In this document: piece by piece, positions 1 through 64,000 of the stretch | How the letters are laid out: every line of letters begins with the position of its first letter | How positions within the stretch are numbered: the stretch's first letter is position 1 | Assembly (NCBI RefSeq): GCF_036570325.1 | Contig: NZ_DATCYK010000028.1 | Location: 11,526-75,525, forward strand | DNA from: Prevotella sp. | Lineage (GTDB): Bacteria; Bacteroidota; Bacteroidia; Bacteroidales; Bacteroidaceae | Length of the DNA stretch: 64,000 nucleotides | Reading direction: 5' to 3' | Translations under genes and position numbers: made by a program | Notes under the pieces: model-generated | Told to the model about the DNA's origin: nothing | The model's input: only the letters and a program-made list of their open reading frames with translations | Database searches by the model: none

Positions 1-49
1 TGAATGGTTACTTTAGAGGGTGAAAGGCGGCTTGCGAGCCGCCAAAAGC

Positions 50-91
50 GTCGGACTAGTCAGACCGGTCTGACTAGTTCGACCGGTCCGA
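50..91. repeat. REP-like array of 9-bp near-palindromic units (R-GTCNGAC-Y), family A
   Basis: gtcggactagtcagaccggtctgactagttcgaccggtccga, followed by hairpins aggggc-ttaat-gcccct and gcccttaatgggca...tgcccattaagggc, downstream of the ABC gene. Confidence 0.85.
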
Positions 92-155
92 GGGGCTTAA
101 TGCCCCTGCCCTTAATGGGCAATTGCTTGCCCATTAAGGGCAAACCGCCGGCCCG

Positions 156-2018
156 CTATGCCTGCATGTCGTGCAACTTGCGGTAATATCCGTCCTTGGC
201 CAGCAGGCTTTCGTGGGTTCCCCGCTCCACGATGCGGCCCTCATGGAGCACGCATATCTCGTCGGCATTCTTGATAGTAGAGAGCCGATGGGCAATGGCC
301 ACCGTGGTGCGGGTCTTCATCAACCGCTCCAAAGCGTCCTGCACGAGGCGTTCACTCTCGGTGTCGAGGGCCGAGGTGGCCTCGTCGAGGATGAGGATGG
401 GCGGGTTTTTCAGGATGGCCCGGGCTATGCTGACACGCTGGCGCTGGCCTCCGGAGAGACGACCGCCACGGTCGCCGATGTTGGTATCAAAGCCATTCTC
501 GGACGACATGATGAAGTCGTAGGCGTTGGCAATGCGCGATGCCTCGATGATTTGCTCGTCGGTGGCGCCATCTACGCCGAAAGCGATGTTGTTGCGGAAC
601 GAGTCGTTGAAGAGAATAGCCTCCTGATTGACGTTGCCAATGAGCTGTCGCAGGTCGTGAATGCCGAGGTCGCGCACGTTGATTCCATCGATGAGCACCT
701 CTCCTTCCTGCACGTCGTAGTAGCGAGGGATGAGGTCCACGAGGGTGCTCTTGCCCGAGCCGCTCTGTCCCACCAAGGCTATGGTCTTGCCCTTGGGTAT
801 CGTAAGGTTGATATTGCGCAGCACATAAAGCAGTTGGTCGGCGCCATTGGGGGCATGGCCATCGGCGGCGCGATAGGCGAAACTGACGTTACGAAACTCT
901 ATCTGGTGCTCAAACGACGTGATATGTATGGGCGATTGGGGCTCCTGAAGGTCGATTTCGGCTTTCAATATCTTATCGACGCGCTCCATCGAGGCCAGTC
1001 CCTTGGGAATGTTATAGCCTGCCTTGGAAAATTCTTTCAGCGGATTGATAATGCTGTAAAGCAGCGTCATGTAGTAAATAAACGACGGTCCGTCGATGGT
1101 TTTATTGTTAAGCACGAGGATTCCGCCGAACCACAGCACCACGACGATCATCACCGTGCCCAAGAACTCGCTCATGGGATGGGCCATCTGTTGGCGAATG
1201 TTCACCTTCATGATGTCGCTTCGATAGGCCGAATTTACCTTGTCGAAGCGCCGGTTCATCTTTTCCTCGGCGCAAAATGCCTTGATGATACGTAGGCCGC
1301 CGAGCGTTTCCTCCACCTGACTCATCGTGTCGCTCCACAAGGCTTGGGCCTTCATGCTCTTGGCCTTGAGCTTTCGGCCCACCAAACCCATGAACCAACC
1401 GAACAAGGGCACGAAAACAATGGTGAACAGCGTCAGCTCCCACGACAGGAACAGCAAGGCCGAGAAATAAATAAGAATAAGGATGGGATTCTTGAAAAGC
1501 ATGTCGAGACTCGACATGATGGAACTTTCTATCTCCTGAACGTCGCCGCTCATGCGGGCAATGATGTCGCCCTTGCGCTCCTCGCTGAAGAAACCGAGCG
1601 GCAAAGCGTTGATTTTCCGATATAACTGATTGCGAATGTCGCGCACGACGCCGGTCCTTATGGGGATGATAGTGGCCGAGGAGAGGAAGTAGGCGCCCGT
1701 CTTGAGCAGCGTCATGAACGCCAAGACAAGGCCGATGATAAGCAGTGTGGTGGTAGCTCCCCACGTGCTGATGAGCTGACTGACGTAATAGTCCATGTTG
1801 TTCATCAGCGATTCCTTGAGATTTCCCATCGTCACGGGCATGAGCGCCGTGGCTTTGGCCCCGCCGTCGGTCTTGAACAGAATGCTCAACATGGGTATCA
1901 GCGTGGCAAAAGAGAACACGTTGAGGATGGCCGAGAGGACATTGAAGAACACGCTCCACGCCAAATAACGCTTGTAGGGTGGAACAAAACGGCGCAGCAC
2001 CTGTAGGAATTCTTTCAT
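156..2018 (-). CDS. ABC transporter permease/ATP-binding protein (MsbA-like exporter)
   Basis: 620 aa; N-terminal TM domain; Walker A GQSGSGKST, signature LSGGQRQ, Walker B ILILDEATSALD, H-loop IAHRL. Confidence 0.93.
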   Translation of the reverse strand: MKEFLQVLRRFVPPYKRYLAWSVFFNVLSAILNVFSFATLIPMLSILFKTDGGAKATALMPVTMGNLKESLMNNMDYYVSQLISTWGATTTLLIIGLVLAFMTLLKTGAYFLSSATIIPIRTGVVRDIRNQLYRKINALPLGFFSEERKGDIIARMSGDVQEIESSIMSSLDMLFKNPILILIYFSALLFLSWELTLFTIVFVPLFGWFMGLVGRKLKAKSMKAQALWSDTMSQVEETLGGLRIIKAFCAEEKMNRRFDKVNSAYRSDIMKVNIRQQMAHPMSEFLGTVMIVVVLWFGGILVLNNKTIDGPSFIYYMTLLYSIINPLKEFSKAGYNIPKGLASMERVDKILKAEIDLQEPQSPIHITSFEHQIEFRNVSFAYRAADGHAPNGADQLLYVLRNINLTIPKGKTIALVGQSGSGKSTLVDLIPRYYDVQEGEVLIDGINVRDLGIHDLRQLIGNVNQEAILFNDSFRNNIAFGVDGATDEQIIEASRIANAYDFIMSSENGFDTNIGDRGGRLSGGQRQRVSIARAILKNPPILILDEATSALDTESERLVQDALERLMKTRTTVAIAHRLSTIKNADEICVLHEGRIVERGTHESLLAKDGYYRKLHDMQA

Positions 2019-2090
2019 AAAATGGCTTTTTTAGTGGGGCCATGGCGCCGCCGTGACTCATCGTGACGGCCGCTGCCATGGGGTGATAGC

Positions 2091-3488
2091 TTAAATTTCT
2101 TCGCCAAAGAGCGTGGCGCTGGTAGAACCGGTGATACGCACTTTCACGAACTCACCGATGTGATGATTGCCTTTCTCTATGATGACGGCCTTGTTCTGCT
2201 CGGTCCGTCCCATCAGATGATTGCGGTCGCGCTTGGCAAATCGCTCGATAAGTATCGTGAACTCCTTGCCCTCATCCTTCTTGTTTTGCCGAGCGCTGAT
2301 GTCGGTCTGCAGGCGGATGAGCTTGTTGAGTCGGTCTACCTTCACCTCCTCGGGCACGTTGTCGGGCAGGTGTTTGGCGGCGTAGGTGCCCGGACGCTCG
2401 GAGTATTTGAACATGAAAGCGGAGTCGAAGCCCACTTCTTCCACCAAGGAGAGCGTCTGCCGGTAATCTTCCTCGCTCTCGTTGTGGTATCCCACGAAGA
2501 CGTCGGTGGTGAGGCCGCAGCCCGGAATGATGCGACGGATGGCCTCAACCTTGCTCAGGTAGTCCTCACGGGTGTACTTTCGGTTCATGAGTTTCAGCGT
2601 GGAATTGCTGCCACTCTGGGCCGGGAAGTGGATGTGATTGCAGAGATTGGGCTCCTCGGCGATGACATGGAGGATGTCCTCGGTCATGTCCTCGGGATTG
2701 GACGTGGTGAAACGCACCCGCATTTGGGGCACGCTGCGGGCCACCTCACGCAGCAGTTGGGCGAAGGAAATGCCGTCGTCGGGGCGCTTGCCGTTAGGAA
2801 GCAGACCGTAGGAGTTGACGTTCTGCCCCAAGAGGGTTACCTCCTTGAAGCCTTTGTCGCGCAGGTCGTGCACCTCCTTGAGTATGCTTTCCACGTCACG
2901 ACTGCGCTCACGACCACGGGTGAAGGGCACGATGCAGTAGTGGCAGAAGTTGTTGCAGCCACGCATAATGCTGACAAAACCGCTCACCCGGTTGCCTCCG
3001 ATACGCTGGGGAATGACGTCCCGGTAGGTCTCGGTGGTCGAGAGCTCCACGTCTTGCGCGTTATGTCCCAGCTCGCACTGGGCTATCATTTCGGGCAGAT
3101 TCAAGTAAGCGTCGGGTCCACACACGAGGTTGGCGTGGTGGTTCTGTATCAGGTCGTCCTTCACTCGCTCGGCCATGCAACCCAGCACACCCAATATGGG
3201 TGAGGGATGCGAGGCTTCCGACGCCGCCGGAGCCGGCCCATCGCCCTCCGCCAAGGCCTTTCGCTGCTCGGCGTCACGCTTCTTTTGCAGGGCATGGAGG
3301 GTTTCCAAACGGTGGTAAATCTTGTTCTCGGCGTTCTCACGAATGCTACATGTATTGAGGAAAATGGCGTCAGCGTCCTCCTCCTTGTCACATATTTCGT
3401 AGCCGGCCATCTGCATCACCGAGGCGACCACTTCGCTGTCGGCCACGTTCATCTGGCAACCGTAGGTTTCGATATATAGTTTTTTCAT
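2091..3488 (-). CDS. miaB: tRNA-2-methylthio-N6-dimethylallyladenosine synthase
   Basis: ETYGCQMN N-terminus, NTCSIRE, radical SAM motif GCNNFCHYC, C-terminal TRAM domain. Confidence 0.96.
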   Translation of the reverse strand: MKKLYIETYGCQMNVADSEVVASVMQMAGYEICDKEEDADAIFLNTCSIRENAENKIYHRLETLHALQKKRDAEQRKALAEGDGPAPAASEASHPSPILGVLGCMAERVKDDLIQNHHANLVCGPDAYLNLPEMIAQCELGHNAQDVELSTTETYRDVIPQRIGGNRVSGFVSIMRGCNNFCHYCIVPFTRGRERSRDVESILKEVHDLRDKGFKEVTLLGQNVNSYGLLPNGKRPDDGISFAQLLREVARSVPQMRVRFTTSNPEDMTEDILHVIAEEPNLCNHIHFPAQSGSNSTLKLMNRKYTREDYLSKVEAIRRIIPGCGLTTDVFVGYHNESEEDYRQTLSLVEEVGFDSAFMFKYSERPGTYAAKHLPDNVPEEVKVDRLNKLIRLQTDISARQNKKDEGKEFTILIERFAKRDRNHLMGRTEQNKAVIIEKGNHHIGEFVKVRITGSTSATLFGEEI

Positions 3489-3518
3489 ATTTCTTTTTAA
3501 AAAATGAGATGGATAATT

Positions 3519-4481
3519 TTACGCTTTGATTTTGCCCACGGCCATGAATCCGAAGAAAGCCATGGCCCCGGTAATGAGTCCGGCGATGGCGTCGACGGCG
3601 TAATGGGCCTGAATGTAAACCGTGGCCAAGCACAGAAAGACGTAGAATGGCGCCATGGCGAGGAGCAACTTGCGGTTGCCCGACCAGCCGATGAGCAGCA
3701 TGCAAACCGTGCTAATGCCCACGTGTGAGCTGGGGAAGGCGGCCGTGGGGCGCTCGCCGGCGGCCTTGGCGTCTTCCACCAAGTGATAGAACAAGCCGTC
3801 CTTGTAGCCCGGACTGGGCAGGCAAGCCTGATGGTTATTGAAGTAATCGTGCAGATTGGGGAACACGCCGTTGGCTATTTCCTTCAGTCCCACGGCCTTA
3901 TAATAGAAGGTGGGACCCACGACGGGCAGTAAATCGAACACTACGTAATAGGCGAAAAAGGAGCCGATGACCACGAAAGCGGCCCGTTGGAAATCCTGAT
4001 AGCGCCAAAAGAAGAAGTACAGAACGGTCAGTACGATGAGCGGATAGTAGGCCGCGTAGCCCATATCCATCAGCTCGCTCACCACGGGGGAGGGGAAGCG
4101 CTCGGCAAAGAGCAGGGCGGGCTGGCAGCCGAAGAGCCATTGGTCGGCCAAGGCAAAGTAGTGGTCGAGGTTGGGCAGCACCCGATTGAGCTCATAGGTG
4201 TCGGGGTACCACCATGCCAGCAGCCCGAACTGGGCCATCACCCTGAACAACATGACCATCCGACAAGGCAACAACCGGTAGCTGGCCCACAGCGCCAACG
4301 TCACCGCGCCTATCTTCAGACGGTCCCAAATCATGGAGTCGGGATTGTCGAGACGGGTGAAGAGGAAGAGCACCATGAGCAACGTGAAGGCCATGTAGCC
4401 CAGCACGACCCACTCCAACGGCAGCAGTCCGCGGCGTGGAGCGGCCTCTATCTTGAACAGTTCCTTGATTGTCATAGCCAA
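3519..4481 (-). CDS. PAP2-superfamily membrane protein, AUR1/IPT1 (inositol-phosphoceramide synthase)-like
   Basis: multi-TM; motifs AAFPSSH and VYIQAHYAVD; no obvious KxxxxxxRP motif. Confidence 0.75.
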   Translation of the reverse strand: MAMTIKELFKIEAAPRRGLLPLEWVVLGYMAFTLLMVLFLFTRLDNPDSMIWDRLKIGAVTLALWASYRLLPCRMVMLFRVMAQFGLLAWWYPDTYELNRVLPNLDHYFALADQWLFGCQPALLFAERFPSPVVSELMDMGYAAYYPLIVLTVLYFFFWRYQDFQRAAFVVIGSFFAYYVVFDLLPVVGPTFYYKAVGLKEIANGVFPNLHDYFNNHQACLPSPGYKDGLFYHLVEDAKAAGERPTAAFPSSHVGISTVCMLLIGWSGNRKLLLAMAPFYVFLCLATVYIQAHYAVDAIAGLITGAMAFFGFMAVGKIKA

Positions 4482-5473
4482 TGGTTCTCCTTATACCAGC
4501 GCATGGTGAGCGCCGTGCCCCGTCGAAGGTCGAAATGGGGATGATACCCCAGCTCGTCCATCGTGGGCTCTATGTTGCAACGCCAGTTGCGCTGGCGCAG
4601 AATGTTGTACTTATCATCGTTGAGCGCCGTCATCCTACCCGTGACGTGGCCCCAATACTCGCCCACCTTCGTGACGATACGCAGCACCCACACGGGTGCC
4701 TTTATCTTGATACGGAACGGTCGGCCCAGCTCCTCATGGATGTAATCGCTGAAGTCGCTGCTCTCGTAAATATTGCCATCGCTCAGGAAATACTTGCGTC
4801 CGTTCATGCCATGGTCGAAGGCCAAGAACACGGCTTGCACCACATCTTCCACATAAACGAAGGTGATGTCCTGCCGACGGAAGCCCACCGAGAAATCCAC
4901 ATGGCGCTTCATACTCTGCGCCATCAGGAAATAGTCGGTCTCACGAGGGCCATAGACGCCCGTGGGACGCAGCACTATGTAGGGGAAATCGCTGCCGAGG
5001 GAGTCGAGATAGTACTCTGCCTCGAGCTTGCTACGGCCATAGGCGGTGTTGGGACGGGGCAAATCGTTCTCATCTATCTCCTGATAAGGCTGCCGCTCCT
5101 TGATAGCGCCGAACACACTGAGACTGCTGATGAAGACAAAACGCCTGATGGGCATTTGCAACGCACGGATGGCGTCGGCCAAATTCTTGGTTCCCTCGGT
5201 GTTGGTCTTGAAAAAATCGGCCGCATGAAGACACTTCGTGGCACCGGCCGCGTGCACCACATAATCAAATTGTCGGCCGCGAAGCTGCTCTCGGAGCTTG
5301 TCAGCCGACCCAAGGTCAAGCTCTATGAAATGGATGCGAGGGTCTTGCAGATAGCGTCGTGAACTGCTTTTCCGCACGCCGGCCCACACCTCCATGCCAC
5401 GGCGCAGGGCTTCCTCAACCACGAAACTGCCGATGAAGCCACTCGCGCCTGTCACTAATATACTTAAACTCAT
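4472..5473 (-). CDS. NAD(P)-dependent epimerase/dehydratase (extended SDR)
   Basis: VTGASGFIG Rossmann motif, YGRSK (YxxxK), LRPTGVYGP; overlaps next gene by 10 nt. Confidence 0.9.
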   Translation of the reverse strand: MSLSILVTGASGFIGSFVVEEALRRGMEVWAGVRKSSSRRYLQDPRIHFIELDLGSADKLREQLRGRQFDYVVHAAGATKCLHAADFFKTNTEGTKNLADAIRALQMPIRRFVFISSLSVFGAIKERQPYQEIDENDLPRPNTAYGRSKLEAEYYLDSLGSDFPYIVLRPTGVYGPRETDYFLMAQSMKRHVDFSVGFRRQDITFVYVEDVVQAVFLAFDHGMNGRKYFLSDGNIYESSDFSDYIHEELGRPFRIKIKAPVWVLRIVTKVGEYWGHVTGRMTALNDDKYNILRQRNWRCNIEPTMDELGYHPHFDLRRGTALTMRWYKENHWL

Positions 5474-5500
5474 TATTTATTTATACGCGTATAACGCTTG

Positions 5501-5508
5501 CAAAGTTA
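5501..5508 (-). promoter_or_regulatory. Bacteroidetes -7 promoter box (TAACTTTG) for the SDR-PAP2-miaB-ABC operon
   Basis: caaagtta on + strand, 28 nt upstream of the SDR start. Confidence 0.7.
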
Positions 5509-5556
5509 GCGATTATTTCATGGATTTGCTACAAAGACATTAAAAAAAGTGGGGGC

Positions 5557-5860
5557 AGGCTCCATCGGCGACCCTCCGGGAGCGCCGATGGAGCAGTTGA
5601 GGAGGTGGGGAGTTGAGGGGATGAATAGTTTGTTTTGTGGATGATAGGATGCAGAAAAGTTGTTTTTAAAATATTAAAGTAACTATTCATCTTCCCAACC
5701 TCCCAACTCCTCAACTCCTTGAAGCCCTCATCGGACCAATCCGACTGGTCGGACCAGCCTGACCCGTCAAACCTTGCTTGAGGGTCAATGGGCCCCTCAA
5801 AGAATAAAGTAATTATTCATCCCCTCAACCCCTTAACCTCCAACTGCGGCTTTCGCCGCC
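5557..5860. repeat. Composite intergenic repeat cluster (hairpin, family B GGATGAAT units in both orientations, family A array, GCGGC-nnn-GCCGC hairpin)
   Basis: ggctccatcggcg...cgccgatggagc; agttgaggggatgaatagtt versus aactattcatcttcccaacc; tcggaccaatccgactggtcggacc; gcggctttcgccgc. Confidence 0.75.
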
Positions 5861-5878
5861 CTCAACCTCCTACCAACC

Positions 5879-5957
5879 AAAAAAAGGAATGACGCTTTTC
5901 ATCGGCGCCATTCCTTAGCTTTTGAGGCAGAAAGGGGCAGTCCTACTGCCCTTTTCT
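5879..5957 (-). terminator. Intrinsic terminator(s) downstream of GH20
   Basis: A-run then aaggaatg..cattcctt stem; second stem aaggggcag-tccta-ctgcccttt. Confidence 0.6.
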
Positions 5958-5987
5958 TAAAACTTTTACTTCAAACAAAGTCTGTTT

Positions 5988-7583
5988 TTAGTGAAACATA
6001 TCGTCGCTTGCGGCCCAATCGAGCAGCTTATAATGCTTGTAGAGGTTCACGTTGCGCTGCTTGAAAGAATTGAAATCTTTGAGCTTGTTGTCGGTCCATC
6101 CGGTCTCGGCGATGGCTGCCATGCGGGGCAGAAGCTGATACTCGGCCAACTGCTTGTAAGGAATGTACTCCGTCCAGAGGTTACCTTGCACACCGATAAC
6201 GTGCTTCTTGAGCGCCTCCGAGGCGTCGTCGGGCACGGGGTTGTAGCTGTAGACCTTGTCAACGGGCAGGTATCCGCCGATAAGACGTATGTCCGTGCTC
6301 TTGTTCTGATAGTAGTCGAGATAGTAATAGTCCGTGGGCGTCATGATGGCGTCGAGTCCTCGCTCGGCAGCTTGCTGTCCGCCGGCCACGCCGCGCCAGC
6401 TCATGACGGTTGTGCCGGGAACGATGTCGCCCTCGAGAACTTCATCCCAACCTATCACATTTCGTCCCTTGGCCTCCAAGTGCTTGGCGATGACGTTGAG
6501 GAAATGGCACTGCAATTGGGCCTCGGCCGAGAATCCGTTGGATCCTTTCAGGCCCAAGCGCTTTATTTCGGCCTGACAGTCGGGGCAGGCTTCCCACCGT
6601 TTGCGGGGCGCCTCGTCGCCTCCGAGGTGAATGAACTTAGAGGGGAATATCTCGAGGAGCTCATCGAGCACGTTCTTAGCGAACTCGTAAGTCTTCGATT
6701 TGCCTGCGCAGAGAATGTCATCGAACACGCCCCACGACTGTGCCACCTCGTATGGACCGCCCGTGCAGCCCAGTTCGGGATAGGCAGTGAGGGCTGCCAG
6801 CATGTGGCCGGGCATGTCTATCTCGGGTATTATGGTGATGTAGCGGTCGGCGGCGTACTTCACGATTTCCTTCAGTTGGTCCTTGGTGTAGAAACCACCG
6901 TAGGGCACGCCGTCATACACAGGCGAGTTGTGGCCAATGACGGTTTGTTTGCGCACCGAACCCACCTCGGTCAATCGCGGGTAACGGTCTATCTGCACGC
7001 GCCATCCTTGGTCCTCGGTGAGGTGCCAATGGAAGGTGTTGAGGTTGTGCATGGCCAAAATGTCGATGTATTCCTTCACCAAAGCCACGCTGAAGAAATG
7101 GCGTCCGCAGTCGAGCATGCCACCGCGATAGCCAAAGCGGGGCTGGTCGGCGATGCGTGCGGCGGGCAGGTTGACGCTTGCCTGCTGCTCCACGGGCAGC
7201 GACTTGCGCAGGGTCTGTATGCCGTAGAACACGCCTGCCGGTGTGCGACCTTCGATGGTGACGCCCTTGGCCTTGACTGTGATGACATAGCCCTCGTCAT
7301 TGGCAATCTTCGCATTGAGCGCCAAGGTGATTGTTTTCTTGCCCGTGGCGGCCAGCTCTATGCCCGTCACTTCTTTTATGTATTGCTTCAAGAACTGCGC
7401 GTTGCGCATCATGGCCGCGTCATTGCCCACCACGTTGATGGCTGTAGCGCCATCGAGCACGAAGGCGGCTCCCTTGTTAGCCGTGATACTTTGGGGCAAC
7501 GGCACTACCTGATAATTGGCGTCGGCTGCCTGAAGGCCAAATGAGGCCATGGCAAGCGCCACGGAAAGTAAAGTTTTTCTCAT
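5988..7583 (-). CDS. beta-N-acetylhexosaminidase, GH20, secreted
   Basis: signal peptide; LDCGRHFF, HWHLTEDQGWR, PEIDMPGH, catalytic HLGGDE, GVQGNLWTE. Confidence 0.93.
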   Translation of the reverse strand: MRKTLLSVALAMASFGLQAADANYQVVPLPQSITANKGAAFVLDGATAINVVGNDAAMMRNAQFLKQYIKEVTGIELAATGKKTITLALNAKIANDEGYVITVKAKGVTIEGRTPAGVFYGIQTLRKSLPVEQQASVNLPAARIADQPRFGYRGGMLDCGRHFFSVALVKEYIDILAMHNLNTFHWHLTEDQGWRVQIDRYPRLTEVGSVRKQTVIGHNSPVYDGVPYGGFYTKDQLKEIVKYAADRYITIIPEIDMPGHMLAALTAYPELGCTGGPYEVAQSWGVFDDILCAGKSKTYEFAKNVLDELLEIFPSKFIHLGGDEAPRKRWEACPDCQAEIKRLGLKGSNGFSAEAQLQCHFLNVIAKHLEAKGRNVIGWDEVLEGDIVPGTTVMSWRGVAGGQQAAERGLDAIMTPTDYYYLDYYQNKSTDIRLIGGYLPVDKVYSYNPVPDDASEALKKHVIGVQGNLWTEYIPYKQLAEYQLLPRMAAIAETGWTDNKLKDFNSFKQRNVNLYKHYKLLDWAASDDMFH

Positions 7584-7646
7584 GTTTGGGTTATGTTGAA
7601 TAAATGAATATGCCGGTCAATAGCTACGCCCTTCAAGCGCATAGGG

Positions 7647-7654
7647 CAAAATTA
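7647..7654 (-). promoter_or_regulatory. -7 promoter box (TAATTTTG) for GH20
   Basis: caaaatta on + strand. Confidence 0.6.
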
Positions 7655-7716
7655 CGCTAAATTATTCGGAATGCCTAATGTTTTAAAAATATTTTTCCAA
7701 GAAAATGGCGGCAGGC

Positions 7717-7910
7717 GGCCATCCTGCCAACAACCTCGGATGGGTCATCCAATAACATCGGACCGGTCTGACTAGTCCGACTGGTCCGACCCGTCCGACG
7801 ATAAAATCGCCCGTCCCATCGCGGCCCTTTGGCCGCTCCAAAAGGCCGCGATAGGGCGACAAAAGCAGCCTTTTCGCTGGCCCGAAAGCCCCCTTTCACC
7901 GCCCCCCCTC
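7717..7910. repeat. Left flank of four-helix-bundle gene: shared ~28-bp motif, family A array, 11-bp-period tract
   Basis: ggccatcctgccaacaacctcggatgggtc; tcggaccggtctgactagtccgactggtccgacccgtccgac; caaaaggccgc/gatagggcgac/aaaagcagcct/tttcgctggcc. Confidence 0.8.
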
Positions 7911-8019
7911 ACCACCAAGGGCCAACCATTTCCCACCGCTTAGCCTTTTTTAACGCACGGGGCGCCCTCGTTATCCCTCAAAAACGGTTAATTTGCAAAA
8001 TAATCTTAAGGATTTCACC

Positions 8020-8574
8020 ATGAGCGAAGCATTTCTCCAACAGAAAGGAGGCTACCGCCGACTCCGATCCTACCGGGCAGCCACCATTATCTACGACATC
8101 ACCTATTATTTTGCCACCCACTTCCTGCAAAAGGGCGACCGCACCGTCGACCAAATGATACAAGCCGCCCGCTCGGGTAAACAGAACATCGCCGAAGGCA
8201 GCGAGGCCGCCACCACCTCGGCCGAAACGGAAATGAAGCTGACCAATGTGGCCAAGGCAAGCCTCGAGGAATTGCTCATCGATTACGAGGACTATCTGCG
8301 CGTGAGGGCCAAACCGATATGGTCATCCTCCCACCCCCGCTGCCAAGCCATGAGGGCCTATACCGCCGGTGACCGCATAGCAAGCGAATATCCACGGCTG
8401 CTGCCCCGCCTGACGGACGAGGAAATGGCCAACCTATGCCTGACCCTCATCCACCAAACTACCTACATGCTCCGCAAACTCATCCTCCGCCAGCAGGAAA
8501 TGTTCCTCAAAGAAGGGGGCGTCAGGGAGCAGATGACCCGTGCACGGCTGCAAAGCAGGAGGGAAAGAGGGTAG
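8020..8574 (+). CDS. Four-helix-bundle protein (23S rRNA IVS-protein / Avd-like fold) with C-terminal suffix region
   Basis: DQMIQAARSGKQNIAEGS...KLTNVAKASLEELLIDYEDYLR is the family motif; ATG 8020 preferred over 7993. Confidence 0.85.
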   Translation: MSEAFLQQKGGYRRLRSYRAATIIYDITYYFATHFLQKGDRTVDQMIQAARSGKQNIAEGSEAATTSAETEMKLTNVAKASLEELLIDYEDYLRVRAKPIWSSSHPRCQAMRAYTAGDRIASEYPRLLPRLTDEEMANLCLTLIHQTTYMLRKLILRQQEMFLKEGGVREQMTRARLQSRRERG

Positions 8575-8594
8575 GGCTTAGCGGGCAGGTTGTG

Positions 8595-8711
8595 CCTCAG
8601 ACGGGTCGGATTGGTCCGACCCGTCCGACCAAAGAGCCATGCTCTCAACCCAATAGGCCATCTGCCAACCTCGGATTGGTCCAACCGGTCCGACTAGTCA
8701 GACCGGTCTGA
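8595..8711. repeat. Right flank of four-helix-bundle gene: two family A arrays and second copy of the shared motif
   Basis: gggtcggattggtccgacccgtccgacc; ggccatctgccaacctcggattggtcc; ggtccgactagtcagaccggtctga. Confidence 0.8.
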
Positions 8712-8768
8712 TTCCCTCAAGAGCCTTCAAAATCCACCAAAATCTTTGACGATTTCGGCTAATTGTCT

Positions 8769-8776
8769 TATCTTTG
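8769..8776 (+). promoter_or_regulatory. -7 promoter box TATCTTTG
   Basis: exact consensus, with TTTG about 25 nt upstream; makes the TTG start at 8763 unlikely. Confidence 0.7.
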
Positions 8777-8798
8777 CCCCAATCATAGGACAGATGCG

Positions 8799-9452
8799 AT
8801 GATAAAAAGAATCATGACGATAGCGGCACTGCTGCCCTTATTCGCCCTCGGGGCCATGGCCCAAGCCCCTGACGAGCGGCCCGGCCACGTCAATCCCGAG
8901 GACCGTGAGGTCGACATCGACCGCCCCACGTTCGTGCCAATGGTCAAAGTAGGAAAAGTGCTCGACCAAGGCGACTCCATACAATACGTGGAGCTGAACG
9001 ACGTGTGGTGCTATCCCAAGCCACAGTTCAGCAGCGCGGAGCAGCGACAAACATTCAACCGACTCGTCATGAACGTGAAAAAAGTGTTGCCCATCGCCAA
9101 GGAAGTCAACCAAATCATCATCGAAACCTATGACTACCTGCAAACACTGCCCAACAAGCAGGCCCGCGACGCCCATCTTAAATACGTGGAGAAAAGCATT
9201 AAGCAGGAATATACGCCCCGCATGAAGAAGCTCACCTACACGCAGGGAAAGCTCCTGATAAAGCTCGTCTACCGCGAGTGTGGCAGCTCCGCCTATGGCA
9301 CCCTGCAAGCCATCTTGGGCCCCGTGAGGGCCGGATTTTGGCAGGCTTTCGCTTGGACTTTCGGCGCCTCGCTGGCCAAAAAGTACGACCCCGACGGCGT
9401 AGACCGTATCACCGAGCGCATCGTGCGCCAAGTAGAAGCGGGTCAGTTATAA
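8799..9452 (+). CDS. DUF4294-like secreted protein
   Basis: signal peptide; LVMNVKKVLPIAK, KKLTYTQGKLLIKLVYRE, GFWQAFAWTFGASL typical of this Bacteroidetes family (from memory). Confidence 0.75.
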   Translation: MIKRIMTIAALLPLFALGAMAQAPDERPGHVNPEDREVDIDRPTFVPMVKVGKVLDQGDSIQYVELNDVWCYPKPQFSSAEQRQTFNRLVMNVKKVLPIAKEVNQIIIETYDYLQTLPNKQARDAHLKYVEKSIKQEYTPRMKKLTYTQGKLLIKLVYRECGSSAYGTLQAILGPVRAGFWQAFAWTFGASLAKKYDPDGVDRITERIVRQVEAGQL

Positions 9453-9455
9453 AAA

Positions 9456-9489
9456 TAACCCGCCTTTTCTTTGGCGGGTTACCTTTTTT
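9456..9489 (+). terminator. Intrinsic terminator
   Basis: taacccgcc-loop-ggcgggtta followed by T-run. Confidence 0.8.
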
Positions 9490-9546
9490 ATATAACTTTG
9501 TTGACAATTCAAACACATTACTACATAAACCGAAAAAACACATAAA

Positions 9547-11445
9547 ATGGCTGAAGAGCTCGAAGTAAAAGAGCTGGAGCAAGTCGTAGTAAGATTCTCT
9601 GGCGATTCCGGCGATGGCATGCAGCTGGCCGGTAACATTTTCTCAACAGTTTCCGCAACCGTAGGAAACGGTATCTCCACGTTCCCCGACTACCCTGCCG
9701 ACATACGAGCCCCGCAAGGCTCGCTCACCGGCGTGTCAGGATTTCAAGTCCACATTGGGCAAGGCCGCGTCTATACGCCGGGCGACAAGTGCGATGTTTT
9801 GGTGGCCATGAACGCCGCGGCGCTCAAGACACAGTACAAACATGCCAAGCCACAGGCCACCATCATCATCGACACGGACAGCTTCGGGCCCAATGACCTG
9901 AAGAAAGCGGAGTTCCACAGCGATGATTACCTGCAGGAAATGGGAATCGATCAAGACCGTGTCGTGGCCTGCCCCATCACCTCCATGGTGAAAGATTGCC
10001 TCGCCGACAGCGGCATGGACAACAAAACCATCCTCAAAAGCCGCAACATGTTTGCCCTCGGTATCGTGTGCTGGCTGTTCAACAGAGACCTCAGTCTCGT
10101 CGAGAACTTCCTCCGCGACAAGTTCGCCAAGAAGCCACAGATAGCCGAGAACAACATTAAGGTGGTCAACGCGGGCTACGATTACGGCCACAACGTACAC
10201 GCCAGCGTGCCCGCCACCTACCGCATCGACAGCAAGACCAAGACACCCGGCCGCTACATGGATATAACCGGCAACAAAGCCACGGCCTACGGACTCATCG
10301 CGGCGGCCGAACGAGCCGGCCTCAAGCTCTTCTTGGGCTCCTACCCCATCACCCCCGCCACCGACATCCTCCACGAGTTGGCCAAGCATAAGTCGTGCGG
10401 CGTCATCACGGTACAGTGCGAAGACGAAATATCGGGCTGCGCCAGCGCCGTGGGAGCAGCCTTCGCGGGCGCCTTGGCAGCCACCTCGACCTCCGGACCG
10501 GGCATTTGCCTGAAGAGTGAGGCCATCAATCTGGCGGTCATCGATGAGCTGCCGCTCGTCATCATCGACGTTCAGCGAGGCGGACCGTCAACGGGTCTGC
10601 CCACAAAGAGCGAGCAGACCGACCTGCTTCAGGTGCTCTACGGTCGCAACGGCGAGAGCCCCATGCCCGTCATTGCCGCCACCAGCCCCACCGATTGCTT
10701 CGACGCGGCGTTCATGGCAGCCAAGATGGCCCTCGAACACCTTACGCCTGTGGTGCTCCTCACCGACGCTTTCATCGCCAACGGCTCATCGGCATGGCGT
10801 CTGCCCGACATTAATGCCCTGCCGGAGATACATCCCCACTACGTAAAAGAGGAACAGAAATACAAATACACGCCCTACCAGCGCGACCCCGAAACCCACG
10901 TGCGCTACTGGGCACGCCCCGGACAAGAGGGCTTTACCCACATTCTCGGCGGATTGGAAAAGGACGGTGAGACCGGCGCCATATCCACCGAACCCGAGAA
11001 CCACGACCGTATGGACCACCTGCGCTTTGAAAAAGTGGCCAAGATAGAGGTGCCCGACGTTGAAGTTCAGGGCGACAAGGACGACGCCGACCTGCTTATC
11101 GTGGGCTTCGGATCGACCTACGGCCATCTCTTCACGGCCATGGAAGAGCTTCGGAAGGAAGGTCACAAGGTGGCATTGGCACAGTTTAAATATGTAAACC
11201 CATTGCCCAAGAACACCGCCGACGTGCTGCTGCGCTACAAGAAGGTGGTCGTGGCCGAGCAGAATCTCGGACAATTCGCCGCCCTGCTCCGCATACGTAT
11301 CAACGAGTTTGCCCCCTATCAGTACAATCAGGTAAAGGGACAACCTTTCAACGTCAGCGAATTGGTAACCGGCTTCGAGAAGATTCTCCGTGCCAAGTGC
11401 GAGGACCACGTGGGTGGAACCTTCGAGAACCGTGTCATCTACTAA
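9547..11445 (+). CDS. korA: 2-oxoacid:ferredoxin oxidoreductase alpha subunit (fused gamma-alpha)
   Basis: FSGDSGDGMQLAG, YPITPATD, TSGPG, QRGGPSTGLPTK; promoter box TAACTTTG at about 9493-9500. Confidence 0.93.
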   Translation: MAEELEVKELEQVVVRFSGDSGDGMQLAGNIFSTVSATVGNGISTFPDYPADIRAPQGSLTGVSGFQVHIGQGRVYTPGDKCDVLVAMNAAALKTQYKHAKPQATIIIDTDSFGPNDLKKAEFHSDDYLQEMGIDQDRVVACPITSMVKDCLADSGMDNKTILKSRNMFALGIVCWLFNRDLSLVENFLRDKFAKKPQIAENNIKVVNAGYDYGHNVHASVPATYRIDSKTKTPGRYMDITGNKATAYGLIAAAERAGLKLFLGSYPITPATDILHELAKHKSCGVITVQCEDEISGCASAVGAAFAGALAATSTSGPGICLKSEAINLAVIDELPLVIIDVQRGGPSTGLPTKSEQTDLLQVLYGRNGESPMPVIAATSPTDCFDAAFMAAKMALEHLTPVVLLTDAFIANGSSAWRLPDINALPEIHPHYVKEEQKYKYTPYQRDPETHVRYWARPGQEGFTHILGGLEKDGETGAISTEPENHDRMDHLRFEKVAKIEVPDVEVQGDKDDADLLIVGFGSTYGHLFTAMEELRKEGHKVALAQFKYVNPLPKNTADVLLRYKKVVVAEQNLGQFAALLRIRINEFAPYQYNQVKGQPFNVSELVTGFEKILRAKCEDHVGGTFENRVIY

Positions 11446-11542
11446 CGCTTTTCGGTAGGCCCGGCGCCGCTTCCATGCCCCGCCCATCGGCCACCGAAGC
11501 CCTTAACCCCATCTATTCTACACATTAGAAGCGATAAAAACC

Positions 11543-12553
11543 ATGAGTGAATATACAGCACAAGATTATAAAAAAGGTCAGCCCCGCTGGTGCCCCGGCT
11601 GTGGTGACCATTTCTTCTTGGCCAGCCTGCAAAAGGCAATGGCCGAAATAGGCGTTCCACCTTATGAGACCGCCGTCATCAGTGGTATCGGTTGCTCCAG
11701 CCGATTGCCCTATTACGTCAACACTTATGCCATGCAGACCATCCACGGACGGGCCGCTGCCGTGGCCACAGGACTGAAAGTGGCCAATCCGGAGCTCACC
11801 GTGTGGCAGATAAGTGGCGACGGCGACGGCCTCGCCATTGGCGGCAACCATTTCATCCACGCCATGCGCCGCAACGTAGACATCAATATCATCTTGCTCA
11901 ACAACCGCATCTACGGTCTCACCAAAGGCCAGTACAGCCCCACGAGCCCCCGTGGCTTCGTGTCGAAGTCGAGCCCCTACGGCACCGTGGAGGACCCCTT
12001 CCGCCCCGCCGAGTTGTGTTTCGGTGCCCGCGGCCGCTTCTTCGCCCGATCGGTAGCCACCGATGGCAAGGAAACGGAGTACATCCTGCAAGCCGCCTAT
12101 CGGCATAAGGGAGCGTCGGTGTGCGAGATTCTGCAAAACTGCGTCATCTTCAACAACGGTTGTTACGATCCCATCTACAACAAGGAAGGCCGCCGCAAGA
12201 ACGCCATCTACGTGGAACATGGCAAGCCATTGGTCTTTGGTGAGAACAATGAGTACGGCCTCATGCAGGAAGGTTTCGGCCTGAAGGTGGTCAAGATAGG
12301 CGAGAACGGCGTCACCCTCGACGACATCCTCATCCACGACGCCCACTGTCAGGACGACACATTGCAGCTAAAACTCGCCATGATGGATAACGAGCACGGT
12401 TTCCCCGTGGCCTTGGGAATCATCCGCGACGTGGAAGCGCCCACCTACGACGATGCTGTCAACGCCCAGATAGAGGAGGTAAAAGCCAAGAAACCCTACC
12501 ACAATTTCATGGAACTCCTTGAGACCAACGATATTTGGGAGGTGAAAGAATAA
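11543..12553 (+). CDS. korB: 2-oxoacid:ferredoxin oxidoreductase beta subunit
   Basis: WCPGCGD, SGIGCSSR, TPP-binding GDGD..IGGNH..NN, YGLTKGQYSPT. Confidence 0.93.
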   Translation: MSEYTAQDYKKGQPRWCPGCGDHFFLASLQKAMAEIGVPPYETAVISGIGCSSRLPYYVNTYAMQTIHGRAAAVATGLKVANPELTVWQISGDGDGLAIGGNHFIHAMRRNVDINIILLNNRIYGLTKGQYSPTSPRGFVSKSSPYGTVEDPFRPAELCFGARGRFFARSVATDGKETEYILQAAYRHKGASVCEILQNCVIFNNGCYDPIYNKEGRRKNAIYVEHGKPLVFGENNEYGLMQEGFGLKVVKIGENGVTLDDILIHDAHCQDDTLQLKLAMMDNEHGFPVALGIIRDVEAPTYDDAVNAQIEEVKAKKPYHNFMELLETNDIWEVKE

Positions 12554-12560
12554 AAAGAAA

Positions 12561-12697
12561 AAGCCCTCCTAATAATAAGAAGGAGGGAAAAGGGGAAAGA
12601 AAAGAAAGCCTCCTAATGATAAGAAGGAGGCTAAAGAGTAAACCCATATCTACCAAAAGAAAGTACCGATGGCACAAAATCGTGCCATCGGTACTTT
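12561..12697. terminator. Duplicated hairpins plus bidirectional terminator between convergent korB and mutS
   Basis: cctcctaat(a/g)ataagaaggagg twice, 44 bp apart; aagtaccgatggcac-aaaatc-gtgccatcggtactt. Confidence 0.75.
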
Positions 12698-12767
12698 GTT
12701 TTTACACCTTAATTAATAGCTTTCGCCCCATGGAGCGTTAGCCTTTTAGCCGGCAAAAGCCGGCCTT

Positions 12768-12860
12768 CCGACTAATCGAACCCATCAGACCGGTCCGACG
12801 GGTTCGACCATGATAGGGGCCACCTCCCCAACCTCACAACGGCGGCTCTGCCGCCTACGC
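12768..12860. repeat. Family A array plus GGCGGC-nnn-GCCGCC hairpin
   Basis: tccgactaatcgaacccatcagaccggtccgacgggttcgacc; ggcggctctgccgcc. Confidence 0.7.
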
Positions 12861-15521
12861 TCCTCCTTTCAGTATTTTCTTGATGTCGTTGAGCTTGTTG
12901 AGGGCCTCGATGGGGGTAAGCCGGTTGACGTCGAGCTCAAGAATCTCGTCACGAATTTGGGCCAGCACGGGGTCATCGAGCTGGAAGAAGCTCAGCTCCA
13001 TGCCACTCCCATGGTCGGTTATCTTGGTAGTGTCGGGTCGTCCGGCACGTCCCACGCCGGCATTGTCGGCCTCCAGCTCACGCAGGATGATGTTCGAGCG
13101 CTTCACGATGGACCTCGGCATGCCCGCAATCTCGGCCACGTGGATACCGAAACTGTGCTCGCTGCCGCCCCGCATGAGCTTGCGAAGGAATATCACCTTG
13201 CCATCGACCTCCTTCACGCTCACGTTGTAGTTCTTGATACGCGTGAAATTCTTTTCCATTTCGTTGAGTTCATGGTAGTGGGTGGCAAAGAGCGTGCGGG
13301 CGCCGGCCCGGGGATTCTCGTGCAGATACTCCACGATGGCCCACGCTATGCTGATTCCGTCGTAGGTACTCGTGCCCCGTCCCAGCTCGTCAAAGAGCAC
13401 GAGGCTCTTCTCGGACACGTTGTTGAGGATGTTGGCGGCCTCGGTCATTTCCACCATGAACGTGGACTCGCCCAGCGAGATATTGTCGCTGGCACCCACA
13501 CGGGTAAATATCTTGTCGACCAATCCTACCCGGGCGCTCTCAGCGGGCACGAAACAACCCACTTGGGCCAGCAGGACGATGAGGGCCGTTTGGCGCAGCA
13601 AGGCTGACTTACCGGCCATGTTAGGTCCCGTTATCATCATAATCTGCTGTTTCTCGGTGTCGAGATACACGTCGTTGGGCACATAACGATCGCCCACGGG
13701 CAGTTGGGTCTCGATGACGGGATGGCGTCCTTGGCGTATGTCGAGCACCTCGCTGTCGTCGATAACGGGGCGCACGTAGCGATTTTCCTCCGAAATCTTG
13801 GCGAAAGAGAGCAGGCAGTCGAGCCTCGCCACGAGCGTGGCGTTGATTTGTATCTGCGGAATGAATTCCTGCATGGCCATCACCAGCTCATTGAAGAGCG
13901 ACGCCTCGAGGGCCAATATCTTCTCGTCGGCCCCGAGAATCTTCTCCTCGTATTCCTTCAGTTCCTGCGTGATGTAGCGCTCGGCCTGCGCCAGTGTCTG
14001 CTTGCGAATCCACTCCTCGGGCACGCGGTCCTTGAAAGCGTTGCGCACTTCCAAGTAATAGCCGAAGACGTTGTTGAACCCCACCTTCAGACTTGTTATG
14101 CCCGTACGCTCTACCTCGGCCTCTTGTATGCGGAGCAGGTAGTCCTTTCCGTGGCGACTGATGGCCCGCAGCTCGTCCAGCTCGGTACTGTAACCGTCGG
14201 CTATCACGTCACCTTTGTTGACCAACTGTGGCGGGTCGGGCTGTATTTCCTTCTCTATGCGGTCGCGGAGGCTCTCACATAGGTTGAACTGTTCGCCGAT
14301 GTGGCGCAGCGTTTCGTCCTCGGCATGAAGGCAGGCCAGCTTGATGGGCCGGATGGCACGCAGCGCCAGCTTCAACTGAACGACCTCACGGGGCGACACA
14401 CGGCCCACGGCCACCTTGGAAATGATACGCTCCAAGTCGCCCACACGGTGGAACTCCTCGTCTATGCGCTGCCTGAAATCGGGATGGCGGAAGAAATATT
14501 CCACCACGTCGAGCCTATCGTTGACGGGCTTCACGTCCTTCAGCGGGAACACAAGCCACCGCCGCAACATTCTGCCACCCATCGGCGTGGCCGTCCTGTC
14601 GATGACATTGAGCAGCGAGGCGCCATCGTCCTGCATCGTGTGGAGCAGCTCCAAGGAGCGAATGGTGAACTTGTCGAGGCGCACATATTTCTCTTCCTCA
14701 ATGCGTGAGAGCGACGTGATGTGGTTGATGTGCGTATGTTGGGTGATTTCCAGATACTGCATGATGGCGCCGCTGGCGATGATTCCACTCTTCAAATGTT
14801 CCACGCCAAAGCCCTTGAGACTCTTTGTGCCAAAATGTTTCAACAGTTTCTGCCGTGCGTTTTGGTCGGTAAATACCCACTCATCCATTTCAAACACACA
14901 GTAGCGTTGGCCGAAATTGCGCTCAAAATCCTGCTTGTGGCTGCGCTCATAGAGCACTTCCTTGGGCATGAAGTTGCCCAGCAGTTTCTCCACATAATCG
15001 TATGTGCCCTCCCCGGTGAGGAATTCGCCGGTCGAAATATCGAGGAAGCTCACGCCGCAAGCTCCCTTACCAAAGTGCACGGCGGCCAAAAAGTTGTTCT
15101 CCTTGTAATTCAATACATTATCGCTCATGGCCACTCCCGGCGTCACCAGCTCCGTAATGCCGCGCTTCACCATCTTATCCATCTCGGTCAGTCCGCGCTT
15201 TCCTTTTATCTCCTGCCGCTTTTTCTTGGGGTCCTCCAGCTGGTCGCAGATGGCCACACGCCGTCCGGCCCTGATGAGTTTGGGCAAATACGTGTCGAGC
15301 GCATGGTGGGGAAATCCCGCCATTTCGGTCTCCCCGCTCAGTCCTCCGTTATTACGTTTGGTGAGAGTGATACCCAAAATAGAGGCAGCAATGACGGCGT
15401 CGTGACCATAGGTCTCATAAAAGTCGCCACAACGAAACAGCAATACGGCGTCAGGATGTTTATCTTTCATCGAGAAAAACTGTTTCATCATGGGCGTAAG
15501 GCCCTTATCGCTTGTTGCCAT
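12855..15521 (-). CDS. mutS: DNA mismatch repair protein MutS
   Basis: [10 protein letters not shown], Walker [34 protein letters not shown]; start moved to MATSDK; promoter box at 15630-15637. Confidence 0.97.
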
Positions 15522-15816
15522 AGGATTATTTTTTAGGAAATATAGGGGTTGTGCGGAGCCTCGCAAAATCATTTTCCTCCGTCAATCCACAACCCTCCAA
15601 TGCTATGTATCTCATTCTTTGGTGAACAGCAAAATTACGTAAAATCACGTGATTGTCAAAGATTTTAAGGCTTTTTTAGATAGCAAAATCAGGATAATAG
15701 CAGCCCTATTACCTCGCTAAATCGTACCCTTTCTCCTCCCAAAAGCCCCTTTCTTCCTCTTTCTATGCCTATTTCCTTCCCTCTCTTTCTTTTTTATTGT
15801 ACCTTTGCAGCCGGCG

Positions 15817-15902
15817 TTTGACAAGTTGACGAGCTACGAGTTGACAAGTAAACAAGTTGATAGTTTTAGTTAATGAGATACAAGTTAGCGAGTAAACAAG
15901 TA
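15817..15902 (+). repeat. Family C 7-8-bp array (GTTGACGA/GTTGACAA/GTAAACAA) in the EamA 5' leader
   Basis: gtttgacaagttgacgagctacgagttgacaagtaaacaagttgatag; lies just after promoter box TACCTTTG at 15800-15807. Confidence 0.8.
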
Positions 15903-15969
15903 GCATGAAGAGGGTGCGCCGCTATCCTCATACCGGCTATGGTTGTCCTCTGACCAGTTTTCATCAGCC

Positions 15970-16010
15970 GTCGGACCGGTCCGATTGGTCAGACTTGTCC
16001 GACCGGTCCG
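15970..16010. repeat. Family A array
   Basis: gtcggaccggtccgattggtcagacttgtccgaccggtccga. Confidence 0.85.
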
Positions 16011-16158
16011 AAGACTTTTCCGGAAAATAGGAGGCCAAAAGCCCCGCTATCCCCGCAAAACCACCCCTTCATCCGCCCAACTCCTCACCTTCACAACTGC
16101 GGTTCCGGGTACGGGCCGCCACGGCCTTGCCGCCCCCACAACCCAAAAAATTATCATT

Positions 16159-17043
16159 ATGAAAACCCTTCCTGCCCACATGGCCGTACTCATGGCCAAC
16201 ATTATTTTCGGACTCGGCGTCCCGGTAACCAAACTCCTGCTCGACAAATGGGTATCGCCCATGGGCTACATGGTCACCCGCTGCATCGGCGCGGCCGCCA
16301 TTTTTTGGCTCATCTCCTTGTTCATGCCCAAGGAAAAGGTGAGCCGTCACGACCTCATCGTCATCATGTTGGGCGGCCTGCTGGGCTTCGTCGTGTCGCA
16401 AACCCTCACCGCTTGGGCCCTCACCTACACCACCCCCGTTTACTTTTCGCTCATCGCCACCCTCACCCCCGTGGCCACAATGGTGTGCGCCTCACTCATG
16501 ATAGGTGAGAAAATGACCACCCGCGGCATTATCGCCGTGCTCATCGGCATAGCCGGTGCCATGCTCATGGTGCTCATGGGATGGCAGGGCGGCCGCGGCA
16601 CCAACGACTTGCTGGGCATAGGCCTCACCATTTTGAGCCTGCTCACATGGGCCGTCTACCTCATCATCACCCGCAAGGTATCGACCCGCTACACCGCCGT
16701 GACGCAGATGAAATGGGTGTTCCTCGTTTCCACGGTGGCCGTGCTGCCCTTCTCATGGAACGATCTCCTCACGGCGCCCCTCTACTCCTCCGCCACCCAA
16801 TGGGACGGTTTGCTCGAAATGGGCTTCATCGTCATCTTCGCCACCGTGGCCGGCTATTTCGCCATCCCCTTCGCCATGCGCTATCTCGAGGCCACGACCG
16901 TCAGCATTTACACCAATCTCCAGCCCATCGTCGCCTCCCTCGTGGCCATCGCCCTCATGCAGGATGTCCTCACGTGGGACAAGCCCGTGGCCCTCATCTT
17001 GGTGCTGCTGAGCGCGTACGTGGCACAGCCTCGGCGCTCTTAG
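16159..17043 (+). CDS. EamA/DMT family transporter
   Basis: about 10 TM helices in two EamA repeats; start moved to MKTLPAH because the 72 upstream codons are repeat-derived. Confidence 0.88.
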   Translation: MKTLPAHMAVLMANIIFGLGVPVTKLLLDKWVSPMGYMVTRCIGAAAIFWLISLFMPKEKVSRHDLIVIMLGGLLGFVVSQTLTAWALTYTTPVYFSLIATLTPVATMVCASLMIGEKMTTRGIIAVLIGIAGAMLMVLMGWQGGRGTNDLLGIGLTILSLLTWAVYLIITRKVSTRYTAVTQMKWVFLVSTVAVLPFSWNDLLTAPLYSSATQWDGLLEMGFIVIFATVAGYFAIPFAMRYLEATTVSIYTNLQPIVASLVAIALMQDVLTWDKPVALILVLLSAYVAQPRRS

Positions 17044-17185
17044 TCAGACGGGTCGGGCCGGTCAGACGGGTCCGACTAGTCGGATGGCTACCGCCCATAG
17101 GGCGGCTGTGCCGCCCCTACTACTCCAAAACTAACCATTCATCCTCCCAGACCTCCCAACTTTACTACTGCGGCTATGCCGCCTA
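17042..17185. repeat. Family A array, GCGGC hairpins and family B unit between convergent genes
   Basis: agtcagacgggtcgggccggtcagacgggtccgactagtcgga; ggcggctgtgccgcc; aaccattcatcc. Confidence 0.8.
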
Positions 17186-19189
17186 CCTCACCACTGCTAC
17201 CCTGCACACCACTCCTTTCTTTCCATCGCTGGTGGCGGTAAGCACTGAATAAACCCCGGAGGGCACACGGCAGCCGCGGCTATCGAGGCCCGGCCACGTG
17301 AAGGTGCCGCCATTGCTGCGACCCTGATAGACGAGGTGGCCCGATGAGGTGACAATTTTCACGTCGGCGTCGGCCGTCAGTCCCCGCACGGTGATGGGCC
17401 CGGTGTAGTCGGGCGCTACGGGATTGGGGAAGGCATACACCGTTTCGGCCGTCATATTCTCGGCTGAGCTGGTGGCGTCGGCCCGATAAGAGCAGAGCCC
17501 TTTGTCCGTGGCGAAGTACACGTTGCCCGTGGCGCCGTCGATGGCGATGGACGTTATGTTGTCCGAAGGCAAGGGACTGTTGGCCTTGGTGAAGTGATGA
17601 ATCTCCTCGGTGTTGTCGCTTCCGATGAGATACACGCCGTTTCCGTTCGTCCCCATCCATTTTCTGTTGGCCCCATCCACAGCCATGGCCGTGATGTCGA
17701 CGCCCCCCAAGAGGTAGTCGGCCGTGGTAGTGCCGTCGTTGCGGGCCACTTTCACTTGCTCAAACATCGGGTCGCCATCGGTCAGCGGCAAGGCGGGCAG
17801 GACCAGCGGACCCACGTTGGTGCCTATCCACAGCCGTCCGTCCATGTCCTCCACGGCGCAATGGACGTAGTTCACGGCCAAGCTGTTGCCATCGGTATTG
17901 GTGAAACGGCTGACAACCCTCACCTTGTCGGCCCGCGGGTCGTAGCAGATGATGGAGGGAACGGACCAATGGTCGTTGACAAACCACAGCAACCCGCGGC
18001 TGTCGAAGAACGCGTTGCGCATGAAATATAGGCTGTGGTCGGCGTCCATCAGCTCTTGCTTGAAATGCGATACCCACTCACCCGAGGGTTTGATTTCCAT
18101 CAGGTTGCGGTTGGGCGAGTAACAATTGAGGAACCATAGGCTGCCCGTGGCGTCGAAGGTAAGGCCGGGAATGATGGTGTAGCGCTCGTTCACCAAGGTG
18201 GTGAGCAGGCTGTTGGTACTGTTGTGGGCGTGGACGACGGTGCCGTTATCAAACTCGAACAGCCCGCTCCGTGCCGCCACGAACGCCCGGCCCGGCCGAA
18301 TGGGGTCGAGGGCCAGCGACAATGCCGCTACATAAGGTATGCCCGTCTTCTCCTTTACGGCCTCGTCATAAACCGACCATGTGCCCGTGGTGACGTCCAT
18401 CACCTGCACCCGTCCCGGCGTAAGGTCGTCGGTAAGGTAATTGAAGCCCCCTGCCACGCCATAAAGACGGCCATCGGAAAATTTTATCTCATAAAAACGA
18501 TTCGACCGGGGGCCGCCGGGCTGCAATCGCTTGATGCGTTCCAAGAGGGCCTCGTCCACTGTTGCGGCGGGCTTTTGGTAGTCGCTTACCCGTTTCCATG
18601 CGCTCTTATCGTTCAAATTGGCGGTCAAGGGCGCCTCGTACAAGCCCGCTTCCTCACCGGCGGCATAGATGTTCTTATCCGTTGTGTAGCAATAGTTTAT
18701 CCTGAATCCCAGCTTGTAGGTGGCACTGATCTCGGCCTTGCGCACGTTAATCCTCAACAGTCCGAAGCCCGTACTGAGCAGCGCATGGTCGCCCGCCATG
18801 GCGATGTGGTTCACCGTTTTGTCCTCCGTGAGGGTCGCCGAGTGGTAAGCGCTGATGTTGATGACGGCCCCTTGGTCATCCATGAGGTCGATATTTTGGT
18901 TTTCATACACGATAACCAGCCGCCCGGCCGCCTTGTTGTAGCCTATATGGGCTATGCCGCTGTCGGTCAGTCCCGTGGTCTTGTCGAATGTTTGCAGGCT
19001 TTCGTCGGCCTCATTGTAGACATACAGTCCTCCCGAGGCCAGCACATACACCCGCTGATGGGCCTTGGCTATCTCCTTTACCTCGTGATACGCCTGATAC
19101 ATTTGCCACGTGCCTGTCTGTGCCCGGCCGACAGTCGCCCATCCACCGGCCCACATCATGATGGCCATAATCAATAGTCTTATCCTCAT
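17183..19189 (-). CDS. porZ: PorZ-like T9SS component (beta-propellers plus C-terminal T9SS sorting-like domain)
   Basis: signal peptide; repeated two-component-regulator propeller blades (LWIGTNVG, KWMGTNGNGVY, VYFATDKGL); C-terminal VYAFPNPV...GVY. Confidence 0.7.
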   Translation of the reverse strand: MRIRLLIMAIMMWAGGWATVGRAQTGTWQMYQAYHEVKEIAKAHQRVYVLASGGLYVYNEADESLQTFDKTTGLTDSGIAHIGYNKAAGRLVIVYENQNIDLMDDQGAVINISAYHSATLTEDKTVNHIAMAGDHALLSTGFGLLRINVRKAEISATYKLGFRINYCYTTDKNIYAAGEEAGLYEAPLTANLNDKSAWKRVSDYQKPAATVDEALLERIKRLQPGGPRSNRFYEIKFSDGRLYGVAGGFNYLTDDLTPGRVQVMDVTTGTWSVYDEAVKEKTGIPYVAALSLALDPIRPGRAFVAARSGLFEFDNGTVVHAHNSTNSLLTTLVNERYTIIPGLTFDATGSLWFLNCYSPNRNLMEIKPSGEWVSHFKQELMDADHSLYFMRNAFFDSRGLLWFVNDHWSVPSIICYDPRADKVRVVSRFTNTDGNSLAVNYVHCAVEDMDGRLWIGTNVGPLVLPALPLTDGDPMFEQVKVARNDGTTTADYLLGGVDITAMAVDGANRKWMGTNGNGVYLIGSDNTEEIHHFTKANSPLPSDNITSIAIDGATGNVYFATDKGLCSYRADATSSAENMTAETVYAFPNPVAPDYTGPITVRGLTADADVKIVTSSGHLVYQGRSNGGTFTWPGLDSRGCRVPSGVYSVLTATSDGKKGVVCRVAVVR

Positions 19190-19192
19190 TCA

Positions 19193-19465
19193 GATACGAG
19201 TTAATAAGTTGACAAGATACGAGTTGACGAGTTAACGAGTTATTTGCTTAATCAAAAAGAGTTGGGAGTTGTGGCTAATGAGGTGGTAGCGGGGCGAGGC
19301 TTTAATATCATCGGACTTGTCGGACAAGTCTGACAGGTCCGACCGGTCTGACAAATTACTCAACAATGGTGGCTCCGCCGCCACACGCTTTTAAAGGAAA
19401 CTATTCATCCTCTCAACCCCTCAACCTGACAACGGGGGCTCTTGCCCCCTTCACCTGCGGCTCCG
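19193..19465. repeat. Composite of family C, A and B units and GCGGC hairpins between rdgB and porZ
   Basis: gatacgagttaataagttgacaagatacgagttgacgag; tcggacttgtcggacaagtctgacaggtccgaccggtctgac; aactattcatcc. Confidence 0.8.
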
Positions 19466-19472
19466 CCGCCCC

Positions 19473-20078
19473 TCATCGTTGGCCCTGCCGCAAATGCTCC
19501 GCTAACTTACGGACGGCCCGGGCACGATGACTGATGGTGTTCTTGATGGCTTCACCCAATTGGGCGAAGCTCTCGTTATGGTCTTCAGGAATAAAAACGG
19601 GATCGTAACCAAAGCCCCCCTCGCCTTGCGGAGCGGTGCCGATACGGCCGTTGACAATGCCCTCGAACCGATATTCACGGGGCTGTGAGGGATTGGAAGC
19701 GTCGTGGCAGAGAAGCGAAATGACCGTGCGGAAACGGGCGCCGCGGTTTTCACGCCCCTCCATTTCACGCAACAGCTTGGCCATATTGGCCCTGCTGTCG
19801 TGGTCGGTGCCCTCGGCGTAGCGTGCGCTGTGCACTCCCGGGGCGCCACCAAGGGCCTCCACCTCGAGTCCGGTGTCGTCGGCGAAGCAGTCAAGGCCGT
19901 AATGGATGAACACGTATTGGGCCTTCTGCCGGGCATTTTCCTCCAAAGTATCGCCCGTTTCGGGGATGTCGACGTGGCAACCAATGTCTTTGAGCGACAC
20001 AATCTCGAACTGCGGGCCCAAGATTTGCCTTATCTCATCGAGCTTATGCGCGTTGTTGGTGGCGAAAACTATCTTCAT
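19473..20078 (-). CDS. rdgB: Non-canonical purine NTP pyrophosphatase (RdgB/HAM1)
   Basis: [37 protein letters not shown]. Confidence 0.95.
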
Positions 20079-21022
20079 TTCTCGGCTAATTCTTTGATTT
20101 TCTTCTTCTTTATCTTCACTTTCATTTCGTCGAAGCCCTCACCGTACACGCCGATGACGCTGCTCTGGCTGACGAAAGCGTTGGGGTCGATCATCTTAAT
20201 GAGGCGGAATATCTCCGTGCTCTCGTGCTTCTTGGCTAATACGCACAGCACTTTGACGTCCTGACCGGTGTACCATCCGTGGCCATCGAGTATGGTTACG
20301 CCGTGATTCATCTGCGTTCCGATCTCGTCGGCTATCTCCGCGAACTTGCGAGAGAATATCATGAACTGCACCGACTCTCGGCGGGCGTTCATCACATAGT
20401 CGAGCGAGAAGTTCTCGAGCGTCATCACACACAAACCGAACATCACCTTATGGGCCCGCTCGATATAGGTTCCGAACGAGGGAATGAACATACAACTGCC
20501 GATGATACAGAAGTCGACGGCGATCAGGACGGTACCCAACGACACGTTGTGGTACTTGTTGATGGAGGCGGCGATGATGTCCGTGCCTCCCGTGGAACCA
20601 TTATGAAGGAACACCGTGGCCAAGGCCACACCCGTGATGACACATCCTATGACCATCGACATGAAGTCCTGACCCTCACCCAGCAGCTTGACGGGCAAGC
20701 CGTTGGGCTGTTTCGGAATGATGTCCTGCGCTATCATGAGCATGAAATAGAGCGTGAAAATAGCGAAGATGGTCTTCATCATGAACTTCAGACCCAATAC
20801 CTTGAGCGCCACGACGAGCAGCGCGAGGTTGATGATGATGTACGTGTTTTCTATACGAAAGCCCGTGGCATAGTAGATAATGGCCGCAAGACCGGTCACG
20901 CCGCCGGCCACTATCTGATAAGGCATTAGAAAAACGGTGAATGCCACAGTGTACATAAGCAGGCCAAGGGCTATGAACATATAGTCCTTTACCTCATTCC
21001 AAATTTGCAATTGGCGCATCAT
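20075..21022 (-). CDS. YitT family membrane protein
   Basis: [18 protein letters not shown]-terminal DPNAFV (DUF2179-like); ATGA overlaps with leuS and rdgB. Confidence 0.9.
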
Positions 21023-23883
21023 TTGATGACAATATTAACGATTTTACGTGGTACGATGATTACTTTCACGATGGTTTTGCCCTCCAAGTACTTGGCGCTT
21101 CGCTCATCATTGAGCACCGCCTGCTGTATTTCCTCGTTCGGGGCGTCGACGGGCAGGAGCTTCTGATAGCGGGCCTTACCGTTGAAACTCACGGTAAGCT
21201 GCATCTCGTTCTCGGTAAGATAGGCCTCATTCCATACGGGCCATGTGGCGTCGCATACGCTTCCGGCCTGTCCCAAGTGCTCCCACAGCTCCTCGGCGAT
21301 GTGCGGCGCGAAGGGAGCGATGAGCACCACGAGGTCGGAAAGCAACGAGCGACTGTGGCATTTCTGCTGCCCCAGCTCGCCAATGGCTATCATGAAGGCC
21401 GAGATAGAGGTGTTGTAAGAGAATTTCTCGATGTCTTCGGTCACCTTCTTGATGAGTTTGTGCAGGCTCTTCAGGCTGTCCTTCGAGGGTGCCTCGTCGC
21501 TGACGACGCTCTCGCCGGTACGGTTGTCGAAGAAAAGATTCCAGAACTTGCGCAGGAACCGATGGCAACCGTCAATGCCGTTGGTGTCCCACGGCTTGCT
21601 GGCCTCAACGGGACCGAGGAACATTTCGTACAAGCGGAGCGTGTCGGCGCCGTACTTCTCGACGATCATATCGGGGTTAACGACGTTGAACATGCTCTTG
21701 CTCATCTTCTCGATGGCCCATCCGCACTTGTAAACGCCGTTCTCCAAGATGAACTCGGCGTTGCTGTACTCGGGTCGCCAAGCCTTGAAGGCGTCGCGAT
21801 CGAGCACGTCATTGCTCACGATATTTACGTCGACATGGATGGGCGTGGTGTCATAACCGTCCTTCAGGCCCACGGAAACGAACACGGGGTGGTCGGCCGG
21901 GGTGGCGTCAGCGGCGCTGTTGACACGGTAAACGAAGTTGGAACGGCCTTGGATCATACCTTGGTTGACGAGCTTTTGGAAGGGTTCCTCCTTGCAACTT
22001 ACGCCACAATCGAACAAGAACTTGTTCCAAAAGCGACTATAGATAAGGTGTCCCGTGGCATGTTCGGTTCCTCCGACGTACAAATCCACGTTCTGCCAGT
22101 ACGCGTCGGCCTCTTTGCCCACGAGGGCGCTGTCGTTCCGGGCGTCCATATAGCGCAGGTAGTAAGCCGAACTGCCCGCAAATCCCGGCATGGTATTGAG
22201 CTCCAAGCGGAATACCGACTTGTTATCGACGAGCGAGGTCTCGACTACCTTCTTATTCTTCTCGTCCCATGCCCACACCTTGGCACGTCCCAAGGGCGGC
22301 TCACCCGTCTCCGTGGGCTTGTAGGTCTCGATGTCGGGCAACTCGAGGGGCAGACATTCCTCGGGAATCATGCGTGGCATGCCATCCTTATAATATACGG
22401 GGAATGGCTCACCCCAGTAGCGTTGGCGTGAGAAAATGGCGTCGCGAAGCCGGTAGTTCACCTTTACGCGGCCCAACTGATGGGCGGTGACAAATTCCTT
22501 TGTGGCCGCTATGGCCTCCTTCACGGTCATACCGTTCAGGCTGAAGCCGTCGAGCGCCGTCGTGCCGGCCTTGGGTGAGTTCATCACCGTGCCTTCCTTG
22601 GCGTCGAAGCTCTCCTCGCTCACGTCGGCACCCTCGATAAGGGGCACGATGGGCAGGTCGAAATGGCGGGCAAAGGCATAGTCCCTACTGTCGTGGGCAG
22701 GCACGGCCATGATGGCGCCCGTGCCGTAACCGGCCAATACATATTCGGAAATCCAGATGGGAATGTTATCGCCCGTGAAGGGGTTGACGGCATAGCTGCC
22801 GCTGAACACGCCCGTTACCTTGCGATCGCTGATACGGTCGAGCTCGGTGCGTTTCTTGACATAAGCCAAGTACTCGCTCACTTCGGCCTTCTGCTCCTCG
22901 GTGGTCAGCTCGTCCACCAGCTCCGACTCGGGGGCCAATACCATGAAGGTAACGCCGAAAATGGTGTCGGCACGGGTGGTGAAAATGGTGAAATGGCGGT
23001 CGCTGCCGGCCACTTTGAACTGCATTTCGGTACCCTCCGAGCGACCTATCCAGTTGCGTTGCGTCTCCTTGAGCGAGTCGGTCCAGTCGACCGTCTCGAG
23101 CCCTTCGAGCAATCGTCCGGCGTAGGCCGACGTGCGCAGGCACCACTGCTGCATTTTCTTCTGCACCACGGGATAGCCTCCGCGCTCGCTTACGCCGTCG
23201 ACAACCTCGTCGTTTGCCAGCACCGTTCCCAAGCCCGGACACCAATTGACCATGGTCTCGCCGAGGTAGGCAATGCGGTAATTCATGAGCACCCGCTGCT
23301 GTTCCACCTCGCTCATAGCCTGCCACTCGGCGGCCGTGAAGCAGAGTTCCTCGCTCCGGGCGGCGTCAAGCCCGTCAGTGCCGCGGGCCTCGAAATGGGC
23401 CACAAGGTCGGCGATGGGGCGTGCCTTTTGGCAGGTGTTGCAGAAATAGCTGTCAAACATTTTCTCAAAAGCCCACTGCGTCCAATGGTAATAGCCGGGA
23501 TCGCAGGTGCGCACCTCGCGCTGCCAGTCGAAGCTGAAACCTATCTTGTCGAGCTGTTGGCGGTAGCGGTTGATATTGGTCTCGGTGGTCTTGGCCGGAT
23601 GTTGGCCCGTCTGTATGGCATACTGCTCGGCGGGCAGGCCGTAGGCGTCATATCCCATGGGGTTGAGCACATTGAATCCCCGCAGTCGCTTGTAGCGGGC
23701 ATAAATGTCCGAAGCTATGTATCCCAGCGGATGACCCACGTGGAGACCGGCTCCTGATGGGTAAGGGAACATATTGAGCACATAAAATTTCTTTTTCTCG
23801 GGGTTTTCCTCAACATGGTAGGTCTGGTCGTTCTCCCACCGCTGTTGCCATTTTTTCTCAATGTCTCTGAAATTATAGTCCAT
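21019..23883 (-). CDS. leuS: Leucine--tRNA ligase
   Basis: [14 protein letters not shown] (HIGH), KMSKS, editing domain with [14 protein letters not shown]; promoter box at 23937-23944. Confidence 0.97.
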
Positions 23884-23983
23884 TGTTTATGATTGAGTTA
23901 TAATTGTTTCGTTTGACAGAAGCGTTGTCATGGATGCAAAGATACATATTATAAATGAGAAAACATCGCGGCCCGAATACAAA

Positions 23984-24015
23984 AAATTGGGCAGATTTTC
24001 ACAAATCCGCCCAAT
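23984..24015 (-). terminator. Terminator downstream of smalltalk peptide
   Basis: A-run then ttgggcaga-loop-tccgcccaa imperfect stem. Confidence 0.55.
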
Positions 24016-24072
24016 CCGTCAGTAATCATCTGTGTTGACTGTGGGGGCCTGCCCTCCGGCGGCCGCCGCGCT

Positions 24073-24180
24073 TCATTCGTTTGTCATGCTGTCGGCGCCC
24101 AAGGCCCCGAGCAGTGCCGTCGCCACGGCAATGATGACTTTAAAGAGTATTTTCCATGGTGTCAGATTCACTTGAGCCAT
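24073..24180 (-). CDS. smalltalk-family small membrane peptide, 35 aa (absent from ORF track)
   Basis: hand translation MAQVNLTPWKILFKVIIAVATALLGALGADSMTNE; ATG overlaps the TAA of the HU-like gene; matches the W-K-x-I-x-K-x-I-I-A-V-A-T-A-x-x-G-A-L-G pattern recalled for the family. Confidence 0.85.
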   Translation of the reverse strand: MAQVNLTPWKILFKVIIAVATALLGALGADSMTNE

Positions 24181-24605
24181 TAGTTACCTCCTTCCTCGCC
24201 GCTTGTGGCCGAGCCCGAGGGCTTGGTCGTGGTGGTCTTGTCGCCCTTCTTGCCGCTGGTGTACTCATCGGCCTCGGTAAACTCAACGCCGTGGAGCAAT
24301 GCCCGCTTACGGGCGTGGCTGGAACGGTCGACGGTGAGCTCGGGCTGGAAGAGCACATGCACGTTGCGAAGGTGCTTCGTGATGGTGAAATCCTTGGCTG
24401 TTTCGGCGGCACGGGTGGAGATTCCGATCTTGAAGGTGCCCAGTCCGTTGAGCTTAATGCGCATCGACTGCTGGAGCATGTCGGTCATCACCTCGGTCAG
24501 TTGGTTGGTCTCGACCACTCCCTTGTGGGTGGCGCGGGCGAACCACTTGCCCTTTGTCTTACTCTCCTTGCGGTTGTCCTGATACATTTTGTAATTTACT
24601 GCCAT
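24180..24605 (-). CDS. HU/IHF-related DNA-binding protein (Bacteroidetes type)
   Basis: KWFARA, IKLNGLGTFKIGIS, VLFQPE, low-complexity G/T/S tail. Confidence 0.85.
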   Translation of the reverse strand: MAVNYKMYQDNRKESKTKGKWFARATHKGVVETNQLTEVMTDMLQQSMRIKLNGLGTFKIGISTRAAETAKDFTITKHLRNVHVLFQPELTVDRSSHARKRALLHGVEFTEADEYTSGKKGDKTTTTKPSGSATSGEEGGN

Positions 24606-24711
24606 AATTGTTTGTGTTTTTTGGTTAATAATTGGTTTGTTGTTTGTTGATAATATGTAAGCCTACAATTTTCTTTTTCTTTCGTCGCCGATGGTTGCCC
24701 CGGGCCGGCGG

Positions 24712-25167
24712 TCATGCCGGCATGTAGTAGGGAATCATGATTTGTCGGTTGTGGCCTTCGCGGTAGCTCACGTGTATCCACTCGGCGCCCTGCAGGTTGT
24801 GCTCAAAGAGGAGCTGGTCGTAGTCCAAGGTCATGAAGATGAACTCCAGCATTTCTATGCCTTTGGCCCGTGAGGGGATGTGGATGTCGCAGGCCTCGCC
24901 GAAGATGTGCTGCGAGTGGGTGGCCCCTCCCACCATGCGGTTGAGCCATTCGGAGCGGTAGCCGCTGGTGACGCGGATGGGGCCAAACTCCTTTCGGAGG
25001 GGTTCGAGCACCTTGGTGCAGAGCCGTCGCAGGTTGTGTACTGCCTCGGGTGAGGGCGTGTTGTCGACGTGGTACCGGCGGGCCGTGGCCGAGCGGGTCA
25101 TCTCCTCGAGGGTGAAATGGGGCGTCAGCCGCAGCCGGTCGCCGTTGGTTGGGTTGTGTGTTTTCAT
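24712..25167 (-). CDS. Peptidase M15 (Zn D-Ala-D-Ala carboxypeptidase / endolysin-like)
   Basis: HFTLEEM, SGYRS, SQHIFGEACD, WIHVS; no signal peptide. Confidence 0.88.
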   Translation of the reverse strand: MKTHNPTNGDRLRLTPHFTLEEMTRSATARRYHVDNTPSPEAVHNLRRLCTKVLEPLRKEFGPIRVTSGYRSEWLNRMVGGATHSQHIFGEACDIHIPSRAKGIEMLEFIFMTLDYDQLLFEHNLQGAEWIHVSYREGHNRQIMIPYYMPA

Positions 25168-25182
25168 GGTAATGGGGGTTTT

Positions 25183-25396
25183 GGTTGGTGGTTGGGGAGG
25201 TTTTAGTTGGCAGTTGGGGAGTTGGGGGGATGAATGGTTAGCCGGGATTGGTGAGGGGTGGTAGTTGGGGGGATGAATGGTTAGTTGTTATTGGTTGAGG
25301 GTGAGTAGTTGGGGGGATGAATGGTTAGTTTTGTTTTTGCTCCTTCTATTTGCCTCAGCCCGGTCTGATTAGTCCGACTGGTCCGACTATTCCGAT
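25183..25396. repeat. Family B G-rich repeats (43-44-bp period) plus family A array
   Basis: three agttggggggatgaatggttag copies spaced 43 and 44 bp; cggtctgattagtccgactggtccgact. Confidence 0.8.
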
Positions 25397-25611
25397 AGCC
25401 TTAACAGCTCTCTGCCATCAACTGATTAACTTCTTTACTTATATCTTTCTAATGATGTGTGTTTCAATATTTACGATTTGGTTTTGTTACTTTCAACGAT
25501 GCAAAGATAAGGAGGTTTTTAAGGGTGGCCAAGGAGGTGGGCGATACACTTGTGCCTACACTGCCTCGACATTCCTGAAACGGCTGCTTCCGCGGGCCAC
25601 GGGCCAGCTCC

Positions 25612-26046
25612 TCACGCCCTGCTGACCAATTGGCGGCGTGGATCGAGGCCGTTGATTTTCATGAGGACCCAGCGATCGAGCAGCGAGCTCTGGCGCATCG
25701 ACTTGCGCATTTTGGCCCGATAGGCATACGACCGTGGATTGCGGGGCACGGGCTTCACCAGCCTGCGACACACCATTTCGACCATGTAGGCAAAGGTTAG
25801 GTCGCACCCGCGGGCGTCCTTCACGTCGCACACCGTGTAAACATCGCTCACCAGCTCCACGAGGTCGGTCGTGGTGCTCTGCCAACGCAGGCTGCCCCCG
25901 TCGCCACCATCAATGAGTTCCATCACGAATTGCTGCATTTCCTGCATCGCTTCCTCCCGAAGGGGTCTGAGTTCTGATTTCCTGAAAGTCTGTATGTGCC
26001 CCTGATACATCAATTTTACGTTTGTTTCTTCCATTTCTCTATTCAA
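25612..26046 (-). CDS. Hypothetical protein resembling the RteC C-terminal domain
   Basis: LRWQSTTTDLVELV and RKSMRQSSLLDR resemble RteC W-T-G-S-K-x-D-L-x-E-L and R-K...F-L-D motifs (from memory); promoter box at 26081-26088. Confidence 0.5.
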   Translation of the reverse strand: MNREMEETNVKLMYQGHIQTFRKSELRPLREEAMQEMQQFVMELIDGGDGGSLRWQSTTTDLVELVSDVYTVCDVKDARGCDLTFAYMVEMVCRRLVKPVPRNPRSYAYRAKMRKSMRQSSLLDRWVLMKINGLDPRRQLVSRA

Positions 26047-26149
26047 TTATTTATTAGGGTTAGTGGGTTGTTATCGGGTGCAAAGTTAAGCCCTTTCGTG
26101 GAAATAATATTTCAGTGAACAGTCGTAAGAAGTTAAGATAAGATAAAGG

Positions 26150-26430
26150 AGGTGGGCGGTTGAGGGGTTGGGGGATGAATGGTTTGCCTTGAGGGCGATA
26201 AGGTGAGAGGGTGAGGCGGCCTTGCCGCCGCTGTAGAGAGAGCGTCGGACGGGTCTGAGCTGTCGAATCGGTCCGATTAGTCTGACTGGTCCGACTCGTC
26301 CGACAGCTCCCTTTCCCCCCACCTCCTCACCCCCTCAGCCTGCCACCACGCCTCTTCTCCCTCCTCAAACCAGCCCTTTAGCTCGTCCAAAGGGCAGCTT
26401 TAAGGGCCCAAAAGGCCCACTTTTTCACAC
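26150..26430. repeat. Composite of family B, GCGGC hairpin, family A and 11-bp-period tract
   Basis: ggggatgaatggtt; ggcggccttgccgcc; gtccgattagtctgactggtccgactcgtccgac; tttagctcgtc/caaagggcagc/tttaagggccc/aaaaggcccac. Confidence 0.75.
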
Positions 26431-26560
26431 CAAAAATGATGGCGTCAACAAAACTTTTCGTATCTTTGGCCCATAGACCACGCACGCCAAGCCCACCCCA
26501 CCGTGGCACGGCGAACCATCTATACCATTTTACCACGTTATATTTTAAAACACCATAGCT

Positions 26561-28801
26561 ATGACAAAAGGCAAAAAGGCCGGCAAACGACTGACCAAAA
26601 AACAATTGGCTGAGCGGATAGAGGAATTTTTCTCCGCCCTACCCGGAAAAACATTAAGTTTCAAAGAAATATTCAGAGCCCTCAAGCTCAACACCCACCC
26701 GCTCAAGATGCAGGCCATAGACATCATGGAGGAAATGGCGTGGGACGACTTTCTGGCCAAGGTTTCGGAAAATTCATACCGCCTCAACACCAATGGCCAA
26801 ATACAGGAAGGCACATTCCAGCGCAAGGCCAACGGCAAGAACTCCGTCATACCCGTGGATAGCGAGAAGCCCATCTTCGTGTCAGAGCGCAACTCCATGG
26901 GCGCCCTCACCGGCGACAAGGTAAAATTCTCGTTCATGGCTCGCCGCGTCAACCACATAAAGGAAGCGCAAGTCATCGAGATACTCGAGCGCAAGAAAGA
27001 CACCTTCGTGGGCCGCCTGAAGGTAGACAAGGACATGGCCTACCTCATACCCCAGTCCGACGTGCTGGCCCACAACATCATCATACCCCGCCGAAAGATA
27101 AAAGGCGGCAAGACAGACGACAAGGCCGTCGTGCGCGTAACGCAGTGGCCCGACGAGGAACGCAAGAGCCCCATCGGCGAAGTCATCGACATCTTGGGAC
27201 AGACGGGCGACAACGACGTCGAGATGAACACCATCCTCGCCCAATACGGACTGCCCTATAAATACCCCCAAGCCGTGGAGGAAGCCGCCAAGAAGATAAC
27301 CGGCGAGGTAACGAAGAAAGACCTTGACGAGCGCGAGGACTTCCGCCAAGTGTTCACCTGCACCATCGATCCCCGCGACGCCAAGGACTTCGACGACGCC
27401 CTCTCCATCCGCCTGCTCGACGCCCAAGGCCATCCCCTCACCCCGCAGGCCGCCAAGCAAGGCAAGGCAGCCCTCTACGAGGTGGGCGTGCACATAGCCG
27501 ACGTGAGCCACTACGTGACCGAAGGCTCCATCATCGACAAGGAAGCCGTCAAGCGAGCCACCAGCATTTACCTCGTCGACCGCACCATCCCCATGCTGCC
27601 CGAGCACCTCTGCAACTTCGTTTGCTCACTCCGCCCCAACGAGGAGAAGCTCGCCTACAGCGTCATCTTCACCATGGACGCCGACGCCGACATCAAATCA
27701 TCGCGCATAGTCCACACCGTCATCCGCAGCGACCGCCGCTACGCCTACGAGGAAGTACAACAAATCCTTGAGGACAACGGCGTCATCGACGGCACGGGAG
27801 AGCCCGCCCCACCCGCTCCCAAGGGCGGCTACAAGGGTGAGAACGCCCAACTGCTCATCCTCCTCGACCGACTGGCCAAGCAATTGCGTAGCAAACGATT
27901 CAAGAACGGCGCCGTGAAATTCGACCGAGAGGAGCTCCATTTCGACATCGACGAAAAGGGAAAGCCCACCCGCTGCTACTTCAAGAGCTCCAAGGACGCC
28001 AACAAGCTCATCGAGGAATTCATGCTGCTGGCCAACCGCACCGTGGCCGAGACCGTCGGAAAAGTAAAGAAAGGGCGCAAGGCAAAGACCCTTCCCTACC
28101 GCGTTCACGACAATCCCGACCCACAAAAAATGGAGACGCTGCGCCAATTCATCGCCAAATTCGGCTACAAAGTAAAGACCGATGGCACCAAGGGCGCCAT
28201 GGCCAAGAGCATTAACAAGCTCATGGACGACGTCGAAGGCAAGCGCGAGGGCAAAGTAATACAAACCGTGGCGCTCAGGGCCATGATGAAAGCCAAGTAC
28301 ACCACCCACAACATCGGCCACTTCGGGCTGGCCTTCGACTACTACACCCACTTTACCTCCCCCATACGCCGCTACCCCGACACCATCGTCCACCGACTCC
28401 TCACCCGCTACCAGCAAGGAGCGCGCAGCGCCAATGAGAAACATTGCGAGGAACTCTGCGAACATTGCTCCGACATGGAGCTCGTGGCACAGAACGCCGA
28501 GCGCGATTCCATCAAGTACAAGATGGTGGAATTCATGGCCGACAAGCTCGGACAGTCCTTCGACGCCCACATCAGCGGCATTACAAGCTACGGCATTTAC
28601 GCCGAGATCGACGACAACCACTGCGAGGGAATGATTCCCATGCGCGACTTGGATAACGACTACTACGAGTTCGACGAGCGCAACTTCTGCCTCGTGGGTC
28701 GCCGTCATCACCACAAATACCAGCTCGGCGACGCCATCCGCATCAAAGTGGCCAAGGCCAACCTCGAGAAAAAACAGCTCGACTTCGCCCTCGACGAGTA
28801 A
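26561..28801 (+). CDS. rnr: Ribonuclease R
   Basis: TIDPRDAKDFDDALS, GVHIADVSHYV, HFTSPIRRYPD, C-terminal S1 domain; promoter box TATCTTTG at 26461-26468. Confidence 0.96.
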   Translation: MTKGKKAGKRLTKKQLAERIEEFFSALPGKTLSFKEIFRALKLNTHPLKMQAIDIMEEMAWDDFLAKVSENSYRLNTNGQIQEGTFQRKANGKNSVIPVDSEKPIFVSERNSMGALTGDKVKFSFMARRVNHIKEAQVIEILERKKDTFVGRLKVDKDMAYLIPQSDVLAHNIIIPRRKIKGGKTDDKAVVRVTQWPDEERKSPIGEVIDILGQTGDNDVEMNTILAQYGLPYKYPQAVEEAAKKITGEVTKKDLDEREDFRQVFTCTIDPRDAKDFDDALSIRLLDAQGHPLTPQAAKQGKAALYEVGVHIADVSHYVTEGSIIDKEAVKRATSIYLVDRTIPMLPEHLCNFVCSLRPNEEKLAYSVIFTMDADADIKSSRIVHTVIRSDRRYAYEEVQQILEDNGVIDGTGEPAPPAPKGGYKGENAQLLILLDRLAKQLRSKRFKNGAVKFDREELHFDIDEKGKPTRCYFKSSKDANKLIEEFMLLANRTVAETVGKVKKGRKAKTLPYRVHDNPDPQKMETLRQFIAKFGYKVKTDGTKGAMAKSINKLMDDVEGKREGKVIQTVALRAMMKAKYTTHNIGHFGLAFDYYTHFTSPIRRYPDTIVHRLLTRYQQGARSANEKHCEELCEHCSDMELVAQNAERDSIKYKMVEFMADKLGQSFDAHISGITSYGIYAEIDDNHCEGMIPMRDLDNDYYEFDERNFCLVGRRHHHKYQLGDAIRIKVAKANLEKKQLDFALDE

Positions 28802-28877
28802 CGCCCGCCGCCTCGGTGAGAAGATTCATTGCCAAGGGTAAAAGACAGATTTCCCGCCTGCGGAATCCTCCACCCCT

Positions 28878-28952
28878 CAAAACAAATCAGCCGCATCTAA
28901 GAGTAGATGCGGCTGATTTGCTGTTTAAATAGCGTAGGGCTACGACTTCCTT
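28878..28952. repeat. Left hairpin direct repeat of the AT-rich island
   Basis: aaacaaatcagccgcatcta-agag-tagatgcggctgatttgctgttta...cgacttcctt. Confidence 0.9.
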
Positions 28953-29032
28953 GTCAACTCGTCGATTGATTTACTCGTCAACTCACAAGGGGCCCTACAA
29001 TTCAATAACTCAATTTGAAATTATAATATCTC

Positions 29033-29266
29033 TTAATACGGCGGTTCGTTATCATGATTCCATTTAATTCCTAACTCTGTGTAGGCTTCTTTAAAAACGT
29101 CTGACAAGCCTCTTTCTTTTAATAAATCATAAACGCCATTATCCATTATCTTTAGATTCTCATCTCTCTCGTCAGATTTGATTTGAGATAAAATAAACTC
29201 TGCATTCTCTTGAGATGTCCTTTTTACAAGAGCCGTTCTAAGTTTTGATTCAAAATTGTCTATCAT
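29033..29266 (-). CDS. Hypothetical protein, 77 aa
   Basis: ATG 23 nt downstream of the beta-barrel gene, same strand, helical acidic composition. Confidence 0.55.
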   Translation of the reverse strand: MIDNFESKLRTALVKRTSQENAEFILSQIKSDERDENLKIMDNGVYDLLKERGLSDVFKEAYTELGIKWNHDNEPPY

Positions 29267-29289
29267 GATTTCTTCTTTTGGGTTATTAT

Positions 29290-29874
29290 TTAAAACGTCA
29301 ATCTTAATTTTGCATTGACATTGAGATAGGTTCCACCATCATTTTTTAAGTCTTTATGCTTATAAAAAGCCAATTCAGGCGTGACAATAAATTGGAGATT
29401 ACGTGATTTGGTCAAGTTAAGGGCAACATTAACTCCAACCTTGGGAACAATGAAATGAGATGTTGATTTCTCATCCCATCTATGATCATCATGGTCAACA
29501 TAATCTTCAGTTTCCCAACTATAACCAATTCCCACTGTTGGCTCTATCTCAAGAATGCTGTTGGGCATAAAGAGTTCTGACACCTTTGCATGTCCGTTGA
29601 CACCAATAAATCCCAAAACTGCATCGGTCTCACCATATTCATTCTTTTTATGACGTGTTCCCAACTTTCCCTCAACACTCACACCCCATATTGGTGTGAA
29701 ATAACGGCCAAGGCTTAGTCCACCTCCCCAATAAGTCAAGTCATCCCTATCTCCAAGGTCCTGCATCATCACTCCACCAACTTCCACGAAATTCTTTTTT
29801 GATGGAGTTTCCTCTGCATAAACACCGACAACGGCTGTCAAAGCCAAAAATAAAATACTTAAAAACTTCATCAT
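29290..29874 (-). CDS. Outer-membrane beta-barrel protein, paralogue 2
   Basis: signal peptide, alternating beta strands, terminal Phe (KLRLTF). Confidence 0.8.
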   Translation of the reverse strand: MMKFLSILFLALTAVVGVYAEETPSKKNFVEVGGVMMQDLGDRDDLTYWGGGLSLGRYFTPIWGVSVEGKLGTRHKKNEYGETDAVLGFIGVNGHAKVSELFMPNSILEIEPTVGIGYSWETEDYVDHDDHRWDEKSTSHFIVPKVGVNVALNLTKSRNLQFIVTPELAFYKHKDLKNDGGTYLNVNAKLRLTF

Positions 29875-30485
29875 TAAAACTTCAATCTTAATTTTGCATT
29901 GACATTGAGGTTTGTGAAACCATCATTACGAACATCTTTATTCTTATAAAAAGCCAACTCTGGTGTAACAATAAATTGGAGATTACGTGATTTGGTCAAG
30001 TTAAGGGCAACATTAACCCCAACCTTGGGAACAATGAAATGCCATGTCTTATTCTTCTTTACAAGGTTAACTTCCTCATGCATCTCCTCTGTCCATTCAC
30101 TATTTTCATGAATCCAACTATAACCAATTCCCACAGTTGGCTCAATTTCAAGAATGCTGTTGGGCATAAAGAGTTCTGATACCTTAGCATGTCCGTTGAC
30201 ACCAACAAATCCTAAGACACCATCAGCTTTATCCCCTTCATCCTCATAATGACGGAAAACCACTTTTCCCTCAACACTCACGCCCCATATTGGTGTGAAA
30301 TAATGGCCAAGGCTCAGTCCACCTCCCCAATAAGTAAAGTTATCAAACTCTCCAAGGCCCTGCATCATCACACCACCAACCTCAGCGAAATTCTTTTTTG
30401 ATGAAGTTTCTTGTGCATAAACACCAACAACGGCTGTTAAAGCCAAAAATAAAATACTTAAAAACTTTTTCATAATGGTTTTCAT
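29874..30485 (-). CDS. Outer-membrane beta-barrel protein, paralogue 1
   Basis: as above (KLRLKF); TAATG overlap couples it to paralogue 2. Confidence 0.8.
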   Translation of the reverse strand: MKTIMKKFLSILFLALTAVVGVYAQETSSKKNFAEVGGVMMQGLGEFDNFTYWGGGLSLGHYFTPIWGVSVEGKVVFRHYEDEGDKADGVLGFVGVNGHAKVSELFMPNSILEIEPTVGIGYSWIHENSEWTEEMHEEVNLVKKNKTWHFIVPKVGVNVALNLTKSRNLQFIVTPELAFYKNKDVRNDGFTNLNVNAKLRLKF

Positions 30486-30614
30486 TTAATGTTTAAAAAA
30501 TTGATTTTAAAATAAAACTATCCGATAAAAATAATGTTATTCAATGTATGAATGTAGAACGTAGCAAACATAGAAACAACGCTGCTAAAACTAAAAGCTG
30601 TTTTATGATGGTAT

Positions 30615-31103
30615 TTATAAAAAGGTACGAAATGTAAATAAATGGAAAATAATATGCGCACACAGCAACAGACTGTAAAGCGTAAAGCTCATTGACGCAT
30701 AATATAACATTTGGTAAAGCATGGTTTCCTGACTAAGTAATTGGCATGTCATTACCATTAAGATATTAACTATCAATACTATGCAAAGAAAAGTTATCGT
30801 TGCAAAAACTACATTAATAGGCCTCTTTTTATCTTTAACTTTCTTACGTAATCTAACAATTACATCATGTCCTAAACTAAAGAAGATAGCTATACTCGCT
30901 ATTATAAAGCCCAATAGCTCTGACGTAATGTCAAGAGAACTGCCCAGAGACGATAATTTAGCATTTTCAGTAATGGGATTAAGGAAATAAAGAATTACTC
31001 CCACTAACATGCAAACCAAAAATAAAATCCAAGGACAACACTTTAAATTAGAATTAAGATCGTGGATTACGTAACATAATTTTTCATCTTTTATCATATA
31101 CAA
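30615..31103 (-). CDS. Hypothetical membrane protein with about 4 TM helices
   Basis: 162 aa, four hydrophobic stretches, AT-rich codons. Confidence 0.65.
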   Translation of the reverse strand: MYMIKDEKLCYVIHDLNSNLKCCPWILFLVCMLVGVILYFLNPITENAKLSSLGSSLDITSELLGFIIASIAIFFSLGHDVIVRLRKKVKDKKRPINVVFATITFLCIVLIVNILMVMTCQLLSQETMLYQMLYYASMSFTLYSLLLCAHIIFHLFTFRTFL

Positions 31104-31164
31104 AATATATTACTCTACTTCTCCCACATAGAGTTGATTAATAAAGTTAATATATTATAGTATA

Positions 31165-31571
31165 TACGAAAAAGCGTGGGAGACTTACAGTTACCCGTCC
31201 CACGATCTTGAGGTCTTCGCATTACCCGACATAGTTGAACGAGCAACGAGACCCCACGCCGATATGAAAAAGCATTATACACCTATACACCCCATCTTTG
31301 CCATGTCTGCAAATGAGCAGAATGGGCATAACGAGGCTATAGGGCAGAATACATTAATTCACACCCATGGGCATCTACCGTTGCTATGTTCTTGACTATG
31401 TCTGGAAGTTTGCGAAGTTTCAAGATCGTCAAGGACAAAGCGCATGTAAACGCCTTACCATATATAAATAGTCCCCACACCGGCAATTTTGTCTCATCAG
31501 ACGTTTTGCCCTTTCCCTGCACCATTCTGTTAACAGAAGAGGCCATCGGCGTGGAAACTTTTACAAAGATA
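31165..31571 (-). promoter_or_regulatory. Putative long structured 5' leader / attenuator
   Basis: promoter box TATCTTTG at 31564-31571; inverted repeats 31197-31249/31379-31436 and 31254-31263/31545-31554; gcgtggg...cccacgc followed by TTTTT. Confidence 0.55.
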
Positions 31572-31720
31572 AGAATTATATTTATAATAACATGAGTTCT
31601 ACGAATTATAATTGCTGAAACATTTATATGACAGACGGCTTCAGCAAGTTTTTTGATTAAATGACAGAAAAATAGGCAGTTATACCGTCAAAATAAGCAG
31701 TCGTTATTGACTTATGATAC

Positions 31721-31795
31721 AAAAACAAATCAGCCGCATCTATCTTTAGATGCGGCTGACTTGCTGTTTAGGAAGCAAAGGATTGCGACTTCCTT
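31721..31795. repeat. Right hairpin direct repeat of the AT-rich island
   Basis: aaacaaatcagccgcatcta-tctt-tagatgcggctgacttgctgttta...cgacttcctt. Confidence 0.9.
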
Positions 31796-31868
31796 TCTAT
31801 GAATATGGGTTTAATGCTTCTTAAGAAGCCCACTTCCGCGGGGTCATAACAGCCCGGTGGCGGGGGCA

Positions 31869-32978
31869 TTAAGCCTTTTCAAAGGCCTCGGCCTCGGCTT
31901 GGGCGATGATGTCCTCACGGCTCATGCGCTGGGCACTGATGTCGCTCAGGTCGAACTCTTCATCGGCTTGACGGGCCGTGGAGGGCGGAGCGGCCTCTTT
32001 CTCGGCCTTGGCGGCTACCATTTCGTTGCTCGAGCGGTACATGGGTGACCGGCGGCTGCGGCGCGAGTCGTCCTTATATACCGTTTCGCTGAAGGCCGTG
32101 GTGTGCTTCTCCTCTACCTTCGGCTCGGCCGCTTGGCTGATGATGAAGTCTTCCTTCTGCTCGGTGGCGGGCACGTTCTGCACGGGTTCCTCCTCCATCT
32201 TGGTGCGGTTGGCCTTGGCGGCGAAGACGCTGTCGATGAATTGTGGCTCCTTGCGCAGTTTCTCCAAGGTGAGCTTGGCGGCTTTCTGCTGGCTTTCTTT
32301 CTTGCTGTAGCCGGTCCCGGCACAGCCCTTGATACCTTCGAGCACCACACGATAGTTGAAAATGGGACTTCCGTTCTCGTCGGTTTGCTCGTCGACGCTC
32401 TCAAATCCCATTTTCACCCGGTTCTTCTGGCTCCACTCTATGAGCTTGCTCTTGAAGTTGACCTCCTTGTACGCCACCTTGTCTATGTTGATGATTTCCT
32501 TGAGCACACGGTCTCTCATGAAGCGCATGCAGGCGTTGTAGCCGCGGTCCAAGTAGATGGCGCCCACCAAGGCCTCGAAGGCGTTGCCGCCCATGTAGCT
32601 GTTGTGGGACGAGCTTCGGCCGTTGCTCAGTATCAGTCGACTGATACCCATTTCCTTGGCCAGCCGGTTGAGCGTGTCGCGCTGTACCAGTTTGGAGCGT
32701 GTATTGGTGAGAAAACCCTCTCGTTTGCCGGGAAAATGTTGGTAGACGATGTCGCCCACGATGGCGTCGAGGATGGCGTCGCCCAAGAATTCGAGCCGCT
32801 CGTTGTTGACGGGCTTGCCTTTGGCGTTGCGACGCATGACGCTCTTGTGCATCAGGGCCAGCTTGTAGTAGCTGATGTCGTGGGGAAAGAAGCCTATAAT
32901 CTCGTATAAAGACAAATAAAGCTCCTTATCCTTGCGGAAAGGGAGCTTTATTCTATCAATGATGTTACTACTCAGCAT
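31869..32978 (-). CDS. rnc: Ribonuclease III with long acidic C-terminal extension
   Basis: NERLEFLGDAIL, GNAFEALVGAIYLD, dsRBD NFKSKLIEW...GYSKKESQQKAA. Confidence 0.95.
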   Translation of the reverse strand: MLSSNIIDRIKLPFRKDKELYLSLYEIIGFFPHDISYYKLALMHKSVMRRNAKGKPVNNERLEFLGDAILDAIVGDIVYQHFPGKREGFLTNTRSKLVQRDTLNRLAKEMGISRLILSNGRSSSHNSYMGGNAFEALVGAIYLDRGYNACMRFMRDRVLKEIINIDKVAYKEVNFKSKLIEWSQKNRVKMGFESVDEQTDENGSPIFNYRVVLEGIKGCAGTGYSKKESQQKAAKLTLEKLRKEPQFIDSVFAAKANRTKMEEEPVQNVPATEQKEDFIISQAAEPKVEEKHTTAFSETVYKDDSRRSRRSPMYRSSNEMVAAKAEKEAAPPSTARQADEEFDLSDISAQRMSREDIIAQAEAEAFEKA

Positions 32979-34230
32979 ACTTCTTGAATACTACGCAGCA
33001 GTTGTGTCCACCGAAGCCGAAGGTGTTGCTCAGGGCAGCACGTACCTCGCGCTTCTGGGCCTTGTTGAAGGTGAAATTCATGTTGTAGTCGAGTTGCTCG
33101 TCATTGTCGCCTTCCTCGTGGTTGATGGTTGGCGGAATGATGTCGTTCTGTACGGAGAGCACACATACCATGGCTTCCACCGCTCCGGCTGCTCCGAGGA
33201 GGTGACCGGTCATACTCTTGGTGGAGCTGATGTTGAGCTTGTAGGCGTGGTCGCCGAAAACGTCCTTGATGGCCTTGGCCTCCGACACGTCGCCCACGGG
33301 TGTCGATGTGCCGTGAACGTTGATGTAGTCGATGTCCTCGGGCTTCAAGCCGGCGTCCTCGAGGGCGTTGAGCATTACGAGTTTCGCTCCGAGACCCTCG
33401 GGATGTGAGGCGGTGATGTGGTGCGCATCGGCACTTGCGCCCTCGCCTACCATCTCGGCGTAGATCTTAGCGCCGCGGGCCTTGGCGTGCTCGAGCTCTT
33501 CGAGGATGAGACAGCCTGCTCCCTCGCCCATGATAAAACCGTCGCGGCTGGCGCTGAATGGGCGGCTGGCGTGCTCCGGGTCGTCATTGCGGGTCGAAAG
33601 GGCGTGCATGGCGTTGAAACCTCCTACTCCACACTCGCAGATAGCTGCCTCGGCACCACCGGTAACGATGACGTTGGCCTTGCCCAAGCGTATGAGGTTG
33701 AAGGCGTCGGCCACGGCGTTGCTCGACGAGGCGCAGGCGCTGGTGGTGGTATAGTTAGGTCCGTGGAACCCAAAGTGAATGCTGATTTGGCCTGAGGCGA
33801 TGTCGGCTATCATCTTTGGGATGAAGAAGGGGTTGAACTTAGGACCGTCGGCCATGTGCTGACCGTAGTAAGTCACTTCGTCTTGGAATGTCTTGATACC
33901 GCCGATACCTACGCCGTAAACGACGCCTATGCGGTTTCTGTCTTCTTTTTCCAAGTCAAGGCCGGCGTCTTTCACGCCCTGCATGGCGCTGATCATGGCC
34001 AACTGGCAGTAGCGGTCCATCTTGCGAACTTCCTTGCGGTCGATGTATTCGGTGACGTTAAGGTTTTTCACCTCGCAGGCGAACTGGGTCTTGAAATTGG
34101 TTGCGTCGAATTGTGCAATAGGCGCGGCTCCGCTTTTTCCGGCCAGCAGGTTAGCCCATGTTTCCTCGGGGGTATTACCTACGGGCGTAACGGCGCCGAG
34201 GCCTGTTACTACTACTCTCTTTAATTCCAT
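32968..34230 (-). CDS. fabF: 3-oxoacyl-ACP synthase II
   Basis: TSACASS catalytic Cys, NVHGTST, KSMTGHLLGAAG, SNTFGFGGHN. Confidence 0.97.
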   Translation of the reverse strand: MELKRVVVTGLGAVTPVGNTPEETWANLLAGKSGAAPIAQFDATNFKTQFACEVKNLNVTEYIDRKEVRKMDRYCQLAMISAMQGVKDAGLDLEKEDRNRIGVVYGVGIGGIKTFQDEVTYYGQHMADGPKFNPFFIPKMIADIASGQISIHFGFHGPNYTTTSACASSSNAVADAFNLIRLGKANVIVTGGAEAAICECGVGGFNAMHALSTRNDDPEHASRPFSASRDGFIMGEGAGCLILEELEHAKARGAKIYAEMVGEGASADAHHITASHPEGLGAKLVMLNALEDAGLKPEDIDYINVHGTSTPVGDVSEAKAIKDVFGDHAYKLNISSTKSMTGHLLGAAGAVEAMVCVLSVQNDIIPPTINHEEGDNDEQLDYNMNFTFNKAQKREVRAALSNTFGFGGHNCCVVFKKYAE

Positions 34231-34252
34231 TTAATTAAAATGTTAATTAGGA

Positions 34253-34334
34253 ATTAGGGATTAGTGATCAGAACCTCACATCGCAACAAGCATGTTGATG
34301 TGCCGGTCCAAATCCTTAATCACTAATCCCTAAT
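34253..34334 (-). promoter_or_regulatory. Long intercistronic stem-loop between acpP and fabF
   Basis: perfect 16-bp attagggattagtgat / atcactaatccctaat with inner cacatc/gatgtg stem. Confidence 0.7.
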
Positions 34335-34362
34335 CGTATAAAAAAATAAAAGCTTCGGCTAA

Positions 34363-34599
34363 TTACTTAGCGTTCTCTGCGATGTAATTAATAGCGTCGC
34401 CAACAGTCTGGATAGTCTCAGCCTTGTCGTCGGGAATTGAAATACCGAATTCCTTCTCGAATTCCATGATCAATTCTACTGTATCAAGTGAGTCGGCGCC
34501 AAGATCGTTTGTGAAACTTGCTTCCGGCTTAACTTCAGCCTCGTCAACACCGAGTTTGTCCACGATAATAGCCTTTACTTTGCTTTCAATTTCTGACAT
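34363..34599 (-). CDS. acpP: Acyl carrier protein
   Basis: [14 protein letters not shown] phosphopantetheine site. Confidence 0.98.
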
Positions 34600-34850
34600 A
34601 ATTGTAACTTTTAAATTGGTTTATAAATAATTATCTTATTAAAAATTCGGGTGCAAAGAAACAACTTTTTCTTCAAAGTTGCAAATATTTCTTTTAAAAA
34701 AGCGCCTCGCATTGCACAAACACCCCCCTACTGTGCATTATTTGGGGCCGTTTTAAGGCTAAATTCCAAAAAATCAGGCGGTTAGATAATTATCTTTTGA
34801 GAAATGGTTTCGGCGCCCCGGCGACATGCCATAGGCGGGGTTGGCGGCTG

Positions 34851-35906
34851 TCAGCGCAGGGGTCGGTTGATGACTCGCTCCACTCTGTTGATTACCAGCT
34901 CGGGGGAGATATTCTTCAGGCAGGCATAGTCGCCCCTCAGGCAGGGCTTGTTGCCGTAAATGGAGCAGGGACGGCAGGGCAGGTCTATCTGCACGGCGTT
35001 GTCGAGGCTCTGTTTCCACCCCATGAAACCGGCGAAAGGATGGGTCGCCCCCCAAACGCTTACCACGGGAATGCCCGTGAGCGAGGCCAAGTGCATATTG
35101 CCGCTATCCATGCTGATCATCGCGTCGAGGTGGCTCATGAGTATCAATTCGTTACCCATACCGCCGAGCAGGGCCGACGCGTTAAGGCAATTGGGGTATT
35201 TCGAAGCCCACTCGTCGAGCACGGTTTTCTCGCGCCCGCCGCCCCCAAAGAGGAATATGCGGCACGAGGGATGGCGCCTGATGAGCTCGGCCATGACTTT
35301 CTCGGTATGGCCCTCGGGGTAAATCTTGCCCTTGTGGGCGGCAAAGGGCGCTATGCCTATCCACTGCTGAAAGGCTTTCTTCTCACCGATGACGCCCGGC
35401 AGGAGCCGCAGGTTACCGCCCTCGGGTGGGAATATGCTGGTGAAACTCATCGCCACGGGATAGCCCAAGCGGGCCAACACGTCGAGGTAGTTCTTGAAAA
35501 CGGTGGGCTGTTGCACCATCACCTTGTCCTCACTCCTCACGAGCAAGCGCTTGCCACGGCGGTGCTTGTCGATATGGGCCACGCGAAAGCCGCCCAGATT
35601 GAACCGCAACCTGAGATAATTTGACCTTAATATATTATGGAAATCGGCCACGGCCGTGATGTTCTTGGCCAACAGCCGCCGATAGAGCTTGTTGAGTCCG
35701 TGCAGCCCGGCGTACTCATTCTTCACGTCGGCGCCCATGAATCCCACGTTGGGTGCCAAGTTCTCGAAGAACACACGGGCAAAAGGACGGCTCAACACCG
35801 TGATGCGCAGGTCGGGATATTGCCGGGCCAGCGACGCCACTACGGGCACGGCCATGGCCACGTCGCCCAAGGCCGAGAAGCGAATAATCAGCAAATGTTC
35901 TTTCAT
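34851..35906 (-). CDS. Glycosyltransferase family 9
   Basis: LIIRFSALGDVAM, DSGNMHLA, WGATHP; start moved to MKEHLL. Confidence 0.9.
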   Translation of the reverse strand: MKEHLLIIRFSALGDVAMAVPVVASLARQYPDLRITVLSRPFARVFFENLAPNVGFMGADVKNEYAGLHGLNKLYRRLLAKNITAVADFHNILRSNYLRLRFNLGGFRVAHIDKHRRGKRLLVRSEDKVMVQQPTVFKNYLDVLARLGYPVAMSFTSIFPPEGGNLRLLPGVIGEKKAFQQWIGIAPFAAHKGKIYPEGHTEKVMAELIRRHPSCRIFLFGGGGREKTVLDEWASKYPNCLNASALLGGMGNELILMSHLDAMISMDSGNMHLASLTGIPVVSVWGATHPFAGFMGWKQSLDNAVQIDLPCRPCSIYGNKPCLRGDYACLKNISPELVINRVERVINRPLR

Positions 35907-35919
35907 AAGGTGGAGATTG

Positions 35920-36010
35920 GTAGTTGAGGAGTTGGGGGGTTGAGGGGATGAATGGTTTGTTTTAAGATGAGGGAGTGGCAATGCCGCTCCTTATCCCCCA
36001 ACTCCTCACC
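35920..36010. repeat. Family B unit and GAGYGGC-AAT-GCCGCTC hairpin
   Basis: agttgaggagttggggggttgaggggatgaatggtt; ggcaatgccgctccttatcccc recurs at 43622-43644. Confidence 0.7.
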
Positions 36011-36018
36011 CCACAACC

Positions 36019-36621
36019 TTACTTCTTATAAAGTACGGGGTTAGTGGCGGGGTCGTTATACATCTTCATCTGACGATACACCTTCATGTATTTACGTCCT
36101 TGCTCAATGTCCTCAAGGAGCTGGTCGATGGCCGTCGAGAGGTCCACCTGCTGTTCCAAGAGCACGGCCAGCTTGGCGGCGCACTTCGAGCGATGGTCTT
36201 CCGTGGCGTCGGTACGCTCGGCCTGCTCACGCATGTGGTAAATCTTCAATGCCAGAATACTCAGACGGTCCACTGCCCACGCCGGGCTCTCGGTGTTGAT
36301 GCGGGCATCGGGCAAAACCTGCACGTCGCTGTACTTCTGTCGGAAGTAGCTGTCTATCTGTTCAACCAAGTCCGTGCGGTCCTGATTGCTGCGGTCTATG
36401 CGCCGCTTCAGGCCCAAAGCCTCCACCGGGTCGATATGAGGATCGCGGATGATGTCCTCAAAATGCCACTGCACCGTGTCTATCCAACACTTCAGATACA
36501 AGCGGTTCTCAATAGAGTCGCGCTCATAAGGATTATTGATAGGGGTTTCAATGTTGTCTTTCACATGGTAATCGGCAATCGCCTTGTTAAAGATTTCGTT
36601 GCAAGTTTCTGTAAAAGTCAT
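36019..36621 (-). CDS. DUF4254-like protein
   Basis: KCWIDTVQWHFEDIIR, RRIDRSNQDRTD, ESPAWAVDRLSIL; usual partner of GT9 in Bacteroidetes (from memory). Confidence 0.8.
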   Translation of the reverse strand: MTFTETCNEIFNKAIADYHVKDNIETPINNPYERDSIENRLYLKCWIDTVQWHFEDIIRDPHIDPVEALGLKRRIDRSNQDRTDLVEQIDSYFRQKYSDVQVLPDARINTESPAWAVDRLSILALKIYHMREQAERTDATEDHRSKCAAKLAVLLEQQVDLSTAIDQLLEDIEQGRKYMKVYRQMKMYNDPATNPVLYKK

Positions 36622-36779
36622 TGTATTCAGATTTTTAATTATTATGCAAATGTAAAGATTATTTTCTATACTTCCAAATGTTTCCCACCATTAATCTTCG
36701 CCTTTTTCAGCCTAAAAAGCGATAGCCAATCCCGTCATGTGACAGAATCCGGATTTTCATGGAATATATATAAATCTTC

Positions 36780-37310
36780 AATGGAATAGAATCATTCTTT
36801 TCATGCGATGTATATAATCCTCTTACCTGATATAATTTATCTTTTCTCCTATTATATATAATAAGGTAAACAGCCCACACCCCCACGCCTCAATCGTTTT
36901 CCCCATCTTCCGAGTTATCCACAAAAAGTGTGGATAACCCTGTTGAAAACCTTCTCATAAGCCCGTTGATAACTTGGTGCATATCCACACCCATCAGGTC
37001 GGAGGGCCGTCACCGTGGATATCCACAGCTTTATCCCGCGGTATTCATTGAGTTTTCAACCGTTTTTCAGCCAAAAAAGTTATCAACTTATCAACGCTTC
37101 GGGATTGTCCCCATTATTGTGGAAAACCATTCCAACCCATTGATTATCACTCAATAGATATTGCTCCAAGCAGTGGAAAGCCCTTTCTCCCGTGTTAATA
37201 GTTAAACTACCAAATTTTTACTCCTAAAGTTATGAACATATCCACAGCCTATCATCTTACTCTTTTTTTTATTCTTTAAAGAAAGAAAAGTAAATAAGAT
37301 AATAATGAGT
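36780..37310. other. Probable chromosomal replication origin (oriC)
   Basis: perfect DnaA boxes TTATCCACA 36915-36923 and TGTGGATAA 36929-36937; near-matches at 36964, 36981, 37014/37019, 37031, 37080, 37088, 37118, 37238; AT-rich tracts on both sides; gene-free. Confidence 0.8.
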
Positions 37311-37322
37311 TGGGGAGAAATG

Positions 37323-37455
37323 GGTTGGTGGTTGGGAAGTTGGGGGGATGAATGGTTTGATAATAAGGTTGGTGGTTGGGAGGTTGGGGGGATGAATAGT
37401 TTGAGAATAAGGTTGGTGGTTGGGAGGTTGAGGGGATGAATAATTTGTTGAGAAG
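37323..37455 (+). repeat. Three tandem 44-bp G-rich units (family B)
   Basis: ggttggtggttggga starts at 37323, 37367 and 37411. Confidence 0.9.
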
Positions 37456-37490
37456 GTGATGAGTTGTAGGTTTTGCGGCTTTTGCCGTAA

Positions 37491-37692
37491 CGGTCTGATT
37501 AGTCTGACTGGTCCGACTTGTCTGATTATCCCCCGCCATTAAATAAAGTCTCTGCCAATCTCCGCCAGATTATCCCCGAAGTAAAAATAAAGTTTCTGCC
37601 AATCTTCATCTGTTAAAAGCTATGCAATCATCAGGTCAAAGGCCCACTTCGGCCCGGTCAATCGCCCACTTCGGCCCGGTCAATCGCCCACT
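37491..37692. repeat. Family A array, 44-bp-spaced duplication and 22-bp tandem repeat
   Basis: gattatcccc..taaagt(c/t)tctgccaatct at 37524 and 37568; cccacttcggcccggtcaatcg x2.3 from 37643. Confidence 0.8.
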
Positions 37693-37768
37693 CTTGCGCC
37701 GCCACCGGCAATAAACGCTAAATCGGTGGATGTTTCGCAAAATCTAAAAATATCTGTCCGAAAAATAT

Positions 37769-37952
37769 TATCTTTGTAAACAAGTAGCGAAAACGATGGT
37801 AAAAACCGAACCCAAAAGCACGGCGAAACCCGATTGAAGAACGGGCTCATTGACCACATGAAGCAGCTTCTTCTTGGAAAATAAAAAGCCATGAGCTGCC
37901 ACCATCATCGCTCCTCCTCCCTCACCCACCCTTAAATACAACAGACATAAAT
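37769..37952 (+). promoter_or_regulatory. nadA promoter box and ~175-nt structured leader
   Basis: TATCTTTG at 37769-37776; pairings agcga/tcgct, gatggt/accatc, gctcat/atgagc, cccg/cggg. Confidence 0.5.
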
Positions 37953-38945
37953 ATGAATATCAAGCAAGAATGGAAAGAACGGGGCTTCATTGACGAGCCC
38001 ATCGACGAGCAAATGGATTTAAAGGGCGAGATAAAACGCCTCTGCCGTGAGAAAGACGCCATCATTCTGGCCCATTACTACACCGTGGGCGAGATACAAG
38101 AGATAGCCCATTTCGTGGGCGACTCGCTGGCCTTGGCCCGCAAGGCCGCCGAAACCGAGGCACGGGTGATGGTCATGTGCGGCGTGCATTTCATGGCCGA
38201 GACCTGCAAACTGCTCTCACCCGATAAGACGGTGCTCTGCCCCGACCTCACGGCGGGCTGCTCCTTGGCCGACAGTTGCGGCGCCGACGACCTCAGACAG
38301 TTCAAGGCCGACCATCCCGGTTACCAAGTCATCAGCTACGTCAACACCACCGCCGCCGTGAAAGCCCTGACCGACTGTGTCGTCACCAGCGGCAACGCCA
38401 AGCGCGTGGTCGACAGTTTCCCGGCCGACGCCAAGCTCATTTTCGGTCCCGATTACAACCTCGGCAACTACATCAACAGCGTCACGGGCCGACAGATGTT
38501 GCTCTGGAACGGCGGCTGTCACGTGCATGAGAAGTTCAGCGTGGCCGAAATCGCACGGCTCCGCCGGCTCCATCCCGACGCCATCGTCATGGCCCACTTG
38601 GAGTGCAAGGCCCCCGTCTTGGCCTTGGCCGACGTCAAAGGCTCCACCGCCGACATGCTCCGCTACGCCGCCGAGCACCCCGAGCAGCGCCAATACATCG
38701 TCGCCACCGAGGCCGGCATACTCCATGAGCTGGAGCGTACCTGCCCCGAGGCCACCTTCATTCCCGTGCCTCCCGAAGTGACCGAGGGCGGACCGGCCTG
38801 CAGTTGCAACGAGTGCGAGTACATGAAAAAGAACACCCTGCGCAAAATCTACCTCACGTTGAAATACGGATGGCCCACCGTCGAAATCGATCCCGCCATC
38901 GCCCGCGACGCCGTGAAGCCCATCGAGCGCATGCTGAAGCTCTGA
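37953..38945 (+). CDS. nadA: Quinolinate synthase A
   Basis: ILAHYY, VGDSLAL, MCGVHFMAET, AGCSLAD, YVNT, CHVHE, C-terminal CSCNECEYMK. Confidence 0.96.
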   Translation: MNIKQEWKERGFIDEPIDEQMDLKGEIKRLCREKDAIILAHYYTVGEIQEIAHFVGDSLALARKAAETEARVMVMCGVHFMAETCKLLSPDKTVLCPDLTAGCSLADSCGADDLRQFKADHPGYQVISYVNTTAAVKALTDCVVTSGNAKRVVDSFPADAKLIFGPDYNLGNYINSVTGRQMLLWNGGCHVHEKFSVAEIARLRRLHPDAIVMAHLECKAPVLALADVKGSTADMLRYAAEHPEQRQYIVATEAGILHELERTCPEATFIPVPPEVTEGGPACSCNECEYMKKNTLRKIYLTLKYGWPTVEIDPAIARDAVKPIERMLKL

Positions 38946-39029
38946 ATCGTCATGCCCCGGCGCTCTGCTTCTCCTCTCAACAATACGGGTTTCCGCCCCG
39001 CCGGCCCTCTTTCGGAGCGTAAAAAAACA

Positions 39030-39830
39030 TCGTATATAAATAAGGAGGAAAACATTTCGCTCCCTAAATCAGATAGATTGATAGGGCAAAGAGCTATGTC
39101 TTTCAATAAAAAAGCAGACGGTTCGTTTTCTAAATCGGCCGAATGGATAGGGCAAGGAGCTATGTCTTTAAATAAAGAAGCAGCTGGTTCGCTCTTTAAA
39201 TCGGCCGAGTTAATTGGGCAAAGAGCTACATTTTTCAATAAAAAAGCAGCCGGTTCGCTCCCTAAATCGGCCGAATGGATAGGGCTAAGAGATACATCTT
39301 TAAATGAAGAAGCAGCCGGTTCGCTCTCCTAAATCGGCCGAATGGATAGGGTAAAGAAATACGTCTTTAAATAAAAAAGCAGACGGTTCGCTCTCCAAAT
39401 CGGATGGAATTCTGACGCAGGAGGATTGGAATTTGAATAAGAATAGTTCTCTTTTCTCAAACAATTCCGCTGAAATCATCGGGCAAGAAAATTAGGATTT
39501 GAATAAAGAAGGATATATTTTCCTCGCTAAATCGAATAGCTCCATCGGGCTAAAAACTCAATATTCGAGCATGGAATCATCCTTTTCTCGAAGCAAGACA
39601 AATAAAGTCATCGGGCTAAAAACTCAATATTTGAGCGAGGAACCATGCTTTTCTCAAAGCAAGACAAATAAAGTCATCGGGCTAAAAACTCACTATTCGA
39701 GCATGGCCCCATATATATCTCAAAACAAGATAAATTAAACCATCGGGTAAGAACATAAAAAATTGAAAACAGAAGAATCATTTTCTCAAAATAATTCCCC
39801 TTTGATTGAGGGTGAAAATCAAATTTTACA
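39030..39830 (+). repeat. Degenerate tandem array of about 12 x 66-bp units
   Basis: unit starts at 39056, 39122, 39188, 39254, 39320, 39387; atcggg anchors at 39478, 39544, 39610, 39676, 39742; reads as 22-aa repeats. Confidence 0.9.
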
Positions 39831-40845
39831 TGCGGCCGGAGCCACGTCGATAGCGCTTTATCGACTGCCCGACGCGGCGGAGTATGTGCGCATGGAGCAA
39901 ACGAGGGGGCTGCCCCGGCGGCTTGGTTCGGTGGAGGAATTGGGCCGTGAGCGAGGTTTTGCCATGGTACCGTTCGACACGGAAGCCGAGCCGGTGGTGC
40001 TCTTGCGGCCCGATAGGGTGGAGGTGTGCCCGTTGGAGGCCGATGAGCCGATGACCGTGGAGACCGTCGCGGTCGACGGCGAGGGCGATCGCAGCCGCTA
40101 TGGGCATGATTTTCGGCGGTTCCATGAGGCGCTCTTTGACGGCAAGTTTCAAAAAATAGTGCTGGCCCGGCGCAGCGAACGGCTCATGAGCGAGGAGGTT
40201 GGGGCGGAGCGTCTCTTCCGTCATGCCTGCCATTTGTACCCTCATCAGATGGTGGCGCTCTTCAGTTCGCCCCTCACGGGCACGTGGCTCATGGCCACAC
40301 CCGAGGTGCTTTTGCGGGGCGATGGGCAGCGGTGGCACACCATGGCCTTGGCCGGCACCATGCCGACGGACGGGCCTTGGAGCGAGAAAAACAAGGAGGA
40401 GCAGGCCTTTGTGGCCACGTATATAGAACAATGTCTGCGCCGACGGGCCACGGACGTGACCCTCTCGCCCACTTACACCCGCACGGCGGCACGGCTGTTC
40501 CATCTCTGTACCGATTTCAGTTTCGGCCTGCCATCGTCCCGGTGCGTCGGTCCGTTGCTCGAGGAGCTGTTTCCCACGCCCGCCGTCTGTGGCATTCCCA
40601 AGGACCGGGCCCGCCGTTTCATTCGGCAAAACGAGTCGGCGCCCCGCAGTTATTACAGCGGTTTTCTCGGTCCTATCGACCCTTTGGGCACCACGGAGCT
40701 TTACGTTTCGTTGCGCTGCGTGCGCATTGAGGGTTGTCGGCTCAGCCTTTTCGCCGGGGGCGGACTGCTTACCGAGAGCCAAGAAAACAAGGAATGGGCC
40801 GAAACCGAAGCCAAATTGAAAACGATTTCGCATGTTTTTGAATGA
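39763..40845 (+). CDS. menF: Isochorismate synthase (start codon uncertain)
   Basis: QKIVLAR, WLMATPE, MALAGT, HLCT, LFPTPAVCG, LYVSLRC, LFAGGG. Confidence 0.9.
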   Translation: MKTEESFSQNNSPLIEGENQILHAAGATSIALYRLPDAAEYVRMEQTRGLPRRLGSVEELGRERGFAMVPFDTEAEPVVLLRPDRVEVCPLEADEPMTVETVAVDGEGDRSRYGHDFRRFHEALFDGKFQKIVLARRSERLMSEEVGAERLFRHACHLYPHQMVALFSSPLTGTWLMATPEVLLRGDGQRWHTMALAGTMPTDGPWSEKNKEEQAFVATYIEQCLRRRATDVTLSPTYTRTAARLFHLCTDFSFGLPSSRCVGPLLEELFPTPAVCGIPKDRARRFIRQNESAPRSYYSGFLGPIDPLGTTELYVSLRCVRIEGCRLSLFAGGGLLTESQENKEWAETEAKLKTISHVFE

Positions 40846-40880
40846 TCGATAAGGCTTTGGAAAATCAGTCATTGGCATGT

Positions 40881-40916
40881 TGTCGGACCAGTTGGATCGG
40901 TCAGACCAGTCTGATA
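40881..40916. repeat. Family A array inside the men operon
   Basis: tgtcggaccagttggatcggtcagaccagtctga. Confidence 0.8.
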
Positions 40917-41008
40917 ACGCATGCTTCAAATCAGCTGCTTGCATGATTTTAAAGTCGACCCCCCATGCTTTCAATCAGCCATAGATATTTTTAAAATACT
41001 AAAATCGC

Positions 41009-42721
41009 ATGTTCTCTGATAAGGAAAATATAAATATTCTCACGTCGTTGCTCATAGGTCATGGCGTGAAACATGCCGTGGTATGTCCCGGGAGCAGGAA
41101 TGCGCCCATTGTGCACAACCTTGACGAGGCGCCCGAAATCACGTGCCACTCGGTTACGGATGAGCGCTCGGCGGCGTTTTATGCCCTCGGTATGGCCGAG
41201 ACTACGGGCAGCCCGGTGGCGGTGTGCGTCACTTCGGGCACGGCGTTGCTCAATGTGTTGCCCGCCGTGGCGGAGGCTTTTTACCGCCATGTGGCCTTAG
41301 TGGTGGTGTCGGCCGACCGTCCCGCGGCGTGGATAGGCCAGCAGGACGGGCAGACATTGCCCCAGCCCGACGCCTTGGGACGCTTTGTGACGAAGGCGGT
41401 GAGCCTACCCGAGCCGATGGATGAGGACGGGCGGCGTTATTGTAACCGACTTGTCAATGAGGCGCTCATCGCCGCCAAGCGCCACGGGGGACGGCCCGTG
41501 CATATCAATGTGCCCATCAGCGAGCCGCTGTTCGCGTTTACCAAGGTCGGGTTGCCCCGTGAGCGGGTTATCCGAATGGTGGAGGCCACGGAGAGCGCGG
41601 ACTGCCATGAGGCGCCGGGAGCGGCTCTTTTATCGGCCCAAAGGCCCATGATTGTCGTGGGACAGTTGGCCTTTGACGAGGCCGAAAAGGTGAGTCGGGC
41701 CGTGCGAAGGCTGCGGACTGACGTGGTGGTTGTGGGCGAATGTCTCTCGCTGGCGGGCGATGAGGCGGATGGCGGGTTGGCTGACGACGGCCGACCGATG
41801 GCCCCGCAGCACGTGGATAAGGTGCTGGCACAGCTGGGCGAGGGCGTGGCCGACTATCTGCCCGACTTCATTCTCTACGTCGGAGGCACGCTGGTGAGCA
41901 AGCGTCTCAAGCAATTCCTGCGCCAAGCTGTGCAGGTCCGCACGTGGATTGTGAACCGGGGAGGCGAGGTGTACGATACTTTCCTTAATTTGGAGGGCGT
42001 CGTCGATGGTCGGTGTGGCTGCGTGTTGGAAAATATAGCCACCGATTTGCCGCGGCGCAAGGCTTGTGGCGACATGGCCATTGACCCGGCTTTCGTCGGC
42101 CGATGGGCCGCGGCTTTCCGTCGGGCGGCGCAGGCTTTCGGCCGTTTCGTGCCCCGTTACTCGCAGCTTTCGGCCGTCAAGGCGTTCTTTAAGGGCCTTC
42201 CGGCCCGTCGACCTTACACCATCCATGCCGCCAACAGCATGTCGGTGAGGCTCGTGGGACTGTTTGCCACGGGCCACGTCATGTGCAACCGGGGTGTCAA
42301 CGGCATTGAGGGATCGCTCTCCACGGCCGCGGGCAGTTCGCTGGTGGGCCTTACGGAGACGTTCTGTGTCATCGGCGACCTCAGTTTTTTCTATGATCAA
42401 AACGCCTTGTGGCCCCGTTTGGGTCGCAATTTCAAGGTGTTGTTGCTCAATAATCATGGCGGTGGAATCTTCGCCACGCTGCCCGGTCTGCCGTCGAGCG
42501 GTGCCTATGAGGCTCACGTGGCGGCCCGTCATGGGCTTTCGGCGCAAGGTATCTGTGCCCAGTGTGGGGTGGATTATCTCGCCGCCCATGACGCCCGGGA
42601 GCTTGAGGAAGCCATGGCGGCGTTCATGCGCACGGGGAATGAGCGGCCCGTGGTGCTGGAAGTATTTACCGACAGCAACACGGACGCAGAAGTAATGAAA
42701 GAATATTATCAATCAAAATAA
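41009..42721 (+). CDS. menD: SEPHCHC synthase
   Basis: [23 protein letters not shown]-like [32 protein letters not shown]. Confidence 0.95.
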
Positions 42722-42723
42722 AT

Positions 42724-43548
42724 ATGAAAAGAGAATGGAAAACCATCGAAGGGTTTGATTTCAAGGAAATCCTCTTTGAAGAATACAATCACATTGCCAA
42801 GATAACCATCAACCGTGAGCGCTACCGCAACGCCTTCACGCCGCTTACGACGTGGGAGATGAGTCAAGCGTTGAGCTACTGCCGTGAGGCCGCCGACGTG
42901 AGGGTGGTCATCCTTACCGGTGCGGGCGACAAGGCGTTTTGCTCGGGTGGCGACATGAACGTGAAGGGACGGGGCGGCTATGTGGGCACCGACGGCGTGC
43001 CACGGCTCAACGTGCTCGACGTGCAGATGCAGATTCGACGCCTGCCCAAGCCCGTCATCGCCATGGTCAACGGCTACGCCATCGGGGGCGGACATGTGCT
43101 CCACGTGATGTGCGACTTGACGATCGCCTCGGAGAATGCCATCTTCGGACAGACGGGACCCAAGGTTGGCTCGTTCGACGCGGGCTTTGGCGCCAGCTAT
43201 CTGGCCCGTATGGTGGGACAGAAAAAGGCCCGTGAGATATGGTTTTTGTGCAAACAGTACACTGCCCGTGAGGCGGAGCAGATGGGAATGGTCAACCGTG
43301 TGGTTCCCTTCGATGCGCTTGAGGACGCTTGTGTGGAGTGGGCTGAGGTGATGATGGAGCGCTCTCCGCTGGCCCTTCGCATGATCAAGGCGGGTCTCAA
43401 CGCCGAGCTCGACGGGCAGGCGGGCATTCAGGAGCTGGCCGGTGACGCCACCATGCTGTATTACACCATGGATGAGGCGCAGGAAGGAGGCCGTGCTTTC
43501 CTCGAGAAACGCAAGCCCGACTTCGATAAGTATCCGCAGTTTCCGTGA
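42724..43548 (+). CDS. menB: 1,4-dihydroxy-2-naphthoyl-CoA synthase
   Basis: [34 protein letters not shown]. Confidence 0.97.
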
Positions 43549-43568
43549 TGAGGGGGCTTTTTCTTTTG

Positions 43569-43645
43569 GTCGGACGGGTCAGACTAGTCCGACCGGTCCG
43601 ACCAGTCCGAGCTCCATGAGCGGCAATGCCGCTCCTTATCCCCCT
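43569..43645. repeat. Family A array plus hairpin between menB and menC
   Basis: gtcggacgggtcagactagtccgaccggtccgaccagtccga; gagcggc-aat-gccgctc. Confidence 0.85.
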
Positions 43646-43673
43646 TTTATTACCAATAATCTCCTCTCTTCCT

Positions 43674-45719
43674 ATGCTTAAAATAACCATTACCGACCGC
43701 ACGCTTCACTTCAAACAGCCGGCCGGAACGTCGAGGGGCGTGTATCTCACACGCCACAGTTACTACCTTACACTGACCGACTCGGAGCGGCCGGGACTGA
43801 CGGGTGTGGGCGAATGTGCGCCCTTGCCCCGGCTCTCGTGTGACGATTTGCCCGATTACAGTCGGATTTTGAGAGAAATGTGTGACCTCGTGGAGCAGTC
43901 GGGCGCTATCCCCTATGAGCGGTTGCGGCCTTATCCGAGCATGCTGTTTGGCTTGGAAACGGCGTTCGCGCAGCTCGAGGCGCAGGGTAGCACCGCCTTG
44001 TTCGACACCCCCTTTGGCCGTGGTGAGGAGGGCATTCCTATCAACGGACTGGTATGGATGGGCACGTTCGACGAGATGATGGGGCGCTTGGAGGCGAAGC
44101 TCGAGGAGGGATTTCGCTGCGTGAAGCTCAAGATTGGCGCCATCGACTTCGACCGTGAGCTGGCGCTTATACGCCACATACGCCGGCGTTTCACGAAAGA
44201 GGAGGTGGAATTGCGGGTCGACGCCAACGGCGGATTCACCCCTCAAGAGGCCATGGGGCGCTTGGAGGCGCTGTCACGTTTTGACATCCATTCCATCGAA
44301 CAGCCCATACGCCAACGCCAATGGGCTGACATGGCCCGTCTGTGCGCCCATTCGCCGCTGCCCATCGCCCTCGACGAGGAGCTGATAGGGGTCAACTCTA
44401 AGGAGGAAAAAGAGCGGTTGCTCGACACGATACGGCCTCAATACATCATCCTTAAACCGAGTTTGCACGGGGGTATGAGGGGTTCGGAGGAATGGATAAG
44501 GCTGGCCCGCCGGCGAGGCATAGGCAGTTGGATAACCTCGGCCTTGGAAAGCAACGTGGGACTGAACGCCATCGCCCATTTCTGCGCTAAGGTATATGGT
44601 CCTGCCATCACCATGGCGCAGGGCTTGGGAACGGGCCAACTCTTCACCGATAATATCGAAATGCCTTTGGAAATCAAGGGAGACAAACTGTGGGCCGGGG
44701 CCACGCTGGCCTCGTTCATGAGCGAGTGGCGGGACAGTAGTCCCACGGTGACAGTGCGCACGAGTGGCAGCACGGGGCAGCCCAAGGCCATGCGGGTGGA
44801 GAAAAGGCGCATGCTGGCGTCGGCCCGCATCACGTGTGACTTCCTCGGACTGCGGCCCGGATGCACGGCCTTGCTCTGTATGAAGCTCGACTATATAGCG
44901 GGCAAGATGATGGTGGTGCGCGGTTTGGAGCGGGGCATGCGGCTCATCAGCGTGCCACCCGACGGCCATCCCTTGGCCGCGTTGGGCGAGGGGCAGGCTC
45001 CCGACTTCGCGGCGATGGTGCCGTTGCAGGTATATAATTCGTTAAAAGTGGAGAAAGAGCGCCGTTTGCTCGGCCAAATCGGCCATCTCATCATCGGCGG
45101 TGGCGCCATTGACGACGACTTGGAACGGCGGCTGAAGCGCCTTCCCAACGCCGTATGGAGCAGTTATGGCATGACCGAGACGCTGTCGCACATTGCCCTG
45201 CGCCGTGTTTCGGGCCCGCAAAGCAGCTCGTGGTACACGCCGTTCGACAGTGTCAGCGTGGCGCTGAATGAGGAAGGATGTCTCGTTATCCATGCTCCCG
45301 AGGTGTGCGACGGCCTCCTCGTGACCAACGACCGGGCCGAGCTGCGGACCACCGATGGACCCGACGGGCGGCCGTTGACACAATTCAGGATTCTCGGAAG
45401 AAAGGATAATGTGATAGATTCGGGGGGAATAAAAATACAAATAGAGGAAGTGGAGCAAGCGCTGCGGCCCTTCCTGCGCCATCCTTTCATGATAACCAAG
45501 CGCCCCGACGCTAAATTTGGCGAGGCCATAGTGCTGCTGACCGAGCATAGCGACATGGCGGAGGTGAGCGAGATATGTATGAACTGCTTGCCCAAATATT
45601 GGGTGCCACGCCATTATGTGCACGTGGAGCGTCTGCCCCTCACCCCTACCGGCAAGCCCGCAAGGAAGGAAGCGGAGCGGTTGGCGGAAGAATCGGTCGG
45701 ACTAGTCGGACTGGTCTGA
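43674..45719 (+). CDS. menC-menE: Fused o-succinylbenzoate synthase / OSB-CoA ligase (MenC-MenE)
   Basis: enolase-family KLKIG, RVDANG, IALDEELI, ILKPS, then ANL ligase TSGSTG, YGMTET, GRKDNVIDSGG, TGKP; one continuous frame; start moved to MLKITI. Confidence 0.9.
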   Translation: MLKITITDRTLHFKQPAGTSRGVYLTRHSYYLTLTDSERPGLTGVGECAPLPRLSCDDLPDYSRILREMCDLVEQSGAIPYERLRPYPSMLFGLETAFAQLEAQGSTALFDTPFGRGEEGIPINGLVWMGTFDEMMGRLEAKLEEGFRCVKLKIGAIDFDRELALIRHIRRRFTKEEVELRVDANGGFTPQEAMGRLEALSRFDIHSIEQPIRQRQWADMARLCAHSPLPIALDEELIGVNSKEEKERLLDTIRPQYIILKPSLHGGMRGSEEWIRLARRRGIGSWITSALESNVGLNAIAHFCAKVYGPAITMAQGLGTGQLFTDNIEMPLEIKGDKLWAGATLASFMSEWRDSSPTVTVRTSGSTGQPKAMRVEKRRMLASARITCDFLGLRPGCTALLCMKLDYIAGKMMVVRGLERGMRLISVPPDGHPLAALGEGQAPDFAAMVPLQVYNSLKVEKERRLLGQIGHLIIGGGAIDDDLERRLKRLPNAVWSSYGMTETLSHIALRRVSGPQSSSWYTPFDSVSVALNEEGCLVIHAPEVCDGLLVTNDRAELRTTDGPDGRPLTQFRILGRKDNVIDSGGIKIQIEEVEQALRPFLRHPFMITKRPDAKFGEAIVLLTEHSDMAEVSEICMNCLPKYWVPRHYVHVERLPLTPTGKPARKEAERLAEESVGLVGLV

Positions 45720-45739
45720 CCGGTCAGACTAGTCCGACA
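45695..45739. repeat. Family A array overlapping the menE 3' end
   Basis: tcggtcggactagtcggactggtctga encodes SVGLVGLV-stop. Confidence 0.9.
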
Positions 45740-45755
45740 AAGCTGTGGAAGGCCT

Positions 45756-46505
45756 TTAGGCCTCAATCACACTCACCGTCATGGTGATGTCGTTAAGCGG
45801 CCGGTCGTCGGGCGAAGTGGCGCACTGCTGTATGCGCTCCACGACGTCGAGGCCCTCGATCACCTCACCGAACACGGTGTATTGGTTGTCGAGGAAGGGC
45901 GTGCCGCCCATGGTGGTGTAGGCATGGGTCTGCTCCGGCGTGAAAGCGGGCCGCCCCATGGCCTTACATTCGGCCTTGGTGTCGGCGATGATTTGGTCCT
46001 GCAAGGCCTGCAAACCGGCCCGGTCGCGCTTGCGGCGCAGGTCCATGATGGCGTCATGGTGGAGCCGTGCCAGCTTGTCGAACACTTGTTGCTCCTGCTG
46101 CATGGCCATTTGGCGCTCCATCTGCTTGAGTTCGGCAGGTTTGTAGGTTTTTCCCCACACGATGTAAAACTGGCTGCCGCTGCTCTCCCGCTGCGGGTTG
46201 ACTTCGTCGCCAAGGCGGGCCGCGCTCAGCGCACCACGCTTATGGAAGCGTTGGGGATAAGCAAACTCGGCCGGAAGCGTGTAGTCGGGGCCGCCCGTTC
46301 CGAGCCGTTTGCCCTTGGGAGCGCCCTTGCTGTCGGGGTCGCCACCCTGAATCATGAAGTCCTTGATGACCCGATGGAAAAGCGTTCCATCGAAATAGCC
46401 CTCCCGGGCCAGCTTAATGAAGTTGTCACGGTGGGCGGGCGTCTCGTCGTAAAGGCTGACGAGGATGTCGCCTTCGGTAGTGCTGATTTTGATGTTTGTA
46501 GGCAT
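45756..46505 (-). CDS. Cyclophilin-type peptidyl-prolyl isomerase with helical insertion
   Basis: LFHRVIKDFMIQGGD, SSGSQFYIV, LDNQYTVFGEV; start moved to MPTNIK. Confidence 0.92.
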   Translation of the reverse strand: MPTNIKISTTEGDILVSLYDETPAHRDNFIKLAREGYFDGTLFHRVIKDFMIQGGDPDSKGAPKGKRLGTGGPDYTLPAEFAYPQRFHKRGALSAARLGDEVNPQRESSGSQFYIVWGKTYKPAELKQMERQMAMQQEQQVFDKLARLHHDAIMDLRRKRDRAGLQALQDQIIADTKAECKAMGRPAFTPEQTHAYTTMGGTPFLDNQYTVFGEVIEGLDVVERIQQCATSPDDRPLNDITMTVSVIEA

Positions 46506-46536
46506 AAAAAAGTCTTTAATCGTGTTGTGGCCCGGC

Positions 46537-46620
46537 GGGAGCTGCTCTCTTATGAAATGAAAGTAGGCCTTTCGCCGCATGGGAGCTGCCCTTTTATGAA
46601 ATGGGAGCTGTCCTTTTATC
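46537..46620. repeat. Three gggagctg..ttat copies at 44- and 22-bp spacing
   Basis: starts at 46537, 46581, 46603. Confidence 0.75.
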
Positions 46621-46756
46621 GGGCGGAGTATTTCCTTATATTTATAAGGAGCGGCCGTCGGGACGTTGTAATGCTTCGCAAATTTAGGAAGATTATCGGA
46701 TTGTGACAAAATAATAATCATCTTTTTTGAGTATTGCAGATGATTTCCGAGGATTG

Positions 46757-46800
46757 TAATTTTGCATAAAAAATCGGAAACATGTGGAATTATGCAAAAT
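46757..46800 (+). promoter_or_regulatory. Promoter box TAATTTTG overlapped by a perfect 11-bp inverted repeat (candidate operator)
   Basis: attttgcataa 46759-46769, 20-bp spacer, ttatgcaaaat 46790-46800. Confidence 0.65.
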
Positions 46801-46960
46801 CAAGAACAATCTTGAAGTGTGGAAATCCTGCGGCGTAGGCTTCGTCTACCTGCCTTGTAGAACGGTTATTTAAAGCGAAAGACAGTACATTGGCTCATCA
46901 TAGGAATGAGGATGGCCTGCGTTCTATAGTTGTATATTAACTCAAAAATTATTGTAAACA

Positions 46961-49303
46961 ATGAAAATCAATTGCAGATATTTCATCGCAATGCTCCTTG
47001 TTTTTATTCTTTCCCTCGCCCCCTGCCTTGCCCAGAGCGGTCAGGAGCGCGTGATTAAGGTGACCGTGGTGGAGAAAGGCACGCTCGAACCCGTGGTGGG
47101 CGCCGTGGTGAGAGAGGGAAAGAAGATGTACGTTACCGACGGCTCGGGCTGTTGCTCGGTGCGATGTGACGCCTCGGGACGGGTGGTGCTCTCGGTGAGG
47201 TCGCTCGAATACGAGGAGATTATTGCCCATCCTTATGTGGTGAAAGACGGCTCGGGGCTGACCATTTACCTCCGTCGGTCGGTTAAAATGCTCGGTACGG
47301 TCAACGTGGAGGCCCAAAGGAAACAGACCTCCGTGCTGCAACAAGTGGCCAAAATCGACGCCAAGACGCTCGAGAAAAGCTCCGCCCTGTCGTTGGCGCA
47401 GCTCTTGGAGAAGGTGCCCGGCGTGAGTAGTATCAGTTCGGGCAACGCTGTGGCCAAGCCGGTGATACAAGGTATGCACAGCAGTCGCATTCTCTTGGTC
47501 AACAACGGCGTACGATTAGAGAGTCAGAACTGGGGCATTGACCACGCGCCCGAGATAGATCATACGGCCTCAAGCATAGTGGAGGTGATCAAAGGGGCCG
47601 AATCCATACGCTATGGTTACGGCGCCGTGGGTGGCGTTGTGCTGCTCGATCAGGCTCCGTTGCCCTTTGGCGCCGAGCGGTTGAAGGTGAAGGGCGTGGC
47701 CAACGTGGGCTACTCCACCAACAGCAACGCCTATGACGGGGCGGCGACGATGGATTTCGGTTATAAGAAAACGGGTCTCCGCCTGCACGGCATGTACCAA
47801 CGGGCCGGCGATTACCGCACCGCCGAATACCGACTTAACAACACCGGATACAAGAACATCAGCCTCTCGGCCCTCTTGGGCTATCGCACCAACCGCCTCA
47901 CGGCCAAGCTCTTTGCCTCGTTGTACTACTCGAGGAGCGGCGTGTATTACGGCAGCAACGTGTCGGACATGGACCAACTCTTGGCCCGCTTCATGCGGGG
48001 AAGGCCCGAGGAGAATACCATCCGCCCCTTCAGTTACCACATAGAGCCGCCTTTCCAGCAGTCGCAGCACGTCACGATGAAGGCCGACGCCACGTGGGAC
48101 GTGGCCCAAAGGCACAGCCTTATCTTCAGTCTTTCGTTTCAAGAGAACCTTCGGCAGGAGTTCGAGAATCGTAAAATAAAGCGTTTCAGTTGGATTCCCG
48201 TGCAGGATTTGCGGCTCAAGACCTTCAACGGCGAGGCGATATGGAATGCCAATTGGACGCCCTCCATGGTGTCGCAGTTAGGCGTTTCGGGCATGTACCA
48301 GACCAATTTCAACGTCCCCGGCACCAAACAGCCGGCCTTCATTCCCAACTTCGCCGCCCTCACCACGGGCTTCTTCCTGCTCCATAAGATGACCTTCGGG
48401 CGGCTGATGTGCTCCGCCGGCATGCGCTACGACATGCGGGGGCTCGACGTGAACGGCTATACCAGCCTATCGAGTTTCCAATATTACGACGATTTTAAGG
48501 TGTATAGCAACTTCACCGGCAGCCTCGCGGCCCACTATCAGTTCAACGATAACCTCGACGCACGCCTCAACATAGGCTGGGCTTGGCGCCCGCCCGACAT
48601 CAATGAGCTTTACGCCGGCGGCCTGCACAACGGCACTTACTGGGTCGTGGGCAATCGGGAGCTGACCAGCGAGCGAGGTTACAAGGCCGTGATGGGCGCC
48701 CGTTATCGTACGACATGGTTCTCCATAGAGCCCGGCATGTTCTTTCAAAACATCACGAACTACATTTATGACTGCATAGGCAGTGGCAACGACCGCTTCC
48801 ATAACCACCCCAGCGGCAAGTATCCTAAGTTTGTTTACGGGCAGGACAACGCCCGCTTCATCGGTGGCGACGTGGTGGCGACGGTGCGACCGATAGAGAG
48901 TTTGACGTTGAGTGCCAAGGGCGAGTGGATCAGCGCCCGCAACTTGTCGCAAAAGGCGTGGATGCCTTTCATGCCGTCGGACAGGTATGAGTTGGCCGCC
49001 GATTACCAAACGACGATTGGAAAGAGATGGCACGCCGGATTGGTGGTCGAAGGTCGATATGTAACCAAGCAGACACGCTTCGACCCGGTGAAAGACTTGG
49101 TGCCCGACACGCCGCCCGCCTACTTCCTCCTCGGTGGCTCGGCGGAGGCCTCAACAGAGCTTCCGGGTGGCACGAAGCTCAAGTTCGTCCTCGTGGGCGA
49201 CAACGTCCTGAACCGTCTTTACAAGGAATATACCGACCGCTTCAGGTACTATGCCCATGAGCGGGGCGCCAAATTCACCCTGAGAACCATCGTAACGTTT
49301 TGA
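46961..49303 (+). CDS. TonB-dependent receptor (non-SusC type)
   Basis: signal peptide, N-terminal carboxypeptidase-like domain, plug (PVIQGMHSSRILLVNNGV, EVIKGAESIRYG), barrel ending in Phe. Confidence 0.92.
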   Translation: MKINCRYFIAMLLVFILSLAPCLAQSGQERVIKVTVVEKGTLEPVVGAVVREGKKMYVTDGSGCCSVRCDASGRVVLSVRSLEYEEIIAHPYVVKDGSGLTIYLRRSVKMLGTVNVEAQRKQTSVLQQVAKIDAKTLEKSSALSLAQLLEKVPGVSSISSGNAVAKPVIQGMHSSRILLVNNGVRLESQNWGIDHAPEIDHTASSIVEVIKGAESIRYGYGAVGGVVLLDQAPLPFGAERLKVKGVANVGYSTNSNAYDGAATMDFGYKKTGLRLHGMYQRAGDYRTAEYRLNNTGYKNISLSALLGYRTNRLTAKLFASLYYSRSGVYYGSNVSDMDQLLARFMRGRPEENTIRPFSYHIEPPFQQSQHVTMKADATWDVAQRHSLIFSLSFQENLRQEFENRKIKRFSWIPVQDLRLKTFNGEAIWNANWTPSMVSQLGVSGMYQTNFNVPGTKQPAFIPNFAALTTGFFLLHKMTFGRLMCSAGMRYDMRGLDVNGYTSLSSFQYYDDFKVYSNFTGSLAAHYQFNDNLDARLNIGWAWRPPDINELYAGGLHNGTYWVVGNRELTSERGYKAVMGARYRTTWFSIEPGMFFQNITNYIYDCIGSGNDRFHNHPSGKYPKFVYGQDNARFIGGDVVATVRPIESLTLSAKGEWISARNLSQKAWMPFMPSDRYELAADYQTTIGKRWHAGLVVEGRYVTKQTRFDPVKDLVPDTPPAYFLLGGSAEASTELPGGTKLKFVLVGDNVLNRLYKEYTDRFRYYAHERGAKFTLRTIVTF

Positions 49304-49314
49304 TGAAAGAGTTT

Positions 49315-49695
49315 TTTAGTTGACGAGTAAACAAGTTGACGAGTTGACAAGTTGTTAGTTTTAAGTTGATAAGTTGATGGTTGAAGTTGACGAGCTACGA
49401 GTTAATGAGTAAACAAGTTGATGGAAACTATCTCTTGAATGCAATTTTATAGTTTATGAAAATACGATTTAATGATTTTAAAAGCAGCCTTATTACCTCT
49501 TAATAGTGGCTTAATCGCCGCTTAAAAGCGGCCTAATGGCGAGGTAAAAGGGCTGTAATCACTAATAACTTGTTCACTCGTTAACTTGTCAACTCGTCAA
49601 CTAAAACCTCGTTTACTCGTCCACTAAGCCATCAACTTGTCAACTCATTAACTTGTATCTCGTCAACTAAAACCTCCCAACTCGTCAACTAAAAT
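49315..49695. repeat. Composite element: inverted family C arrays around an 11-bp-period core
   Basis: gttgacgagtaaacaag... (49318-49425) versus ...cttgtcaactcgtcaac (49570-49692); core aaaagcagcct/tattacctctt/aatagtggctt/aatcgccgctt/aaaagcggcct. Confidence 0.85.
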
Positions 49696-49712
49696 AACAA
49701 ATGCACTTGAAT

Positions 49713-50996
49713 ATGAAACATTTTAGCACAATACCGGCCCTCTTGATGGGCCTGACGATACTGCTGAGCGGCTGTTCGGCCGAGAGCATGGAGAAACTTT
49801 TGTCGCCCATGGTGGTAGCTCCGCCGGCCACGATAGAGCGCGACGTGAAGGGACATGACCAGATTTACGCCATCCAAGTGGTGCTGCGCATGGCCCGACA
49901 GCGGCCCGACAACCAAACGTATTCGGCCTACGGGCTCAGCAATTTCGTGACGCCGCCCCTGCCATTGTTCCAACAAATCGACCTCAGTAAGGACGATGCG
50001 GGCAACGTAACCATCACGTCCGAGCGCAAAGCCTTTGACGTGGTGAAGGGAAAGAACGTCTGCTACGGGCTGGAATTGAGATACTTCGATATCAACGGCA
50101 AGCTCATCAACCACCAGTTCTCACGCTACGACCCCGAGGATTTGGAGAGTTCTACCCTCCTCCATCACCAACATTTCTTCACGTTGCAGAATTATTCGCT
50201 CACCGGCGAGCAGCTTACCTACCCCATGAGCCTCGATAGCACCTACTACGATCGCTACCTTTTCAAGACCGACGACGAGGGGCGACGCCTTAAGAGTACC
50301 GTGGCCTCGCCTAAAAACGTGTACGTGGAGGTGGGAAAAGAGGTGGATAACGACCTGCCTTACAACGCTTCCTTGGCCCGAAAGGCCGTGGAGGTGAGCA
50401 TGACCCGGCAGGCCACGGCCCCCTACCGCGACCCTTCCACGGGCAAGGAGTACGAGCTTTACAAGGCCATCGACCAAACGGCGCTCAACGCCATGGTAAA
50501 AGAAATATTCACCTATGACTACCGCGACACCGACCCCGTGGAGCTTGAGCTGGGCCAAGCGGTGAAAGGCAACGACGACATGGGCCGCTCACGGCTGGGC
50601 GAACCCGTGAAACTGTTGCAGCGCCATCGTGACCTCATGACCGCCAAGAACTACGATAGGCTAGGCTTCAAGGGCATGCTGCGCTTCCACAAGAGCAATG
50701 TGGCCTTCCAAATGCGTATCTGTATTTCGCACATGATAGGCTCCAAGGAGAAATATCTCACCGCTAACGGCATTGAGGGGCTCAACGGTCACGACGAGAT
50801 ACAGCCCTCGTGGAACACGTTTGACATAGATTACCCCATTGCTTTCCGTGTGATAGCCGACGCTGATGAGGCCGATAAGGAGAAGTTTGGCGCCGATGTG
50901 CGCCGCTACTACCCCGAGGCTGCCACGGAAACGCTGGTGCGTATGTTTGCCACCGACGGCGATTACTATCGCCTTATTCCCCAAATAACGATGTAA
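49713..50996 (+). CDS. Uncharacterised lipoprotein A
   Basis: lipobox LSGC; LLHHQHFFT motif; start may be 49701 or 49713. Confidence 0.85.
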   Translation: MKHFSTIPALLMGLTILLSGCSAESMEKLLSPMVVAPPATIERDVKGHDQIYAIQVVLRMARQRPDNQTYSAYGLSNFVTPPLPLFQQIDLSKDDAGNVTITSERKAFDVVKGKNVCYGLELRYFDINGKLINHQFSRYDPEDLESSTLLHHQHFFTLQNYSLTGEQLTYPMSLDSTYYDRYLFKTDDEGRRLKSTVASPKNVYVEVGKEVDNDLPYNASLARKAVEVSMTRQATAPYRDPSTGKEYELYKAIDQTALNAMVKEIFTYDYRDTDPVELELGQAVKGNDDMGRSRLGEPVKLLQRHRDLMTAKNYDRLGFKGMLRFHKSNVAFQMRICISHMIGSKEKYLTANGIEGLNGHDEIQPSWNTFDIDYPIAFRVIADADEADKEKFGADVRRYYPEAATETLVRMFATDGDYYRLIPQITM

Positions 50997-51009
50997 AAAA
51001 CTGATTATC

Positions 51010-52368
51010 ATGATGAAAACGATAACATTCTCGCTCCGCCTATCGGCCTTGGCGCTGGTGGCCATGAGCCTTACGGCGTGCGACCAATTCGTGTTCGGTG
51101 GCGTGACCATCGACGAGGAGAACAATCCCATCACCCAAAAGAAGGTGCCACTATCGGGCGCCGAGATTTATTATGGCACCGAGGCGGGCCAAAAACCCGT
51201 GCCCACGACCACCGACAAGGCCATTCCCAACCCCGACGCCGGGGGCGCCTTTGCCGATTGGTACACCTGCTTGGTGATGTTGAAGGAGGGCCATCCCCAC
51301 GGCGGAGGCATGATGCACGGCAATTATGTCTACACAAAGGCGCCGTGGAAGCAGGAACAATTCGCCCAAATACATAACTATAAAAGTGGCATAGAGGTGG
51401 AAATGGACCGCCAAAGCGTCAGCACGATGATAGAACAGCAGCGTGGCAAGCAGGGCCCCGAGTATTTCCGGGTCATCGGAGGGCCCGCCAAGCTGTGGGG
51501 ACTGTGCCTTTATTTCTACGACAAGAATGGCAAGTTGATGAACGACAGCATACTCTCGCGCTCCGACGAGTACCAGTTGTTCTTCTCCATCAGCGACGTC
51601 GACGCCGCGAATCGCCCCTACGAGGTGCGCGACGTGCGCTATCGGGGCGGCAGCGAGGTGCCCAAGGGCGAGGTAAAACCTATCGAGGGCGTGGCCGCCG
51701 AGAGCTTCGTGGGCAAGAAAGACTTTGAGTCGCGCCGCCTCATGACGCCCCAACTGTTTACCTACACCTATCGTGACACGTGGCATTACGACGACATGAA
51801 CGACGGCGTGCGTGAGCTGTTCAACATCAAGCTCCTGCCTCCGCTCACGCCCCGGCAGCATTTCGACGCCCGCAATCCCGAGGACCAAGACTGCGTGGGG
51901 CTGAAAGGTCACTTCAAGTTCGACTATCCTTCGGACGGGTTAGACGAGCGCCCGTGGCCCATCGAGCTAAGCAAGAAGAGCTTTCGCCGCCAATATTTCC
52001 GCCCCACCTACCTGCTGCCACAGTTTTACTTGGCTGTGAGGGTGATGAAATGCCGCAAGGGCAAGAAGGCTCTCAACGCCATTCCCGAGGGTATCCGTGC
52101 GCTAAGTCTCGCCTGCTGTGCCCCGTTCTACGCGCCCAACGCGGAGTCCGAATGGCAGGAAATCATCCGTTTCAACCTGCCCATCAAGGTATATGCCAGC
52201 ATGTTCGACAGCGACCCGACCAACGTCGACAGCCATGAGCCTTACTACTTTAACCTCGGCCGGGAGATAGGACTTACCCCCGAGGAGGCCCTCGACGCCG
52301 CTAACAACCAAATCATCCACTCCGGCGACGGCTCCGGCGGGCTGGGTTACGGCGCTTGGTTCTTGTAA
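51010..52368 (+). CDS. Uncharacterised lipoprotein B, distant paralogue of A
   Basis: lipobox LTAC; EGHPHGGGMMHG; shares GL.L.++D.NGKL+N, Q.FF, FTY.YRDT and G.KG..F blocks with A. Confidence 0.85.
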   Translation: MMKTITFSLRLSALALVAMSLTACDQFVFGGVTIDEENNPITQKKVPLSGAEIYYGTEAGQKPVPTTTDKAIPNPDAGGAFADWYTCLVMLKEGHPHGGGMMHGNYVYTKAPWKQEQFAQIHNYKSGIEVEMDRQSVSTMIEQQRGKQGPEYFRVIGGPAKLWGLCLYFYDKNGKLMNDSILSRSDEYQLFFSISDVDAANRPYEVRDVRYRGGSEVPKGEVKPIEGVAAESFVGKKDFESRRLMTPQLFTYTYRDTWHYDDMNDGVRELFNIKLLPPLTPRQHFDARNPEDQDCVGLKGHFKFDYPSDGLDERPWPIELSKKSFRRQYFRPTYLLPQFYLAVRVMKCRKGKKALNAIPEGIRALSLACCAPFYAPNAESEWQEIIRFNLPIKVYASMFDSDPTNVDSHEPYYFNLGREIGLTPEEALDAANNQIIHSGDGSGGLGYGAWFL

Positions 52369-52379
52369 GCCCATCGGCC

Positions 52380-52720
52380 TTAGTCAATAGGCTATGGCCT
52401 ATGGTCAACCTTCGTGGCAACCCGTGACTGACGGTGCGGAATGGCATGTCCCCGTCCCGGCGTTCCCAAAGGGTGGCTATGACGCCGCGGAAGGCCCGTT
52501 TCGACATGGCCAAAGCATGGCTTTTACGCTTCAAAAGAGCCGCTTCGGCCATGCTCATAGGCCGCTTATCGGACGGCAGGGAAGCCGTGGACCATTGCTA
52601 AGGCATGGGCTTGCGTCGTCGGGCCACATTATTTCATATACTCAGACTGTGCCAGTCTCGGCTGAACGGTCAGCCCCGTCCTTGGCGGGCTGTGCTATTT
52701 CATATATTCAGACAGTAGTT
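52380..52720. repeat. 11-bp-period intergenic tract with a 66-bp-spaced duplication
   Basis: caaagcatggc/ttttacgcttc/aaaagagccgc/ttcggccatgc; atttcatata(c/t)tcagac(t/a)gt at 52631 and 52697. Confidence 0.65.
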
Positions 52721-52738
52721 ATTTAAAATAAAAATCGA

Positions 52739-53800
52739 ATGAAAAGTTTTTTAAAAAGTAAATTACCCATGGCCCTGATGGCCCTTTGTAGTCTTTCAGC
52801 TTGTAACAACGGCGGTCCCGACCCCGTCATTCCCGATTCCGAAAAGGTAGTCGACCACCTTATTTTTAAGGAAATCTGCTACACCGGAACGTTGCATGCA
52901 ACGAAGAATTATTCCTATCCTTACGACTCCTACATCAAGATTATGAATCCCACAGCGGATAAAACGTTCTATCTCGATGGGCTGTGCCTCGTGCAGACGG
53001 GGTTGAGTTGCAGCAAGATAGTTGAGCTGAAGGAAAAGAATAACTTTATTTCCACCCACTTTGGAGCCTCCCGTTTGGTGCAATTCCCGGGCAGCGGACA
53101 GCAGTACCCCATCAAACCCGGCGAGGAAATCATCATCACCGGCTACGCCATCGACCACACCAAGGAAACCGAGGAGATGTGGAATCCCGCCTCGTACGAC
53201 CTTAGCGGCGCTAAATTTGAGTGGTATTCACCGGAGCAAATCAAAGAAGAGGAAATCTTTGAGGATAACGCTGACGTACCCAACATGAAGACCTTGTTTC
53301 CCGAAGACGGCAATGACATCGTTTTCACAATGATTCCCGAGGAAGGCGCTTTGGCCCTCGTGAAACTTCCCGACGGCGTTACGATGGATAAACTGTTGAA
53401 AGAGGACGAGTACAAATGGGTCACCACGTGGACTGAATTCAAGAAAGAAGGCAACGGACAAGGCTCGGGTCACAGTCACAATAACGAGAGCGACCCCGTA
53501 GAAATGCTCAAAATTCCCAACGCATGGGTCGTTGACGCCGTGCAGATATGCCCCCAACAAGATTATAAATGGAGCGTTGTGGGTCCCGAGCTCGACCGTG
53601 GTTACAAGAGCGTTCTTACCTCATCGCGCGATAAACGCACCAATCCACAAGCCTTGGCCGGCAAGTCTTTGGTACGTCGATGGGACGGAAAGAAGTACGT
53701 AGACGGCAATAATTCTTCGCAAGATTTCGAGGTTCGCGACGCCTCTTTGTCCGCTAAAGGCAAGTCACAGCCTGTCCCCGGCGCCTCGGCAGCACAGTAA
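52739..53800 (+). CDS. DUF4876-like lipoprotein
   Basis: lipobox LSAC; IFKEICYTGT, DSYIKIMNP, IPNAWVVDAV, NNSSQDF; GHSH loop. Confidence 0.75.
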   Translation: MKSFLKSKLPMALMALCSLSACNNGGPDPVIPDSEKVVDHLIFKEICYTGTLHATKNYSYPYDSYIKIMNPTADKTFYLDGLCLVQTGLSCSKIVELKEKNNFISTHFGASRLVQFPGSGQQYPIKPGEEIIITGYAIDHTKETEEMWNPASYDLSGAKFEWYSPEQIKEEEIFEDNADVPNMKTLFPEDGNDIVFTMIPEEGALALVKLPDGVTMDKLLKEDEYKWVTTWTEFKKEGNGQGSGHSHNNESDPVEMLKIPNAWVVDAVQICPQQDYKWSVVGPELDRGYKSVLTSSRDKRTNPQALAGKSLVRRWDGKKYVDGNNSSQDFEVRDASLSAKGKSQPVPGASAAQ

Positions 53801-53940
53801 CGGGCGTAGGGAGAGGGGACTGTAACCGTTCATCCCACCTTTGGTTCCCTTTTAAAACAGTAGGTATTTCTTTCCTGAACGCCTTTGGTTCCCTTTCCCG
53901 TTGCCCCTTATTCTGCTGCCCCACAGTAGCGGATAAAGCA

Positions 53941-53978
53941 AAGGAGATGGCCCTTCGTAGGGTCATCTCCTTATTTTA
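53941..53978. terminator. Bidirectional terminator between convergent operons
   Basis: aaggagatggccc-ttcgta-gggtcatctcctt. Confidence 0.8.
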
Positions 53979-54094
53979 TGATTTCTATTTTGAGGCGATA
54001 ATTTTTTGATAGGCTCTCTTTGTTTTCTTCGTTTATCGCCGATGGTTAGGTTGTTTTCTATTGATTTGGGGTGCGTTTGGAGCGGTTTGTCGTT

Positions 54095-55732
54095 TTATTT
54101 CAGGAAATCGGGATGGCGATAGCTGATACCGCAGTCGCCGAGTTGCTTTAAATGCCACGGCAGGCGGTCAACGTACGAGCCCCAATTGGCCTGCCGGCTC
54201 CATGTAAGTTCGGTGAAAGCTTGGAGCGAAGGGAAGAGATGTTGGCCCAATTTGGTCTCGTTTGGAATCATCTCCGTCCACACACAAGCCTGATAACCCT
54301 TGATGTTTTGGCGCAGAATGCCCTTGAATTGGGGTTGGAAAGTGAAGTTGTAGAGTTCCTTGAGCAGCTCGTCGGTGGGATCGGCGCTAAGGTAGAAGTG
54401 ACCCCATTCCATGAAAATAACGGGCAATCCGCGCTGGGTCATCTCGCCAACTTGGTCGGCTTTCCAGTCTCTCCAGAAGGTATAGAGCAGCGGTTGCGGG
54501 TCTTTCTCGTGGAAAGCGTCGTCCCATGCCATGGGCTGTTTGCCTTTGCCGCGTAGGAAGTCGGCCATTTCCTTGACGAAATAGTTTTGCAGTCCGTCTA
54601 TGTCGGTTAAGTTTTTATCGCGTATAAGGGCCTGACAGTCGGGACAATTGCGCCACGCCGTCTTCTCCACTTCGTCGGCTCCGATGTGGAAGTAATGGCT
54701 TGGGAAGAGGTCGGCTACCTCGGATAAGATGTCTTTCAGGAAGCCGTAGTTCTGTGTTTTGCCCGCGCATACGGGGTCGGAGAACTCCTCGCCCCATCCC
54801 GTTCCGCCATTGCAGGACAGTTGGGGAAAGGCTTTGATGGCGGCGGAGAAGTGGCCCGGCATGTCGATTTCGGGGATAACGTCGAGTCCTCGCTGCGTGG
54901 CGTAGTCGATAAAGTCCTTGAGTTGGGCCTGCGTATAGTAGCCTCCGTACTCCTTGCCATTCCTTACGAAGCGCTCGTCGATGGCAAACGAGGGGTCGGT
55001 GGCTGCCTTTTGCATGCACTCCCGGTCGTATTTGTCAAACGTGCGCCATGCTCCTTGCGTGGTCAGGGCAGGGTATTTCTTTATCTCTATGCGCCATCCC
55101 TGATCGTCGGTAAGGTGAAGTTGCAGCTTATTGAGCTTGTAAAACGACAGTTGGTCGACCAGTTTCTTGAGGTAATCCATGGTAAACATGTGGCGGGCCA
55201 CGTCGATATGAAAGCCTCGCCACGCCGTTTTGGGCTTGTCGGCGATGGTGATTTGGGGCAGCGTCAGCCCACGGTCATCGGCCTTGCCTTGGAGAATAAT
55301 CTGGCGTAAGGTCTGCACCGCCCACAGCATACCTTGCGAGGAAGCGCACGTAAGGGTAATATCCTTCTCGCCGATGGCCAACTTGTATTCCTCCTCCGTG
55401 AGCGATTGGTCCTTTGTGATGCGGATGGTGGCTTGGTCGTTGGCCCCGGAGGTGAGGCTGGTACCGGTCATCATGCGGCCCAACGACTGCTTGAGCAGGT
55501 CGGCACAGATAGGCGTAAGGTCGGCCGAGAGCACGATTTTCTTGGGCAGGACCATATCGGTGGCGCCATACTCCATGGCCACGGGTTGGGGGATAATGGC
55601 CACATGGGCGGCGTAAGCAGGCGTTGTTTCACGGCCATCGTTATCGTCGCAGGCATACATAATGGAGAGTTGCAGCGTGGCCAAGACCGTTAGCAGCAGG
55701 CCTCGGCAAAGGTTTTTATGGATAGTTTTCAT
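54095..55732 (-). CDS. GH20 beta-N-acetylhexosaminidase lipoprotein
   Basis: lipobox MYAC then acidic DDND; HIDVARHMF, LHLTDDQGWR, PEIDMPGH, HIGADE. Confidence 0.92.
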   Translation of the reverse strand: MKTIHKNLCRGLLLTVLATLQLSIMYACDDNDGRETTPAYAAHVAIIPQPVAMEYGATDMVLPKKIVLSADLTPICADLLKQSLGRMMTGTSLTSGANDQATIRITKDQSLTEEEYKLAIGEKDITLTCASSQGMLWAVQTLRQIILQGKADDRGLTLPQITIADKPKTAWRGFHIDVARHMFTMDYLKKLVDQLSFYKLNKLQLHLTDDQGWRIEIKKYPALTTQGAWRTFDKYDRECMQKAATDPSFAIDERFVRNGKEYGGYYTQAQLKDFIDYATQRGLDVIPEIDMPGHFSAAIKAFPQLSCNGGTGWGEEFSDPVCAGKTQNYGFLKDILSEVADLFPSHYFHIGADEVEKTAWRNCPDCQALIRDKNLTDIDGLQNYFVKEMADFLRGKGKQPMAWDDAFHEKDPQPLLYTFWRDWKADQVGEMTQRGLPVIFMEWGHFYLSADPTDELLKELYNFTFQPQFKGILRQNIKGYQACVWTEMIPNETKLGQHLFPSLQAFTELTWSRQANWGSYVDRLPWHLKQLGDCGISYRHPDFLK

Positions 55733-55758
55733 ATACTGAATAGATTTTTACGGATGGT

Positions 55759-58269
55759 TTACGGGTTTTTAATGGTGGTTACGGCGCTCTGACGGCCCAA
55801 GTAAAAGAGGCGGGCCTTGACGGTTGAGGCCTTGCAAGCTACGGGATGGGTCCATCGGGGAGATTTGTCGGTGGGGTCGGAGCCGTCGGTGGTGTACCTG
55901 ATAATGGCTCCCTGCAGCGGCGTGTTGGCCTGAAGGAGCCCATCGGTGATGACGAGTCCCGGCGCCGGAAGATGGAAATTGATATGTAAGCGGTCCATCC
56001 ACGGCAACTCACGCAGGGCTATCTTGGCGTAGAAACGCGACAGGTCAGCGTAAAAAGCCTGCTCCTCGGCGGTGCCCCGCAGTTGTTCCCATTGGGGATG
56101 AACATTCCATCCACGCTCCACGAGGCCCAAAATCTTGGGCAGCATATAGGCCGTTACGTCGCTGAAAGAGCGGATGGTTTCGCTGAAAAGCTGGGCCTGC
56201 ACGCCCTTAATGTTGGCTGCCGCCTCGGGTCGGAGGGCTACTTTGCCCCGTGATACGGAGTCAATATCGAGGGGATTCTCGCTCAAGTCGGCCCTCACCG
56301 ACCGATAGATGGAAAACGGAAGGGCGGCGAACGACTTGGCCTCGTTGACCGTTCCGGCCCAGCTAAGCCCACGTTCGTCGAACAACGGGGCGTACATGAG
56401 GTCGGCATAGAAGTTAGCCACGTTGCAAAGCACTACCCCGTAACCGTTGTTGGCTACGCTGTAAGGCACCGTATCGCCACCCCATTGGGGCACGGTGTCC
56501 CAACAGTAAATGCCCCCTACATGGGGACGAAGGCTTTGGTCGGTAGCGGCGGTGTTGTGAAGGCCTATCTCCTGCCATCCCGAGAGCCTCATGCCCTGCC
56601 GTGCCACGGTAGCGGCCATTTGGCGATAGAAGTGCTCAAAGAGATGGTGTTGGCCGGTATAACCTTGCCGTTTCATGAGTTCGAGGCATTGGGGCGACCC
56701 CATCCATGCTCCCTTGGGTACCTCGTCGCCACCCAAATGAATATCGGTGAGCGCCAGTCCGGCGTCCTTATACATCTTCCCAAGCTCGGTTACGACCTTC
56801 TCCATGAAGCGATAAGTAGACGGCAGGGCCACATTGATGACATTATCGGTATAAGATTGGGCCGAGCGATAGCGCGACGTATCGGCCCGATCGGTCAAAA
56901 GATACTCCTCGGCCTTGGCCTTATCGGTGGCCATATACTTGCGGTAGCGGGCCTTCATGGCCACGATGGCGGCCCGGGCGTGGCCGGGCGCCTCAATCTC
57001 GGGTATGATTTGAACGTGGCGTTGGGCCGCATAGCGAAGCAGGTCGATGAAAGTTTGGCGACTGTAGAAGCCGTTGCCCGACGTTGTTGCGGTCGGGTCG
57101 TAATGGCCGTCATAGCAAGGATAGAGACAATGGGCCTCGTCGTGGGTGTGGCCCCGCCGCGAACCGACGGCCGTAAGCTCCTCAATGCCCGGTATCTCTA
57201 TGCGCCATCCCTCGTCGTCGGTTAAGTGGAAATGGAGCTTATTGACCTTATATTGGGCGAGAATATCGATGAGTTGCTTTACGTCTTCGGGCCGGGTGAA
57301 GTTTCGAGCCACGTCGAGCATGAAGCCACGGTAGGCCAAGTCGGGGTAATCGGTGATGGTTTGCCATGCCAAGGCCTCGGCTTTCATAGGGCGGCGGAGC
57401 ATGGCGAGGAGCGTCATGGCACCGTTGAAAACACCGTGGGGCGTAGCGCCGACGAGGCGAAAGCCCTGCTTTTCTACTTGTAGGGTGTACCGTTCGGGAT
57501 GGGCGGTGGGCAAGGTGTTTTCCGAAAGGGCCATAATGACCTTGCAAGAGGCCCCCTTTCGCACGGTGATAGCGCAGCTTTTACCCAGCCATTGGCCCAC
57601 TATGGCAGCCTCGCCGGCCAAGGCCTCGGGGTAGATGAGTTCTACCTCGGTGGGCCATGGGAGCATGCCTTTCTCCCGGGCCGGTTCGATTTGCTTTACC
57701 GAGGGCAGGATGTCGGTGGGCGCAAGGAGGCTGTCGGCGGTAAGGCGGGCATTGTTGTGGTAAATGATTCGGGCCGCACGATTGAGCTTGTCGGCCGTGG
57801 CGATGGGCTTGACTATGCGCAGATCGACGGGCAGAGGCGCCTCTTCCCTATCCCCTACGGTCTTAACGTAGTAGGCCCCCTCGGGCATTTGCGACACGCT
57901 CGAGGCCGAACCGCCCAGCTCGAACGCTACGACGAGGGAGTCGCCCGGCCGCAACGACCTGAAGGCCGACGTGGGGCGGAGGCGGAAGAAGTTGGCATTG
58001 ACAGCCTCAAGGGTTACTTCAGGGGTAAGTATGCGACCTATGTCCTTGGGCATTTGCGAGTAGTAAATGTGCCAATCGGCCGTGATGGGCGAGGTGGAAA
58101 CATTCTTCAAAACCAACGAATGGCGCTTGGCGGCGCTGTCGAGGGTCAGCGGGTCGACCGTCCAAGTGAGCGCCAAGGGGGCTTGCCGACGGCCCACGGA
58201 GCAGGCCGAGAGCCATAGCAGCAGGACCGGCAGCCAAAGGTAGGCAGATAGATGGTGGAGATATTTCAT
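55759..58269 (-). CDS. GH20 hexosaminidase/chitobiase-type lipoprotein with N-terminal carbohydrate-binding-like and C-terminal Fn3-like domains
   Basis: lipobox LSAC; MLDVARNF, HFHLTDDEGWR, PEIEAPGH, HLGGDE, IRYTTDGSDP. Confidence 0.92.
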   Translation of the reverse strand: MKYLHHLSAYLWLPVLLLWLSACSVGRRQAPLALTWTVDPLTLDSAAKRHSLVLKNVSTSPITADWHIYYSQMPKDIGRILTPEVTLEAVNANFFRLRPTSAFRSLRPGDSLVVAFELGGSASSVSQMPEGAYYVKTVGDREEAPLPVDLRIVKPIATADKLNRAARIIYHNNARLTADSLLAPTDILPSVKQIEPAREKGMLPWPTEVELIYPEALAGEAAIVGQWLGKSCAITVRKGASCKVIMALSENTLPTAHPERYTLQVEKQGFRLVGATPHGVFNGAMTLLAMLRRPMKAEALAWQTITDYPDLAYRGFMLDVARNFTRPEDVKQLIDILAQYKVNKLHFHLTDDEGWRIEIPGIEELTAVGSRRGHTHDEAHCLYPCYDGHYDPTATTSGNGFYSRQTFIDLLRYAAQRHVQIIPEIEAPGHARAAIVAMKARYRKYMATDKAKAEEYLLTDRADTSRYRSAQSYTDNVINVALPSTYRFMEKVVTELGKMYKDAGLALTDIHLGGDEVPKGAWMGSPQCLELMKRQGYTGQHHLFEHFYRQMAATVARQGMRLSGWQEIGLHNTAATDQSLRPHVGGIYCWDTVPQWGGDTVPYSVANNGYGVVLCNVANFYADLMYAPLFDERGLSWAGTVNEAKSFAALPFSIYRSVRADLSENPLDIDSVSRGKVALRPEAAANIKGVQAQLFSETIRSFSDVTAYMLPKILGLVERGWNVHPQWEQLRGTAEEQAFYADLSRFYAKIALRELPWMDRLHINFHLPAPGLVITDGLLQANTPLQGAIIRYTTDGSDPTDKSPRWTHPVACKASTVKARLFYLGRQSAVTTIKNP

Positions 58270-58288
58270 GAGAAAAATGGTTTACGAA

Positions 58289-59653
58289 TCAGTAACTCAG
58301 TCGTTTGATATGGAGCGTTTCGCGGCCCACGCCTTGGCTGTTGTCGAAAGTGAGGCGGAAATAGCCCGGCACGAAGCCCGTGTCGGAGGTGATACCATTT
58401 GATTTAGAAACCTTAATGCCTTGGGTATCGCCGCTTAGTGAGCCTTCCTGAAGCTGCATGCCGCGGTCTTTTCCCCATGCAAGGTCGGAGTAAATCTCGA
58501 CCTCGAACGAGCCCCACTCATGGTTGTTGTTGAGGTAAACGGTGGTTTGATACTTGTTATCGGCCGTCTTTACGATGTAGCCCAAGCGGAAAATATCTTC
58601 CAATCCCCATCCGCCCGTGGCGTAGTCGTCGCTCCATCGGGGCGCGGCCGTGAAGCCATGGCCCACGAGCCAATAGCCTTCGGGCGCCACGTCGGTCATG
58701 CGTGCCACCCACATATAGTTATAAGCGGGCGAGTAATATACGTCCCACGAGCCGGCGGGGCCGGTAAACGTGAGGCTGTTATCGGCGGAGTTGTAGCTGA
58801 AGAAGTCGCGGTTGTAAGCCTTCTCAAGGTCGGTTATGCCCGTGAGCGTTACCCGGTCGTTGGGCTGCAGGCTCACGGTGGCCTTGTAATAGCCGCCGGC
58901 GAGGGCCATCTCAACGTTGTTGAGCATGAGCTTTTGGTACACGCCTATGGCGCCGAATTTAAAGGTATAGGCGTTGAAAGTTACTTGTCGCACCTTCCAA
59001 TCGCTGTAATCAAAGCTGAAGGCGGCCCCCGTGGGGTTGATGAGGGCGGCGTAACCGGCCGTCTCGGCGTGGCCCCATACGTATTTGGATTGGGCCAAGG
59101 AGGCGTCGGTGGCTATGCGGGCGCTGAACGTTTCGGGGTAATCGCCCTCGGGAGTGGCGTATAAGAAGGGGTTATCGGCCTGCCGGTGCATTTCGATTAC
59201 TTGGTCGTTGTAATGCAGAAAGAGCGTTTCGGGCAGCTCGGGGCGTACCAAGGAGAGTTGTCGGGTGAGCTGTTGGCTGCCTCCCTCCACGTTGATGGCC
59301 GTGAGCGTGAGGGTAATCGGGGTATCCTCACGGTCCATGTCGAAGGGCACGGATAGGCCATGGCGGCGAATGGAGGCCTCGTTTCCCTTGGTGCGGATAG
59401 ACTCCTTGTAGAGCGATTGGCCGTCGGCCGACAGCTCCACCTCCAAGGTCGATAGGGGCGTTTCGGGGTTATTGATGTCTAAGGAAAAGAAAAGACTGTC
59501 GCCGTAGGCCAACTGCTTGTCGGTAGATAGCGTAAGTCCGGAGATTCGGGGCACGGAGTAAGGATATACCGTGCGGCCCGTTTCTTCGTAACAACCCATG
59601 AGCAAGAGGCTGCCAAGGGCCATTGCGGTAGATAGGATATGGTTAATGTTCAT
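58289..59653 (-). CDS. SusE/F-like surface lipoprotein (DUF5121-like C-terminus)
   Basis: lipobox LMGC; Ig-like domains; position directly after susD. Confidence 0.7.
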   Translation of the reverse strand: MNINHILSTAMALGSLLLMGCYEETGRTVYPYSVPRISGLTLSTDKQLAYGDSLFFSLDINNPETPLSTLEVELSADGQSLYKESIRTKGNEASIRRHGLSVPFDMDREDTPITLTLTAINVEGGSQQLTRQLSLVRPELPETLFLHYNDQVIEMHRQADNPFLYATPEGDYPETFSARIATDASLAQSKYVWGHAETAGYAALINPTGAAFSFDYSDWKVRQVTFNAYTFKFGAIGVYQKLMLNNVEMALAGGYYKATVSLQPNDRVTLTGITDLEKAYNRDFFSYNSADNSLTFTGPAGSWDVYYSPAYNYMWVARMTDVAPEGYWLVGHGFTAAPRWSDDYATGGWGLEDIFRLGYIVKTADNKYQTTVYLNNNHEWGSFEVEIYSDLAWGKDRGMQLQEGSLSGDTQGIKVSKSNGITSDTGFVPGYFRLTFDNSQGVGRETLHIKRLSY

Positions 59654-59686
59654 TTGGTTTGTGTTTAAGGAAGTGGATATAAGGTG

Positions 59687-61159
59687 TTAATAGCCCTCGT
59701 TTTGTTTGAGGTTGGTGTTCTTGTCGAGCTCACTCTGGGGCACGGGCCATAAGGTGCGGAAGTCGCGCAGGTCGGTAAAGAGCTTATGGCCTTGGGCGTC
59801 TTTATGGCTCTTCATTACCTCGAGGGCACGGTTATTGCGCAGAAGGTCGTACCAACGCTGGCCTTCCATGTAGAGCTCAAGCTGGCGTTCGTTCTCCACG
59901 GCCAAGCGAGCGGCGGTCTGCGACATGGCGTTATTGAGCTGATGGGCGGTGAGTCCGGCCCGCCGGCGTATGGTATTGACAATGTCGATGGCCTCGGCCG
60001 TGCGTCCCATTTCCACGAGTGCCTCGGCTTTAAGCAGCATAATGTCGGCCAAACGCATGAGGATTATGTCGGAGTTTTTCTCCCTTATCTTATACGAGAA
60101 GGGGTAGTTGTCGGCGTTCCAGTAGGCGTCGTAGGGCGCTTTTTTCCACTGTATGGAAGCCTCGTAGCGGCGGTCGTCGGGCAGATACTTGGCCACTAAT
60201 TCGTGGGTGGGGGTGCAGTAGCGGCGCCATGTTACCGAGCCGTCGTCCTCCTTGAGCAGCGTCCAGTAGGCCCAGTTGGGCGATTCGGCCGTGTAGTACA
60301 CCTCGAATATGCTCTCGGAGGTAAACTTATTGTCGGGATTCCATAGCTCGTTGAAGTCCGAAACCAAGCTGTAGCCCTCGCCAATCACCTTGTCGCAGTA
60401 GCTCACTACCTTGGCGTAATCGCGTTGGTCGGCCGTTTTGTAGGTGGCGTAAACCTTGGCCAAGAGTCCGTAGGCGGCCCCTTTGGTGGCTTGGAAAGCC
60501 CCCGCGGGCTTGGAAGGCAGGGCCGACAGGGTTTCGTCATTGAGGTCGCGGAGTATTTGTTGGTACACTTCCTCGGTGGTGCTGCGGTGGGGATACATTA
60601 CGGGATACCACGTATCGAGGTTCTCGGCGGTGATGGTGGGAATAAGTTGGAGCACCATCGGCAGGTCGCCATAGAGCCTTACCATGTCGAACAAGGCCCA
60701 AGCACGGATAAAACGGGCCTCGGCCATTACCTCGGCGCGCTCCTTCGAGGGGGTGGAAGCGGGCATGAGCCTCACGTTTTCGATAACATTGGTGGCATTA
60801 CCGGCCATGGCCATGTACTGCGACCATACCAAAGCAACCTTTGCGTTGGTAGCGGTGAGCTTGAAAATATCGACCGCCGATTCGTTGGTTCCGTCGCCCC
60901 CGACGTAGCAATTGTCGGATTGTACGTCGTTGATCATGAAGTTTTCTTGTTGAAAAATGTCGTTCTTAAAGCTGTTGTAAGCGCCTAACAGCTCGGTACG
61001 GGCGTCGGCTATGGTGGCGTATTTGGTGACTATGCTGTCGCCGGGGGTAGCTTCGGCCGTGAAATCGGTCTGTGGGCGCTCGTCTAAAAAGTCGTTGCAA
61101 GCCGTTAGCGAGAGTCCTCCCAAGAGCAGGAAGGCCGAATAAATATGTTTGATATTCAT
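59687..61159 (-). CDS. SusD/RagB nutrient-binding lipoprotein
   Basis: lipobox LTAC, EARFIRAW, RLADIMLLKAEAL, ERQLELYMEGQRWYDL, QNEGY end. Confidence 0.95.
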   Translation of the reverse strand: MNIKHIYSAFLLLGGLSLTACNDFLDERPQTDFTAEATPGDSIVTKYATIADARTELLGAYNSFKNDIFQQENFMINDVQSDNCYVGGDGTNESAVDIFKLTATNAKVALVWSQYMAMAGNATNVIENVRLMPASTPSKERAEVMAEARFIRAWALFDMVRLYGDLPMVLQLIPTITAENLDTWYPVMYPHRSTTEEVYQQILRDLNDETLSALPSKPAGAFQATKGAAYGLLAKVYATYKTADQRDYAKVVSYCDKVIGEGYSLVSDFNELWNPDNKFTSESIFEVYYTAESPNWAYWTLLKEDDGSVTWRRYCTPTHELVAKYLPDDRRYEASIQWKKAPYDAYWNADNYPFSYKIREKNSDIILMRLADIMLLKAEALVEMGRTAEAIDIVNTIRRRAGLTAHQLNNAMSQTAARLAVENERQLELYMEGQRWYDLLRNNRALEVMKSHKDAQGHKLFTDLRDFRTLWPVPQSELDKNTNLKQNEGY

Positions 61160-61171
61160 AGTTCAGATAGA

Positions 61172-64000
61172 TTAAAATTCTACATTGAGTCCGAAAATAA
61201 CGGCCTTCGACTGCGGGTAAGTACCGTAGTCAATGCCTAACTGCACGGCGTTGGCGCCATAGGCGTTGACCTCCGGGTCGTAGCCGGCGTAGCGAGTGAG
61301 GGTCAGAAGGTTCTGTCCGGTAACGTATAATTGCAGGCGGGAGAGTCCCCATCGGCCTATGAGGCGCTTGTCGAAGTTGTACGACAGCGTGGCGGTTTTC
61401 AAGCGCAGGTACGATCCATCTTCCACAAAGCGGGTGGAGTTATGGATATTCTCGTCATTACCTACACGGGGTATGTCGGTCATCATGCCGGGTCGACGCC
61501 ATCGATGGAGCACGGTTTTGGACTGATTGCGGAAATCCATCATGCCCTCCGTGTCGATACGGGTGGCATTAAAGATGTCGTTGCCCTGACTACCCTGCAA
61601 GAAGAGCGATAGGCTGAAGCCTTTATAAGAGAGTGTATTGGTCATTCCGTAAGTGAAATCGGGCTGCGCGTTGCCTATGATTGTTCGGTCGCCGGGGTCG
61701 GTAAGGCCGTTATCGTTGAGGTCGGCGTAGGCGATATTGCCCGTCTCGGGGTCGACTCCTTGGGATATGTAGCCGAAGAATGAGCCCAAGGGAAGGCCCT
61801 CGCGCAATACGATGGCGGGCTCTTTGGTCTCGTACATCTCACCATAATAATATATTTTGTTGAGCCCCAAGCGGGTGAGTCGGTTCTTATTGAACGACAG
61901 GTTGAAGTCGGTATTCCATTGGAACGCCCCTTTCAGGTTCTGCGAAGATACGTTGAACTCCACTCCTTTGTTGACCATTTGGCCGTCGTTGCGGGTAATG
62001 CCGCCCGGCAGATTTACGTTATCGGGCAGGCTGACGGTAAGAAGCAGGTCGGTAGTCTTCTTATAATAGGCGTCGGCAGAGAAGGTAAGACGACCATTCC
62101 ACAGCGTTATGTCGAGGCCCATGTTCCACTGTGACGTCTTTTCCCACGTGAGTTCCTTGTTGGCTGCGGTGCCTGCGGCGATGGCAAGGCCCGGGTAAAG
62201 GTTGTCGGCAGTGGGCGTTACCTTGCTCACAGTCATGCCTGCCAAGTACGAGTAGTTACCTATGCCGCCTTGGTTACCGTTCATTCCCCAGCCCACACGC
62301 AGCTTCGCGTCGTCAACGATGGGCTTCAGAGGTAGCATGAACGGCTCTTCGGAGAAGCGCCAGCCGGCCGATACCGAGGGGAAAGCGCCCCAACGATGGC
62401 CTTTGGCGAAGCGAGATGAGCCATCGGCGCGGAAGTTCATCGTCAGCAAATACTTGCTATCATAGTTGTAGGCCACACGTCCTAAGAAGGAAGCGAGCGA
62501 CCATGCCGACGCGCCGGCGCCCGTAGCGTCCTTATCTATTTGGTTGGCGGCGGCCATGGAGTGGATGTGTGGGTAGGATTCGGATAGGTCGTAGCCGGCC
62601 ATCCATGAGCCTTTGTACTGGGCATGTTGCTGGGTTGCGCCGGCCATGGCCGAGAGATGGTGCTTGTCTTTCGACGTTTCGTAGGTGAGAATGTTCTCGA
62701 GTAACCATTCAAAGTTGCGGGCGGTGCTCTCCTCTACCCTGCCTTTGGTGGCGCGACCGTCGGAGGTCGACACGGGATCGAGGTAGTAATTCCAGCGTTC
62801 ATTGTTGAGATCTATGCCGAAAGTGGTCTTCCATGTGAGTCCCTTGGCTAAGTGGAGGGTGGCGCCAAAGGCCCCTTTGACGTAGTCGGTGGCCGTATTA
62901 TTGTCGGCGGCATTGGCCGCAAGAGGGTTGAGAATACGTGAACCGTAGGCTTGTTCGTCGTACCATCCGTCGTGGTTGGCGTCCCATTTGCGCATGAAAG
63001 GCGGTGTATTGATGACCGAGAGGATGGAACCGGCTCGCATGGAGCTGCTGTTTTCTCTCACCCATTGCCCATTGGTGTGGGCGTAAGAGAAGTTAAGCGA
63101 GAGGCTGAGCCACTTGGTTTGCTTGCTATCAAGGTTGGCTCTGAAGTTGTAACGCTTGAAATGTGATTTCTCAACAATGCCTTCTTGGTCGGTATAACCT
63201 CCCGAAATAAAGTATTGCAGTCGGTCGCTGCCATTCTGAAGGGACAGTTGGTAGTTTTGTTCTAAGCCGGTTTTGAAGAATAGGTCGGTCCAATCGGTAA
63301 AGCGATGTTCGGTCTCGGGGATGGACGGAGCTACGTTGGAAACCTTCTTGAGGTCGGCCATGAGCTCCTTATATTCCTCGGTATTGAGGGCGTCGAGCTT
63401 GCGTCCGAGTTTTGAAAGGCCCGCGTAGGCGCTGAATTTCACCCGTGGTGTGCCGGCCACGCCGCGCTTTGTGGTGATGAGAACTACGCCGTTGGCGGCC
63501 CGGGCACCATAGATGGCGGCCGAGGAGGCGTCTTTCAATACCTGCATAGTTTCAATATCATTGGGGCTGATGTCCGAAATATTGTCGGTAGGCATGCCAT
63601 CTACCACGTAGAGAGGCTCATTGGAAGCCTGCACCGAGGTAGCTCCACGCACCCGAATGCTTAGTCCGCTGCCCGGCGCTCCCGAGGGTTGAACCACCTG
63701 AATGCCGGCTGCCTTGCCTTGGATGGCCTGTGCCGCCGATATGAGAGGACGCTCGTCGAGGTCTTTGGTCGACACGATGGAAACGGCCGTGGTGATGTCT
63801 TTGCGCTTCATGGCACCGTAACCTACGACCACTACCTCATCGAGCAGTTTGTCGTCTTCATGGAGTACGATGTTGTAAGTGTCGCCATGGCCCACCCGAA
63901 GGGTATGGCTTTGGAAACCAACGTAGGAAAAACGCAGTTGTGCACCGGGCGAGGCGTCGAGCCGATAGCGCCCATCCATGTCGGTGATGGTGCCGTTGGG
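61172..64000 (-). CDS. SusC/RagA TonB-dependent transporter (5' end outside window)
   Basis: LDEVVVVGYG, EPLYVVDG, VLKDASSAAIYGARAANGVVLITTK, WEKTSQWN, EDGSYLRLK; frame open to the window edge. Confidence 0.96.
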   Translation of the reverse strand, partial: PNGTITDMDGRYRLDASPGAQLRFSYVGFQSHTLRVGHGDTYNIVLHEDDKLLDEVVVVGYGAMKRKDITTAVSIVSTKDLDERPLISAAQAIQGKAAGIQVVQPSGAPGSGLSIRVRGATSVQASNEPLYVVDGMPTDNISDISPNDIETMQVLKDASSAAIYGARAANGVVLITTKRGVAGTPRVKFSAYAGLSKLGRKLDALNTEEYKELMADLKKVSNVAPSIPETEHRFTDWTDLFFKTGLEQNYQLSLQNGSDRLQYFISGGYTDQEGIVEKSHFKRYNFRANLDSKQTKWLSLSLNFSYAHTNGQWVRENSSSMRAGSILSVINTPPFMRKWDANHDGWYDEQAYGSRILNPLAANAADNNTATDYVKGAFGATLHLAKGLTWKTTFGIDLNNERWNYYLDPVSTSDGRATKGRVEESTARNFEWLLENILTYETSKDKHHLSAMAGATQQHAQYKGSWMAGYDLSESYPHIHSMAAANQIDKDATGAGASAWSLASFLGRVAYNYDSKYLLTMNFRADGSSRFAKGHRWGAFPSVSAGWRFSEEPFMLPLKPIVDDAKLRVGWGMNGNQGGIGNYSYLAGMTVSKVTPTADNLYPGLAIAAGTAANKELTWEKTSQWNMGLDITLWNGRLTFSADAYYKKTTDLLLTVSLPDNVNLPGGITRNDGQMVNKGVEFNVSSQNLKGAFQWNTDFNLSFNKNRLTRLGLNKIYYYGEMYETKEPAIVLREGLPLGSFFGYISQGVDPETGNIAYADLNDNGLTDPGDRTIIGNAQPDFTYGMTNTLSYKGFSLSLFLQGSQGNDIFNATRIDTEGMMDFRNQSKTVLHRWRRPGMMTDIPRVGNDENIHNSTRFVEDGSYLRLKTATLSYNFDKRLIGRWGLSRLQLYVTGQNLLTLTRYAGYDPEVNAYGANAVQLGIDYGTYPQSKAVIFGLNVEF

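Follow-up and report, generated by a model that had tools for sequence, protein, structure and literature searches.

A candidate palindromic minisatellite in the intergenic mosaic repeats of Prevotella

Short tandem arrays of a 9-bp perfect palindrome, R-GTC-N-GAC-Y, lie between the genes of an uncultured Prevotella (a MAG, 92% complete), which carries about 57 of them, 15 within the 64,000-nucleotide stretch analysed here (the window). On balance, we favour the view that the arrays are a palindromic minisatellite forming the central module of non-autonomous, MITE-like intergenic mosaics of the BrickBuilt type, which resemble REP/BIME repeats without being members of that class. The R-GTC-N-GAC-Y family is apparently previously undescribed.

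Structure of the arrays

The units of an array abut head to tail, each with a free centre base, and the linkers between units are TA, CG, TG or CA in 73% of cases, in agreement with the odd palindrome that the earlier note had described. The two-unit pattern GTCNGACNNGTCNGAC, with at most one mismatch, matched 46 times in the window, whereas 100 dinucleotide-preserving shuffles of the window averaged 0.13 matches, with at most 2 in any one; the arrays are therefore far more frequent than in shuffled sequence, the opposite of the outcome that the earlier note had set against its reading. That note had listed at least 14 arrays of 4-7 units, and a relaxed in-register caller, used for array positions in the window, found 15 of 15. 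All have 4-7 units, with exactly 5 (43 bp) in 11/15, and the same caller found none from 45739 to 64000. Some of the arrays are decayed yet persist. The features are as follows, with the strand given where one was assigned.

26..43: GC hairpin GGCGGC-6 nt-GCCGCC, with a GGATGAAT unit on one side and the array on the other; represents the third family
50..92: array, 5 units, downstream of the stop of an ABC-transporter gene (156-2018, minus strand); DNA fold z -3.65
5730..5772: array, 5 units, degenerate (4/5 units with one mismatch; in-register caller)
7757..7799: array, 5 units, upstream of a four-helix-bundle (23S IVP-like) gene
8596..8629: array, 4 units, 21 bp past the stop of the four-helix-bundle gene
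8670..8712: array, 5 units (in-register caller)
12766..12808: array, 5 units, degenerate, in the convergent gap between oxidoreductase-beta and mutS
15970..16012: array, 5 units, upstream of the EamA transporter gene
17043..17085: array, 5 units, in the convergent gap between EamA and PorZ
19310..19352: array, 5 units, in the gap between the Ham1-family gene and PorZ; free positions mostly differ in strain contig L256
25220..25330, plus strand: tandem 43-bp companion units (G-rich 8-mers and GGATGAATGGTTAG); 2 or 3 copies, depending on the strain
25354..25396: array, 5 units (3 of them good, 2 decayed), within an M15-peptidase gene leader; adjoins three 43-bp GGATGAAT units
26244..26304: array, 7 units with decay in the middle ones, flanked by divergent promoters; strains vary in the number and content of units
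35940..35990: mosaic that lacks an array here but has a hairpin-array-hairpin foldback in strain L155 (58-bp and 8-bp insertions)
37323..37447, plus strand: tandem 44-bp companion units, of the family of the 43-bp units; strain L155 lacks 66 bp
37493..37526: array, 4 units, preceded by a GC hairpin and three 44-bp GGATGAAT units
40882..40915: array, 4 units, degenerate, in the gap between menF-like and menD
43569..43611: array, 5 units, in the gap from menB to menC/menE
45696..45738: array, 5 perfect units, with the menC/menE stop codon inside unit 3; strongest hairpin, z -7.5

The array at 15970..16012 falls within the longest EamA ORF, yet upstream of the start in public gene calls.

Across the whole genome, which contains 575 GTCNGAC sites, successive sites are 9 bp apart in 124 cases and 18 bp apart in 14, and any other spacing occurs at most three times. 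The 29 five-unit arrays show 26 free-base patterns and, since these patterns are not shared between arrays, no recent copy event is visible. Along the array the centre base follows a gradient from G to C.

Genomic context and companion families

Gene 3' ends, convergent gaps and operons had been proposed as the places where arrays sit. Their intergenic position is clear, with 55 of the 56 classifiable arrays outside genes in a genome in which only 14% of the DNA is non-coding, but the bias towards 3' ends is weak. In co-directional gaps arrays tend towards the stop of the upstream gene (mean relative position of 0.40, p = 0.03), and in 10/15 convergent gaps the array is within 41 bp of a stop. 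A further eight are found in divergent promoter regions and another in a 5' leader, and the distribution over categories does not differ from that of intergenic length. The arrays are clustered on GC-rich contigs and coincide with the regions of highest GC3, and a 799-kb contig has no arrays where 15 would be expected.

Both companion families mentioned in the earlier note exist. Units of GGATGAAT occur near 16/57 arrays, in fixed orientation and mostly at a distance of 30-50 bp, and a GC-rich hairpin lies within 45 bp of 30/57. The order is G-rich 8-mers or GGATGAAT unit, then GC hairpin, then array, sometimes mirrored on both sides of the array to give full foldbacks. The arms in this genome are inverted copies of mosaic modules without definable termini, and neither terminal inverted repeats nor a transposase could be defined for its mosaics. 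A palindromic unit accompanied by other short motifs in regular order, as in a BIME, is present at 16/57 arrays, and the copy numbers (57 arrays here, about 103 in the P. ihumii sample) fall within the tens to hundreds of extragenic copies typical of REP systems. The proposed REP/BIME-like dispersal, as intergenic mosaics with other small repeats, is therefore supported.

Membership of the REP/RAYT system itself is ruled out. A search for the Y1 transposase/RAYT domain (PF01797), which gave matches in 6/14 control genomes, found none in this genome (G000, 92% complete), in the array-richest species P. ihumii (G292, 99%), in G068 or in G023, so that the reported lack of a RAYT gene in the window extends to the whole genome and to P. 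ihumii. Nor are the arrays 20-40 bp imperfect palindromes with a conserved GTAG-like head in inverted pairs, as conserved flanks and stem extensions are both absent. A CRISPR array was rejected because the units abut without spacers. The features that define BrickBuilt-type repeats are all found here, namely spacer-less tandem units between arms, an intergenic location, multiple copies and variable unit number.

Distribution and the P. ihumii MITE

Arrays occur in 15 of 401 sampled Prevotella species, with 927, 349, 67 and 34 three-unit matches in four of them and at most 11 in each of the other eleven. The nearest relatives of this genome, G023 and G105 (86-88% amino-acid identity), have no arrays, and an orthologous leader in G023 has no mosaic. 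Non-coding arrays of the R-GTC-N-GAC-Y unit also occur in Lentisphaeria and in Bacteroidales other than Prevotella. The suggestion of a lineage-specific system thus holds insofar as the distribution is restricted and patchy, but not in the sense of a single lineage. Array arms, in contrast to the unit, are species-specific: in this genome they consist of GC hairpins and GGATGAAT/8-mer units, in P. ihumii of 25-bp inverted ends.

P. ihumii, which is cultured, contains about 103 arrays in 1.68 Mb, or roughly 190 by extrapolation, ranging from 3 to 14 units and clustered along the chromosome (index of dispersion 2.3). They form the interior of a MITE family with 25-bp inverted ends, and perfect copies of these ends enclose arrays in L018 and L056. 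Pairs of the 11-base end motif form one class of 196-199 bp, with about 60 copies in the 1.68 Mb, and a second set, the one that contains the arrays, whose lengths climb like a ladder, 9 bp at a time, from 62, 71 and 80 up to 143 bp. The ends are flanked by TA/TTA-like bases, and no empty site was found. An IS110-family element uses the MITE end as its target, at one fixed point. Elements lying between the MITE ends were rejected as its parent, being nested IS110- and IS66-family insertions, and the IS630-type copies lack the MITE ends. No autonomous element with matching ends was found in P. ihumii, and nothing of the kind in G000.

Turnover between strains

Two contigs of one other strain and one P. 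ihumii locus were available for strain comparison. Over 27 kb the strains differ at 2.7% of coding positions, 5.6% of other intergenic positions, 5/156 core positions (3.2%) and 26/66 free positions (39%). The free positions differ more often than the cores (Fisher p = 1.7e-11) and than other intergenic DNA (1.4e-15). Cores and other intergenic DNA do not differ in rate (p = 0.28); since the core rate is close to the neutral intergenic rate, purifying selection on the cores is not detectable. The fast-changing positions are the centre N and the two linker bases, and the changes often involve whole linkers or multi-unit blocks. At 43569..43611, for example, 9/13 free positions differ in strain L148/L155 while the cores and nearby flanks are unchanged, and other block changes with identical flanks are exemplified by TG-to-CA swaps at three linkers in a row and by the deletion of 27 bp, or 3 units, in P. 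ihumii strains.

Whole units have also been gained or lost between strains, and runs of identical units are seen. An array at window position 35958 is present in one strain only (L155); this sole clean case of presence and absence consists in a complex exchange of modules and offers no empty site. Turnover, both of an array and of unit number, is accordingly evident, and the arrays are not fixed at identical positions in relatives, as they would be on the second outcome that the earlier note had set against its reading. Neither identical array copies nor target duplications were found in this genome.

These observations suggest a model based on pairing between units. Because all units have an identical self-complementary core, two strands, or one strand folded on itself, could pair in whichever 9-bp register they meet. 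One unit might then be copied onto another through slipped pairing, strand switching templated by the hairpin and short gene conversion, an event that would be silent in the cores and would scramble the free positions. Such concerted evolution could keep the cores uniform without selection on each site. The free-position changes and the gain and loss of units fit templated exchange of this kind.

The same data point, more weakly, to a protein. Because the 7-base core recurs in unrelated arms and in other gut phyla, a sequence-specific dimeric protein reading RGTCNGACY is suggested, possibly a transposase/recombinase or a host factor. An identical core in different phyla would not be expected from generic slippage. 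The modal size of 5 units, the centre-base gradient and the regional clustering likewise hint at constraints beyond a purely selfish or neutral reading. The likeliest effects on the cell come as by-products, in the form of altered C-termini and of stable hairpins at 3' ends and in leaders, to which sequencing adds assembly breaks.

Alternative explanations

The arrays might instead be iterated, operator-like sites, each 9-bp palindrome binding one putative dimer in a filament or wrapped complex that serves the host in domain marking, nucleoid organisation or silencing. Such a role would accommodate an invariant core with free centre and linker bases, its recurrence with unrelated arms in two Prevotella species, other Bacteroidales and Lentisphaeria, the arrays in non-transcribed divergent regions, the modal 5 units in this genome, and the regional clustering (0 versus 15 expected on the 799-kb contig, and the dispersion index in P. 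ihumii). It would also explain why the free bases lack the covariation that an RNA or DNA stem would require. We nevertheless consider it unlikely, since no candidate protein was found, the cores change at about the neutral intergenic rate, length runs from 3 to 14 units in P. ihumii, the closest relatives have no arrays and decayed arrays persist. A wider version, in which a putative dimeric DNA-binding protein of some gut Bacteroidales and PVC uses the arrays to mark chromosome regions, with the MITE-like arms only as vehicles, is prompted by the array-free 799-kb contig, the clustering in P. ihumii and the overlap with highest GC3; we regard it as doubtful. Function at the RNA level, with hairpins blocking 3' exonucleases or terminating transcription at gene 3' ends as proposed for REPs, would draw on the strong single-strand self-pairing of the arrays (z -1.9 to -7.5 in either orientation; mean RNA MFE -19.6 kcal/mol), as well as on their position relative to upstream and convergent stops. 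However, the eight arrays in divergent promoter regions and the one in a 5' leader, and a category distribution that follows intergenic length, make it improbable. Moreover, the stems do not extend into the flanks, and the free bases show no covariation that would keep the hairpin (144 vs 135 +/- 6). An intrinsic terminator was rejected, there being no T-run at either side in 114 flanks, and Rfam 15 gave 0 matches in the window at the gathering score.

A purely local origin, by repeated slippage from GTCNGAC-like seeds without mobility and with the arms as unrelated neighbours, would be in keeping with the gain and loss of units, the runs of identical units and the lack of identical copies or target duplications in this genome. 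It too has little probability, in view of the fixed distance and orientation between GGATGAAT and array, the precise placement of P. ihumii arrays between the two ends of one MITE family, and the recurrence of the unit across taxa; most Prevotella species, furthermore, have no arrays, although GTCNGAC seeds are unlikely to be rare in any of them. Finally, the always-open frame could encode collagen-like Gly-Pro-Thr or Ser-X-Thr triplets. Matches to the array pattern in viral contigs are inside long ORFs in 90/109 cases, and the homogeneous, high-GC arrays of Streptomyces and Planctomycetes have the look of coding sequence. The arrays described here, in contrast, are intergenic in 55/56 cases, span no more than 15 codons and have promoters, stops and hairpins beside them, and their first codon position may be G, A, C or T, with no fixed Gly, so that a coding origin is hardly credible for them.

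Comparison with known systems

The favoured reading, a minisatellite within non-autonomous mosaics, has its closest parallel in BrickBuilt of Porphyromonas gingivalis, a minisatellite of 23-nt units within a MITE for which promoter activity has been shown (Klein et al. 2015, PMC4596501). Both consist of short units in tandem, without spacers, enclosed by leader and tail arms whose inverted ends are small, and both are intergenic, present in tens of copies, species-restricted and hosted by Bacteroidales (PMC4596501). In P. ihumii, where n x 9 bp are set between 25-bp inverted ends, the architecture is that of BrickBuilt, and no transposase was found for these arrays. Here, however, the unit is 9 bp rather than 23 nt, is itself palindromic and occurs with different arms in several species and phyla, and the arms in this genome are mosaics without defined ends.

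With the REP/BIME/REPIN elements of Proteobacteria the arrays share abundance as lineage-specific extragenic palindromes in mosaics, often close behind stop codons (PMC2817692, PMC3333891, PMC3116915). REPs are also targets of IS110-family insertion sequences such as ISPpu9 (PMC12288879), comparable to the IS110-family element at the P. ihumii MITE end. Unlike REPs, the arrays come without a Y1/RAYT gene in either genome and consist of head-to-tail 9-bp palindromes, with no 20-40 bp imperfect palindrome, head tetranucleotide or alternating pairs.

Their pattern of change recalls quasipalindromes, which genetics in E. coli and phage T4 established as template-switch mutation hotspots. There, as here, clustered multi-base block changes fall at positions mismatched in self-pairing and leave the flanks identical, but in the arrays this is deduced from natural strain differences only and the donor unit or arm is ambiguous. 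Iterated operators offer a structural analogy: MetJ metboxes are 8-bp palindromes in tandem, 2-5 copies at a time, and omega/ParG ribbon-helix-helix proteins bind heptad arrays. They resemble the arrays in having a few short abutting units per site, no spacer and a period below the helical repeat, but comprise a handful of operators or centromeres with a cognate protein, in contrast to 57 to about 190 hypervariable sites per genome. Collagen-like GXY repeats of phage tail fibres and of PVC and actinobacterial proteins carry the identical DNA pattern, (GTCNGACNN)n, because GGT-CCG-ACN reads Gly-Pro-Thr; they differ in lying inside long ORFs and in having homogeneous units, whereas the Prevotella arrays are intergenic. 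This look-alike inflates database counts of the array pattern, and searches for arrays need a check of coding context.

The arrays add a well-defined family, with an unusual 9-bp perfect-palindrome unit, to the little-studied interspersed repeats of Bacteroidales. Their position-specific hypervariation (39% of free positions versus 3% of core positions, with identical flanks) is a clean natural example, and makes them candidates for a natural system in which to study template switching and the concerted evolution of palindromic minisatellites. Bench tests are possible in P. ihumii Marseille-P3385, a cultured type strain. C-termini are changed by arrays, as where the menC/menE stop codon lies inside one, and others lie in leaders and promoter regions. 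Arrays also break short-read assemblies, many public contigs ending within one, and could serve as strain-typing markers.

Palindromic arrays in the window

Matches to GTCNGACNNGTCNGAC with at most one mismatch number 46 in the window against a mean of 0.13 in 100 dinucleotide-preserving shuffles of it, far above expectation in a shuffle comparison of the kind that the earlier note had proposed as a check on array frequency. A relaxed in-register caller recovered 15 arrays in the window, exactly at the 15 positions listed in that note, and 9- and 18-bp periods were also called at the array sites by Tandem Repeats Finder. Each array holds four to seven units, 11 of the 15 having exactly five (43 bp), and the same caller found none in the last 18 kb. 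The unit is R-GTC-N-GAC-Y, a GTC/GAC core with a free centre base, and 147 of the 201 linkers between cores read TA, CG, TG or CA. We found the 9-bp array unit described in no open-access paper; the string GTCNGAC turned up there in just three, which deal with LldR, Pseudomonas fluorescens glucose-regulated genes and E. coli fatty-acid degradation.

Free positions change faster than cores between strains

Two contigs of another strain (L155 and L256, run SRR15023601) were aligned to 27 kb of the window. Coding DNA differed at 2.7% of positions and other intergenic DNA at 5.6%. Within arrays, the cores differed at 5/156 positions (3.2%) and the free positions, that is the centre and the two linker bases, at 26/66 (39%). 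Free positions thus differ from cores (Fisher p = 1.7e-11) and from other intergenic DNA (p = 1.4e-15), whereas cores and other intergenic DNA are not distinguishable (p = 0.28). The anomaly is not that cores are conserved, but that free positions change at about seven times the rate of neutral DNA, and in blocks.

Individual loci illustrate this. The array at 43569-43611 has nine changed free positions, and a TA/CG exchange of two whole linkers accounts for four of these. Its 35 core positions are identical, and of some 140 flanking bases only one differs, about 45 bp upstream. The array at 45696-45738 shows changes at five free positions and one last-core base. Immediately beyond, a hairpin between the convergent menC/menE and peptidyl-prolyl isomerase genes (45739-45770) is swapped in another strain for an unrelated one (L148:5500-5540), with both flanks conserved. 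Unit number and content of the array at 26244-26304 vary in other strains. Arrays can also be present or absent: at 35958, the window carries a GGATGAAT unit and a single hairpin, and L155 carries in their place a foldback of the form hairpin-array-hairpin, so that a comparison of the kind suggested earlier did reveal an array in one strain only. Copy number also shifts in the 43-44-bp GGATGAAT units and in 22- and 66-bp repeats.

Strains of the cultured species Prevotella ihumii provided similar cases. Between identical flanks, one array shows three consecutive TG-to-CA linker swaps and a G-to-A centre change; judged by eye, these changes make part of the array a perfect inverted repeat, 15 bases long, of a segment further along it. 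A deletion of 27 bp in one strain corresponds to exactly three units, and many public short-read contigs end inside the P. ihumii array. Public gut metagenomes with P. ihumii are numerous: one gene alone was matched by at least 24 contigs.

We infer that free positions change quickly and in blocks because units exchange sequence with one another; no single event could be traced to its donor. Such exchange would proceed by slipped pairing in the 9-bp register, by hairpin-templated strand switching and through short conversion tracts. It could not alter palindromic cores that are identical, and would also hold them uniform. Simple inversion of an array, as another candidate cause of the strain differences, was compared by hand; at one locus its fit was slightly better than that of the direct alignment (7/13 against 4/13 free positions), at another it was not. 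The idea of a whole-array hairpin maintained by covariation was rejected. As DNA, array single strands do fold well (z -1.9 to -7.5), but this is because the cores are self-complementary, and the cores alone suffice. Mirror complementarity of the free positions was 144 against 135 +/- 6 after shuffling, which is not significant, nor is the mean minimum free energy with real free positions (-19.6 against -19.0 +/- 0.4 shuffled). The centre base does shift along the array, from G in the leading units to C in the trailing ones, a gradient symmetric under reverse complement; the 29 five-unit arrays nonetheless show 26 distinct centre-base patterns. No conserved flank, T-run or stem extension was found beside the arrays of this genome, an Rfam scan of the window gave zero matches and a tRNA scan nothing either.

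Distribution and gene context

The assembly containing the window (2.96 Mb in 141 contigs, 92% complete, 1.2% contamination) has 57 arrays, of which 29 have five units and 18 have four, and 124 successive GTCNGAC sites exactly 9 bp apart. They are unevenly spread: C28 (the contig of the window), C31, C54, C79 and C51, all GC-rich, carry about 2.2 arrays per 10 kb, and the 799-kb contig C56 has zero arrays against 15 expected. A chimeric bin as the source of this unevenness was rejected, given one-organism marker genes and contamination of 1.2%. No second copy of MutS, LeuS or RNase R was found in the assembly. Identities of IleS (on C56, a contig of 43% GC) and LeuS (on C28) are 88/86% to G023, 87/86% to G105, 80/79% to P. 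ihumii and 75/74% to G068; four of the five compared genomes thus come in the same order with closely similar identities, and G407 departs (70-72% against 81%). From these sequences, the assembly looks like one organism despite its uneven arrays and GC3. The window's genes, among them T9SS PorZ, a TonB receptor and a 2-oxoacid oxidoreductase, are typical of Bacteroidota. Mean gene GC3 is 0.47 on C56 and 0.66-0.72 on the array-rich C28, C31 and C54 (0.72 on C28), and all three small-repeat families are enriched on the same GC-rich contigs.

By our own, home-made gene calls, 55 of 56 classifiable arrays are intergenic, on contigs that are 14% non-coding. The gaps that hold them are co-directional (26), convergent (15) or divergent (8), close to the shares of intergenic length, and show a weak tendency to lie nearer the upstream stop (mean relative position 0.40; p = 0.03). 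The placement proposed earlier, at gene 3' ends, between convergent genes and inside operons, holds in part: the arrays are intergenic with a weak stop-side bias, but they are also found between divergent promoters (26244-26304) and within an M15-peptidase leader (25354-25396). In the fused menC/menE gene (window and L148/L149), translation ends inside unit 3 of an array, at the stop codon 45717-45719; public gene calls give the protein 681 and 678 residues in two strains, so that the array shapes its C-terminus.

Mosaic companions and other repeats

Both companion families named in the earlier note are real. A unit of G-rich 8-mers and GGATGAATGGTT lies in fixed orientation, mostly 30-50 bp away, beside 16 arrays, and a GC hairpin (e.g. 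GGCGGC-n-GCCGCC) lies within 45 bp of 30. In several mosaics the same arms are mirrored on either side of the array, giving a foldback of about 230 bp. Three regions of the window contain other repeats:

7724-8712, a four-helix-bundle gene between arrays, with a direct repeat of about 30 bp (7724-7757 and 8661-8690) preceding arrays
39080-39790, two blocks of 66-bp tandem repeats between nadA and a menF-like gene
49318-49668, arrays of 8-, 11- and 16-bp period, AGTTGACA-type with inverted copies, between a TonB receptor gene and the next gene

Conservation of the entire unit shows that the two 66-bp blocks are not CRISPR arrays; L155 is shorter there by 199 and 198 bp, a loss of three units in either block. 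The AGTTGACA-type arrays are a further repeat family.

A MITE in P. ihumii and candidate mobilisers

An even sample of 1.68 Mb of P. ihumii Marseille-P3385 (53% of the genome) contained 103 arrays, which range from 3 to 14 units. Their distribution is clustered (index of dispersion 2.3) and includes a hot region at 1.78-2.0 Mb. Many are enclosed by a MITE family whose 25-bp inverted ends begin TTAAACCCAAATCG. End motifs number 295 in this sample and pair in two classes, one of 196-199 bp with about 60 paired copies, the other a ladder of 62, 71, 80 ... 143 bp in 9-bp steps, which is the class that holds arrays. The 196-199-bp element (L138-L147, L257-L330) has ends TTAAACCCAAATCGGTCGTTAGAC and TA-like flanking bases; no parent element was found. 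The right inverted end carries an insertion of an IS110-family element (374 aa; PF01548, PF02371), at the identical point in a 197-bp MITE and in an array-bearing one (L310:10863-12409, L319:18241-19697). This recurrence makes the right end a likely sequence-specific IS110 target, resembling the use of REPs as targets by the IS110-family element ISPpu9 in Pseudomonas (PMC12288879). Neither the P. ihumii MITE ends nor the IS110 transposase was found in the genome of the window; the array is therefore a shared module and its arms are species-specific.

The earlier note had read the family as REP-like and had seen no RAYT in the window. Arrays do work like REP/BIME mosaics, and that part of the reading stands; the tests that define REP/RAYT systems came out negative. 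Widening the search to the whole genome recovered no PF01797 (Y1 transposase) there or in P. ihumii, and a RAYT/Y1 mobiliser was rejected. An IS630-type transposase was also rejected as the element from which the P. ihumii MITE derives, since its copies lack the MITE ends and none occurs in the genome of the window. The four-helix-bundle gene (8020-8574; 23S IVP/Avd-like) is flanked by three arrays, but as a multi-copy driver it was rejected, being single-copy; its Pfam match, to 23S rRNA intervening-sequence protein, is weak and below the cut-off. Loss of SbcCD as the reason that palindromes are tolerated was likewise rejected: weak SbcD-like matches occur in array-bearing and array-free genomes alike, so SbcD does not discriminate. 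The family is best filed with minisatellite-bearing MITEs or mosaic repeats, with BrickBuilt of Porphyromonas gingivalis as the described example.

Occurrence in other taxa

At least one exact three-unit match occurs in 15 of 401 sampled Prevotella species, with counts of 927 in P. ihumii, then 349, 67 in the genome of the window and 34; the other eleven species have at most 11. The control pattern, read backwards, gave almost no matches across these species. Zero arrays occur in G023 and G105, the closest relatives identified, and the orthologous M15 leader of G023 is ordinary AT-rich sequence with no mosaic. In a one-genome-per-species scan the pattern also appeared in other Bacteroidales (Muribaculaceae, Porphyromonadaceae, Bacteroidaceae), in Lentisphaeria and in Verrucomicrobia, with clearly non-coding flanks and five units again frequent. 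The system is thus not specific to one lineage, contrary to the earlier note. High-GC taxa also match, but their homogeneous units look coding.

Three features leave room for a sequence-specific protein that would read the unit: the recurrence of one core beside unrelated arms and in other phyla, the mode of five units, and the regional clustering. We consider such a host function improbable, and the form in which arrays would mark chromosomal domains slightly more so.

A metagenome scan with PorZ for intermediate relatives returned only proteins 28-42% identical. On viral contigs (L157-L236), 86 loci were found, and 90 of 109 arrays lie within open frames of at least 200 codons. Because most lie inside long ORFs, they are coding look-alikes, a collagen-like Gly-Pro-Thr reading of the same DNA. 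In the Lentisphaerae MAG SIG83 (L040, L009), which is outside Bacteroidota, a repeat of roughly 170-250 bp, present in several copies per contig, contains GTCTGAC arrays of four to five units joined by CT/TT linkers.

Follow-up and report, generated by a model that had tools for sequence, protein, structure and literature searches.

Analysis of a stretch of 64,000 nucleotides (64 kb; hereafter the window) revealed that the locus under study belongs to a widespread class of compact cassette, in which a TIGR02436/TIGR04258 gene is bracketed by hairpin-forming arrays with a period of 9 bp. Leaving aside any recognition by the protein, it is very likely that the cassette carries cognate arrays, and protein and repeat probably work together. 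The statement as a whole, namely a co-evolving cassette whose protein directly recognises the arrays, is considered by us to be evenly balanced between right and wrong. The features of the locus are listed in Table 1.

Table 1. Features of the four-helix-bundle locus (positions in the window; folding energies and z-scores are for each element folded alone).
Feature	Position	Strand	Description
Left motif copy	7717..7746	+	GGCCATCCTGCCAACAACCTCGGATGGGTC; 30 nt; 3' half resembles an array unit
Left 9-bp array	7757..7800	.	Five units, the first GTCRGAC-type and the other four GTCYGAC; hairpin -25.8 kcal/mol, z -4.67
G+C-rich hairpin between left array and gene	7812..7858	.	21-nt arms, 5-nt loop; -32.5 kcal/mol, z -5.30
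Putative relaxed Bacteroidota -7 box, TAATTTG	7989..7995	+	One base off TAnnTTTG; 31 nt upstream of the ATG
Four-helix-bundle gene, 184 aa	8020..8574	+	TIGR02436 core and TIGR04258 suffix; intact ORF; start ATG at 8020, stop codon 8572-8574
Right array 1	8597..8629	.	Two R-type units followed by two Y-type units; -22.9 kcal/mol, z -3.53
Right motif copy	8656..8681	+	GGCCATCTGCCAACCTCGGATTGGTC; 26 nt
Right array 2	8671..8712	.	Inverted and direct repeat of the left array; -19.1 kcal/mol, z -2.36

The original prediction of a solitary gene bounded by repeats was borne out, with one array on the left of the gene and two on the right. Right array 1 begins 23 nt past the stop codon and forms a near-perfect hairpin, with 14-nt arms that are 93% complementary and a 4-nt loop. 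The outer arrays are inverted with respect to each other (7757-7798 and 8671-8712; 42 nt, 83% complementary) and enclose the ORF in complementary termini, as in rRNA intervening sequences, but each arm also folds on itself. Motif and array together make up a 59-nt direct repeat (7740-7798 and 8653-8711; 71% identity, ungapped). Small GC hairpins resembling that at 7812-7858 were seen by eye beside many arrays in the window. Since Bacteroidota promoters are unlike those of sigma-70, promoters were searched for with the -7 box TAnnTTTG, and canonical boxes at 7654 (- strand) and 8769 (+ strand) serve the neighbouring GH20 and DUF4294 genes. The left array lies between divergent promoters and outside any obvious transcript of the four-helix-bundle gene, which counts against our preferred explanation. 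Translation of the arrays as tripeptide repeats was considered and rejected; the frame permits it in one relative (L002), and here both arrays fall outside the ORF.

A matching motif on the two flanks of the gene had also been noticed earlier, and both copies were confirmed. One substitution and two indels (1 and 3 nt) separate the left and right copies, and for the 30-nt pattern with up to 3 mismatches 0.00 matches are expected in shuffled sequence. BLAST of each copy against the entire 2.96-Mb assembly returned the partner copy only, the remaining matches being at chance level (14 nt or shorter), and the motif is therefore private to the locus, with two copies in the assembly. Its 3' half (CTCGGATKGGTC) is a degenerate array unit. 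The possibility that the motif is a general array feature was rejected, as it is absent beside every other array in the assembly.

Profile scans placed the protein above the curated cut-offs of TIGR04258 (76.7 bits against 40, residues 133-181) and TIGR02436 (27.9 against 24, residues 17-86), and PF05635 (23S_rRNA_IVP) was found in the Pfam scan with a score of 26.1, under the gathering score of 33.8. With an AlphaFold2 model of the monomer (pLDDT 86.9, pTM 0.81) as query, Foldseek ranked highest chains of 2RLD, at target-normalised TM values of up to 0.78 and probability 1.0, and 8UB7_E, at a target-normalised TM of 0.75. Both the weak Foldseek E-values of these matches (0.24-1.3) and the PF05635 score under its threshold count against the preferred explanation; a profile search of PDB sequences found 2GSC as the sole match (E 0.009). 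The four-helix-bundle (Avd/IVS-like) fold expected from the first reading of the locus is thus upheld by two families above cut-off and by the structural matches, and the protein is, as modelled, an up-down four-helix bundle like 2RLD and 2GSC, of the S23p/Avd family. The motif GDRTxDQMxQAARSGKQNIxEG is invariant in the protein. Pfam and NCBIfam scans returned four-helix-bundle families only, with neither a transposase nor any other enzyme domain among them. We identified no recognised motif for nucleic-acid binding in the protein, and this counts against the explanation given above. No family was found among PADLOC defence-system protein models at E ≤0.01, and membership of a known defence system was rejected. 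The suffix-bearing (TIGR04258) subfamily comprised at least 593 relatives in one scan.

The identical protein occurs only in two assemblies, from one soil-metagenome project, with unchanged layout. Comparison with a second strain (DNA 98.66% identical) showed nine substitutions in the gene, two of them amino-acid-changing, no change in the 224-bp array spacer and differences of 0.8-1.7% in the adjoining genes; the gene is under constraint. Calculation of dN/dS against the nearest homologues was abandoned because dS is saturated (undefined against the two complete closest homologues, with dN of 0.21-0.23). As synonymous sites are saturated over this distance, neutral flanks are expected to be randomised.

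8UB7_E is the accessory-protein (Avd) chain of the ribonucleoprotein of a diversity-generating retroelement (DGR), and our protein has the four-helix-bundle fold and the superfamily in common with Avd, which works complexed to a partner enzyme and to nucleic acid. The possibility that the gene encodes a DGR accessory protein was therefore weighed and is considered extremely improbable. As noted before, neither rRNA nor reverse transcriptase is present: Rfam gave 0 matches in the window, and the assembly has a single RVT_1 match (C56:228379-229032), on another contig, which is array-less. A repeat scan of the locus found short tandem arrays and hairpins and no long imperfect pair of the template/variable type, and unlike Avd the protein has the suffix domain. 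The absence of an adjacent reverse transcriptase and of a template/variable repeat refutes this reading for the locus. The Rfam result, together with the GH20 and DUF4294 neighbours, also rules out a 23S rRNA intervening sequence.

The assembly contains 58 GTCNGAC-type arrays of at least three units, 14 of them in the window, whereas shuffling it left 0. The contig under study has 15 arrays in 76 kb, in intergenic regions of all kinds. In the genome arrays occupy about a quarter of the intergenic regions and bracket other genes as well, such as EamA (16159-17043) and an orphan (25615-26043). Flanking within one genome is thus weak evidence. If a quarter or so of intergenic regions hold arrays, any one gene would have them on both sides in approximately 6% of cases, and chance coincidence in a repeat-rich genome would then account for the locus. 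The recurrence of the pattern across genomes and the private flank motif speak against this, and the enrichment described below, across 98 loci, refutes it; we give it hardly any credence. The abundance of arrays in this contig and their presence around other genes favour a second alternative, in which the arrays, as REP-like or terminator-like hairpins, colonise intergenic DNA autonomously in some lineages, and the gene, mobile or dispensable, lands or recombines there, its protein being unrelated to them. The evidence in the following four paragraphs bears on this alternative, which we regard as rather unlikely.

In a comparative analysis of 98 homologous loci, with arrays scored at periods of 9, 18, 27, 36 and 45, array density was 1.87 per kb up to 400 bp from the gene and 0.095 per kb beyond 600 bp. 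Arrays are present on at least one side of the gene at 74 of 92 loci and on both sides at 36 of 92, and periods of 9 (159), 18 (58) and 27 (29) form the peaks of the histogram. Intergenic regions flanking the gene are array-bearing in 61% of cases (102/166) and those elsewhere in the same loci in 4% (5/118), an enrichment of approximately 15-fold (odds ratio 36) that argues against autonomous hairpins; as kin lack independence, the p-values make the evidence look stronger than it is. The 9-bp period holds constant in at least six phyla whereas the other repeats of the hosts differ, which again is at odds with that alternative. The predicted enrichment of arrays around homologues therefore stands for period-9 arrays; arrays of the GTCNGAC sequence are confined to the nearest clade. 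A canonical -7 box, where present, is upstream of the array at 10 of 12 loci, and the arrays of those relatives thus fall within the 5' untranslated region.

Unit sequence varies from locus to locus and groups by position on the protein tree, where unit families require 33 changes against a mean of 53.9 when shuffled (none of 200 shuffles was as low). One clade (support 100/99) contains all GTCNGAC arms and all assigned TCAGAAT-type arms. GTCNGAC arms are present in all three closest homologues (Alloprevotella rava 73%, G292 70-72% and G247 75% identity over the aligned stretch, G247 being a fragment), and this despite the saturation of synonymous sites against the two complete ones. Across Prevotellaceae, Muribaculaceae, Paludibacteraceae and Bacteroidaceae, protein clade predicts arm unit, and this tracking over four host families is not what autonomous hairpins would give. 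Nor is the arrangement in genome G318, which has two array families with one paralogue adjoining each; the arms of the paralogues differ and each family is dispersed. Clustering on the tree is also expected if gene and arms were simply co-inherited as one mobile unit, a point that counts against the preferred explanation. Few independent switches of unit occurred among 97 proteins. ATGGGCNNN and CTATAGANN are examples of non-cognate (non-GTCNGAC) arrays.

The cassette is found at different chromosomal sites in different genomes. Neither GH20 nor DUF4294 is beside the cassette at any of the 98 other loci, and GH20-DUF4294 adjacency is absent from all 300 same-genus genomes searched. An empty site, with GH20 next to DUF4294, had been proposed for relatives and was not found among them; RNase R is between the two genes in relatives. 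A query with the DNA from GH20 to DUF4294 found no close relative among the 300 genomes, the best matches having 76-78% nucleotide identity. In G023 the order is GH20, a gene-less hairpin of 8-bp period and rnr, and in G222 it is rnr followed by DUF4294. Compared with the GH20-rnr and rnr-DUF4294 junctions of these two relatives, both junctions of the implied rearrangement are array-bearing in our locus, in keeping with autonomous hairpins at which genes recombine. Of the first 11 homologue loci from the same genus, 3 adjoin DNA methylase genes.

Among 301 same-genus genomes, 17 contain the GTCNGAC pattern; G292 carries 962 and 954 pattern matches and one cassette, and the assembly analysed here has one four-helix-bundle gene for its 58 arrays. 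A matrix of five genomes by four patterns gave 28-78 matches, at many loci, for the unit of a genome's own cassette arms, and zero for most other combinations. The cassette-arm unit is dispersed at other loci in four of the five genomes and is missing from most genomes with other arms. GTCNGAC arrays without a detected GTCNGAC-type cassette were found in G260 (89% complete), G131 (99%), G017 (99%) and G068 (69%), which favours the autonomous alternative and counts against the preferred explanation. The host bin is heterogeneous, with arrays confined to contigs of higher G+C, and this also weighs against the preferred explanation. Cultured carriers include Alloprevotella rava DSM 22548 and Prevotella jejuni DSM 26989. 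Gene-less arrays have the order R...Y in 28 of 58 cases and Y...R in only one, with lone folding z-scores of -2.4 to -7.5; they are built like fused arms.

A third alternative is an RNA element of the intervening-sequence type, in which the arrays serve as RNase III substrates by which the cassette transcript is excised from neighbouring transcripts or insulated against them, as happens in 23S rRNA, the function of the protein is unrelated and the dispersed arrays are leftover arms. The R...Y order just described is the form expected from fused arms, and the arrays of relatives in untranslated regions and the complementarity of the outer arms here are also in its favour. The Coxiella burnetii intervening sequence, which RNase III excises, has its S23p ORF enclosed by a 28-bp stem and preceded by tandem GACAGAT heptamers (PMC4990558). 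ORF-bearing 23S rRNA intervening sequences are also present in Leptospira and Brucella (as cited in PMC4990558). The likeness to these elements extends to the PF05635/TIGR02436 family, a small ORF in complementary termini, short tandem repeats adjoining it and a patchy, seemingly horizontally acquired distribution, and a mobile-element origin has long been suspected. However, our locus is between protein-coding genes and its protein has an additional C-terminal TIGR04258 suffix domain; compared with the Coxiella element, the period is 9 and not 7, both flanks are hairpin arrays in their own right and the arrays are dispersed genome-wide. Each arm folds stably alone, so that long-range pairing is disfavoured; the left arm is between divergent promoters, and a stem by itself needs neither a fixed period of 9 nt nor a unit conserved by clade. 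We judge this alternative improbable as a complete account; it is compatible with the preferred explanation, the two not being mutually exclusive.

RAYTs are enzymes of the HUH/Y1 transposase-like type, and in RAYT-REP/REPIN systems the gene is reportedly flanked by dispersed palindromic repeats. The layout suggested at the outset, similar to that of RAYT-REP loci, holds for the arrangement, a single-copy gene flanked by dispersed hairpin repeats, and fails for the protein, which is without an enzyme domain. As in RAYT-REP systems, the flanking short palindromic repeats are found intergenically tens to hundreds of times, and distinct gene clades pair with distinct repeat families (tree clustering; paralogues of G318). 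Unlike a RAYT, the protein is a helical bundle in which Pfam and NCBIfam recognised no catalytic domain and no HUH/Y1 enzyme. Unlike REPs, which are single hairpins or doublets, the repeats are tandem arrays of 9-bp units, and the gene is patchy, with a site that varies by genome.

Overall, gene and arrays behave as one co-evolving unit, with the period fixed per protein subfamily and the unit sequence per protein clade. The unit of the cassette is also dispersed elsewhere in the host genome, in hairpins of approximately five units that lack the gene. In our preferred explanation the protein, probably oligomeric like its solved relatives, would recognise the repeat units of its own arrays, which appear to be within the 5' and 3' untranslated parts of the mRNA in most relatives. 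By this recognition it would exert control over its own cassette, process it or protect it, and would have an effect on the dispersed copies too. As the left array is between divergent promoters, binding of double-stranded DNA is possible for the present copy. Contact between protein and repeat, the choice of RNA or DNA as target and a role in chaperoning or spreading the arrays are what we infer from these comparisons, and the Avd chain of the DGR ribonucleoprotein may serve, by analogy, as a family precedent for contact with nucleic acid.

To our knowledge, the PF05635/TIGR02436 family, although very large and with solved structures, has a known function solely in DGRs. A strict link between protein and array, if established, would provide a ligand for this family. 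No paper was found describing such a class of cassette outside 23S rRNA. Dispersed heptamer tandem repeats (GGGNATC) of Xanthomonas and Nostoc were read as G-quadruplex formers (Rehm et al. 2015, PMC4692102). These resemble our arrays in being lineage-specific, short in unit, few in units, over-represented in intergenic regions and of unexplained origin, and differ in period and sequence; S23p, intervening sequences and four-helix-bundle proteins are not mentioned in that paper. An established link would give an origin for dispersed short-unit arrays such as those in PMC4692102, and protein-coding rRNA intervening sequences would be one landing site of a general cassette. We extend this, as a tentative and somewhat doubtful idea, to S23p/four-helix-bundle proteins in general, which might be sequence-specific readers of short tandem repeats, with the unit set per clade and the period (7, 8 or 9 nt) per subfamily, in cassettes that seed, maintain or exploit genome-wide cognate hairpin arrays as a non-enzymatic counterpart of RAYT-REP. 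If true, this would account for the unexplained intergenic tandem arrays of 7-9 nt in many bacteria as well as for how ORF-bearing rRNA intervening sequences arose.

The solitary gene between the GH20 hexosaminidase and DUF4294 genes was assigned a four-helix-bundle fold in the original prediction, and our analysis found this assignment to be right. An NCBIfam scan of the gene product placed TIGR04258 ('four helix bundle suffix domain') at residues 133-181 (76.7 bits, cut-off 40) and TIGR02436 at residues 17-86 (27.9 bits, cut-off 24); the Pfam score for PF05635 (23S rRNA intervening-sequence protein), 26.1, was below the gathering score of 33.8. The AlphaFold2 model, built from 19 homologues, is all-helical and confident (pLDDT 86.9, pTM 0.81). 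The top Foldseek matches, with weak E-values (0.24-1.3 across top matches), were the S23p-family protein BT_0352 (2RLD, TM reaching 0.78 on the target) and the accessory protein in a DGR ribonucleoprotein (chain 8UB7_E, TM 0.75). XCC0516 (2GSC, E 0.009) is the sole solved relative by sequence. The suffix-bearing gene is present as a single copy in the assembly. Comparison with a second strain (98.66% identical DNA) revealed nine substitutions in the gene, two of them changing amino acids, and none in the 224-bp array spacer.

The directly repeated flank motif, an array after each of its copies and a third array, starting 23 nt past the stop codon, were all recovered at the locus. The motif is above chance expectation, one substitution and two indels separate its two copies, no further copy is present anywhere in the 2.96-Mb assembly, and the 3' half of the motif corresponds to a degenerate array unit. 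Since the array unit (9-bp GTCNGAC-NN) is near-palindromic, the outer arrays are direct (59 nt, 71%) and inverted (42 nt, 83% complementary) repeats at once, and each array alone forms a stable hairpin. Small G+C-rich hairpins (GCGGC-loop-GCCGC), seen by eye and with no T-run after them, occur within ~40 nt of many window arrays; hairpin and array are possibly a composite element.

Coordinates of features in the window
Feature	Position	Strand	Details
GH20 hexosaminidase gene	5988-7583	-	
Interval between GH20 and DUF4294 genes	7584-8798		
-7 box for GH20	7654	-	canonical
Flank motif, left	7717-7746		30 nt
Left outer array	7757-7800		-25.8 kcal/mol, z -4.7
Separate G+C-rich hairpin	7812-7858		-32.5 kcal/mol, z -5.3
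-7 box, sole box of four-helix-bundle gene	7989		relaxed (TAATTTG)
Four-helix-bundle gene	8020-8574	+	184 codons
Third array	8597-8629		-22.9 kcal/mol, z -3.5
Flank motif, right	8656-8681		26 nt
Right outer array	8671-8712		-19.1 kcal/mol, z -2.4
-7 box for DUF4294	8769	+	canonical
DUF4294 gene	8799-9452	+	
EamA gene	16159-17043		bracketed by GTCNGAC arrays
Orphan ORF	25615-26043	-	143 aa
GTCNGAC arrays beside orphan ORF	25363-25395, 26244-26304		
G-rich 8-bp-family arrays outside orphan ORF	25177-25330, ~26130-26200		
rnr	26561-28801		directly after array 26244-26304
Gene-less 8-bp-family hairpins	25177-25330, 35910-36020, 37323-37447		G-rich arm and C-rich arm
DnaA-box-like cluster	36915-37246		six sites in 330 bp
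66-bp-period arrays	39080-39790		4.9 and 3.2 copies
GCGGC-loop-GCCGC hairpins beside arrays	~18-36, 7812-7858, 17090-17115, 26205-26225, 37472-37488, 43612-43630, 45745-45760		by eye

Promoter placements rest on the Bacteroidota -7 box consensus, TAnnTTTG. At this locus the left array seems to occupy an untranscribed stretch between divergent promoters, and the right arrays seem to fall within the gene's 3' region. In 10 of the 12 loci of relatives with an identifiable canonical -7 box, the box precedes the upstream array, and downstream arrays begin 10-100 nt past the stop codon; thus, in most cassettes (the gene with its flanking arrays, or arms) the arrays would be part of the 5' and 3' untranslated regions. 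Such placement would favour, without proving, action at the RNA level.

Within the genus the gene has a patchy distribution, with 1-5 copies in 12 of 24 sampled genomes, and tandem arrays flank it in all 11 loci first fetched, with a period of 9 bp (by eye) and a different unit at each. Enrichment of arrays around homologues, proposed as a test earlier, was assessed with Tandem Repeats Finder on 98 loci, comprising same-genus matches and the 80 top-ranking of at least 593 relatives found in Bacteroidota, Planctomycetota, Verrucomicrobiota, Lentisphaerota, Acidobacteriota and Myxococcota. The density of arrays with period 9, 18, 27, 36 or 45 is 1.87 per kb up to 400 bp from the gene, against 0.095 per kb farther than 600 bp away; such arrays are present on at least one side in 74 of 92 loci and on both sides in 36. 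The predominant periods are 9 (159 arrays), 18 (58) and 27 (29), with 10 and 20 as a minor class. Intergenic regions carrying a period-9-multiple array number 102 of 166 for those flanking the gene and 5 of 118 for others in the same loci, where ORF calls were crude (odds ratio 36; owing to kinship among the loci, the p-value overstates the enrichment). Hence the proposed test is positive, with the correction that conservation concerns the period and not the GTCNGAC sequence.

Analysis of a maximum-likelihood tree of 97 proteins revealed that unit families cluster by protein lineage, with 33 changes against a shuffled mean of 53.9 (none of 200 shuffles reached so low a number). One clade (100/99 support), with hosts from four families of Bacteroidales, holds all assigned GTCNGAC arms, all TCAGAAT-type arms and one CTCNGAG locus, units that have a TCNGA core in common. 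All three nearest homologues, from Alloprevotella rava DSM 22548 (73%), comparison genome G292 (70-72%) and G247 (a fragment, 75%), possess GTCNGAC arms. Synonymous divergence of the window gene from its A. rava and G292 homologues has reached saturation (dS undefined, dN 0.21-0.23), so an unconstrained flank would retain no resemblance; the unit is therefore kept either by selection or by homogenisation with dispersed copies. A tight clade with very short internal branches contains cassettes of Planctomycetota, Verrucomicrobiota, Acidobacteriota, Kiritimatiellota and Myxococcota (loci L069, L082, L088-L093, L098, L099, L102, L106, L110, L113, L114, L116-L118), with units related to ATAGGACCT and ATGGGACTT, which suggests recent transfer between phyla.

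Dispersed copies of the arm unit were found in other genomes. The three-unit GTCNGAC pattern is present in just 17 of 301 same-genus genomes, with controls near zero, and G292, which carries the genus-nearest homologue as a single copy, has 962+954 matches. Four patterns were compared across five genomes, and in each case matches are spread over many loci. Reversed-pattern controls gave 11 CTAAT matches in G318 and four in G260, and 0 in every other case. G318 possesses three paralogues, one between ATGGGC arrays and another adjoining a CTATAGA array. As exceptions, G260, G131, G017 and G068 contain from a few to 77 GTCNGAC matches with no GTCNGAC-type cassette detected, which could reflect cassette loss, gaps in the assemblies or arrays that exist independently of the cassette.

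Matches to array patterns in five genomes (forward and reverse summed)
Genome	Arm unit	GTCNGAY	ATGGGC	CTATAGA	CTAAT
A. rava (G317)	GTCNGAC	78	0	0	0
G318	ATGGGC	0	72	62	0
G260	CTATAGA	22	0	58	6
G319	CTAATT	0	0	0	28
Prevotella jejuni (G320)	CTATAAGCC (outside the four patterns)	0	0	0	25

GTCNGAC arrays number 14 in the window and 58 (at least three units) in the assembly, against 0 in a shuffled copy; they are intergenic, in convergent, divergent and co-directional settings, and their modal length is five units. Their polarity is fixed, GTCRGAC preceding GTCYGAC in 28 of 58 and following it in one, so that gene-less arrays look like two inverted arms fused. Other genes are also bracketed, among them EamA and an orphan ORF matching nothing in Pfam or PADLOC, and flanking within this assembly alone is thus weak evidence. 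Furthermore, the arrays are limited to higher-G+C contigs (Spearman's rho 0.71 between G+C and array density, 31 contigs), with 15 on the window's contig (C28, the window being C28:11526-75525; 54.6% G+C) and none on the 799-kb contig C56 (43.3% G+C). The bin may therefore combine DNA of two related populations, and counts for its 'own genome' need care.

A second repeat family, of 8-bp period (GGTTGGGG... with GATGAAT) and at times a 43-44-bp higher-order repeat, encloses a classical TIGR02436 gene (C54:2776-3090, region C54:2500-3350), and a third four-helix-bundle gene (C43:1800-2126) lies between GTAAAAGG-type arms; all three such genes of the assembly thus have their own kind of arm. The 66-bp-period arrays (83-84% matches, Tandem Repeats Finder) are unrelated to the 9-bp family. 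Six DnaA-box-like sites (TTATCCACA, at most one mismatch) cluster in a long intergenic region, including the only two perfect matches of the window, and could be a replication origin.

Neither GH20 nor DUF4294 adjoins the cassette in any of the 98 other loci. The empty site sought earlier was not found among the sampled relatives, the nearest being just 76-78% identical in DNA. In that relative (G023:C67, locus L014), a gene-less 8-bp-period G-rich/C-rich hairpin lies by the GH20 start, followed by rnr, at a position matching the left side of the window cassette. The G292 cassette seems, from upstream sequence judged by eye, to follow a tRNA gene. DNA methylase genes adjoin three of the 11 first same-genus loci: the L003 and L009 cassettes immediately follow HsdM-type and Eco57I-type genes, and at L006 (G005:C6:1-2713) a 52-codon N-terminal fragment of a D12-class adenine methylase (PF02086, 25.7 bits) abuts the left arm, a possible case of cassette insertion into the methylase gene. 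Relatives have RNase R between GH20 and DUF4294 (GH20/rnr junction in G023, rnr/DUF4294 junction in G222); in the window, rnr is 19 kb off, directly after a GTCNGAC array. GTCNGAC arrays are thus present at each of the two junctions of the implied rearrangement, a pattern that would fit recombination at arrays without proving it.

The predicted likeness to RAYT-REP loci held for layout and distribution but not for the enzyme, as the protein has no HUH domain in Pfam or NCBIfam. Among published elements, the closest counterpart is the 23S rRNA intervening sequence that carries an ORF; in Coxiella, a 28-bp stem encloses an S23p ORF, tandem GACAGAT heptamers are present and RNase III excises the element (PMC4990558). 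Dispersed heptamer arrays are documented in Xanthomonas and Nostoc with no link to the four-helix-bundle protein family (PMC4692102). A full-text literature search found no paper on the cassette outside rRNA. The present analysis adds statistics on the period-9 subfamily with the suffix domain, a protein tree, the argument from synonymous saturation and the comparison of dispersed cognate arrays across genomes. Overall, the evidence best supports a compact cassette whose protein and arrays are a cognate pair, and, given the subfamily-specific period, the clade-specific unit and the genome-level co-distribution, the most economical reading would be that the protein recognises the repeat units directly.

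What the first reader, a model, noticed from the sequence alone, without database searches (positions are those of the whole stretch)
24073..25167. smalltalk peptide + HU-like protein + M15 peptidase: possible domesticated lysis/DNA-release module
Seen: a 35-aa hydrophobic peptide missed by the ORF track, translationally coupled (TAATG) to an HU-like gene, downstream of a signal-less M15 peptidase. The unit has a promoter box at 25502-25509 and its own terminator. Known: M15 enzymes serve as phage endolysins and need a holin to reach the wall; smalltalk/HU/amidase clusters recur in Bacteroidales without a known function. Inference: the peptide is a holin-like partner, and the module may drive subpopulation lysis, eDNA or vesicle release. 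No phage structural genes are present.
Basis: partly seen in the sequence, partly recalled or inferred. Interest (0 to 1): 0.6.

Follow-up and report, generated by a model that had tools for sequence, protein, structure and literature searches.

The report
Cut-down HU–smalltalk–lysin cassette
The flagged genes are a real but trimmed copy of a gene cassette common in gut Bacteroidaceae (a phage-type cell-wall enzyme, an HU-like DNA binder and the 35-residue 'smalltalk' membrane peptide). Relatives of the peptide sit beside the same enzyme in tiny bacterial viruses, which makes a role in cell lysis plausible but still unproven.

Summary
Observation confirmed. On the minus strand lie a Peptidase_M15_3 gene (24712-25167), an HU-HIG gene (24180-24605) and a smalltalk/DUF6486 gene (24073-24180, TAATG overlap), with a TAnnTTTG box at 25502-25509 and a hairpin plus T-run at 24017-23984. 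The flanks are housekeeping genes (leuS, rnr).

This is not a new system. It is a reduced copy of the HU/smalltalk/wall-hydrolase neighbourhood described by Sberro et al. and, as 'T7-lysozyme phage blocks', by Xu et al. 2007. This scan has met the cassette several times on other DNA.

- The usual amidase is replaced here by a phage-endolysin-type M15 enzyme.
- The primase-helicase genes are missing.
- The HU gene of this assembly carries a private 66-nt in-frame deletion.
- The module sits upstream of leuS in only 3 of 31 genomes of the genus.

The holin idea is partly supported. All the hydrolases are signal-less and packed into one operon with smalltalk. Six Microviridae records carry smalltalk-like peptides, two of them above Pfam's cut-off, and three of the six have an M15 peptidase next to or near the peptide. 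Against it, smalltalk's constant partner is HU, it looks like a cleavable signal or lipoprotein signal peptide rather than a holin, and many copies have no hydrolase nearby.

The parts
24073..24180 (-). smalltalk peptide (DUF6486 / NF033879), 35 aa. It belongs to the Cys-less class, with tail ADS|MTNE. Predicted N-in/C-out single-pass helix, or a cleavable signal-like peptide.
   Evidence: HMM scores above the cut-offs; alignment of 59 copies; tail classes; dN/dS about 0.1 against G023
24180..24605 (-). HU-HIG family gene with a Gly/Ser/Thr-rich tail. In this assembly it is an allele with a 66-nt in-frame deletion, with the junction near 24487-24500. The deletion removes helix 1 and the start of helix 2 of the HU body.
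   Evidence: Pfam profile covered 58-114 here against 1-117 in the orthologues; alignments; fold of the G023 orthologue: helices 33-43 and 48-67; tables 7-8 (three DNA contigs and one RNA-library contig carry 66 extra bases)
24712..25167 (-). Signal-less LAS-type zinc peptidase (Peptidase_M15_3) of phage-endolysin type. Predicted zinc ligands H87, D94 and H132, and R71, are conserved.
   Evidence: 44-48% identity to crAss-like and Bacteroides phage endolysins; motif alignment to 1LBU; invariant residues; model pLDDT 84, best PDB match 1lbu; no hydrophobic N-terminus
25167..25346 (.). Repeat-rich 5' leader of the M15 gene: a 22-nt unit twice and a 43-nt unit three times. Copy number differs between strains.
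   Evidence: repeats; tables 4-5 (22 bases left out; skips of 43 and 65 bases in other metagenome contigs)
25370..25395 (.). Short array of a 9-nt unit (TAGTCCGAC, 2.9 copies) in the same leader. Related arrays are dispersed in the contig.
   Evidence: (blastn hits of the leader elsewhere in C28 and other contigs)
25502..25509 (-). TATCTTTG, a match to the Bacteroidetes -7 promoter consensus TAnnTTTG, 335 nt upstream of the M15 start. No such box lies between M15 and HU.
   Evidence: pattern only; 35 matches in the window against 25 expected by chance
25612..26046 (-). 144-aa protein of unknown function that travels with the M15 gene in related cassettes. There is a weak lead to RteC-like regulators.
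   Evidence: homologues directly upstream of M15 in G013 and G159, and in G001; Atlas lead, RteC on 11% of one cluster; no family hit
23984..24017 (-). Terminator-like hairpin (15 pairs, loop of 4) followed by a T-run, 56 nt after the smalltalk stop. The leuS promoter box TATCTTTG follows at 23937-23944.

Best explanation
The stretch is one operon, orf144 / leader / M15 lysin / HU-HIG / smalltalk. It is a trimmed, probably immobile copy of a phage- or satellite-derived cassette that is widespread and multi-copy in GTDB Bacteroidaceae.

Full copies add a primase-helicase, a replication initiator, DUF4248 and, in at least one genome, a tyrosine integrase. They carry either a T7-lysozyme-type amidase or, as here, an M15 endolysin.

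Shown:
- The identity of the parts.
- That HU followed by smalltalk is the invariant core.
- That the lysins have no signal peptide.
- That the two lysin types replace each other.
- That smalltalk homologues occur in microviruses beside M15 peptidases.

Inferred mechanism:
- The lysin accumulates in the cytoplasm.
- Smalltalk enters the inner membrane N-in/C-out like a signal peptide. Its Ala/Gly-rich helix is the active part. In about half of the family it is probably processed at a lipobox; here it may be cut at an Ala-x-Ser site or not cut at all.
- Smalltalk supplies the membrane step that gives the lysin access to the wall, or it causes lysis by itself.
- HU-HIG, whose gene here overlaps the smalltalk start (TAATG), serves the element's DNA (origin or recombination architecture). 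How it ties the membrane step to that DNA is unknown.

In this assembly the HU allele is internally deleted, so this copy may be partly disabled.
For: - Family assignments.
- HU followed by smalltalk in 53 of 59 loci, with otherwise unrelated neighbours.
- Full cassette parts: BT4734_N+VapE, DUF3987+PriCT, Toprim+DnaB, Lin1244_N, DUF4248 and Amidase_2 by Pfam, with PHROG classes for the hydrolases and replication proteins (none for DUF4248).
- In five complete Bacteroides-like genomes, 12-13 of 20 Amidase_2 hits lie within about 3 kb of a smalltalk gene. Most of the rest lie within a few kb of a DUF4248 and/or HU-HIG gene.
- In the window's genus, M15_3 lies 0.5-10 kb upstream of HU-smalltalk in 10 of 12 cases.
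- G159 holds five copies of an element longer than 14 kb, in the order orf144-like, M15, primase-helicases, HU, smalltalk, integrase.
- Smalltalk-amidase spacing is -1 to +19 nt in several loci.
- All 15 hydrolases lack a hydrophobic N-terminus.
- Six Microviridae records carry smalltalk-like peptides. Pfam DUF6486 scores are 39.9 and 24.2 bits (above the cut-off) in two of them and 17.4 in a third. An M15 peptidase overlaps or lies within 0.5 kb in three of the six.
- Purifying selection on all three genes.
- RNA-library contigs cover parts of the HU and M15 genes: (weak).
Against: - No lysis or membrane phenotype has been measured for any family member.
- Smalltalk has no PHROG or holin-family match. 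It has no charged C-terminal domain and is half the size of typical holins.
- It pairs with HU far more constantly than with a hydrolase. In the 59 sampled loci only 15 had a hydrolase within about 6 kb.
- HU-HIG, which has no obvious place in a lysis cassette, has no PHROG match and only one weak tblastn hit in the phage collection, in an unverified fecal contig.
- The IMG/VR hits are host flank beside a Mu-like prophage.
- One complete and two partial microvirus records carry the peptide without a recognisable lysin. That fits single-gene lysis but also other roles, such as superinfection exclusion.
- The window's HU allele is damaged, and the MAG is heterogeneous in G+C.
Confidence: 0.45

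Rival explanations
1. Smalltalk is the membrane partner or anchor of HU-HIG and has no direct role in lysis. The two are made together, and the peptide holds the HU protein, with the DNA it binds, at the inner membrane. This would be a split version of HU proteins that carry their own transmembrane segment.
For: - HU followed by smalltalk is the invariant pair, with start/stop overlap or short gaps.
- The smalltalk-linked HU-HIG subclade has a disordered Gly/Ser/acidic tail ending just before the peptide gene.
- Burroughs et al. 2017 (PMC5499826) describe bacterial HU-CCDC81 proteins fused to a disordered segment, a TM region and SPOR or LysM wall-binding domains.
Against: - No HU-smalltalk fusion was found. 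The long open frames turned out to be non-coding read-through.
- Microviruses carry smalltalk without any HU.
- This reading does not explain why signal-less lysins of two different folds sit in the operon.
Confidence: 0.2
2. Smalltalk is a precursor, and the product matters rather than the helix. One option is a lipidated micro-peptide of 2-9 residues left after lipoprotein processing. The other is a fragment of the released signal peptide that acts as a cell-to-cell or host signal (the 'crosstalk' idea of Sberro et al.).
For: - 30 of 56 genomic copies and 131 of 146 top database hits have Cys three residues after the conserved Gly. In those, -3 is V/L/I and -1 is S/A, which is a lipobox.
- Cys-less copies have small residues at -3 and -1, which resembles a signal peptidase I site.
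- A Prevotella subgroup has a conserved post-Cys tail, MGHGP followed by I/F/L.
- Sberro et al. proposed crosstalk.
Against: - Half of the genomic copies, including this window's, lack the Cys. The most conserved positions (A22, G28) lie in the helix, not the tail.
- The link to lysins and the presence in microviruses are not explained.
- No processing data exist.
Confidence: 0.15
3. In this genome the unit is a decaying remnant with no current function: a leftover of an element that lost its replication genes and is now losing HU.
For: - There are no primase, DUF4248 or integrase genes here.
- The HU gene has a private 66-nt deletion that removes helix 1 and part of helix 2.
- The module is present upstream of leuS in only 3 of 31 species.
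- The genome bin holds a single copy.
Against: - All three frames are open.
- dN/dS is about 0.1 against G023 for each gene.
- The strain variants within HU are 8 of 9 at third codon positions (table 3).
- The catalytic residues of M15 are intact.
- Other strains keep full-length HU, and the deletion may be an assembly error at a 14-nt repeat.
Confidence: 0.15

Closest known systems
Small-protein family #350024 neighbourhood of Sberro et al. (bioRxiv 10.1101/494179; later NCBIfam NF033879 'smalltalk', Pfam DUF6486)
   Same: [quoted passage not shown] The window's peptide scores above both curated cut-offs.
   Different: The hydrolase here is an M15 zinc peptidase placed upstream of HU, not an N-acetylmuramoyl-L-alanine amidase downstream of the peptide. 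There is no VirE/primase gene. The HU allele is internally deleted.
'T7 lysozyme' phage blocks in or beside capsule (CPS) loci of gut Bacteroidetes (Xu et al. 2007, PMC1892571)
   Same: The same recurrent multi-copy cassette with a phage-type lysin and a few small genes. I saw Wzc, Wza and sugar-transferase genes beside several copies.
   Different: This copy is not at a capsule locus; it lies between leuS and rnr. It carries M15 in place of the T7-lysozyme homologue.
Phage holin-endolysin lysis cassettes, and single-gene lysis peptides of small phages (general knowledge, recalled, not tested here)
   Same: A signal-less endolysin-type enzyme is encoded in one operon with a small membrane peptide. 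Homologous peptides lie next to M15 peptidases in Microviridae genomes.
   Different: The peptide is 30-37 aa with a signal-peptide-like layout and no charged C-terminal domain. It has no PHROG or holin match. An HU gene is always interposed or adjacent in the bacterial copies.
Phage-satellite replication modules (PICI/SaPI pri-rep-ori, P4-like). The comparison comes from earlier notes of this scan and from PHROG classes.
   Same: Full copies carry primase-helicase and replication-initiator genes of phage type without capsid genes. One genome's copies also carry a tyrosine integrase and a cargo pair, AAA_21 plus RloB.
   Different: The window's copy has none of these genes. Most copies lack an integrase. 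Satellites are not known for an HU-plus-micro-peptide pair.
HU-HIG clade, and TM-bearing HU-CCDC81 proteins (Burroughs et al. 2017, PMC5499826)
   Same: The HU gene matches PF18291, and the fold of the orthologue matches HU/IHF and 4FMR. It belongs to the Gly-rich-tail subclade, which shows lineage-specific expansion.
   Different: That paper reported almost no conserved operon partners for HU-HIG. For this subclade the smalltalk gene is such a partner. The TM segment is a separate gene, not a fusion.

Membership tests
smalltalk (NCBIfam NF033879 / Pfam PF20096 DUF6486) | Score above the curated HMM cut-offs | tested here: met
   45.7 bits against 24.7, and 46.7 bits against 22.7
smalltalk (NCBIfam NF033879 / Pfam PF20096 DUF6486) | Length of about 30-37 aa, encoded directly after an HU-family gene on the same strand | tested here: met
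   35 aa, with a TAATG overlap with the HU gene. The same layout occurs in 53 of 59 loci.
HU-HIG (Pfam PF18291) | Score above the gathering cut-off | tested here: met
   45.1 bits against 26.2
HU-HIG (Pfam PF18291) | Complete HU body (helix 1, helix 2, beta arms) | tested here: not met
   Only profile positions 58-114 are matched in the best stretch. 22 residues are missing compared with 40 homologues. They cover helix 33-43 and the start of helix 48-67 of the orthologue model. TIGR01201 HU_rel scores 43.6, below its cut-off of 68.6.
LAS zinc peptidase / Peptidase_M15_3 (PF08291), phage endolysin PHROG 894 | HMM score above the cut-off, and phage-endolysin homology | tested here: met
   62.5 bits against 23.2; PHROG 894 E 5e-34; 44-48% identity to annotated crAss-like endolysins
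LAS zinc peptidase / Peptidase_M15_3 (PF08291), phage endolysin PHROG 894 | Zinc-binding His, Asp and His, and the SxHxxGxAxD motif | tested here: met
   S85, H87, G90, A92 and D94 align to the motif of 1LBU. H87, D94, H132 and R71 are invariant in seven homologues. The fold matches 1lbu, MepA and VanY-like enzymes.
Holin (functional class of phage lysis proteins) | At least one transmembrane segment, encoded beside an endolysin without a signal peptide | tested here: met
   There is a hydrophobic stretch from W9 to A30 in the same operon as a signal-less M15. Adjacency or overlap with a lysin is seen in Bacteroides-type loci and in microviruses.
Holin (functional class of phage lysis proteins) | Charged hydrophilic C-terminal domain, length of about 60-150 aa, or a match to a known holin family | tested here: not met
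   The tail after the helix is 2-9 residues, the length is 30-37 aa, and no PHROG family matches.
Holin (functional class of phage lysis proteins) | Forms membrane lesions that release the endolysin at a set time | not testable with these tools
   This needs expression and membrane-potential or lysis assays.
Bacterial lipoprotein signal peptide (lipobox) | Basic n-region, hydrophobic h-region, then [LVI][ASTVI][GAS]C | tested here: not met
   The window's peptide has no Cys (tail ADS|MTNE). The feature is met in 30 of 56 genomic homologues and 131 of 146 top database hits.
Phage satellite / integrative element (PICI-like) | Integrase, primase-replicase and origin in the same unit | tested here: not met
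   None of these genes lies between leuS and rnr. They are present in fuller copies elsewhere.

The most novel reading that the evidence does not exclude
Smalltalk is a new class of minimal lysis effector of about 30 residues, built like a signal peptide. It is shared between Microviridae of Bacteroidales hosts and chromosomal phage-derived cassettes. It acts as the membrane partner of signal-less endolysins or as a single-gene lysis peptide. In the bacterial cassettes its synthesis is coupled to an HU-like protein, so that the state of the element's DNA sets when the cell opens.
Probability: 0.3. Interest if true: 0.75.

Novelty: new variant of a known kind. Interest (0 to 1): 0.45.

Why it matters
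Smalltalk is, by Sberro et al., among the most widespread small-protein families of mammalian gut bacteria, and its function is unknown. The cassette it belongs to occurs in up to 14 copies per genome in those sampled here, often beside capsule loci.

If the peptide is the membrane step of a lysis device, these cassettes would be a built-in, possibly phage- or stress-triggered, way for Bacteroidaceae to lyse part of a population. That would bear on phage defence, gene transfer and release of cell contents in the gut and rumen.

The window's copy adds two things. It shows that the lysin slot accepts an unrelated enzyme (M15 instead of amidase). Through the microvirus homologues, it also gives a simple and direct experimental test.

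Tried and rejected
- HU-smalltalk or lysin-smalltalk fusion proteins as 'Rosetta stone' evidence. The long open frames listed and the long proteins are non-coding read-through. The one exception, P0036, is smalltalk joined to a truncated amidase and looks like a deletion product.
- The search for related loci could not use the HU or smalltalk alignments, which were not conserved enough.
- With one Bacteroides-type HU, the search for related loci found four IMG/VR contigs, but there the cassette is host flank next to a Mu-like prophage.
- tblastn of the window's own peptide and of a Bacteroides Cys-less peptide against phages found nothing. Only a Prevotella-type query opened the microvirus lead.
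- The microvirus and small fecal contigs fetched first (L148-L151) have no smalltalk match.
- No PADLOC hit for any core part.
- No Rfam family in the leader, and no likeness of the leader to the 31.2-31.6 kb leader RNA noted earlier.
- The region is not compositionally odd within its contig.
- RNA evidence is thin: two short contigs of one metatranscriptome, covering parts of HU and M15 but not the peptide.
- Literature searches for DUF4248, DUF3987 or the gene combination gave nothing on function.
Full report
**What is in the window.** Reading the minus strand from 26046 down to 23984 gives the following.
- A 144-aa ORF at 25612-26046.
- A 444-nt spacer.
- A 151-aa gene at 24712-25167.
- A 141-aa gene at 24180-24605.
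- A 35-aa gene at 24073-24180, whose ATG shares its A with the TAA stop of the gene before it (TAATG).
- A hairpin of 15 pairs followed by a T-run at 24017-23984.

The 35-aa product is a smalltalk protein: NF033879 45.7 bits against a cut-off of 24.7, and DUF6486 46.7 bits against 22.7. The 141-aa product matches HU-HIG (PF18291, 45.1 bits). The 151-aa product matches Peptidase_M15_3 (62.5 bits). TATCTTTG, a match to the Bacteroidetes -7 box, lies at 25502-25509 (-). The same octamer precedes leuS at 23937-23944, and none lies between the M15 and HU genes. The pattern is only mildly more frequent than chance in the window, so it is a hint and nothing more. The flanks are housekeeping genes: LeuRS, YitT, Ham1 and PorZ on one side, RNase R and two OMP barrels on the other. 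The observation therefore stands.

**The M15 enzyme.**
- It matches PHROG 894 'endolysin' with E 5e-34.
- It is 44-48% identical to annotated endolysins of crAss-like phages, to proteins of Bacteroides phages and to peptidases of microviruses.
- The SxHxxGxAxD motif aligns with the zinc D-Ala-D-Ala carboxypeptidase 1LBU.
- R71, S85, H87, D94 and H132 are invariant in seven homologues.
- An AlphaFold model (pLDDT 84) finds 1lbu first and then MepA, VanY-like LdcB, hedgehog N-domains and Ply500, which is the LAS fold.
- Neither this protein nor any of the 14 other cassette hydrolases I collected has a hydrophobic N-terminus.

**The HU gene is damaged in this assembly.**
- Orthologues in G023 and G204, and all 40 homologues aligned, have 22 residues that the window lacks.
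- Pfam covers profile positions 1-117 in the orthologues, but only 58-114 in the best stretch here.
- In the model of the G023 protein (pLDDT 85; nearest structures HU, IHF and the HU-HIG protein 4FMR), the missing piece is helix 33-43 plus the start of helix 48-67.
- Three metagenome contigs of 96-98% identity, and one contig from an RNA library, all carry 66 extra bases at 24487-24500, where a 14-nt stretch fits both sides. The loose end of the RNA-library contig, reverse-complemented, reads KSDVVAVLTE, like the orthologues (tables 7 and 8).

The deletion is therefore private to this assembly. It is either a strain variant or a collapse at a short repeat.

**The unit is a trimmed copy of a common cassette.**
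- In the genome bin there is one smalltalk gene, one M15_3 gene and no Amidase_2 gene. The bin is heterogeneous in G+C: contig C28 has 54.6% and the 800-kb contig C56 has 43.3%.
- In relatives, smalltalk copy number runs from 0 to 14 per genome, and many copies sit at contig ends.
- I called genes in 59 loci from 30 genomes with a codon-usage score and clustered them. HU followed by smalltalk is the constant pair, seen in 53 loci. The exceptions are contig ends and a few odd contexts.
- The outer neighbours are unrelated housekeeping or accessory genes: IF-3, GlnRS, RecF, thioredoxins, a nucleoside symporter, Fic and a serpin.
- In Bacteroides-like genera the recurrent fuller form is a primase-helicase (BT4734_N+VapE, or DUF3987+PriCT, or Toprim+DnaB), sometimes Lin1244_N, DUF4248 on the opposite strand, HU, smalltalk and Amidase_2. 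It often lies beside Wzc, Wza and sugar-transferase genes.
- The hydrolases and replication proteins match PHROG lysis and replication families. HU, smalltalk and DUF4248 match none.
- In five complete genomes, 12-13 of 20 Amidase_2 hits lie within about 3 kb of a smalltalk gene. Most of the others lie within a few kb of a DUF4248 and/or HU-HIG gene.
- In the window's genus the lysin is M15_3 instead. It lies 0.5-10 kb upstream of HU-smalltalk in 10 of 12 cases.
- G159 has five copies of an element longer than 14 kb. Its order is an orf144-like gene, M15, a 357-aa gene, two primase-helicases, a cargo pair (AAA_21 plus RloB), HU, smalltalk and a tyrosine integrase.
- The window keeps only the two ends of that layout.
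- The module sits upstream of leuS in 3 of 31 genomes of the genus. Homology to the nearest genome without it stops at the leuS start.

**Prior knowledge.**
- Sberro et al. [quoted passage not shown] They proposed a role in cell-to-cell crosstalk.
- Xu et al. 2007 (PMC1892571) counted 'T7 lysozyme' phage blocks in and beside capsule loci: ten in B. thetaiotaomicron and five in B. vulgatus.
- Burroughs et al. 2017 (PMC5499826) defined HU-HIG, noted its lineage-specific expansions, and found almost no conserved operon partners. For the Gly-rich-tail subclade, smalltalk is such a partner.
- This scan has described the cassette on other genomes several times.

**What smalltalk looks like.**
- The family consensus is MKK..W..ILKVIIAVATAI.G.LG..SC, with A22 and G28 nearly invariant.
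- A profile search of 1.84 billion representatives found 1785 clusters at E <= 0.001.
- Among 56 genomic copies, 30 have Cys three residues after the conserved Gly. In those, -3 is V/L/I in 22 and -1 is S or A in all 30, which is a lipobox. The other 26 have no Cys, and A/S/G/T at -3 in 21 and A/S/T at -1 in 18, which is the pattern of a signal peptidase I site.
- Only 2-9 residues follow that position. Among the 146 best database hits, 131 have the Cys.
- The layout is thus that of a cleavable signal peptide with almost no cargo, inserted N-in/C-out.
- The window's copy is of the Cys-less class (ADS|MTNE).
- The helix is rich in Ala, Gly and Thr on two faces, which suits helix-helix packing. 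This last point is my inference.

**Is it the lysin's partner?** Evidence for:
- The three genes form one tight operon. In Bacteroides-type loci, smalltalk and the amidase overlap by one base or are 4-20 nt apart, and in two loci the amidase lies between HU and smalltalk.
- Two unrelated signal-less lysin folds fill the same slot.
They score 29-43 bits with my family profile. Pfam's own DUF6486 model gives 39.9 and 24.2 bits (above the cut-off) for two of them and 17.4 for a third.
- In MG945436 the peptide gene overlaps the end of the M15 peptidase gene. In OR148991 and Dulem virus 261 it lies about 0.5 kb from the M15 gene. None of these genomes has an HU gene.
- One complete microvirus (MG945262) and two partial ones have the peptide but no recognisable lysin. 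In a genome of six or so genes, that is compatible with the peptide causing lysis by itself.

Evidence against:
- Most bacterial copies have no hydrolase nearby (15 of 59 loci within about 6 kb).
- HU is the constant partner.
- The peptide has no match to known holin families and no holin-like C-terminal domain.
- Nothing has been measured.

**Selection and expression.**
- Against G023, pN/pS is 0.15/0.54 for M15, 0.18/0.68 for HU and 0.18/0.71 for smalltalk, so dN/dS is about 0.1-0.2, with dS near saturation.
- Of nine strain differences inside HU, eight are at third codon positions (table 3).
- One metatranscriptome holds short contigs over parts of HU and M15. DNA carry-over cannot be excluded, and the peptide is not covered.

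**Verdict.** This is a real operon and a real peptide. The system is a known but unexplained gene neighbourhood, here in a reduced M15-bearing variant with a damaged HU allele. The picture of a classical holin and of a domesticated eDNA or vesicle device is not supported by anything I could test. The rivals are an HU membrane anchor, a processed signalling or lipopeptide product, and a decaying remnant.

Noticed in passing
window 24487-24500 (inside the HU gene): A 66-nt in-frame deletion compared with three metagenome contigs, one RNA-library contig and all homologues. A 14-nt stretch fits both sides of the missing piece, so it may be slippage or an assembly collapse.
   Followed up: partly
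window 25167-25346: Tandem 22-nt and 43-nt G-rich (C-rich on the coding strand) repeats in the M15 leader. Other strains lack 22, 43 or 65 bases here, so the array varies in copy number.
   Followed up: partly
window 25370-25395, also near window 7798, 26307 and 37309-37526: A 9-nt TAGTCCGAC array in the leader.
   Followed up: no
G000 as a whole (contigs C28 and C56): The genome bin is heterogeneous in G+C: C28 has 54.6% while the 800-kb contig C56 has 43.3%. Copy counts for 'the genome' should therefore be read with care.
   Followed up: no
L097-L101 (G159, five places): Five copies at 85-97% identity of an element longer than 14 kb. It carries an orf144-like gene, M15, two primase-helicases, an AAA_21 plus RloB pair, HU, smalltalk and a tyrosine integrase. 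This looks like a still-mobile form of the cassette.
   Followed up: partly
P0036 (database protein, 124 aa): Smalltalk is joined in frame, just after its lipobox Cys, to the C-terminal two-thirds of an Amidase_2 domain. It is probably a deletion product, but it places the peptide as an N-terminal signal on a lysin.
   Followed up: no
P0002-P0097 (many Prevotella-type hits): The tail after the lipobox Cys is conserved as MGHGP followed by I, F or L in a large subgroup. This suggests that the few residues left after processing matter in that lineage.
   Followed up: no
L149 1414-1521 (MT837675.1, fecal phage-like contig): A 35-aa ORF with a basic N-terminus and a hydrophobic core starts at the last base of the M15 frame. 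It does not match the smalltalk profile, so it may be an analogous partner peptide.
   Followed up: no
L144-L147 (IMG/VR contigs): A Mu-like prophage end (CI-like repressor, MuA-like transposase, MuB-like protein) is inserted a few kb from a complete DUF4248 / HU / amidase / primase cassette. The 'viral' call for these contigs therefore includes host flank.
   Followed up: partly
L024 (G001:C91) 221-1031: An orf144-family frame lies directly upstream of a smalltalk gene at a contig start, with no HU frame between them.
   Followed up: no

Follow-up and report, generated by a model that had tools for sequence, protein, structure and literature searches.

A foreign A+T-rich islet between two copies of an ordinary terminator hairpin in a Prevotella-like gut bacterium: the probable trace of an insertion of a known but little-understood type, rather than a new gene-cassette system

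The window, which is the whole 64-kb stretch of DNA that was analysed, belongs to a Prevotella-like gut bacterium whose genome (2.96 Mb, 92% complete) is a metagenome bin of 141 contigs. In the window, rnr and rnc were found to be convergent, with a 2.8-kb islet between them that has a 74-nt direct repeat at its left (DR1) and right (DR2) end. The features of the locus are listed below.

26561-28801, plus strand: rnr, encoding RNase R (746 aa; Pfam RNB at 7e-104, CSD2 and S1); left flank, with native G+C
28879-28952: DR1, in which an A-run is followed by hairpin H1, a TTTGCTGTTTA run, a second hairpin region (H2) that is small and variable, and the tail CGACTTCCTT
28953-28990: short repeats of the GTCAAC / GTCAACTCG type, belonging to an intergenic repeat family native to this genome (D7, D9)
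29033-29266, minus strand: ORF for an orphan 77-aa protein, last gene of the operon
29290-29874, minus strand: predicted 8-stranded outer-membrane beta-barrel of 194 aa (PF13505 slightly below the cut-off)
29874-30485, minus strand: predicted 8-stranded outer-membrane beta-barrel of 203 aa, or 199 aa from the second ATG (AlphaFold and Foldseek)
30615-31097, minus strand: ORF for an orphan hydrophobic 160-aa protein, first gene of the operon
31170-31571, minus strand: promoter with a Bacteroidetes-type -7 box (TTATCTTTG, 31564-31571) and a leader or ncRNA of approximately 390 nt
31612-31690, plus strand: IS982 relic, the 5' end of a transposase gene of that family interrupted by two in-frame stops, breaking off approximately 30 nt before DR2
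31722-31795: DR2, with H1 at 31726-31763 and loop TCTT; on the minus strand, 19 pairs followed by UUUUUG
31816-31829: perfect 14-nt palindrome GCTTCTTAAGAAGC between rnc and DR2, which folds as a small hairpin
31869-32978, minus strand: rnc, encoding RNase III with a long C-terminal tail (369 aa; Pfam RNase III and dsrm), last gene of acpP-fabF-rnc; right flank

The G+C content of the islet interior was 28-43% by stretch compared to 55-62% in the flanks, and the islet genes had 35% G+C compared to 54.5% for the window and approximately 55% for the genome. The low-G+C cargo of 2.8 kb between convergent rnr and rnc, which had been described in the original prediction from the sequence alone, was therefore found as described. 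The repeats do bound the A+T-rich islet, but the sharp drop in composition begins at approximately 28990 rather than at the outer border of DR1, since positions 28953-28990, still at 45-48% G+C, are occupied by GTCAAC-type repeats of the genome's own. Since other sites of this repeat family occur in the window at 15823-15905, 19206 and 49302-49705, DR1 appears to sit within native-type intergenic DNA.

In a repeat search of the window, DR1 and DR2 were 82% identical over their equal lengths of 74 nt and lay 2843 nt apart. A whole-genome search found the second copy at an E value of 3.7e-15 and no third one, so that the hairpin is not a repeat, or a common terminator, found throughout the genome. 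Shuffling the window 100 times produced no match to the core hairpin pattern, and the five perfect hairpins of at least 11 bp in the window all differed in sequence except those of DR1 and DR2. H1 of DR1 (28883-28920) has the loop AGAG and a perfect 17-bp stem formed by 28883-28899 with 28904-28920; on the minus strand it folds into a main stem of 18 pairs (17 Watson-Crick and one G-U) with a bulged outer helix. The perfect stem of DR2 has 13 bp and, when folded as the minus strand, reaches 19 pairs. The tail CGACTTCCTT is common to both copies, and the repeated unit includes 30 nt outside the hairpin. Two hairpin direct repeats of equal length (approximately 75 bp), the loops AGAG and TCTT, the bulged outer arm and the shared tail had all been foreseen; the conserved stem had been as well, at a length of 14-16 bp. 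As the genome is a bin of 141 contigs, an assembly artefact could be suspected, or a chance likeness of two independent terminators. Both are hardly credible in view of the E value, of shared sequence reaching past the hairpin and of contigs spanning both junctions at 97-100% identity, which come from several assemblies of runs SRR3712179 and SRR3712207 by different assemblers.

Both repeats have the form of an intrinsic terminator, as judged from the sequence. The H1 stems of 17-19 bp had a z of about -6 and were followed by U-runs on the minus strand, the tail after the DR1 stem being UUUUGAGG. A terminator scan flagged DR2 on both strands, and the plus-strand U-run past DR1 was weak (CUGUUUAAAU), so that the form of a G+C-containing stem-loop followed by a U-run is less well developed on the plus strand. 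Their place is likewise that expected of terminators, DR1 lying 78 nt past the rnr stop on the plus strand and, in the minus-strand direction, approximately 80 nt past that of the 77-aa gene, while DR2 lies approximately 100 nt past the rnc stop. DR2 is thus a predicted terminator that would end the rnc transcript, and DR1 one that would end the islet operon and probably also rnr. On the minus strand, rnc and the islet operon both run into the same order of tail, H2, H1 and U-run, and this orientation is the one expected from duplication of a single target at insertion.

Hairpins of this kind are ordinary in the genus. In congeners, a 13-20-bp hairpin was found 20-110 nt past rnc in 14 of 14 loci read with enough sequence, mostly between A and T runs and each time with a different sequence, and several congeners had a similar hairpin past rnr. 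A hairpin 79% similar to that of the repeats follows an unrelated 846-aa gene in congener G012 and was read as a look-alike terminator. The A-run, the long G+C-containing stem, the T-run and the distance of 78-100 nt past the stops are also those of Rho-independent bidirectional terminators of the Bacteroidales. However, these are normally single-copy, whereas here one unit including 30 nt of non-hairpin sequence stands twice.

The cargo is one four-gene operon with its own promoter and a leader of approximately 390 nt. The 160-aa product of its first gene is probably a membrane protein; it had no family match, and a single variant is known, 83% identical. For the 203-aa product of the second gene, the AlphaFold model (pLDDT 82) had a signal helix and 8 strands, and its Foldseek matches were the OmpA membrane domain, OmpX, Ail and NspA (E 6e-8 to 5e-6). 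The 194-aa protein is 80% identical to it, and the two paralogues give the tandem repeat families D1/D2 of the window. With their C-termini ...RLKF and ...RLTF, both proteins end in an aromatic residue and, going by the model, would have the signal peptide and eight antiparallel strands of the OmpA-membrane-domain / OmpX-like class. Only 10 relatives of the 203-aa barrel were found among 1.84 billion representatives, and none in named genomes. The 77-aa protein had no family match, and a search of 5.8 billion proteins returned only the protein itself.

The leader ends in a hairpin and T-run (31170-31205), and two of its blocks, at approximately 31160-31270 and 31355-31470, matched between one and five loci in many congeners at 68-81% identity; in congener G007 the leader element stands before unrelated genes. 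Rfam and tRNA scans of the region, leader included, gave no match. The cargo genes were absent from 24 congeners and 80 congener loci, the cargo had no match in phage records, and the sole match of the region to plasmids was a 66-nt IS relic. Domain searches found no recombinase or transposase domain in any interior ORF. The islet had been called integrase-less, which holds for recombinase domains; it does, however, contain a trace of a mobile element, the IS982 relic at 31612-31690.

All reliable same-species contigs that reach far enough carried the same islet and the same junction repeat. DR2 stood beside rnc in contigs from three runs, and those from two of the runs extend into the same islet in the same orientation. 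Contigs L145 and L146 end inside rnr, short of DR1, and are uninformative there, and a 1.6-kb unitig-based contig that passes through DR2 without a branch is weak evidence against active recombination there. An alternative junction at 31826 in contig L062, from a large NCBI metagenome assembly, was rejected as chimeric, its head consisting of scrambled pieces of another species' rnc. Variation between strains was allelic: there were one or two barrel genes with 83-97% identity, and no swap of cargo. No other cargo between the repeats was found in the same-species contigs reached.

These findings bear on a reading in the original prediction, that of a variable slot with attC-like cassette sites. 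The hairpins would then be active recombination sites of a swappable cassette, served by a recombinase encoded elsewhere and resembling attC, Xer/dif sites or the subterminal hairpins of IS200/IS605-type elements. The equal length of the copies, their conserved stems, variable loops, bulged outer arm and direct orientation, and their confinement to the islet ends would all suit such sites. As in integrons, integrase-less clusters included, there are imperfect hairpins of similar length with variable loops that flank genes, and no integrase is nearby. In contrast to attC sites, no 7-mer fitting R'' (RYYYAAC) or R' (GTTRRRY) occurs on either strand, the hairpin feet being CTCAAAACAAAT and GCTGTTTAAAT or GCTGTTTAGGA, and there are no dif-like arms with a 6-8-nt centre. 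An integron array consists mostly of single, promoterless ORFs, each with an attC, with intI present or absent, whereas here a four-gene operon with its own promoter and leader lies between two sites, with no third site, array or other cargo. IS200/IS605-type elements occur in several copies per genome; here there is a single instance in the genome, and exact stem patterns gave no match in JGI metagenome contigs, viral contigs or 185,579 GTDB species genomes. With the same islet in the same orientation in same-species contigs, and a hairpin form that the genus's ordinary terminators account for, active recombination sites are highly improbable and the variable slot was not upheld. Minimal mobile elements of Neisseria are recombinase-less variable blocks between conserved genes that could be moved from strain to strain by homologous recombination in the flanks. 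The present islet differs from them in that no alternative occupants were found and the flanking gene pair is itself species-specific.

The 3' end of rnr had 70-83% identity in 23 of 24 congeners, and fabF-rnc was kept in 80 of 80 congener loci. Nevertheless, it is only in this species that rnr adjoins rnc; the two genes were apart in all 24 congeners and in the 80 metagenome loci of congeners, by 57-216 kb where both were on the same contig. The sequence 3' of rnr was different in every congener read and the 3' flank of rnc was variable across the genus. In three congener contigs leuS follows rnc, and in the window it lies beyond rnr, which is the sole plus-strand gene within an otherwise minus-strand run. 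Judged by this gene order, the islet lies at a species-specific rearrangement junction. Because the adjacency is species-specific, the rnr-rnc interval, whose comparison had been proposed as a check, is not comparable across relatives; within the species the check returned the same islet, with neither an empty site nor other cargo.

The two repeats could be a by-product of an IS-mediated or homologous rearrangement that joined the rnr and rnc segments, for example one between copies of IS982 or one in which homologous flanks let a diverged allele be imported, with the second terminator copy carried along and no insertion at a single target. The unique adjacency, the lone orientation of rnr, the variable rnc flank and the IS982 relic at the DR2 border all fit such an origin. 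Moreover, at 83-96% identity the islet alleles are more divergent than the core genes beside them (97-98%), a difference suggestive of recombinational exchange. We consider this origin improbable all the same, since rearrangement alone leaves unexplained why just the terminator unit was doubled, in direct orientation and at both edges of the block, and since no second IS982 copy or relic was found at the DR1 border.

Over 66 nt, the relic was 80.6% identical to a locus of Prevotella nigrescens that encodes an IS982 transposase (NF033520 at 1.7e-65, PF13612 at 1e-69). Its translation, MTDGFSKFFD*MTEK*AVIPS, matched MADDFCKFFDAMTTKYALKPA at 12 of 21 residues and contained two stops; with a length of approximately 80 nt, it is a dead fragment and not a functional member of the IS982 family. 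Four copies occur in congener G018. Because the relic adjoins DR2, at least one later rearrangement has shaped the DR2 border.

That border also leaves room for a decayed integrative element resembling a CIME, whose attL and attR would be the repeats and whose integrase gene would have been lost in the deletion that truncated IS982 beside DR2; what is left of it might still be mobilised, in cis or in trans, by a related resident element. CIMEs, cis-mobilizable elements to which ICEs or IMEs decay, are defined by lost integration and transfer genes and retained attL and attR (PMC5704250). The islet likewise consists of foreign DNA without an integrase, with direct repeats as possible attL and attR and with signs of decay in the form of an IS relic and a deletion by one repeat. 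The deletion junction lies directly inside DR2, the usual position of an integrase gene, and the promoter-leader module family occurs at other accessory loci of the genus. On the other hand, no integrase remnant was found in the islet, and the site is a terminator and not a tRNA gene or gene 3' end. No related intact element and no second use of the site turned up in the 185,579 genomes, the JGI metagenomes or the viral contigs by exact stem patterns, and the repeats could not be assigned as attL and attR to an ICE, IME or phage family in these sets or in phage and plasmid records. At 74 nt the repeats are long for an att core, and their identity is distributed as conserved stems with variable loop and spacer rather than as a core with differing arms. 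On balance a decayed element is possible, though unlikely.

The best explanation, and one in which we have moderate confidence, is that a host terminator unit was duplicated around a foreign insert. The repeated unit would be the host's own two-hairpin, factor-independent terminator, at which foreign A+T-rich DNA entered in an event that placed a copy at either end of the insert. Insertion with long target duplication could have achieved this with no recombinase gene in the insert; alternatively, the islet could have arrived by Campbell-type integration and lost its mobility genes afterwards. Both copies would since have been retained as needed terminators, DR2 ending the acpP-fabF-rnc transcript and shielding the islet promoter, and DR1 ending the minus-strand islet operon and probably, in the plus-strand direction, rnr as well. 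Later, an IS982-type element would have landed beside DR2 and been cut to approximately 80 nt by a deletion that could have taken further sequence. The proposal that the terminator had been duplicated as an att-like site is supported as to form, place, uniqueness and orientation; its counterpart, a single-copy empty site, was not found in 24 congeners, 80 congener loci and the same-species contigs that could be reached. Because no genome or contig with such a site was found, we infer the target duplication from the islet itself, and because rnr and rnc are not neighbours in the 24 congeners and 80 loci, an ancestral rnr-terminator-rnc state is hypothetical.

Insertion with long target duplication was first described for restriction-modification genes in Helicobacter pylori and was surveyed by Furuta, Abe and Kobayashi 2010 (PMC2853133). 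The pattern described comprises genome-unique direct repeats of more than 30 bp around low-G+C inserts of less than 20 kb without mobility genes (PMC2853133). The present islet agrees with it in having 74-nt repeats that are unique in the genome and lie at a gene 3' end or between genes, and a 2.8-kb insert of lower G+C with no mobility gene except the dead IS982 relic. It differs in that the cargo is an operon for membrane and outer-membrane proteins and not restriction-modification genes, in that the target is a terminator hairpin whose copies have diverged to 82%, and in that the published cases rest on a genome with the empty site, of which none was found here.

If terminator duplication around an insert is correct, the islet is a further case, from the Bacteroidota, of a scattered class of insertions with no mobility gene and a long target duplication, here a complete terminator. 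A broader proposal, which we regard as doubtful, is that long terminator hairpins are preferred landing sites of an undescribed recombinase-independent or trans-acting process that duplicates the whole terminator, possibly by insertion into staggered breaks at an extruded cruciform, and that the islet is an aged Bacteroidota example of it. If insertions did prefer terminators, a newcomer would arrive already insulated from its neighbours. The islet also points to a possible way for orphan surface-protein genes to reach the genomes of Prevotella-like gut bacteria.

The differences between the copies were unevenly distributed. Twelve of the 13 fell in the 4-nt loop and the 15-nt spacer and one in the other 55 nt, classes that were in part chosen post hoc; the lone change in the stem turns an A-T pair into G-T. 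A need for a terminator at both ends would account for a long stem that has stayed constant as the loops and spacer drifted. Loop inversion by template switching (AGAG compared to CCTT or TCTT) was rejected, the loops not being exact reverse complements, and no claim of covariation is made for H2, whose variants fold in different registers. Because the copies are only 82% identical, and 89% in a sister strain, the insertion would be old or the copies edited. In that sister strain, positions 2-50 of the two copies were identical.

A repeat search of the window identified two 74-nt direct repeats, the left copy DR1 and the right copy DR2, between the convergent rnr and rnc genes; they were 82% identical with a spacing of 2843 nt. 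The features at the locus were as follows.

26561-28801, plus strand: rnr, RNase R gene, left flank (Pfam domains)
28879-28952: DR1, 74-nt direct repeat (repeat search)
31170-31571, minus strand: leader or ncRNA of approximately 390 nt, with a terminal hairpin and T-run of its own (31170-31205)
31564-31571, minus strand: Bacteroidetes-type -7 box TTATCTTTG (from the sequence)
31612-31690: remnant of the 5' part of an IS982-family transposase gene, interrupted by two in-frame stops and cut off just inside DR2
31722-31795: DR2, 74-nt direct repeat (repeat search)
31869-32978, minus strand: rnc, RNase III gene, right flank (Pfam domains)

Each copy opens with an A-run and a long hairpin (H1), continues with the run TTTGCTGTTTA and a variable spacer of 15 nt that is able to fold as a small second hairpin, and closes with the shared tail CGACTTCCTT. 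H1 was found to have a perfect 17-bp stem with loop AGAG in DR1 and a perfect 13-bp stem with loop TCTT in DR2, lengthened to 19 pairs on the minus strand, bearing out the original prediction of two equal-length hairpin repeats with different loops and a shared tail. The core pattern of the repeat did not occur in 100 shuffles of the window. The search for more copies proposed with that prediction found the unit at DR1 and DR2 and at no third place in the 2.96-Mb genome (141 contigs, 92% complete), with E = 3.7e-15 for the second copy and E > 0.2 for the next best matches. Exact patterns, which miss diverged copies, did not detect the stems in JGI metagenome contigs, viral contigs or 185,579 species genomes.

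The G+C content of the interior was 28-43% compared to 55-62% outside, and that of the islet genes was 35% compared to 54.5% for the window. Composition and flanks agreed with the predicted low-G+C islet between repeats, but its outer limit did not: 28953-28990, just inside DR1, consists of the host's own GTCAAC-type intergenic repeats at 45-48% G+C, which places the start of the foreign DNA near 28990. The short tandem intergenic repeats of the window fall into three families, a 9-nt-period TCNGACNNG (at least 37 overlapping register matches), GTTGAC(G/A)AG and GTTGGGGGGATGAATGGTT, at sites such as 33-100, 7749-7807, 8588-8720, 15962-16020 and 26245-26321; 15823-15905 and 49302-49705; and 25191-25332 and 37309-37451. 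One member adjoins DR1.

An assembly artefact was ruled out by independent contigs over the junctions. From run SRR3712179, a 42.7-kb ENA contig took in the entire region and matched it at 100% identity over 11.5 kb, and a separate Logan contig extended from rnc through DR2 and the leader to the first islet gene. From run SRR3712207, contigs L058, L064 and L061 carried rnr, DR1, the 77-aa gene and one barrel gene (99.5% identity), a barrel gene, the 77-aa gene, DR1 and rnr (97.5%), and fabF, rnc, DR2 and the IS relic (98.1%), respectively. In a 98% identical strain (SRR15023601), DR2 was also located 3' of rnc, and the contig stops within the hairpin.

The islet interior reads as a single operon on the minus strand, in which the leader is followed by genes for a 160-aa hydrophobic protein, tandem paralogues of 203 and 194 aa, and a 77-aa protein. 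The paralogues have a signal peptide and an aromatic C-terminal residue and were modelled as 8-stranded barrels (predicted structure, pLDDT 82), with the OmpA membrane domain, OmpX, Ail and NspA as the nearest solved folds. All four proteins are near-orphans: a search of 1.84 billion representatives gave 10 relatives of the barrel protein at E <= 0.001 and named genomes gave none, the 160-aa protein had a single variant (83% identical), the search for relatives of the 77-aa protein returned none, and no phage, defence-related or NCBIfam family fitted the cargo. The leader had no match in Rfam. For two of its blocks (~31160-31270 and ~31355-31470), many congeners contain between one and five loci at 68-81% identity, including a counterpart at 1455-1790 of contig L042, and in one congener genome (G007) the element lies upstream of unrelated genes for a 127-aa protein, a Cys-rich twin-arginine peptide and a radical SAM enzyme. 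It looks like a putative genus-wide leader or ncRNA module of accessory operons.

When contigs L053, L063 and L064 were compared against window positions 29198-31219, they were found to carry a 91% identical version of the operon, a single-barrel version (160, 193 and 77 aa) and a 97.5% version, respectively, together within one population. The cargo variation is one of alleles of a single gene set and not of different cassettes, and the proposed variable slot with swapped content found no counterpart in the contigs, which showed neither a different cargo nor a different orientation. Alleles of the 160-aa protein are 17% divergent, compared to 2-3% for flanking core genes, which suggests diversifying selection or exchange of a putative surface-protein operon. 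Unlike integron attC sites, to which the hairpins had been likened, the repeats lack R''/R' boxes and enclose a four-gene operon with its own promoter; there are two sites only, with none elsewhere by exact patterns. The attC-like cassette reading was rejected on these grounds, and that they are active recombination sites is very improbable. An IS200/IS605-like or Xer-like reading is supported by nothing other than the hairpins themselves.

The two copies differ at 13 positions, 12 of them within the loop (4 nt) or the spacer (15 nt) and one, an A-T pair changed to G-T, in the remaining 55 nt; these classes were drawn partly after the data had been seen. In a sister strain, positions 2-50 of both copies are identical, including the loop CCTT, at 89% overall identity. 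Between strains 2-3% apart genome-wide, the DR1 loop has been wholly replaced (AGAG vs CCTT), and 10 of the 74 positions of DR2 have changed. Loop and spacer turn over fast around a constant long stem. No covariation is claimed for the spacer hairpin, as its variants each fold but in different registers.

The region 3' of rnc was read in 15 congener metagenome loci. A 13-20-bp hairpin was found 20-110 nt past the rnc stop in all 14 with enough sequence to judge, mostly flanked by A and T runs and with a different sequence in each, and comparable hairpins follow rnr in several congeners. DR2 thus has the form and place expected of the rnc terminator. Read on the minus strand, rnc and the islet operon each lead into tail, small hairpin, H1 and U-run, in this order; DR1 also lies 78 nt past rnr on the plus strand with a weaker U-run. 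A terminator scan flagged DR2 on both strands, and all four folds were approximately 6 standard deviations more stable than shuffles.

The rnr-rnc interval was looked for in congeners, in line with the strain comparison that had been proposed. The two genes were adjacent in 0/24 congeneric species genomes, with 57-216 kb between them where they shared a contig, and the cargo genes were absent from all 24. In 80/80 congener metagenome loci fabF-rnc was present, and rnr, cargo, repeats, leader and IS relic were all absent within 5 kb downstream. The islet thus lies at a species-specific junction, in a region variable across the genus. In L078, L079 and L084 (two near-identical), leuS lies 336 nt past rnc; in other congener loci the next recognisable gene is a homologue of window 15521-13179. 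In the window leuS lies at 23888, beyond rnr (stretch compared with the three contigs, 23888-26046), and the approximately 8 kb from rnc to leuS hold the islet, the opposite-strand rnr, a 132-aa gene and an M15 peptidase/HU-like/DUF6486 module; rnr itself may have moved to its present site. We consider it improbable that the repeats are a by-product of rearrangement. The only contig with an apparently different junction beside rnc (L062; GCA_024712465.1, JAMQYI012584698.1), in which a 97%-identical rnc is joined at both ends to unrelated sequence, was rejected as chimeric: its head is made up of pieces of rnc from another species, in inverted orientation. Strain comparisons resting on such assemblies call for caution.

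The data fit insertion at a host terminator leaving a terminator on both sides. Foreign DNA would have inserted at the terminator, leaving a copy on each side, and both copies would now serve as terminators; we somewhat favor such a duplication scar with copies acting as terminators. Duplication at a terminator agrees with the first alternative of the original prediction, a terminator duplicated as an att site, but no single-copy site was seen in congener loci or same-species contigs. The islet, with genome-unique 74-nt repeats, low G+C and no mobility gene, resembles an 'insertion with long target duplication', in which direct repeats of >30 bp, unique in the genome, surround short low-G+C inserts without mobility genes (PMC2853133).

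A second correction to the original prediction is that the interior contains a trace of a mobile element, beside DR2. Positions 31612-31677 shared 80.6% identity with a replicon of Prevotella nigrescens, where they correspond to the beginning of an IS982-family transposase gene that carries a frameshift (NF033520, 1.7e-65; PF13612, 1e-69), and matched four places in congener G018; the window frame reads MTDGFSKFFD*MTEK*AVIPS vs MADDFCKFFDAMTTKYALKPA. Since the similarity ends approximately 30 nt before DR2, about 900 nt of the element, possibly with more DNA, was deleted at the inner edge of DR2; the window contains no intact copy. A CIME is a decayed integrative element retaining attL and attR (PMC5704250). 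A CIME-like origin remains viable because the deletion adjoins DR2, where an integrase gene would be expected, but exact-pattern scans turned up nothing related to such an element or site, and we regard this origin as possible though rather unlikely.

In the closest species (G023), an A+T-rich gene pair (241 and 282 aa) lies 3' of rnc at 3438-5018 of L045, the 241-aa protein having an AAA/ABC-like P-loop motif by eye. The pair is a further indication that accessory genes land in the flank past rnc. The 369-aa RNase III (31869-32978) carries approximately 120 aa beyond the dsRNA-binding domain; alignments of congener proteins extend to about residues 353-369, which makes this tail a genus feature. 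Two Logan contigs from different runs (L145 and L146) both stop approximately 830-850 nt into rnr, at almost identical positions; strain variation or a repeat within the gene may be the cause.
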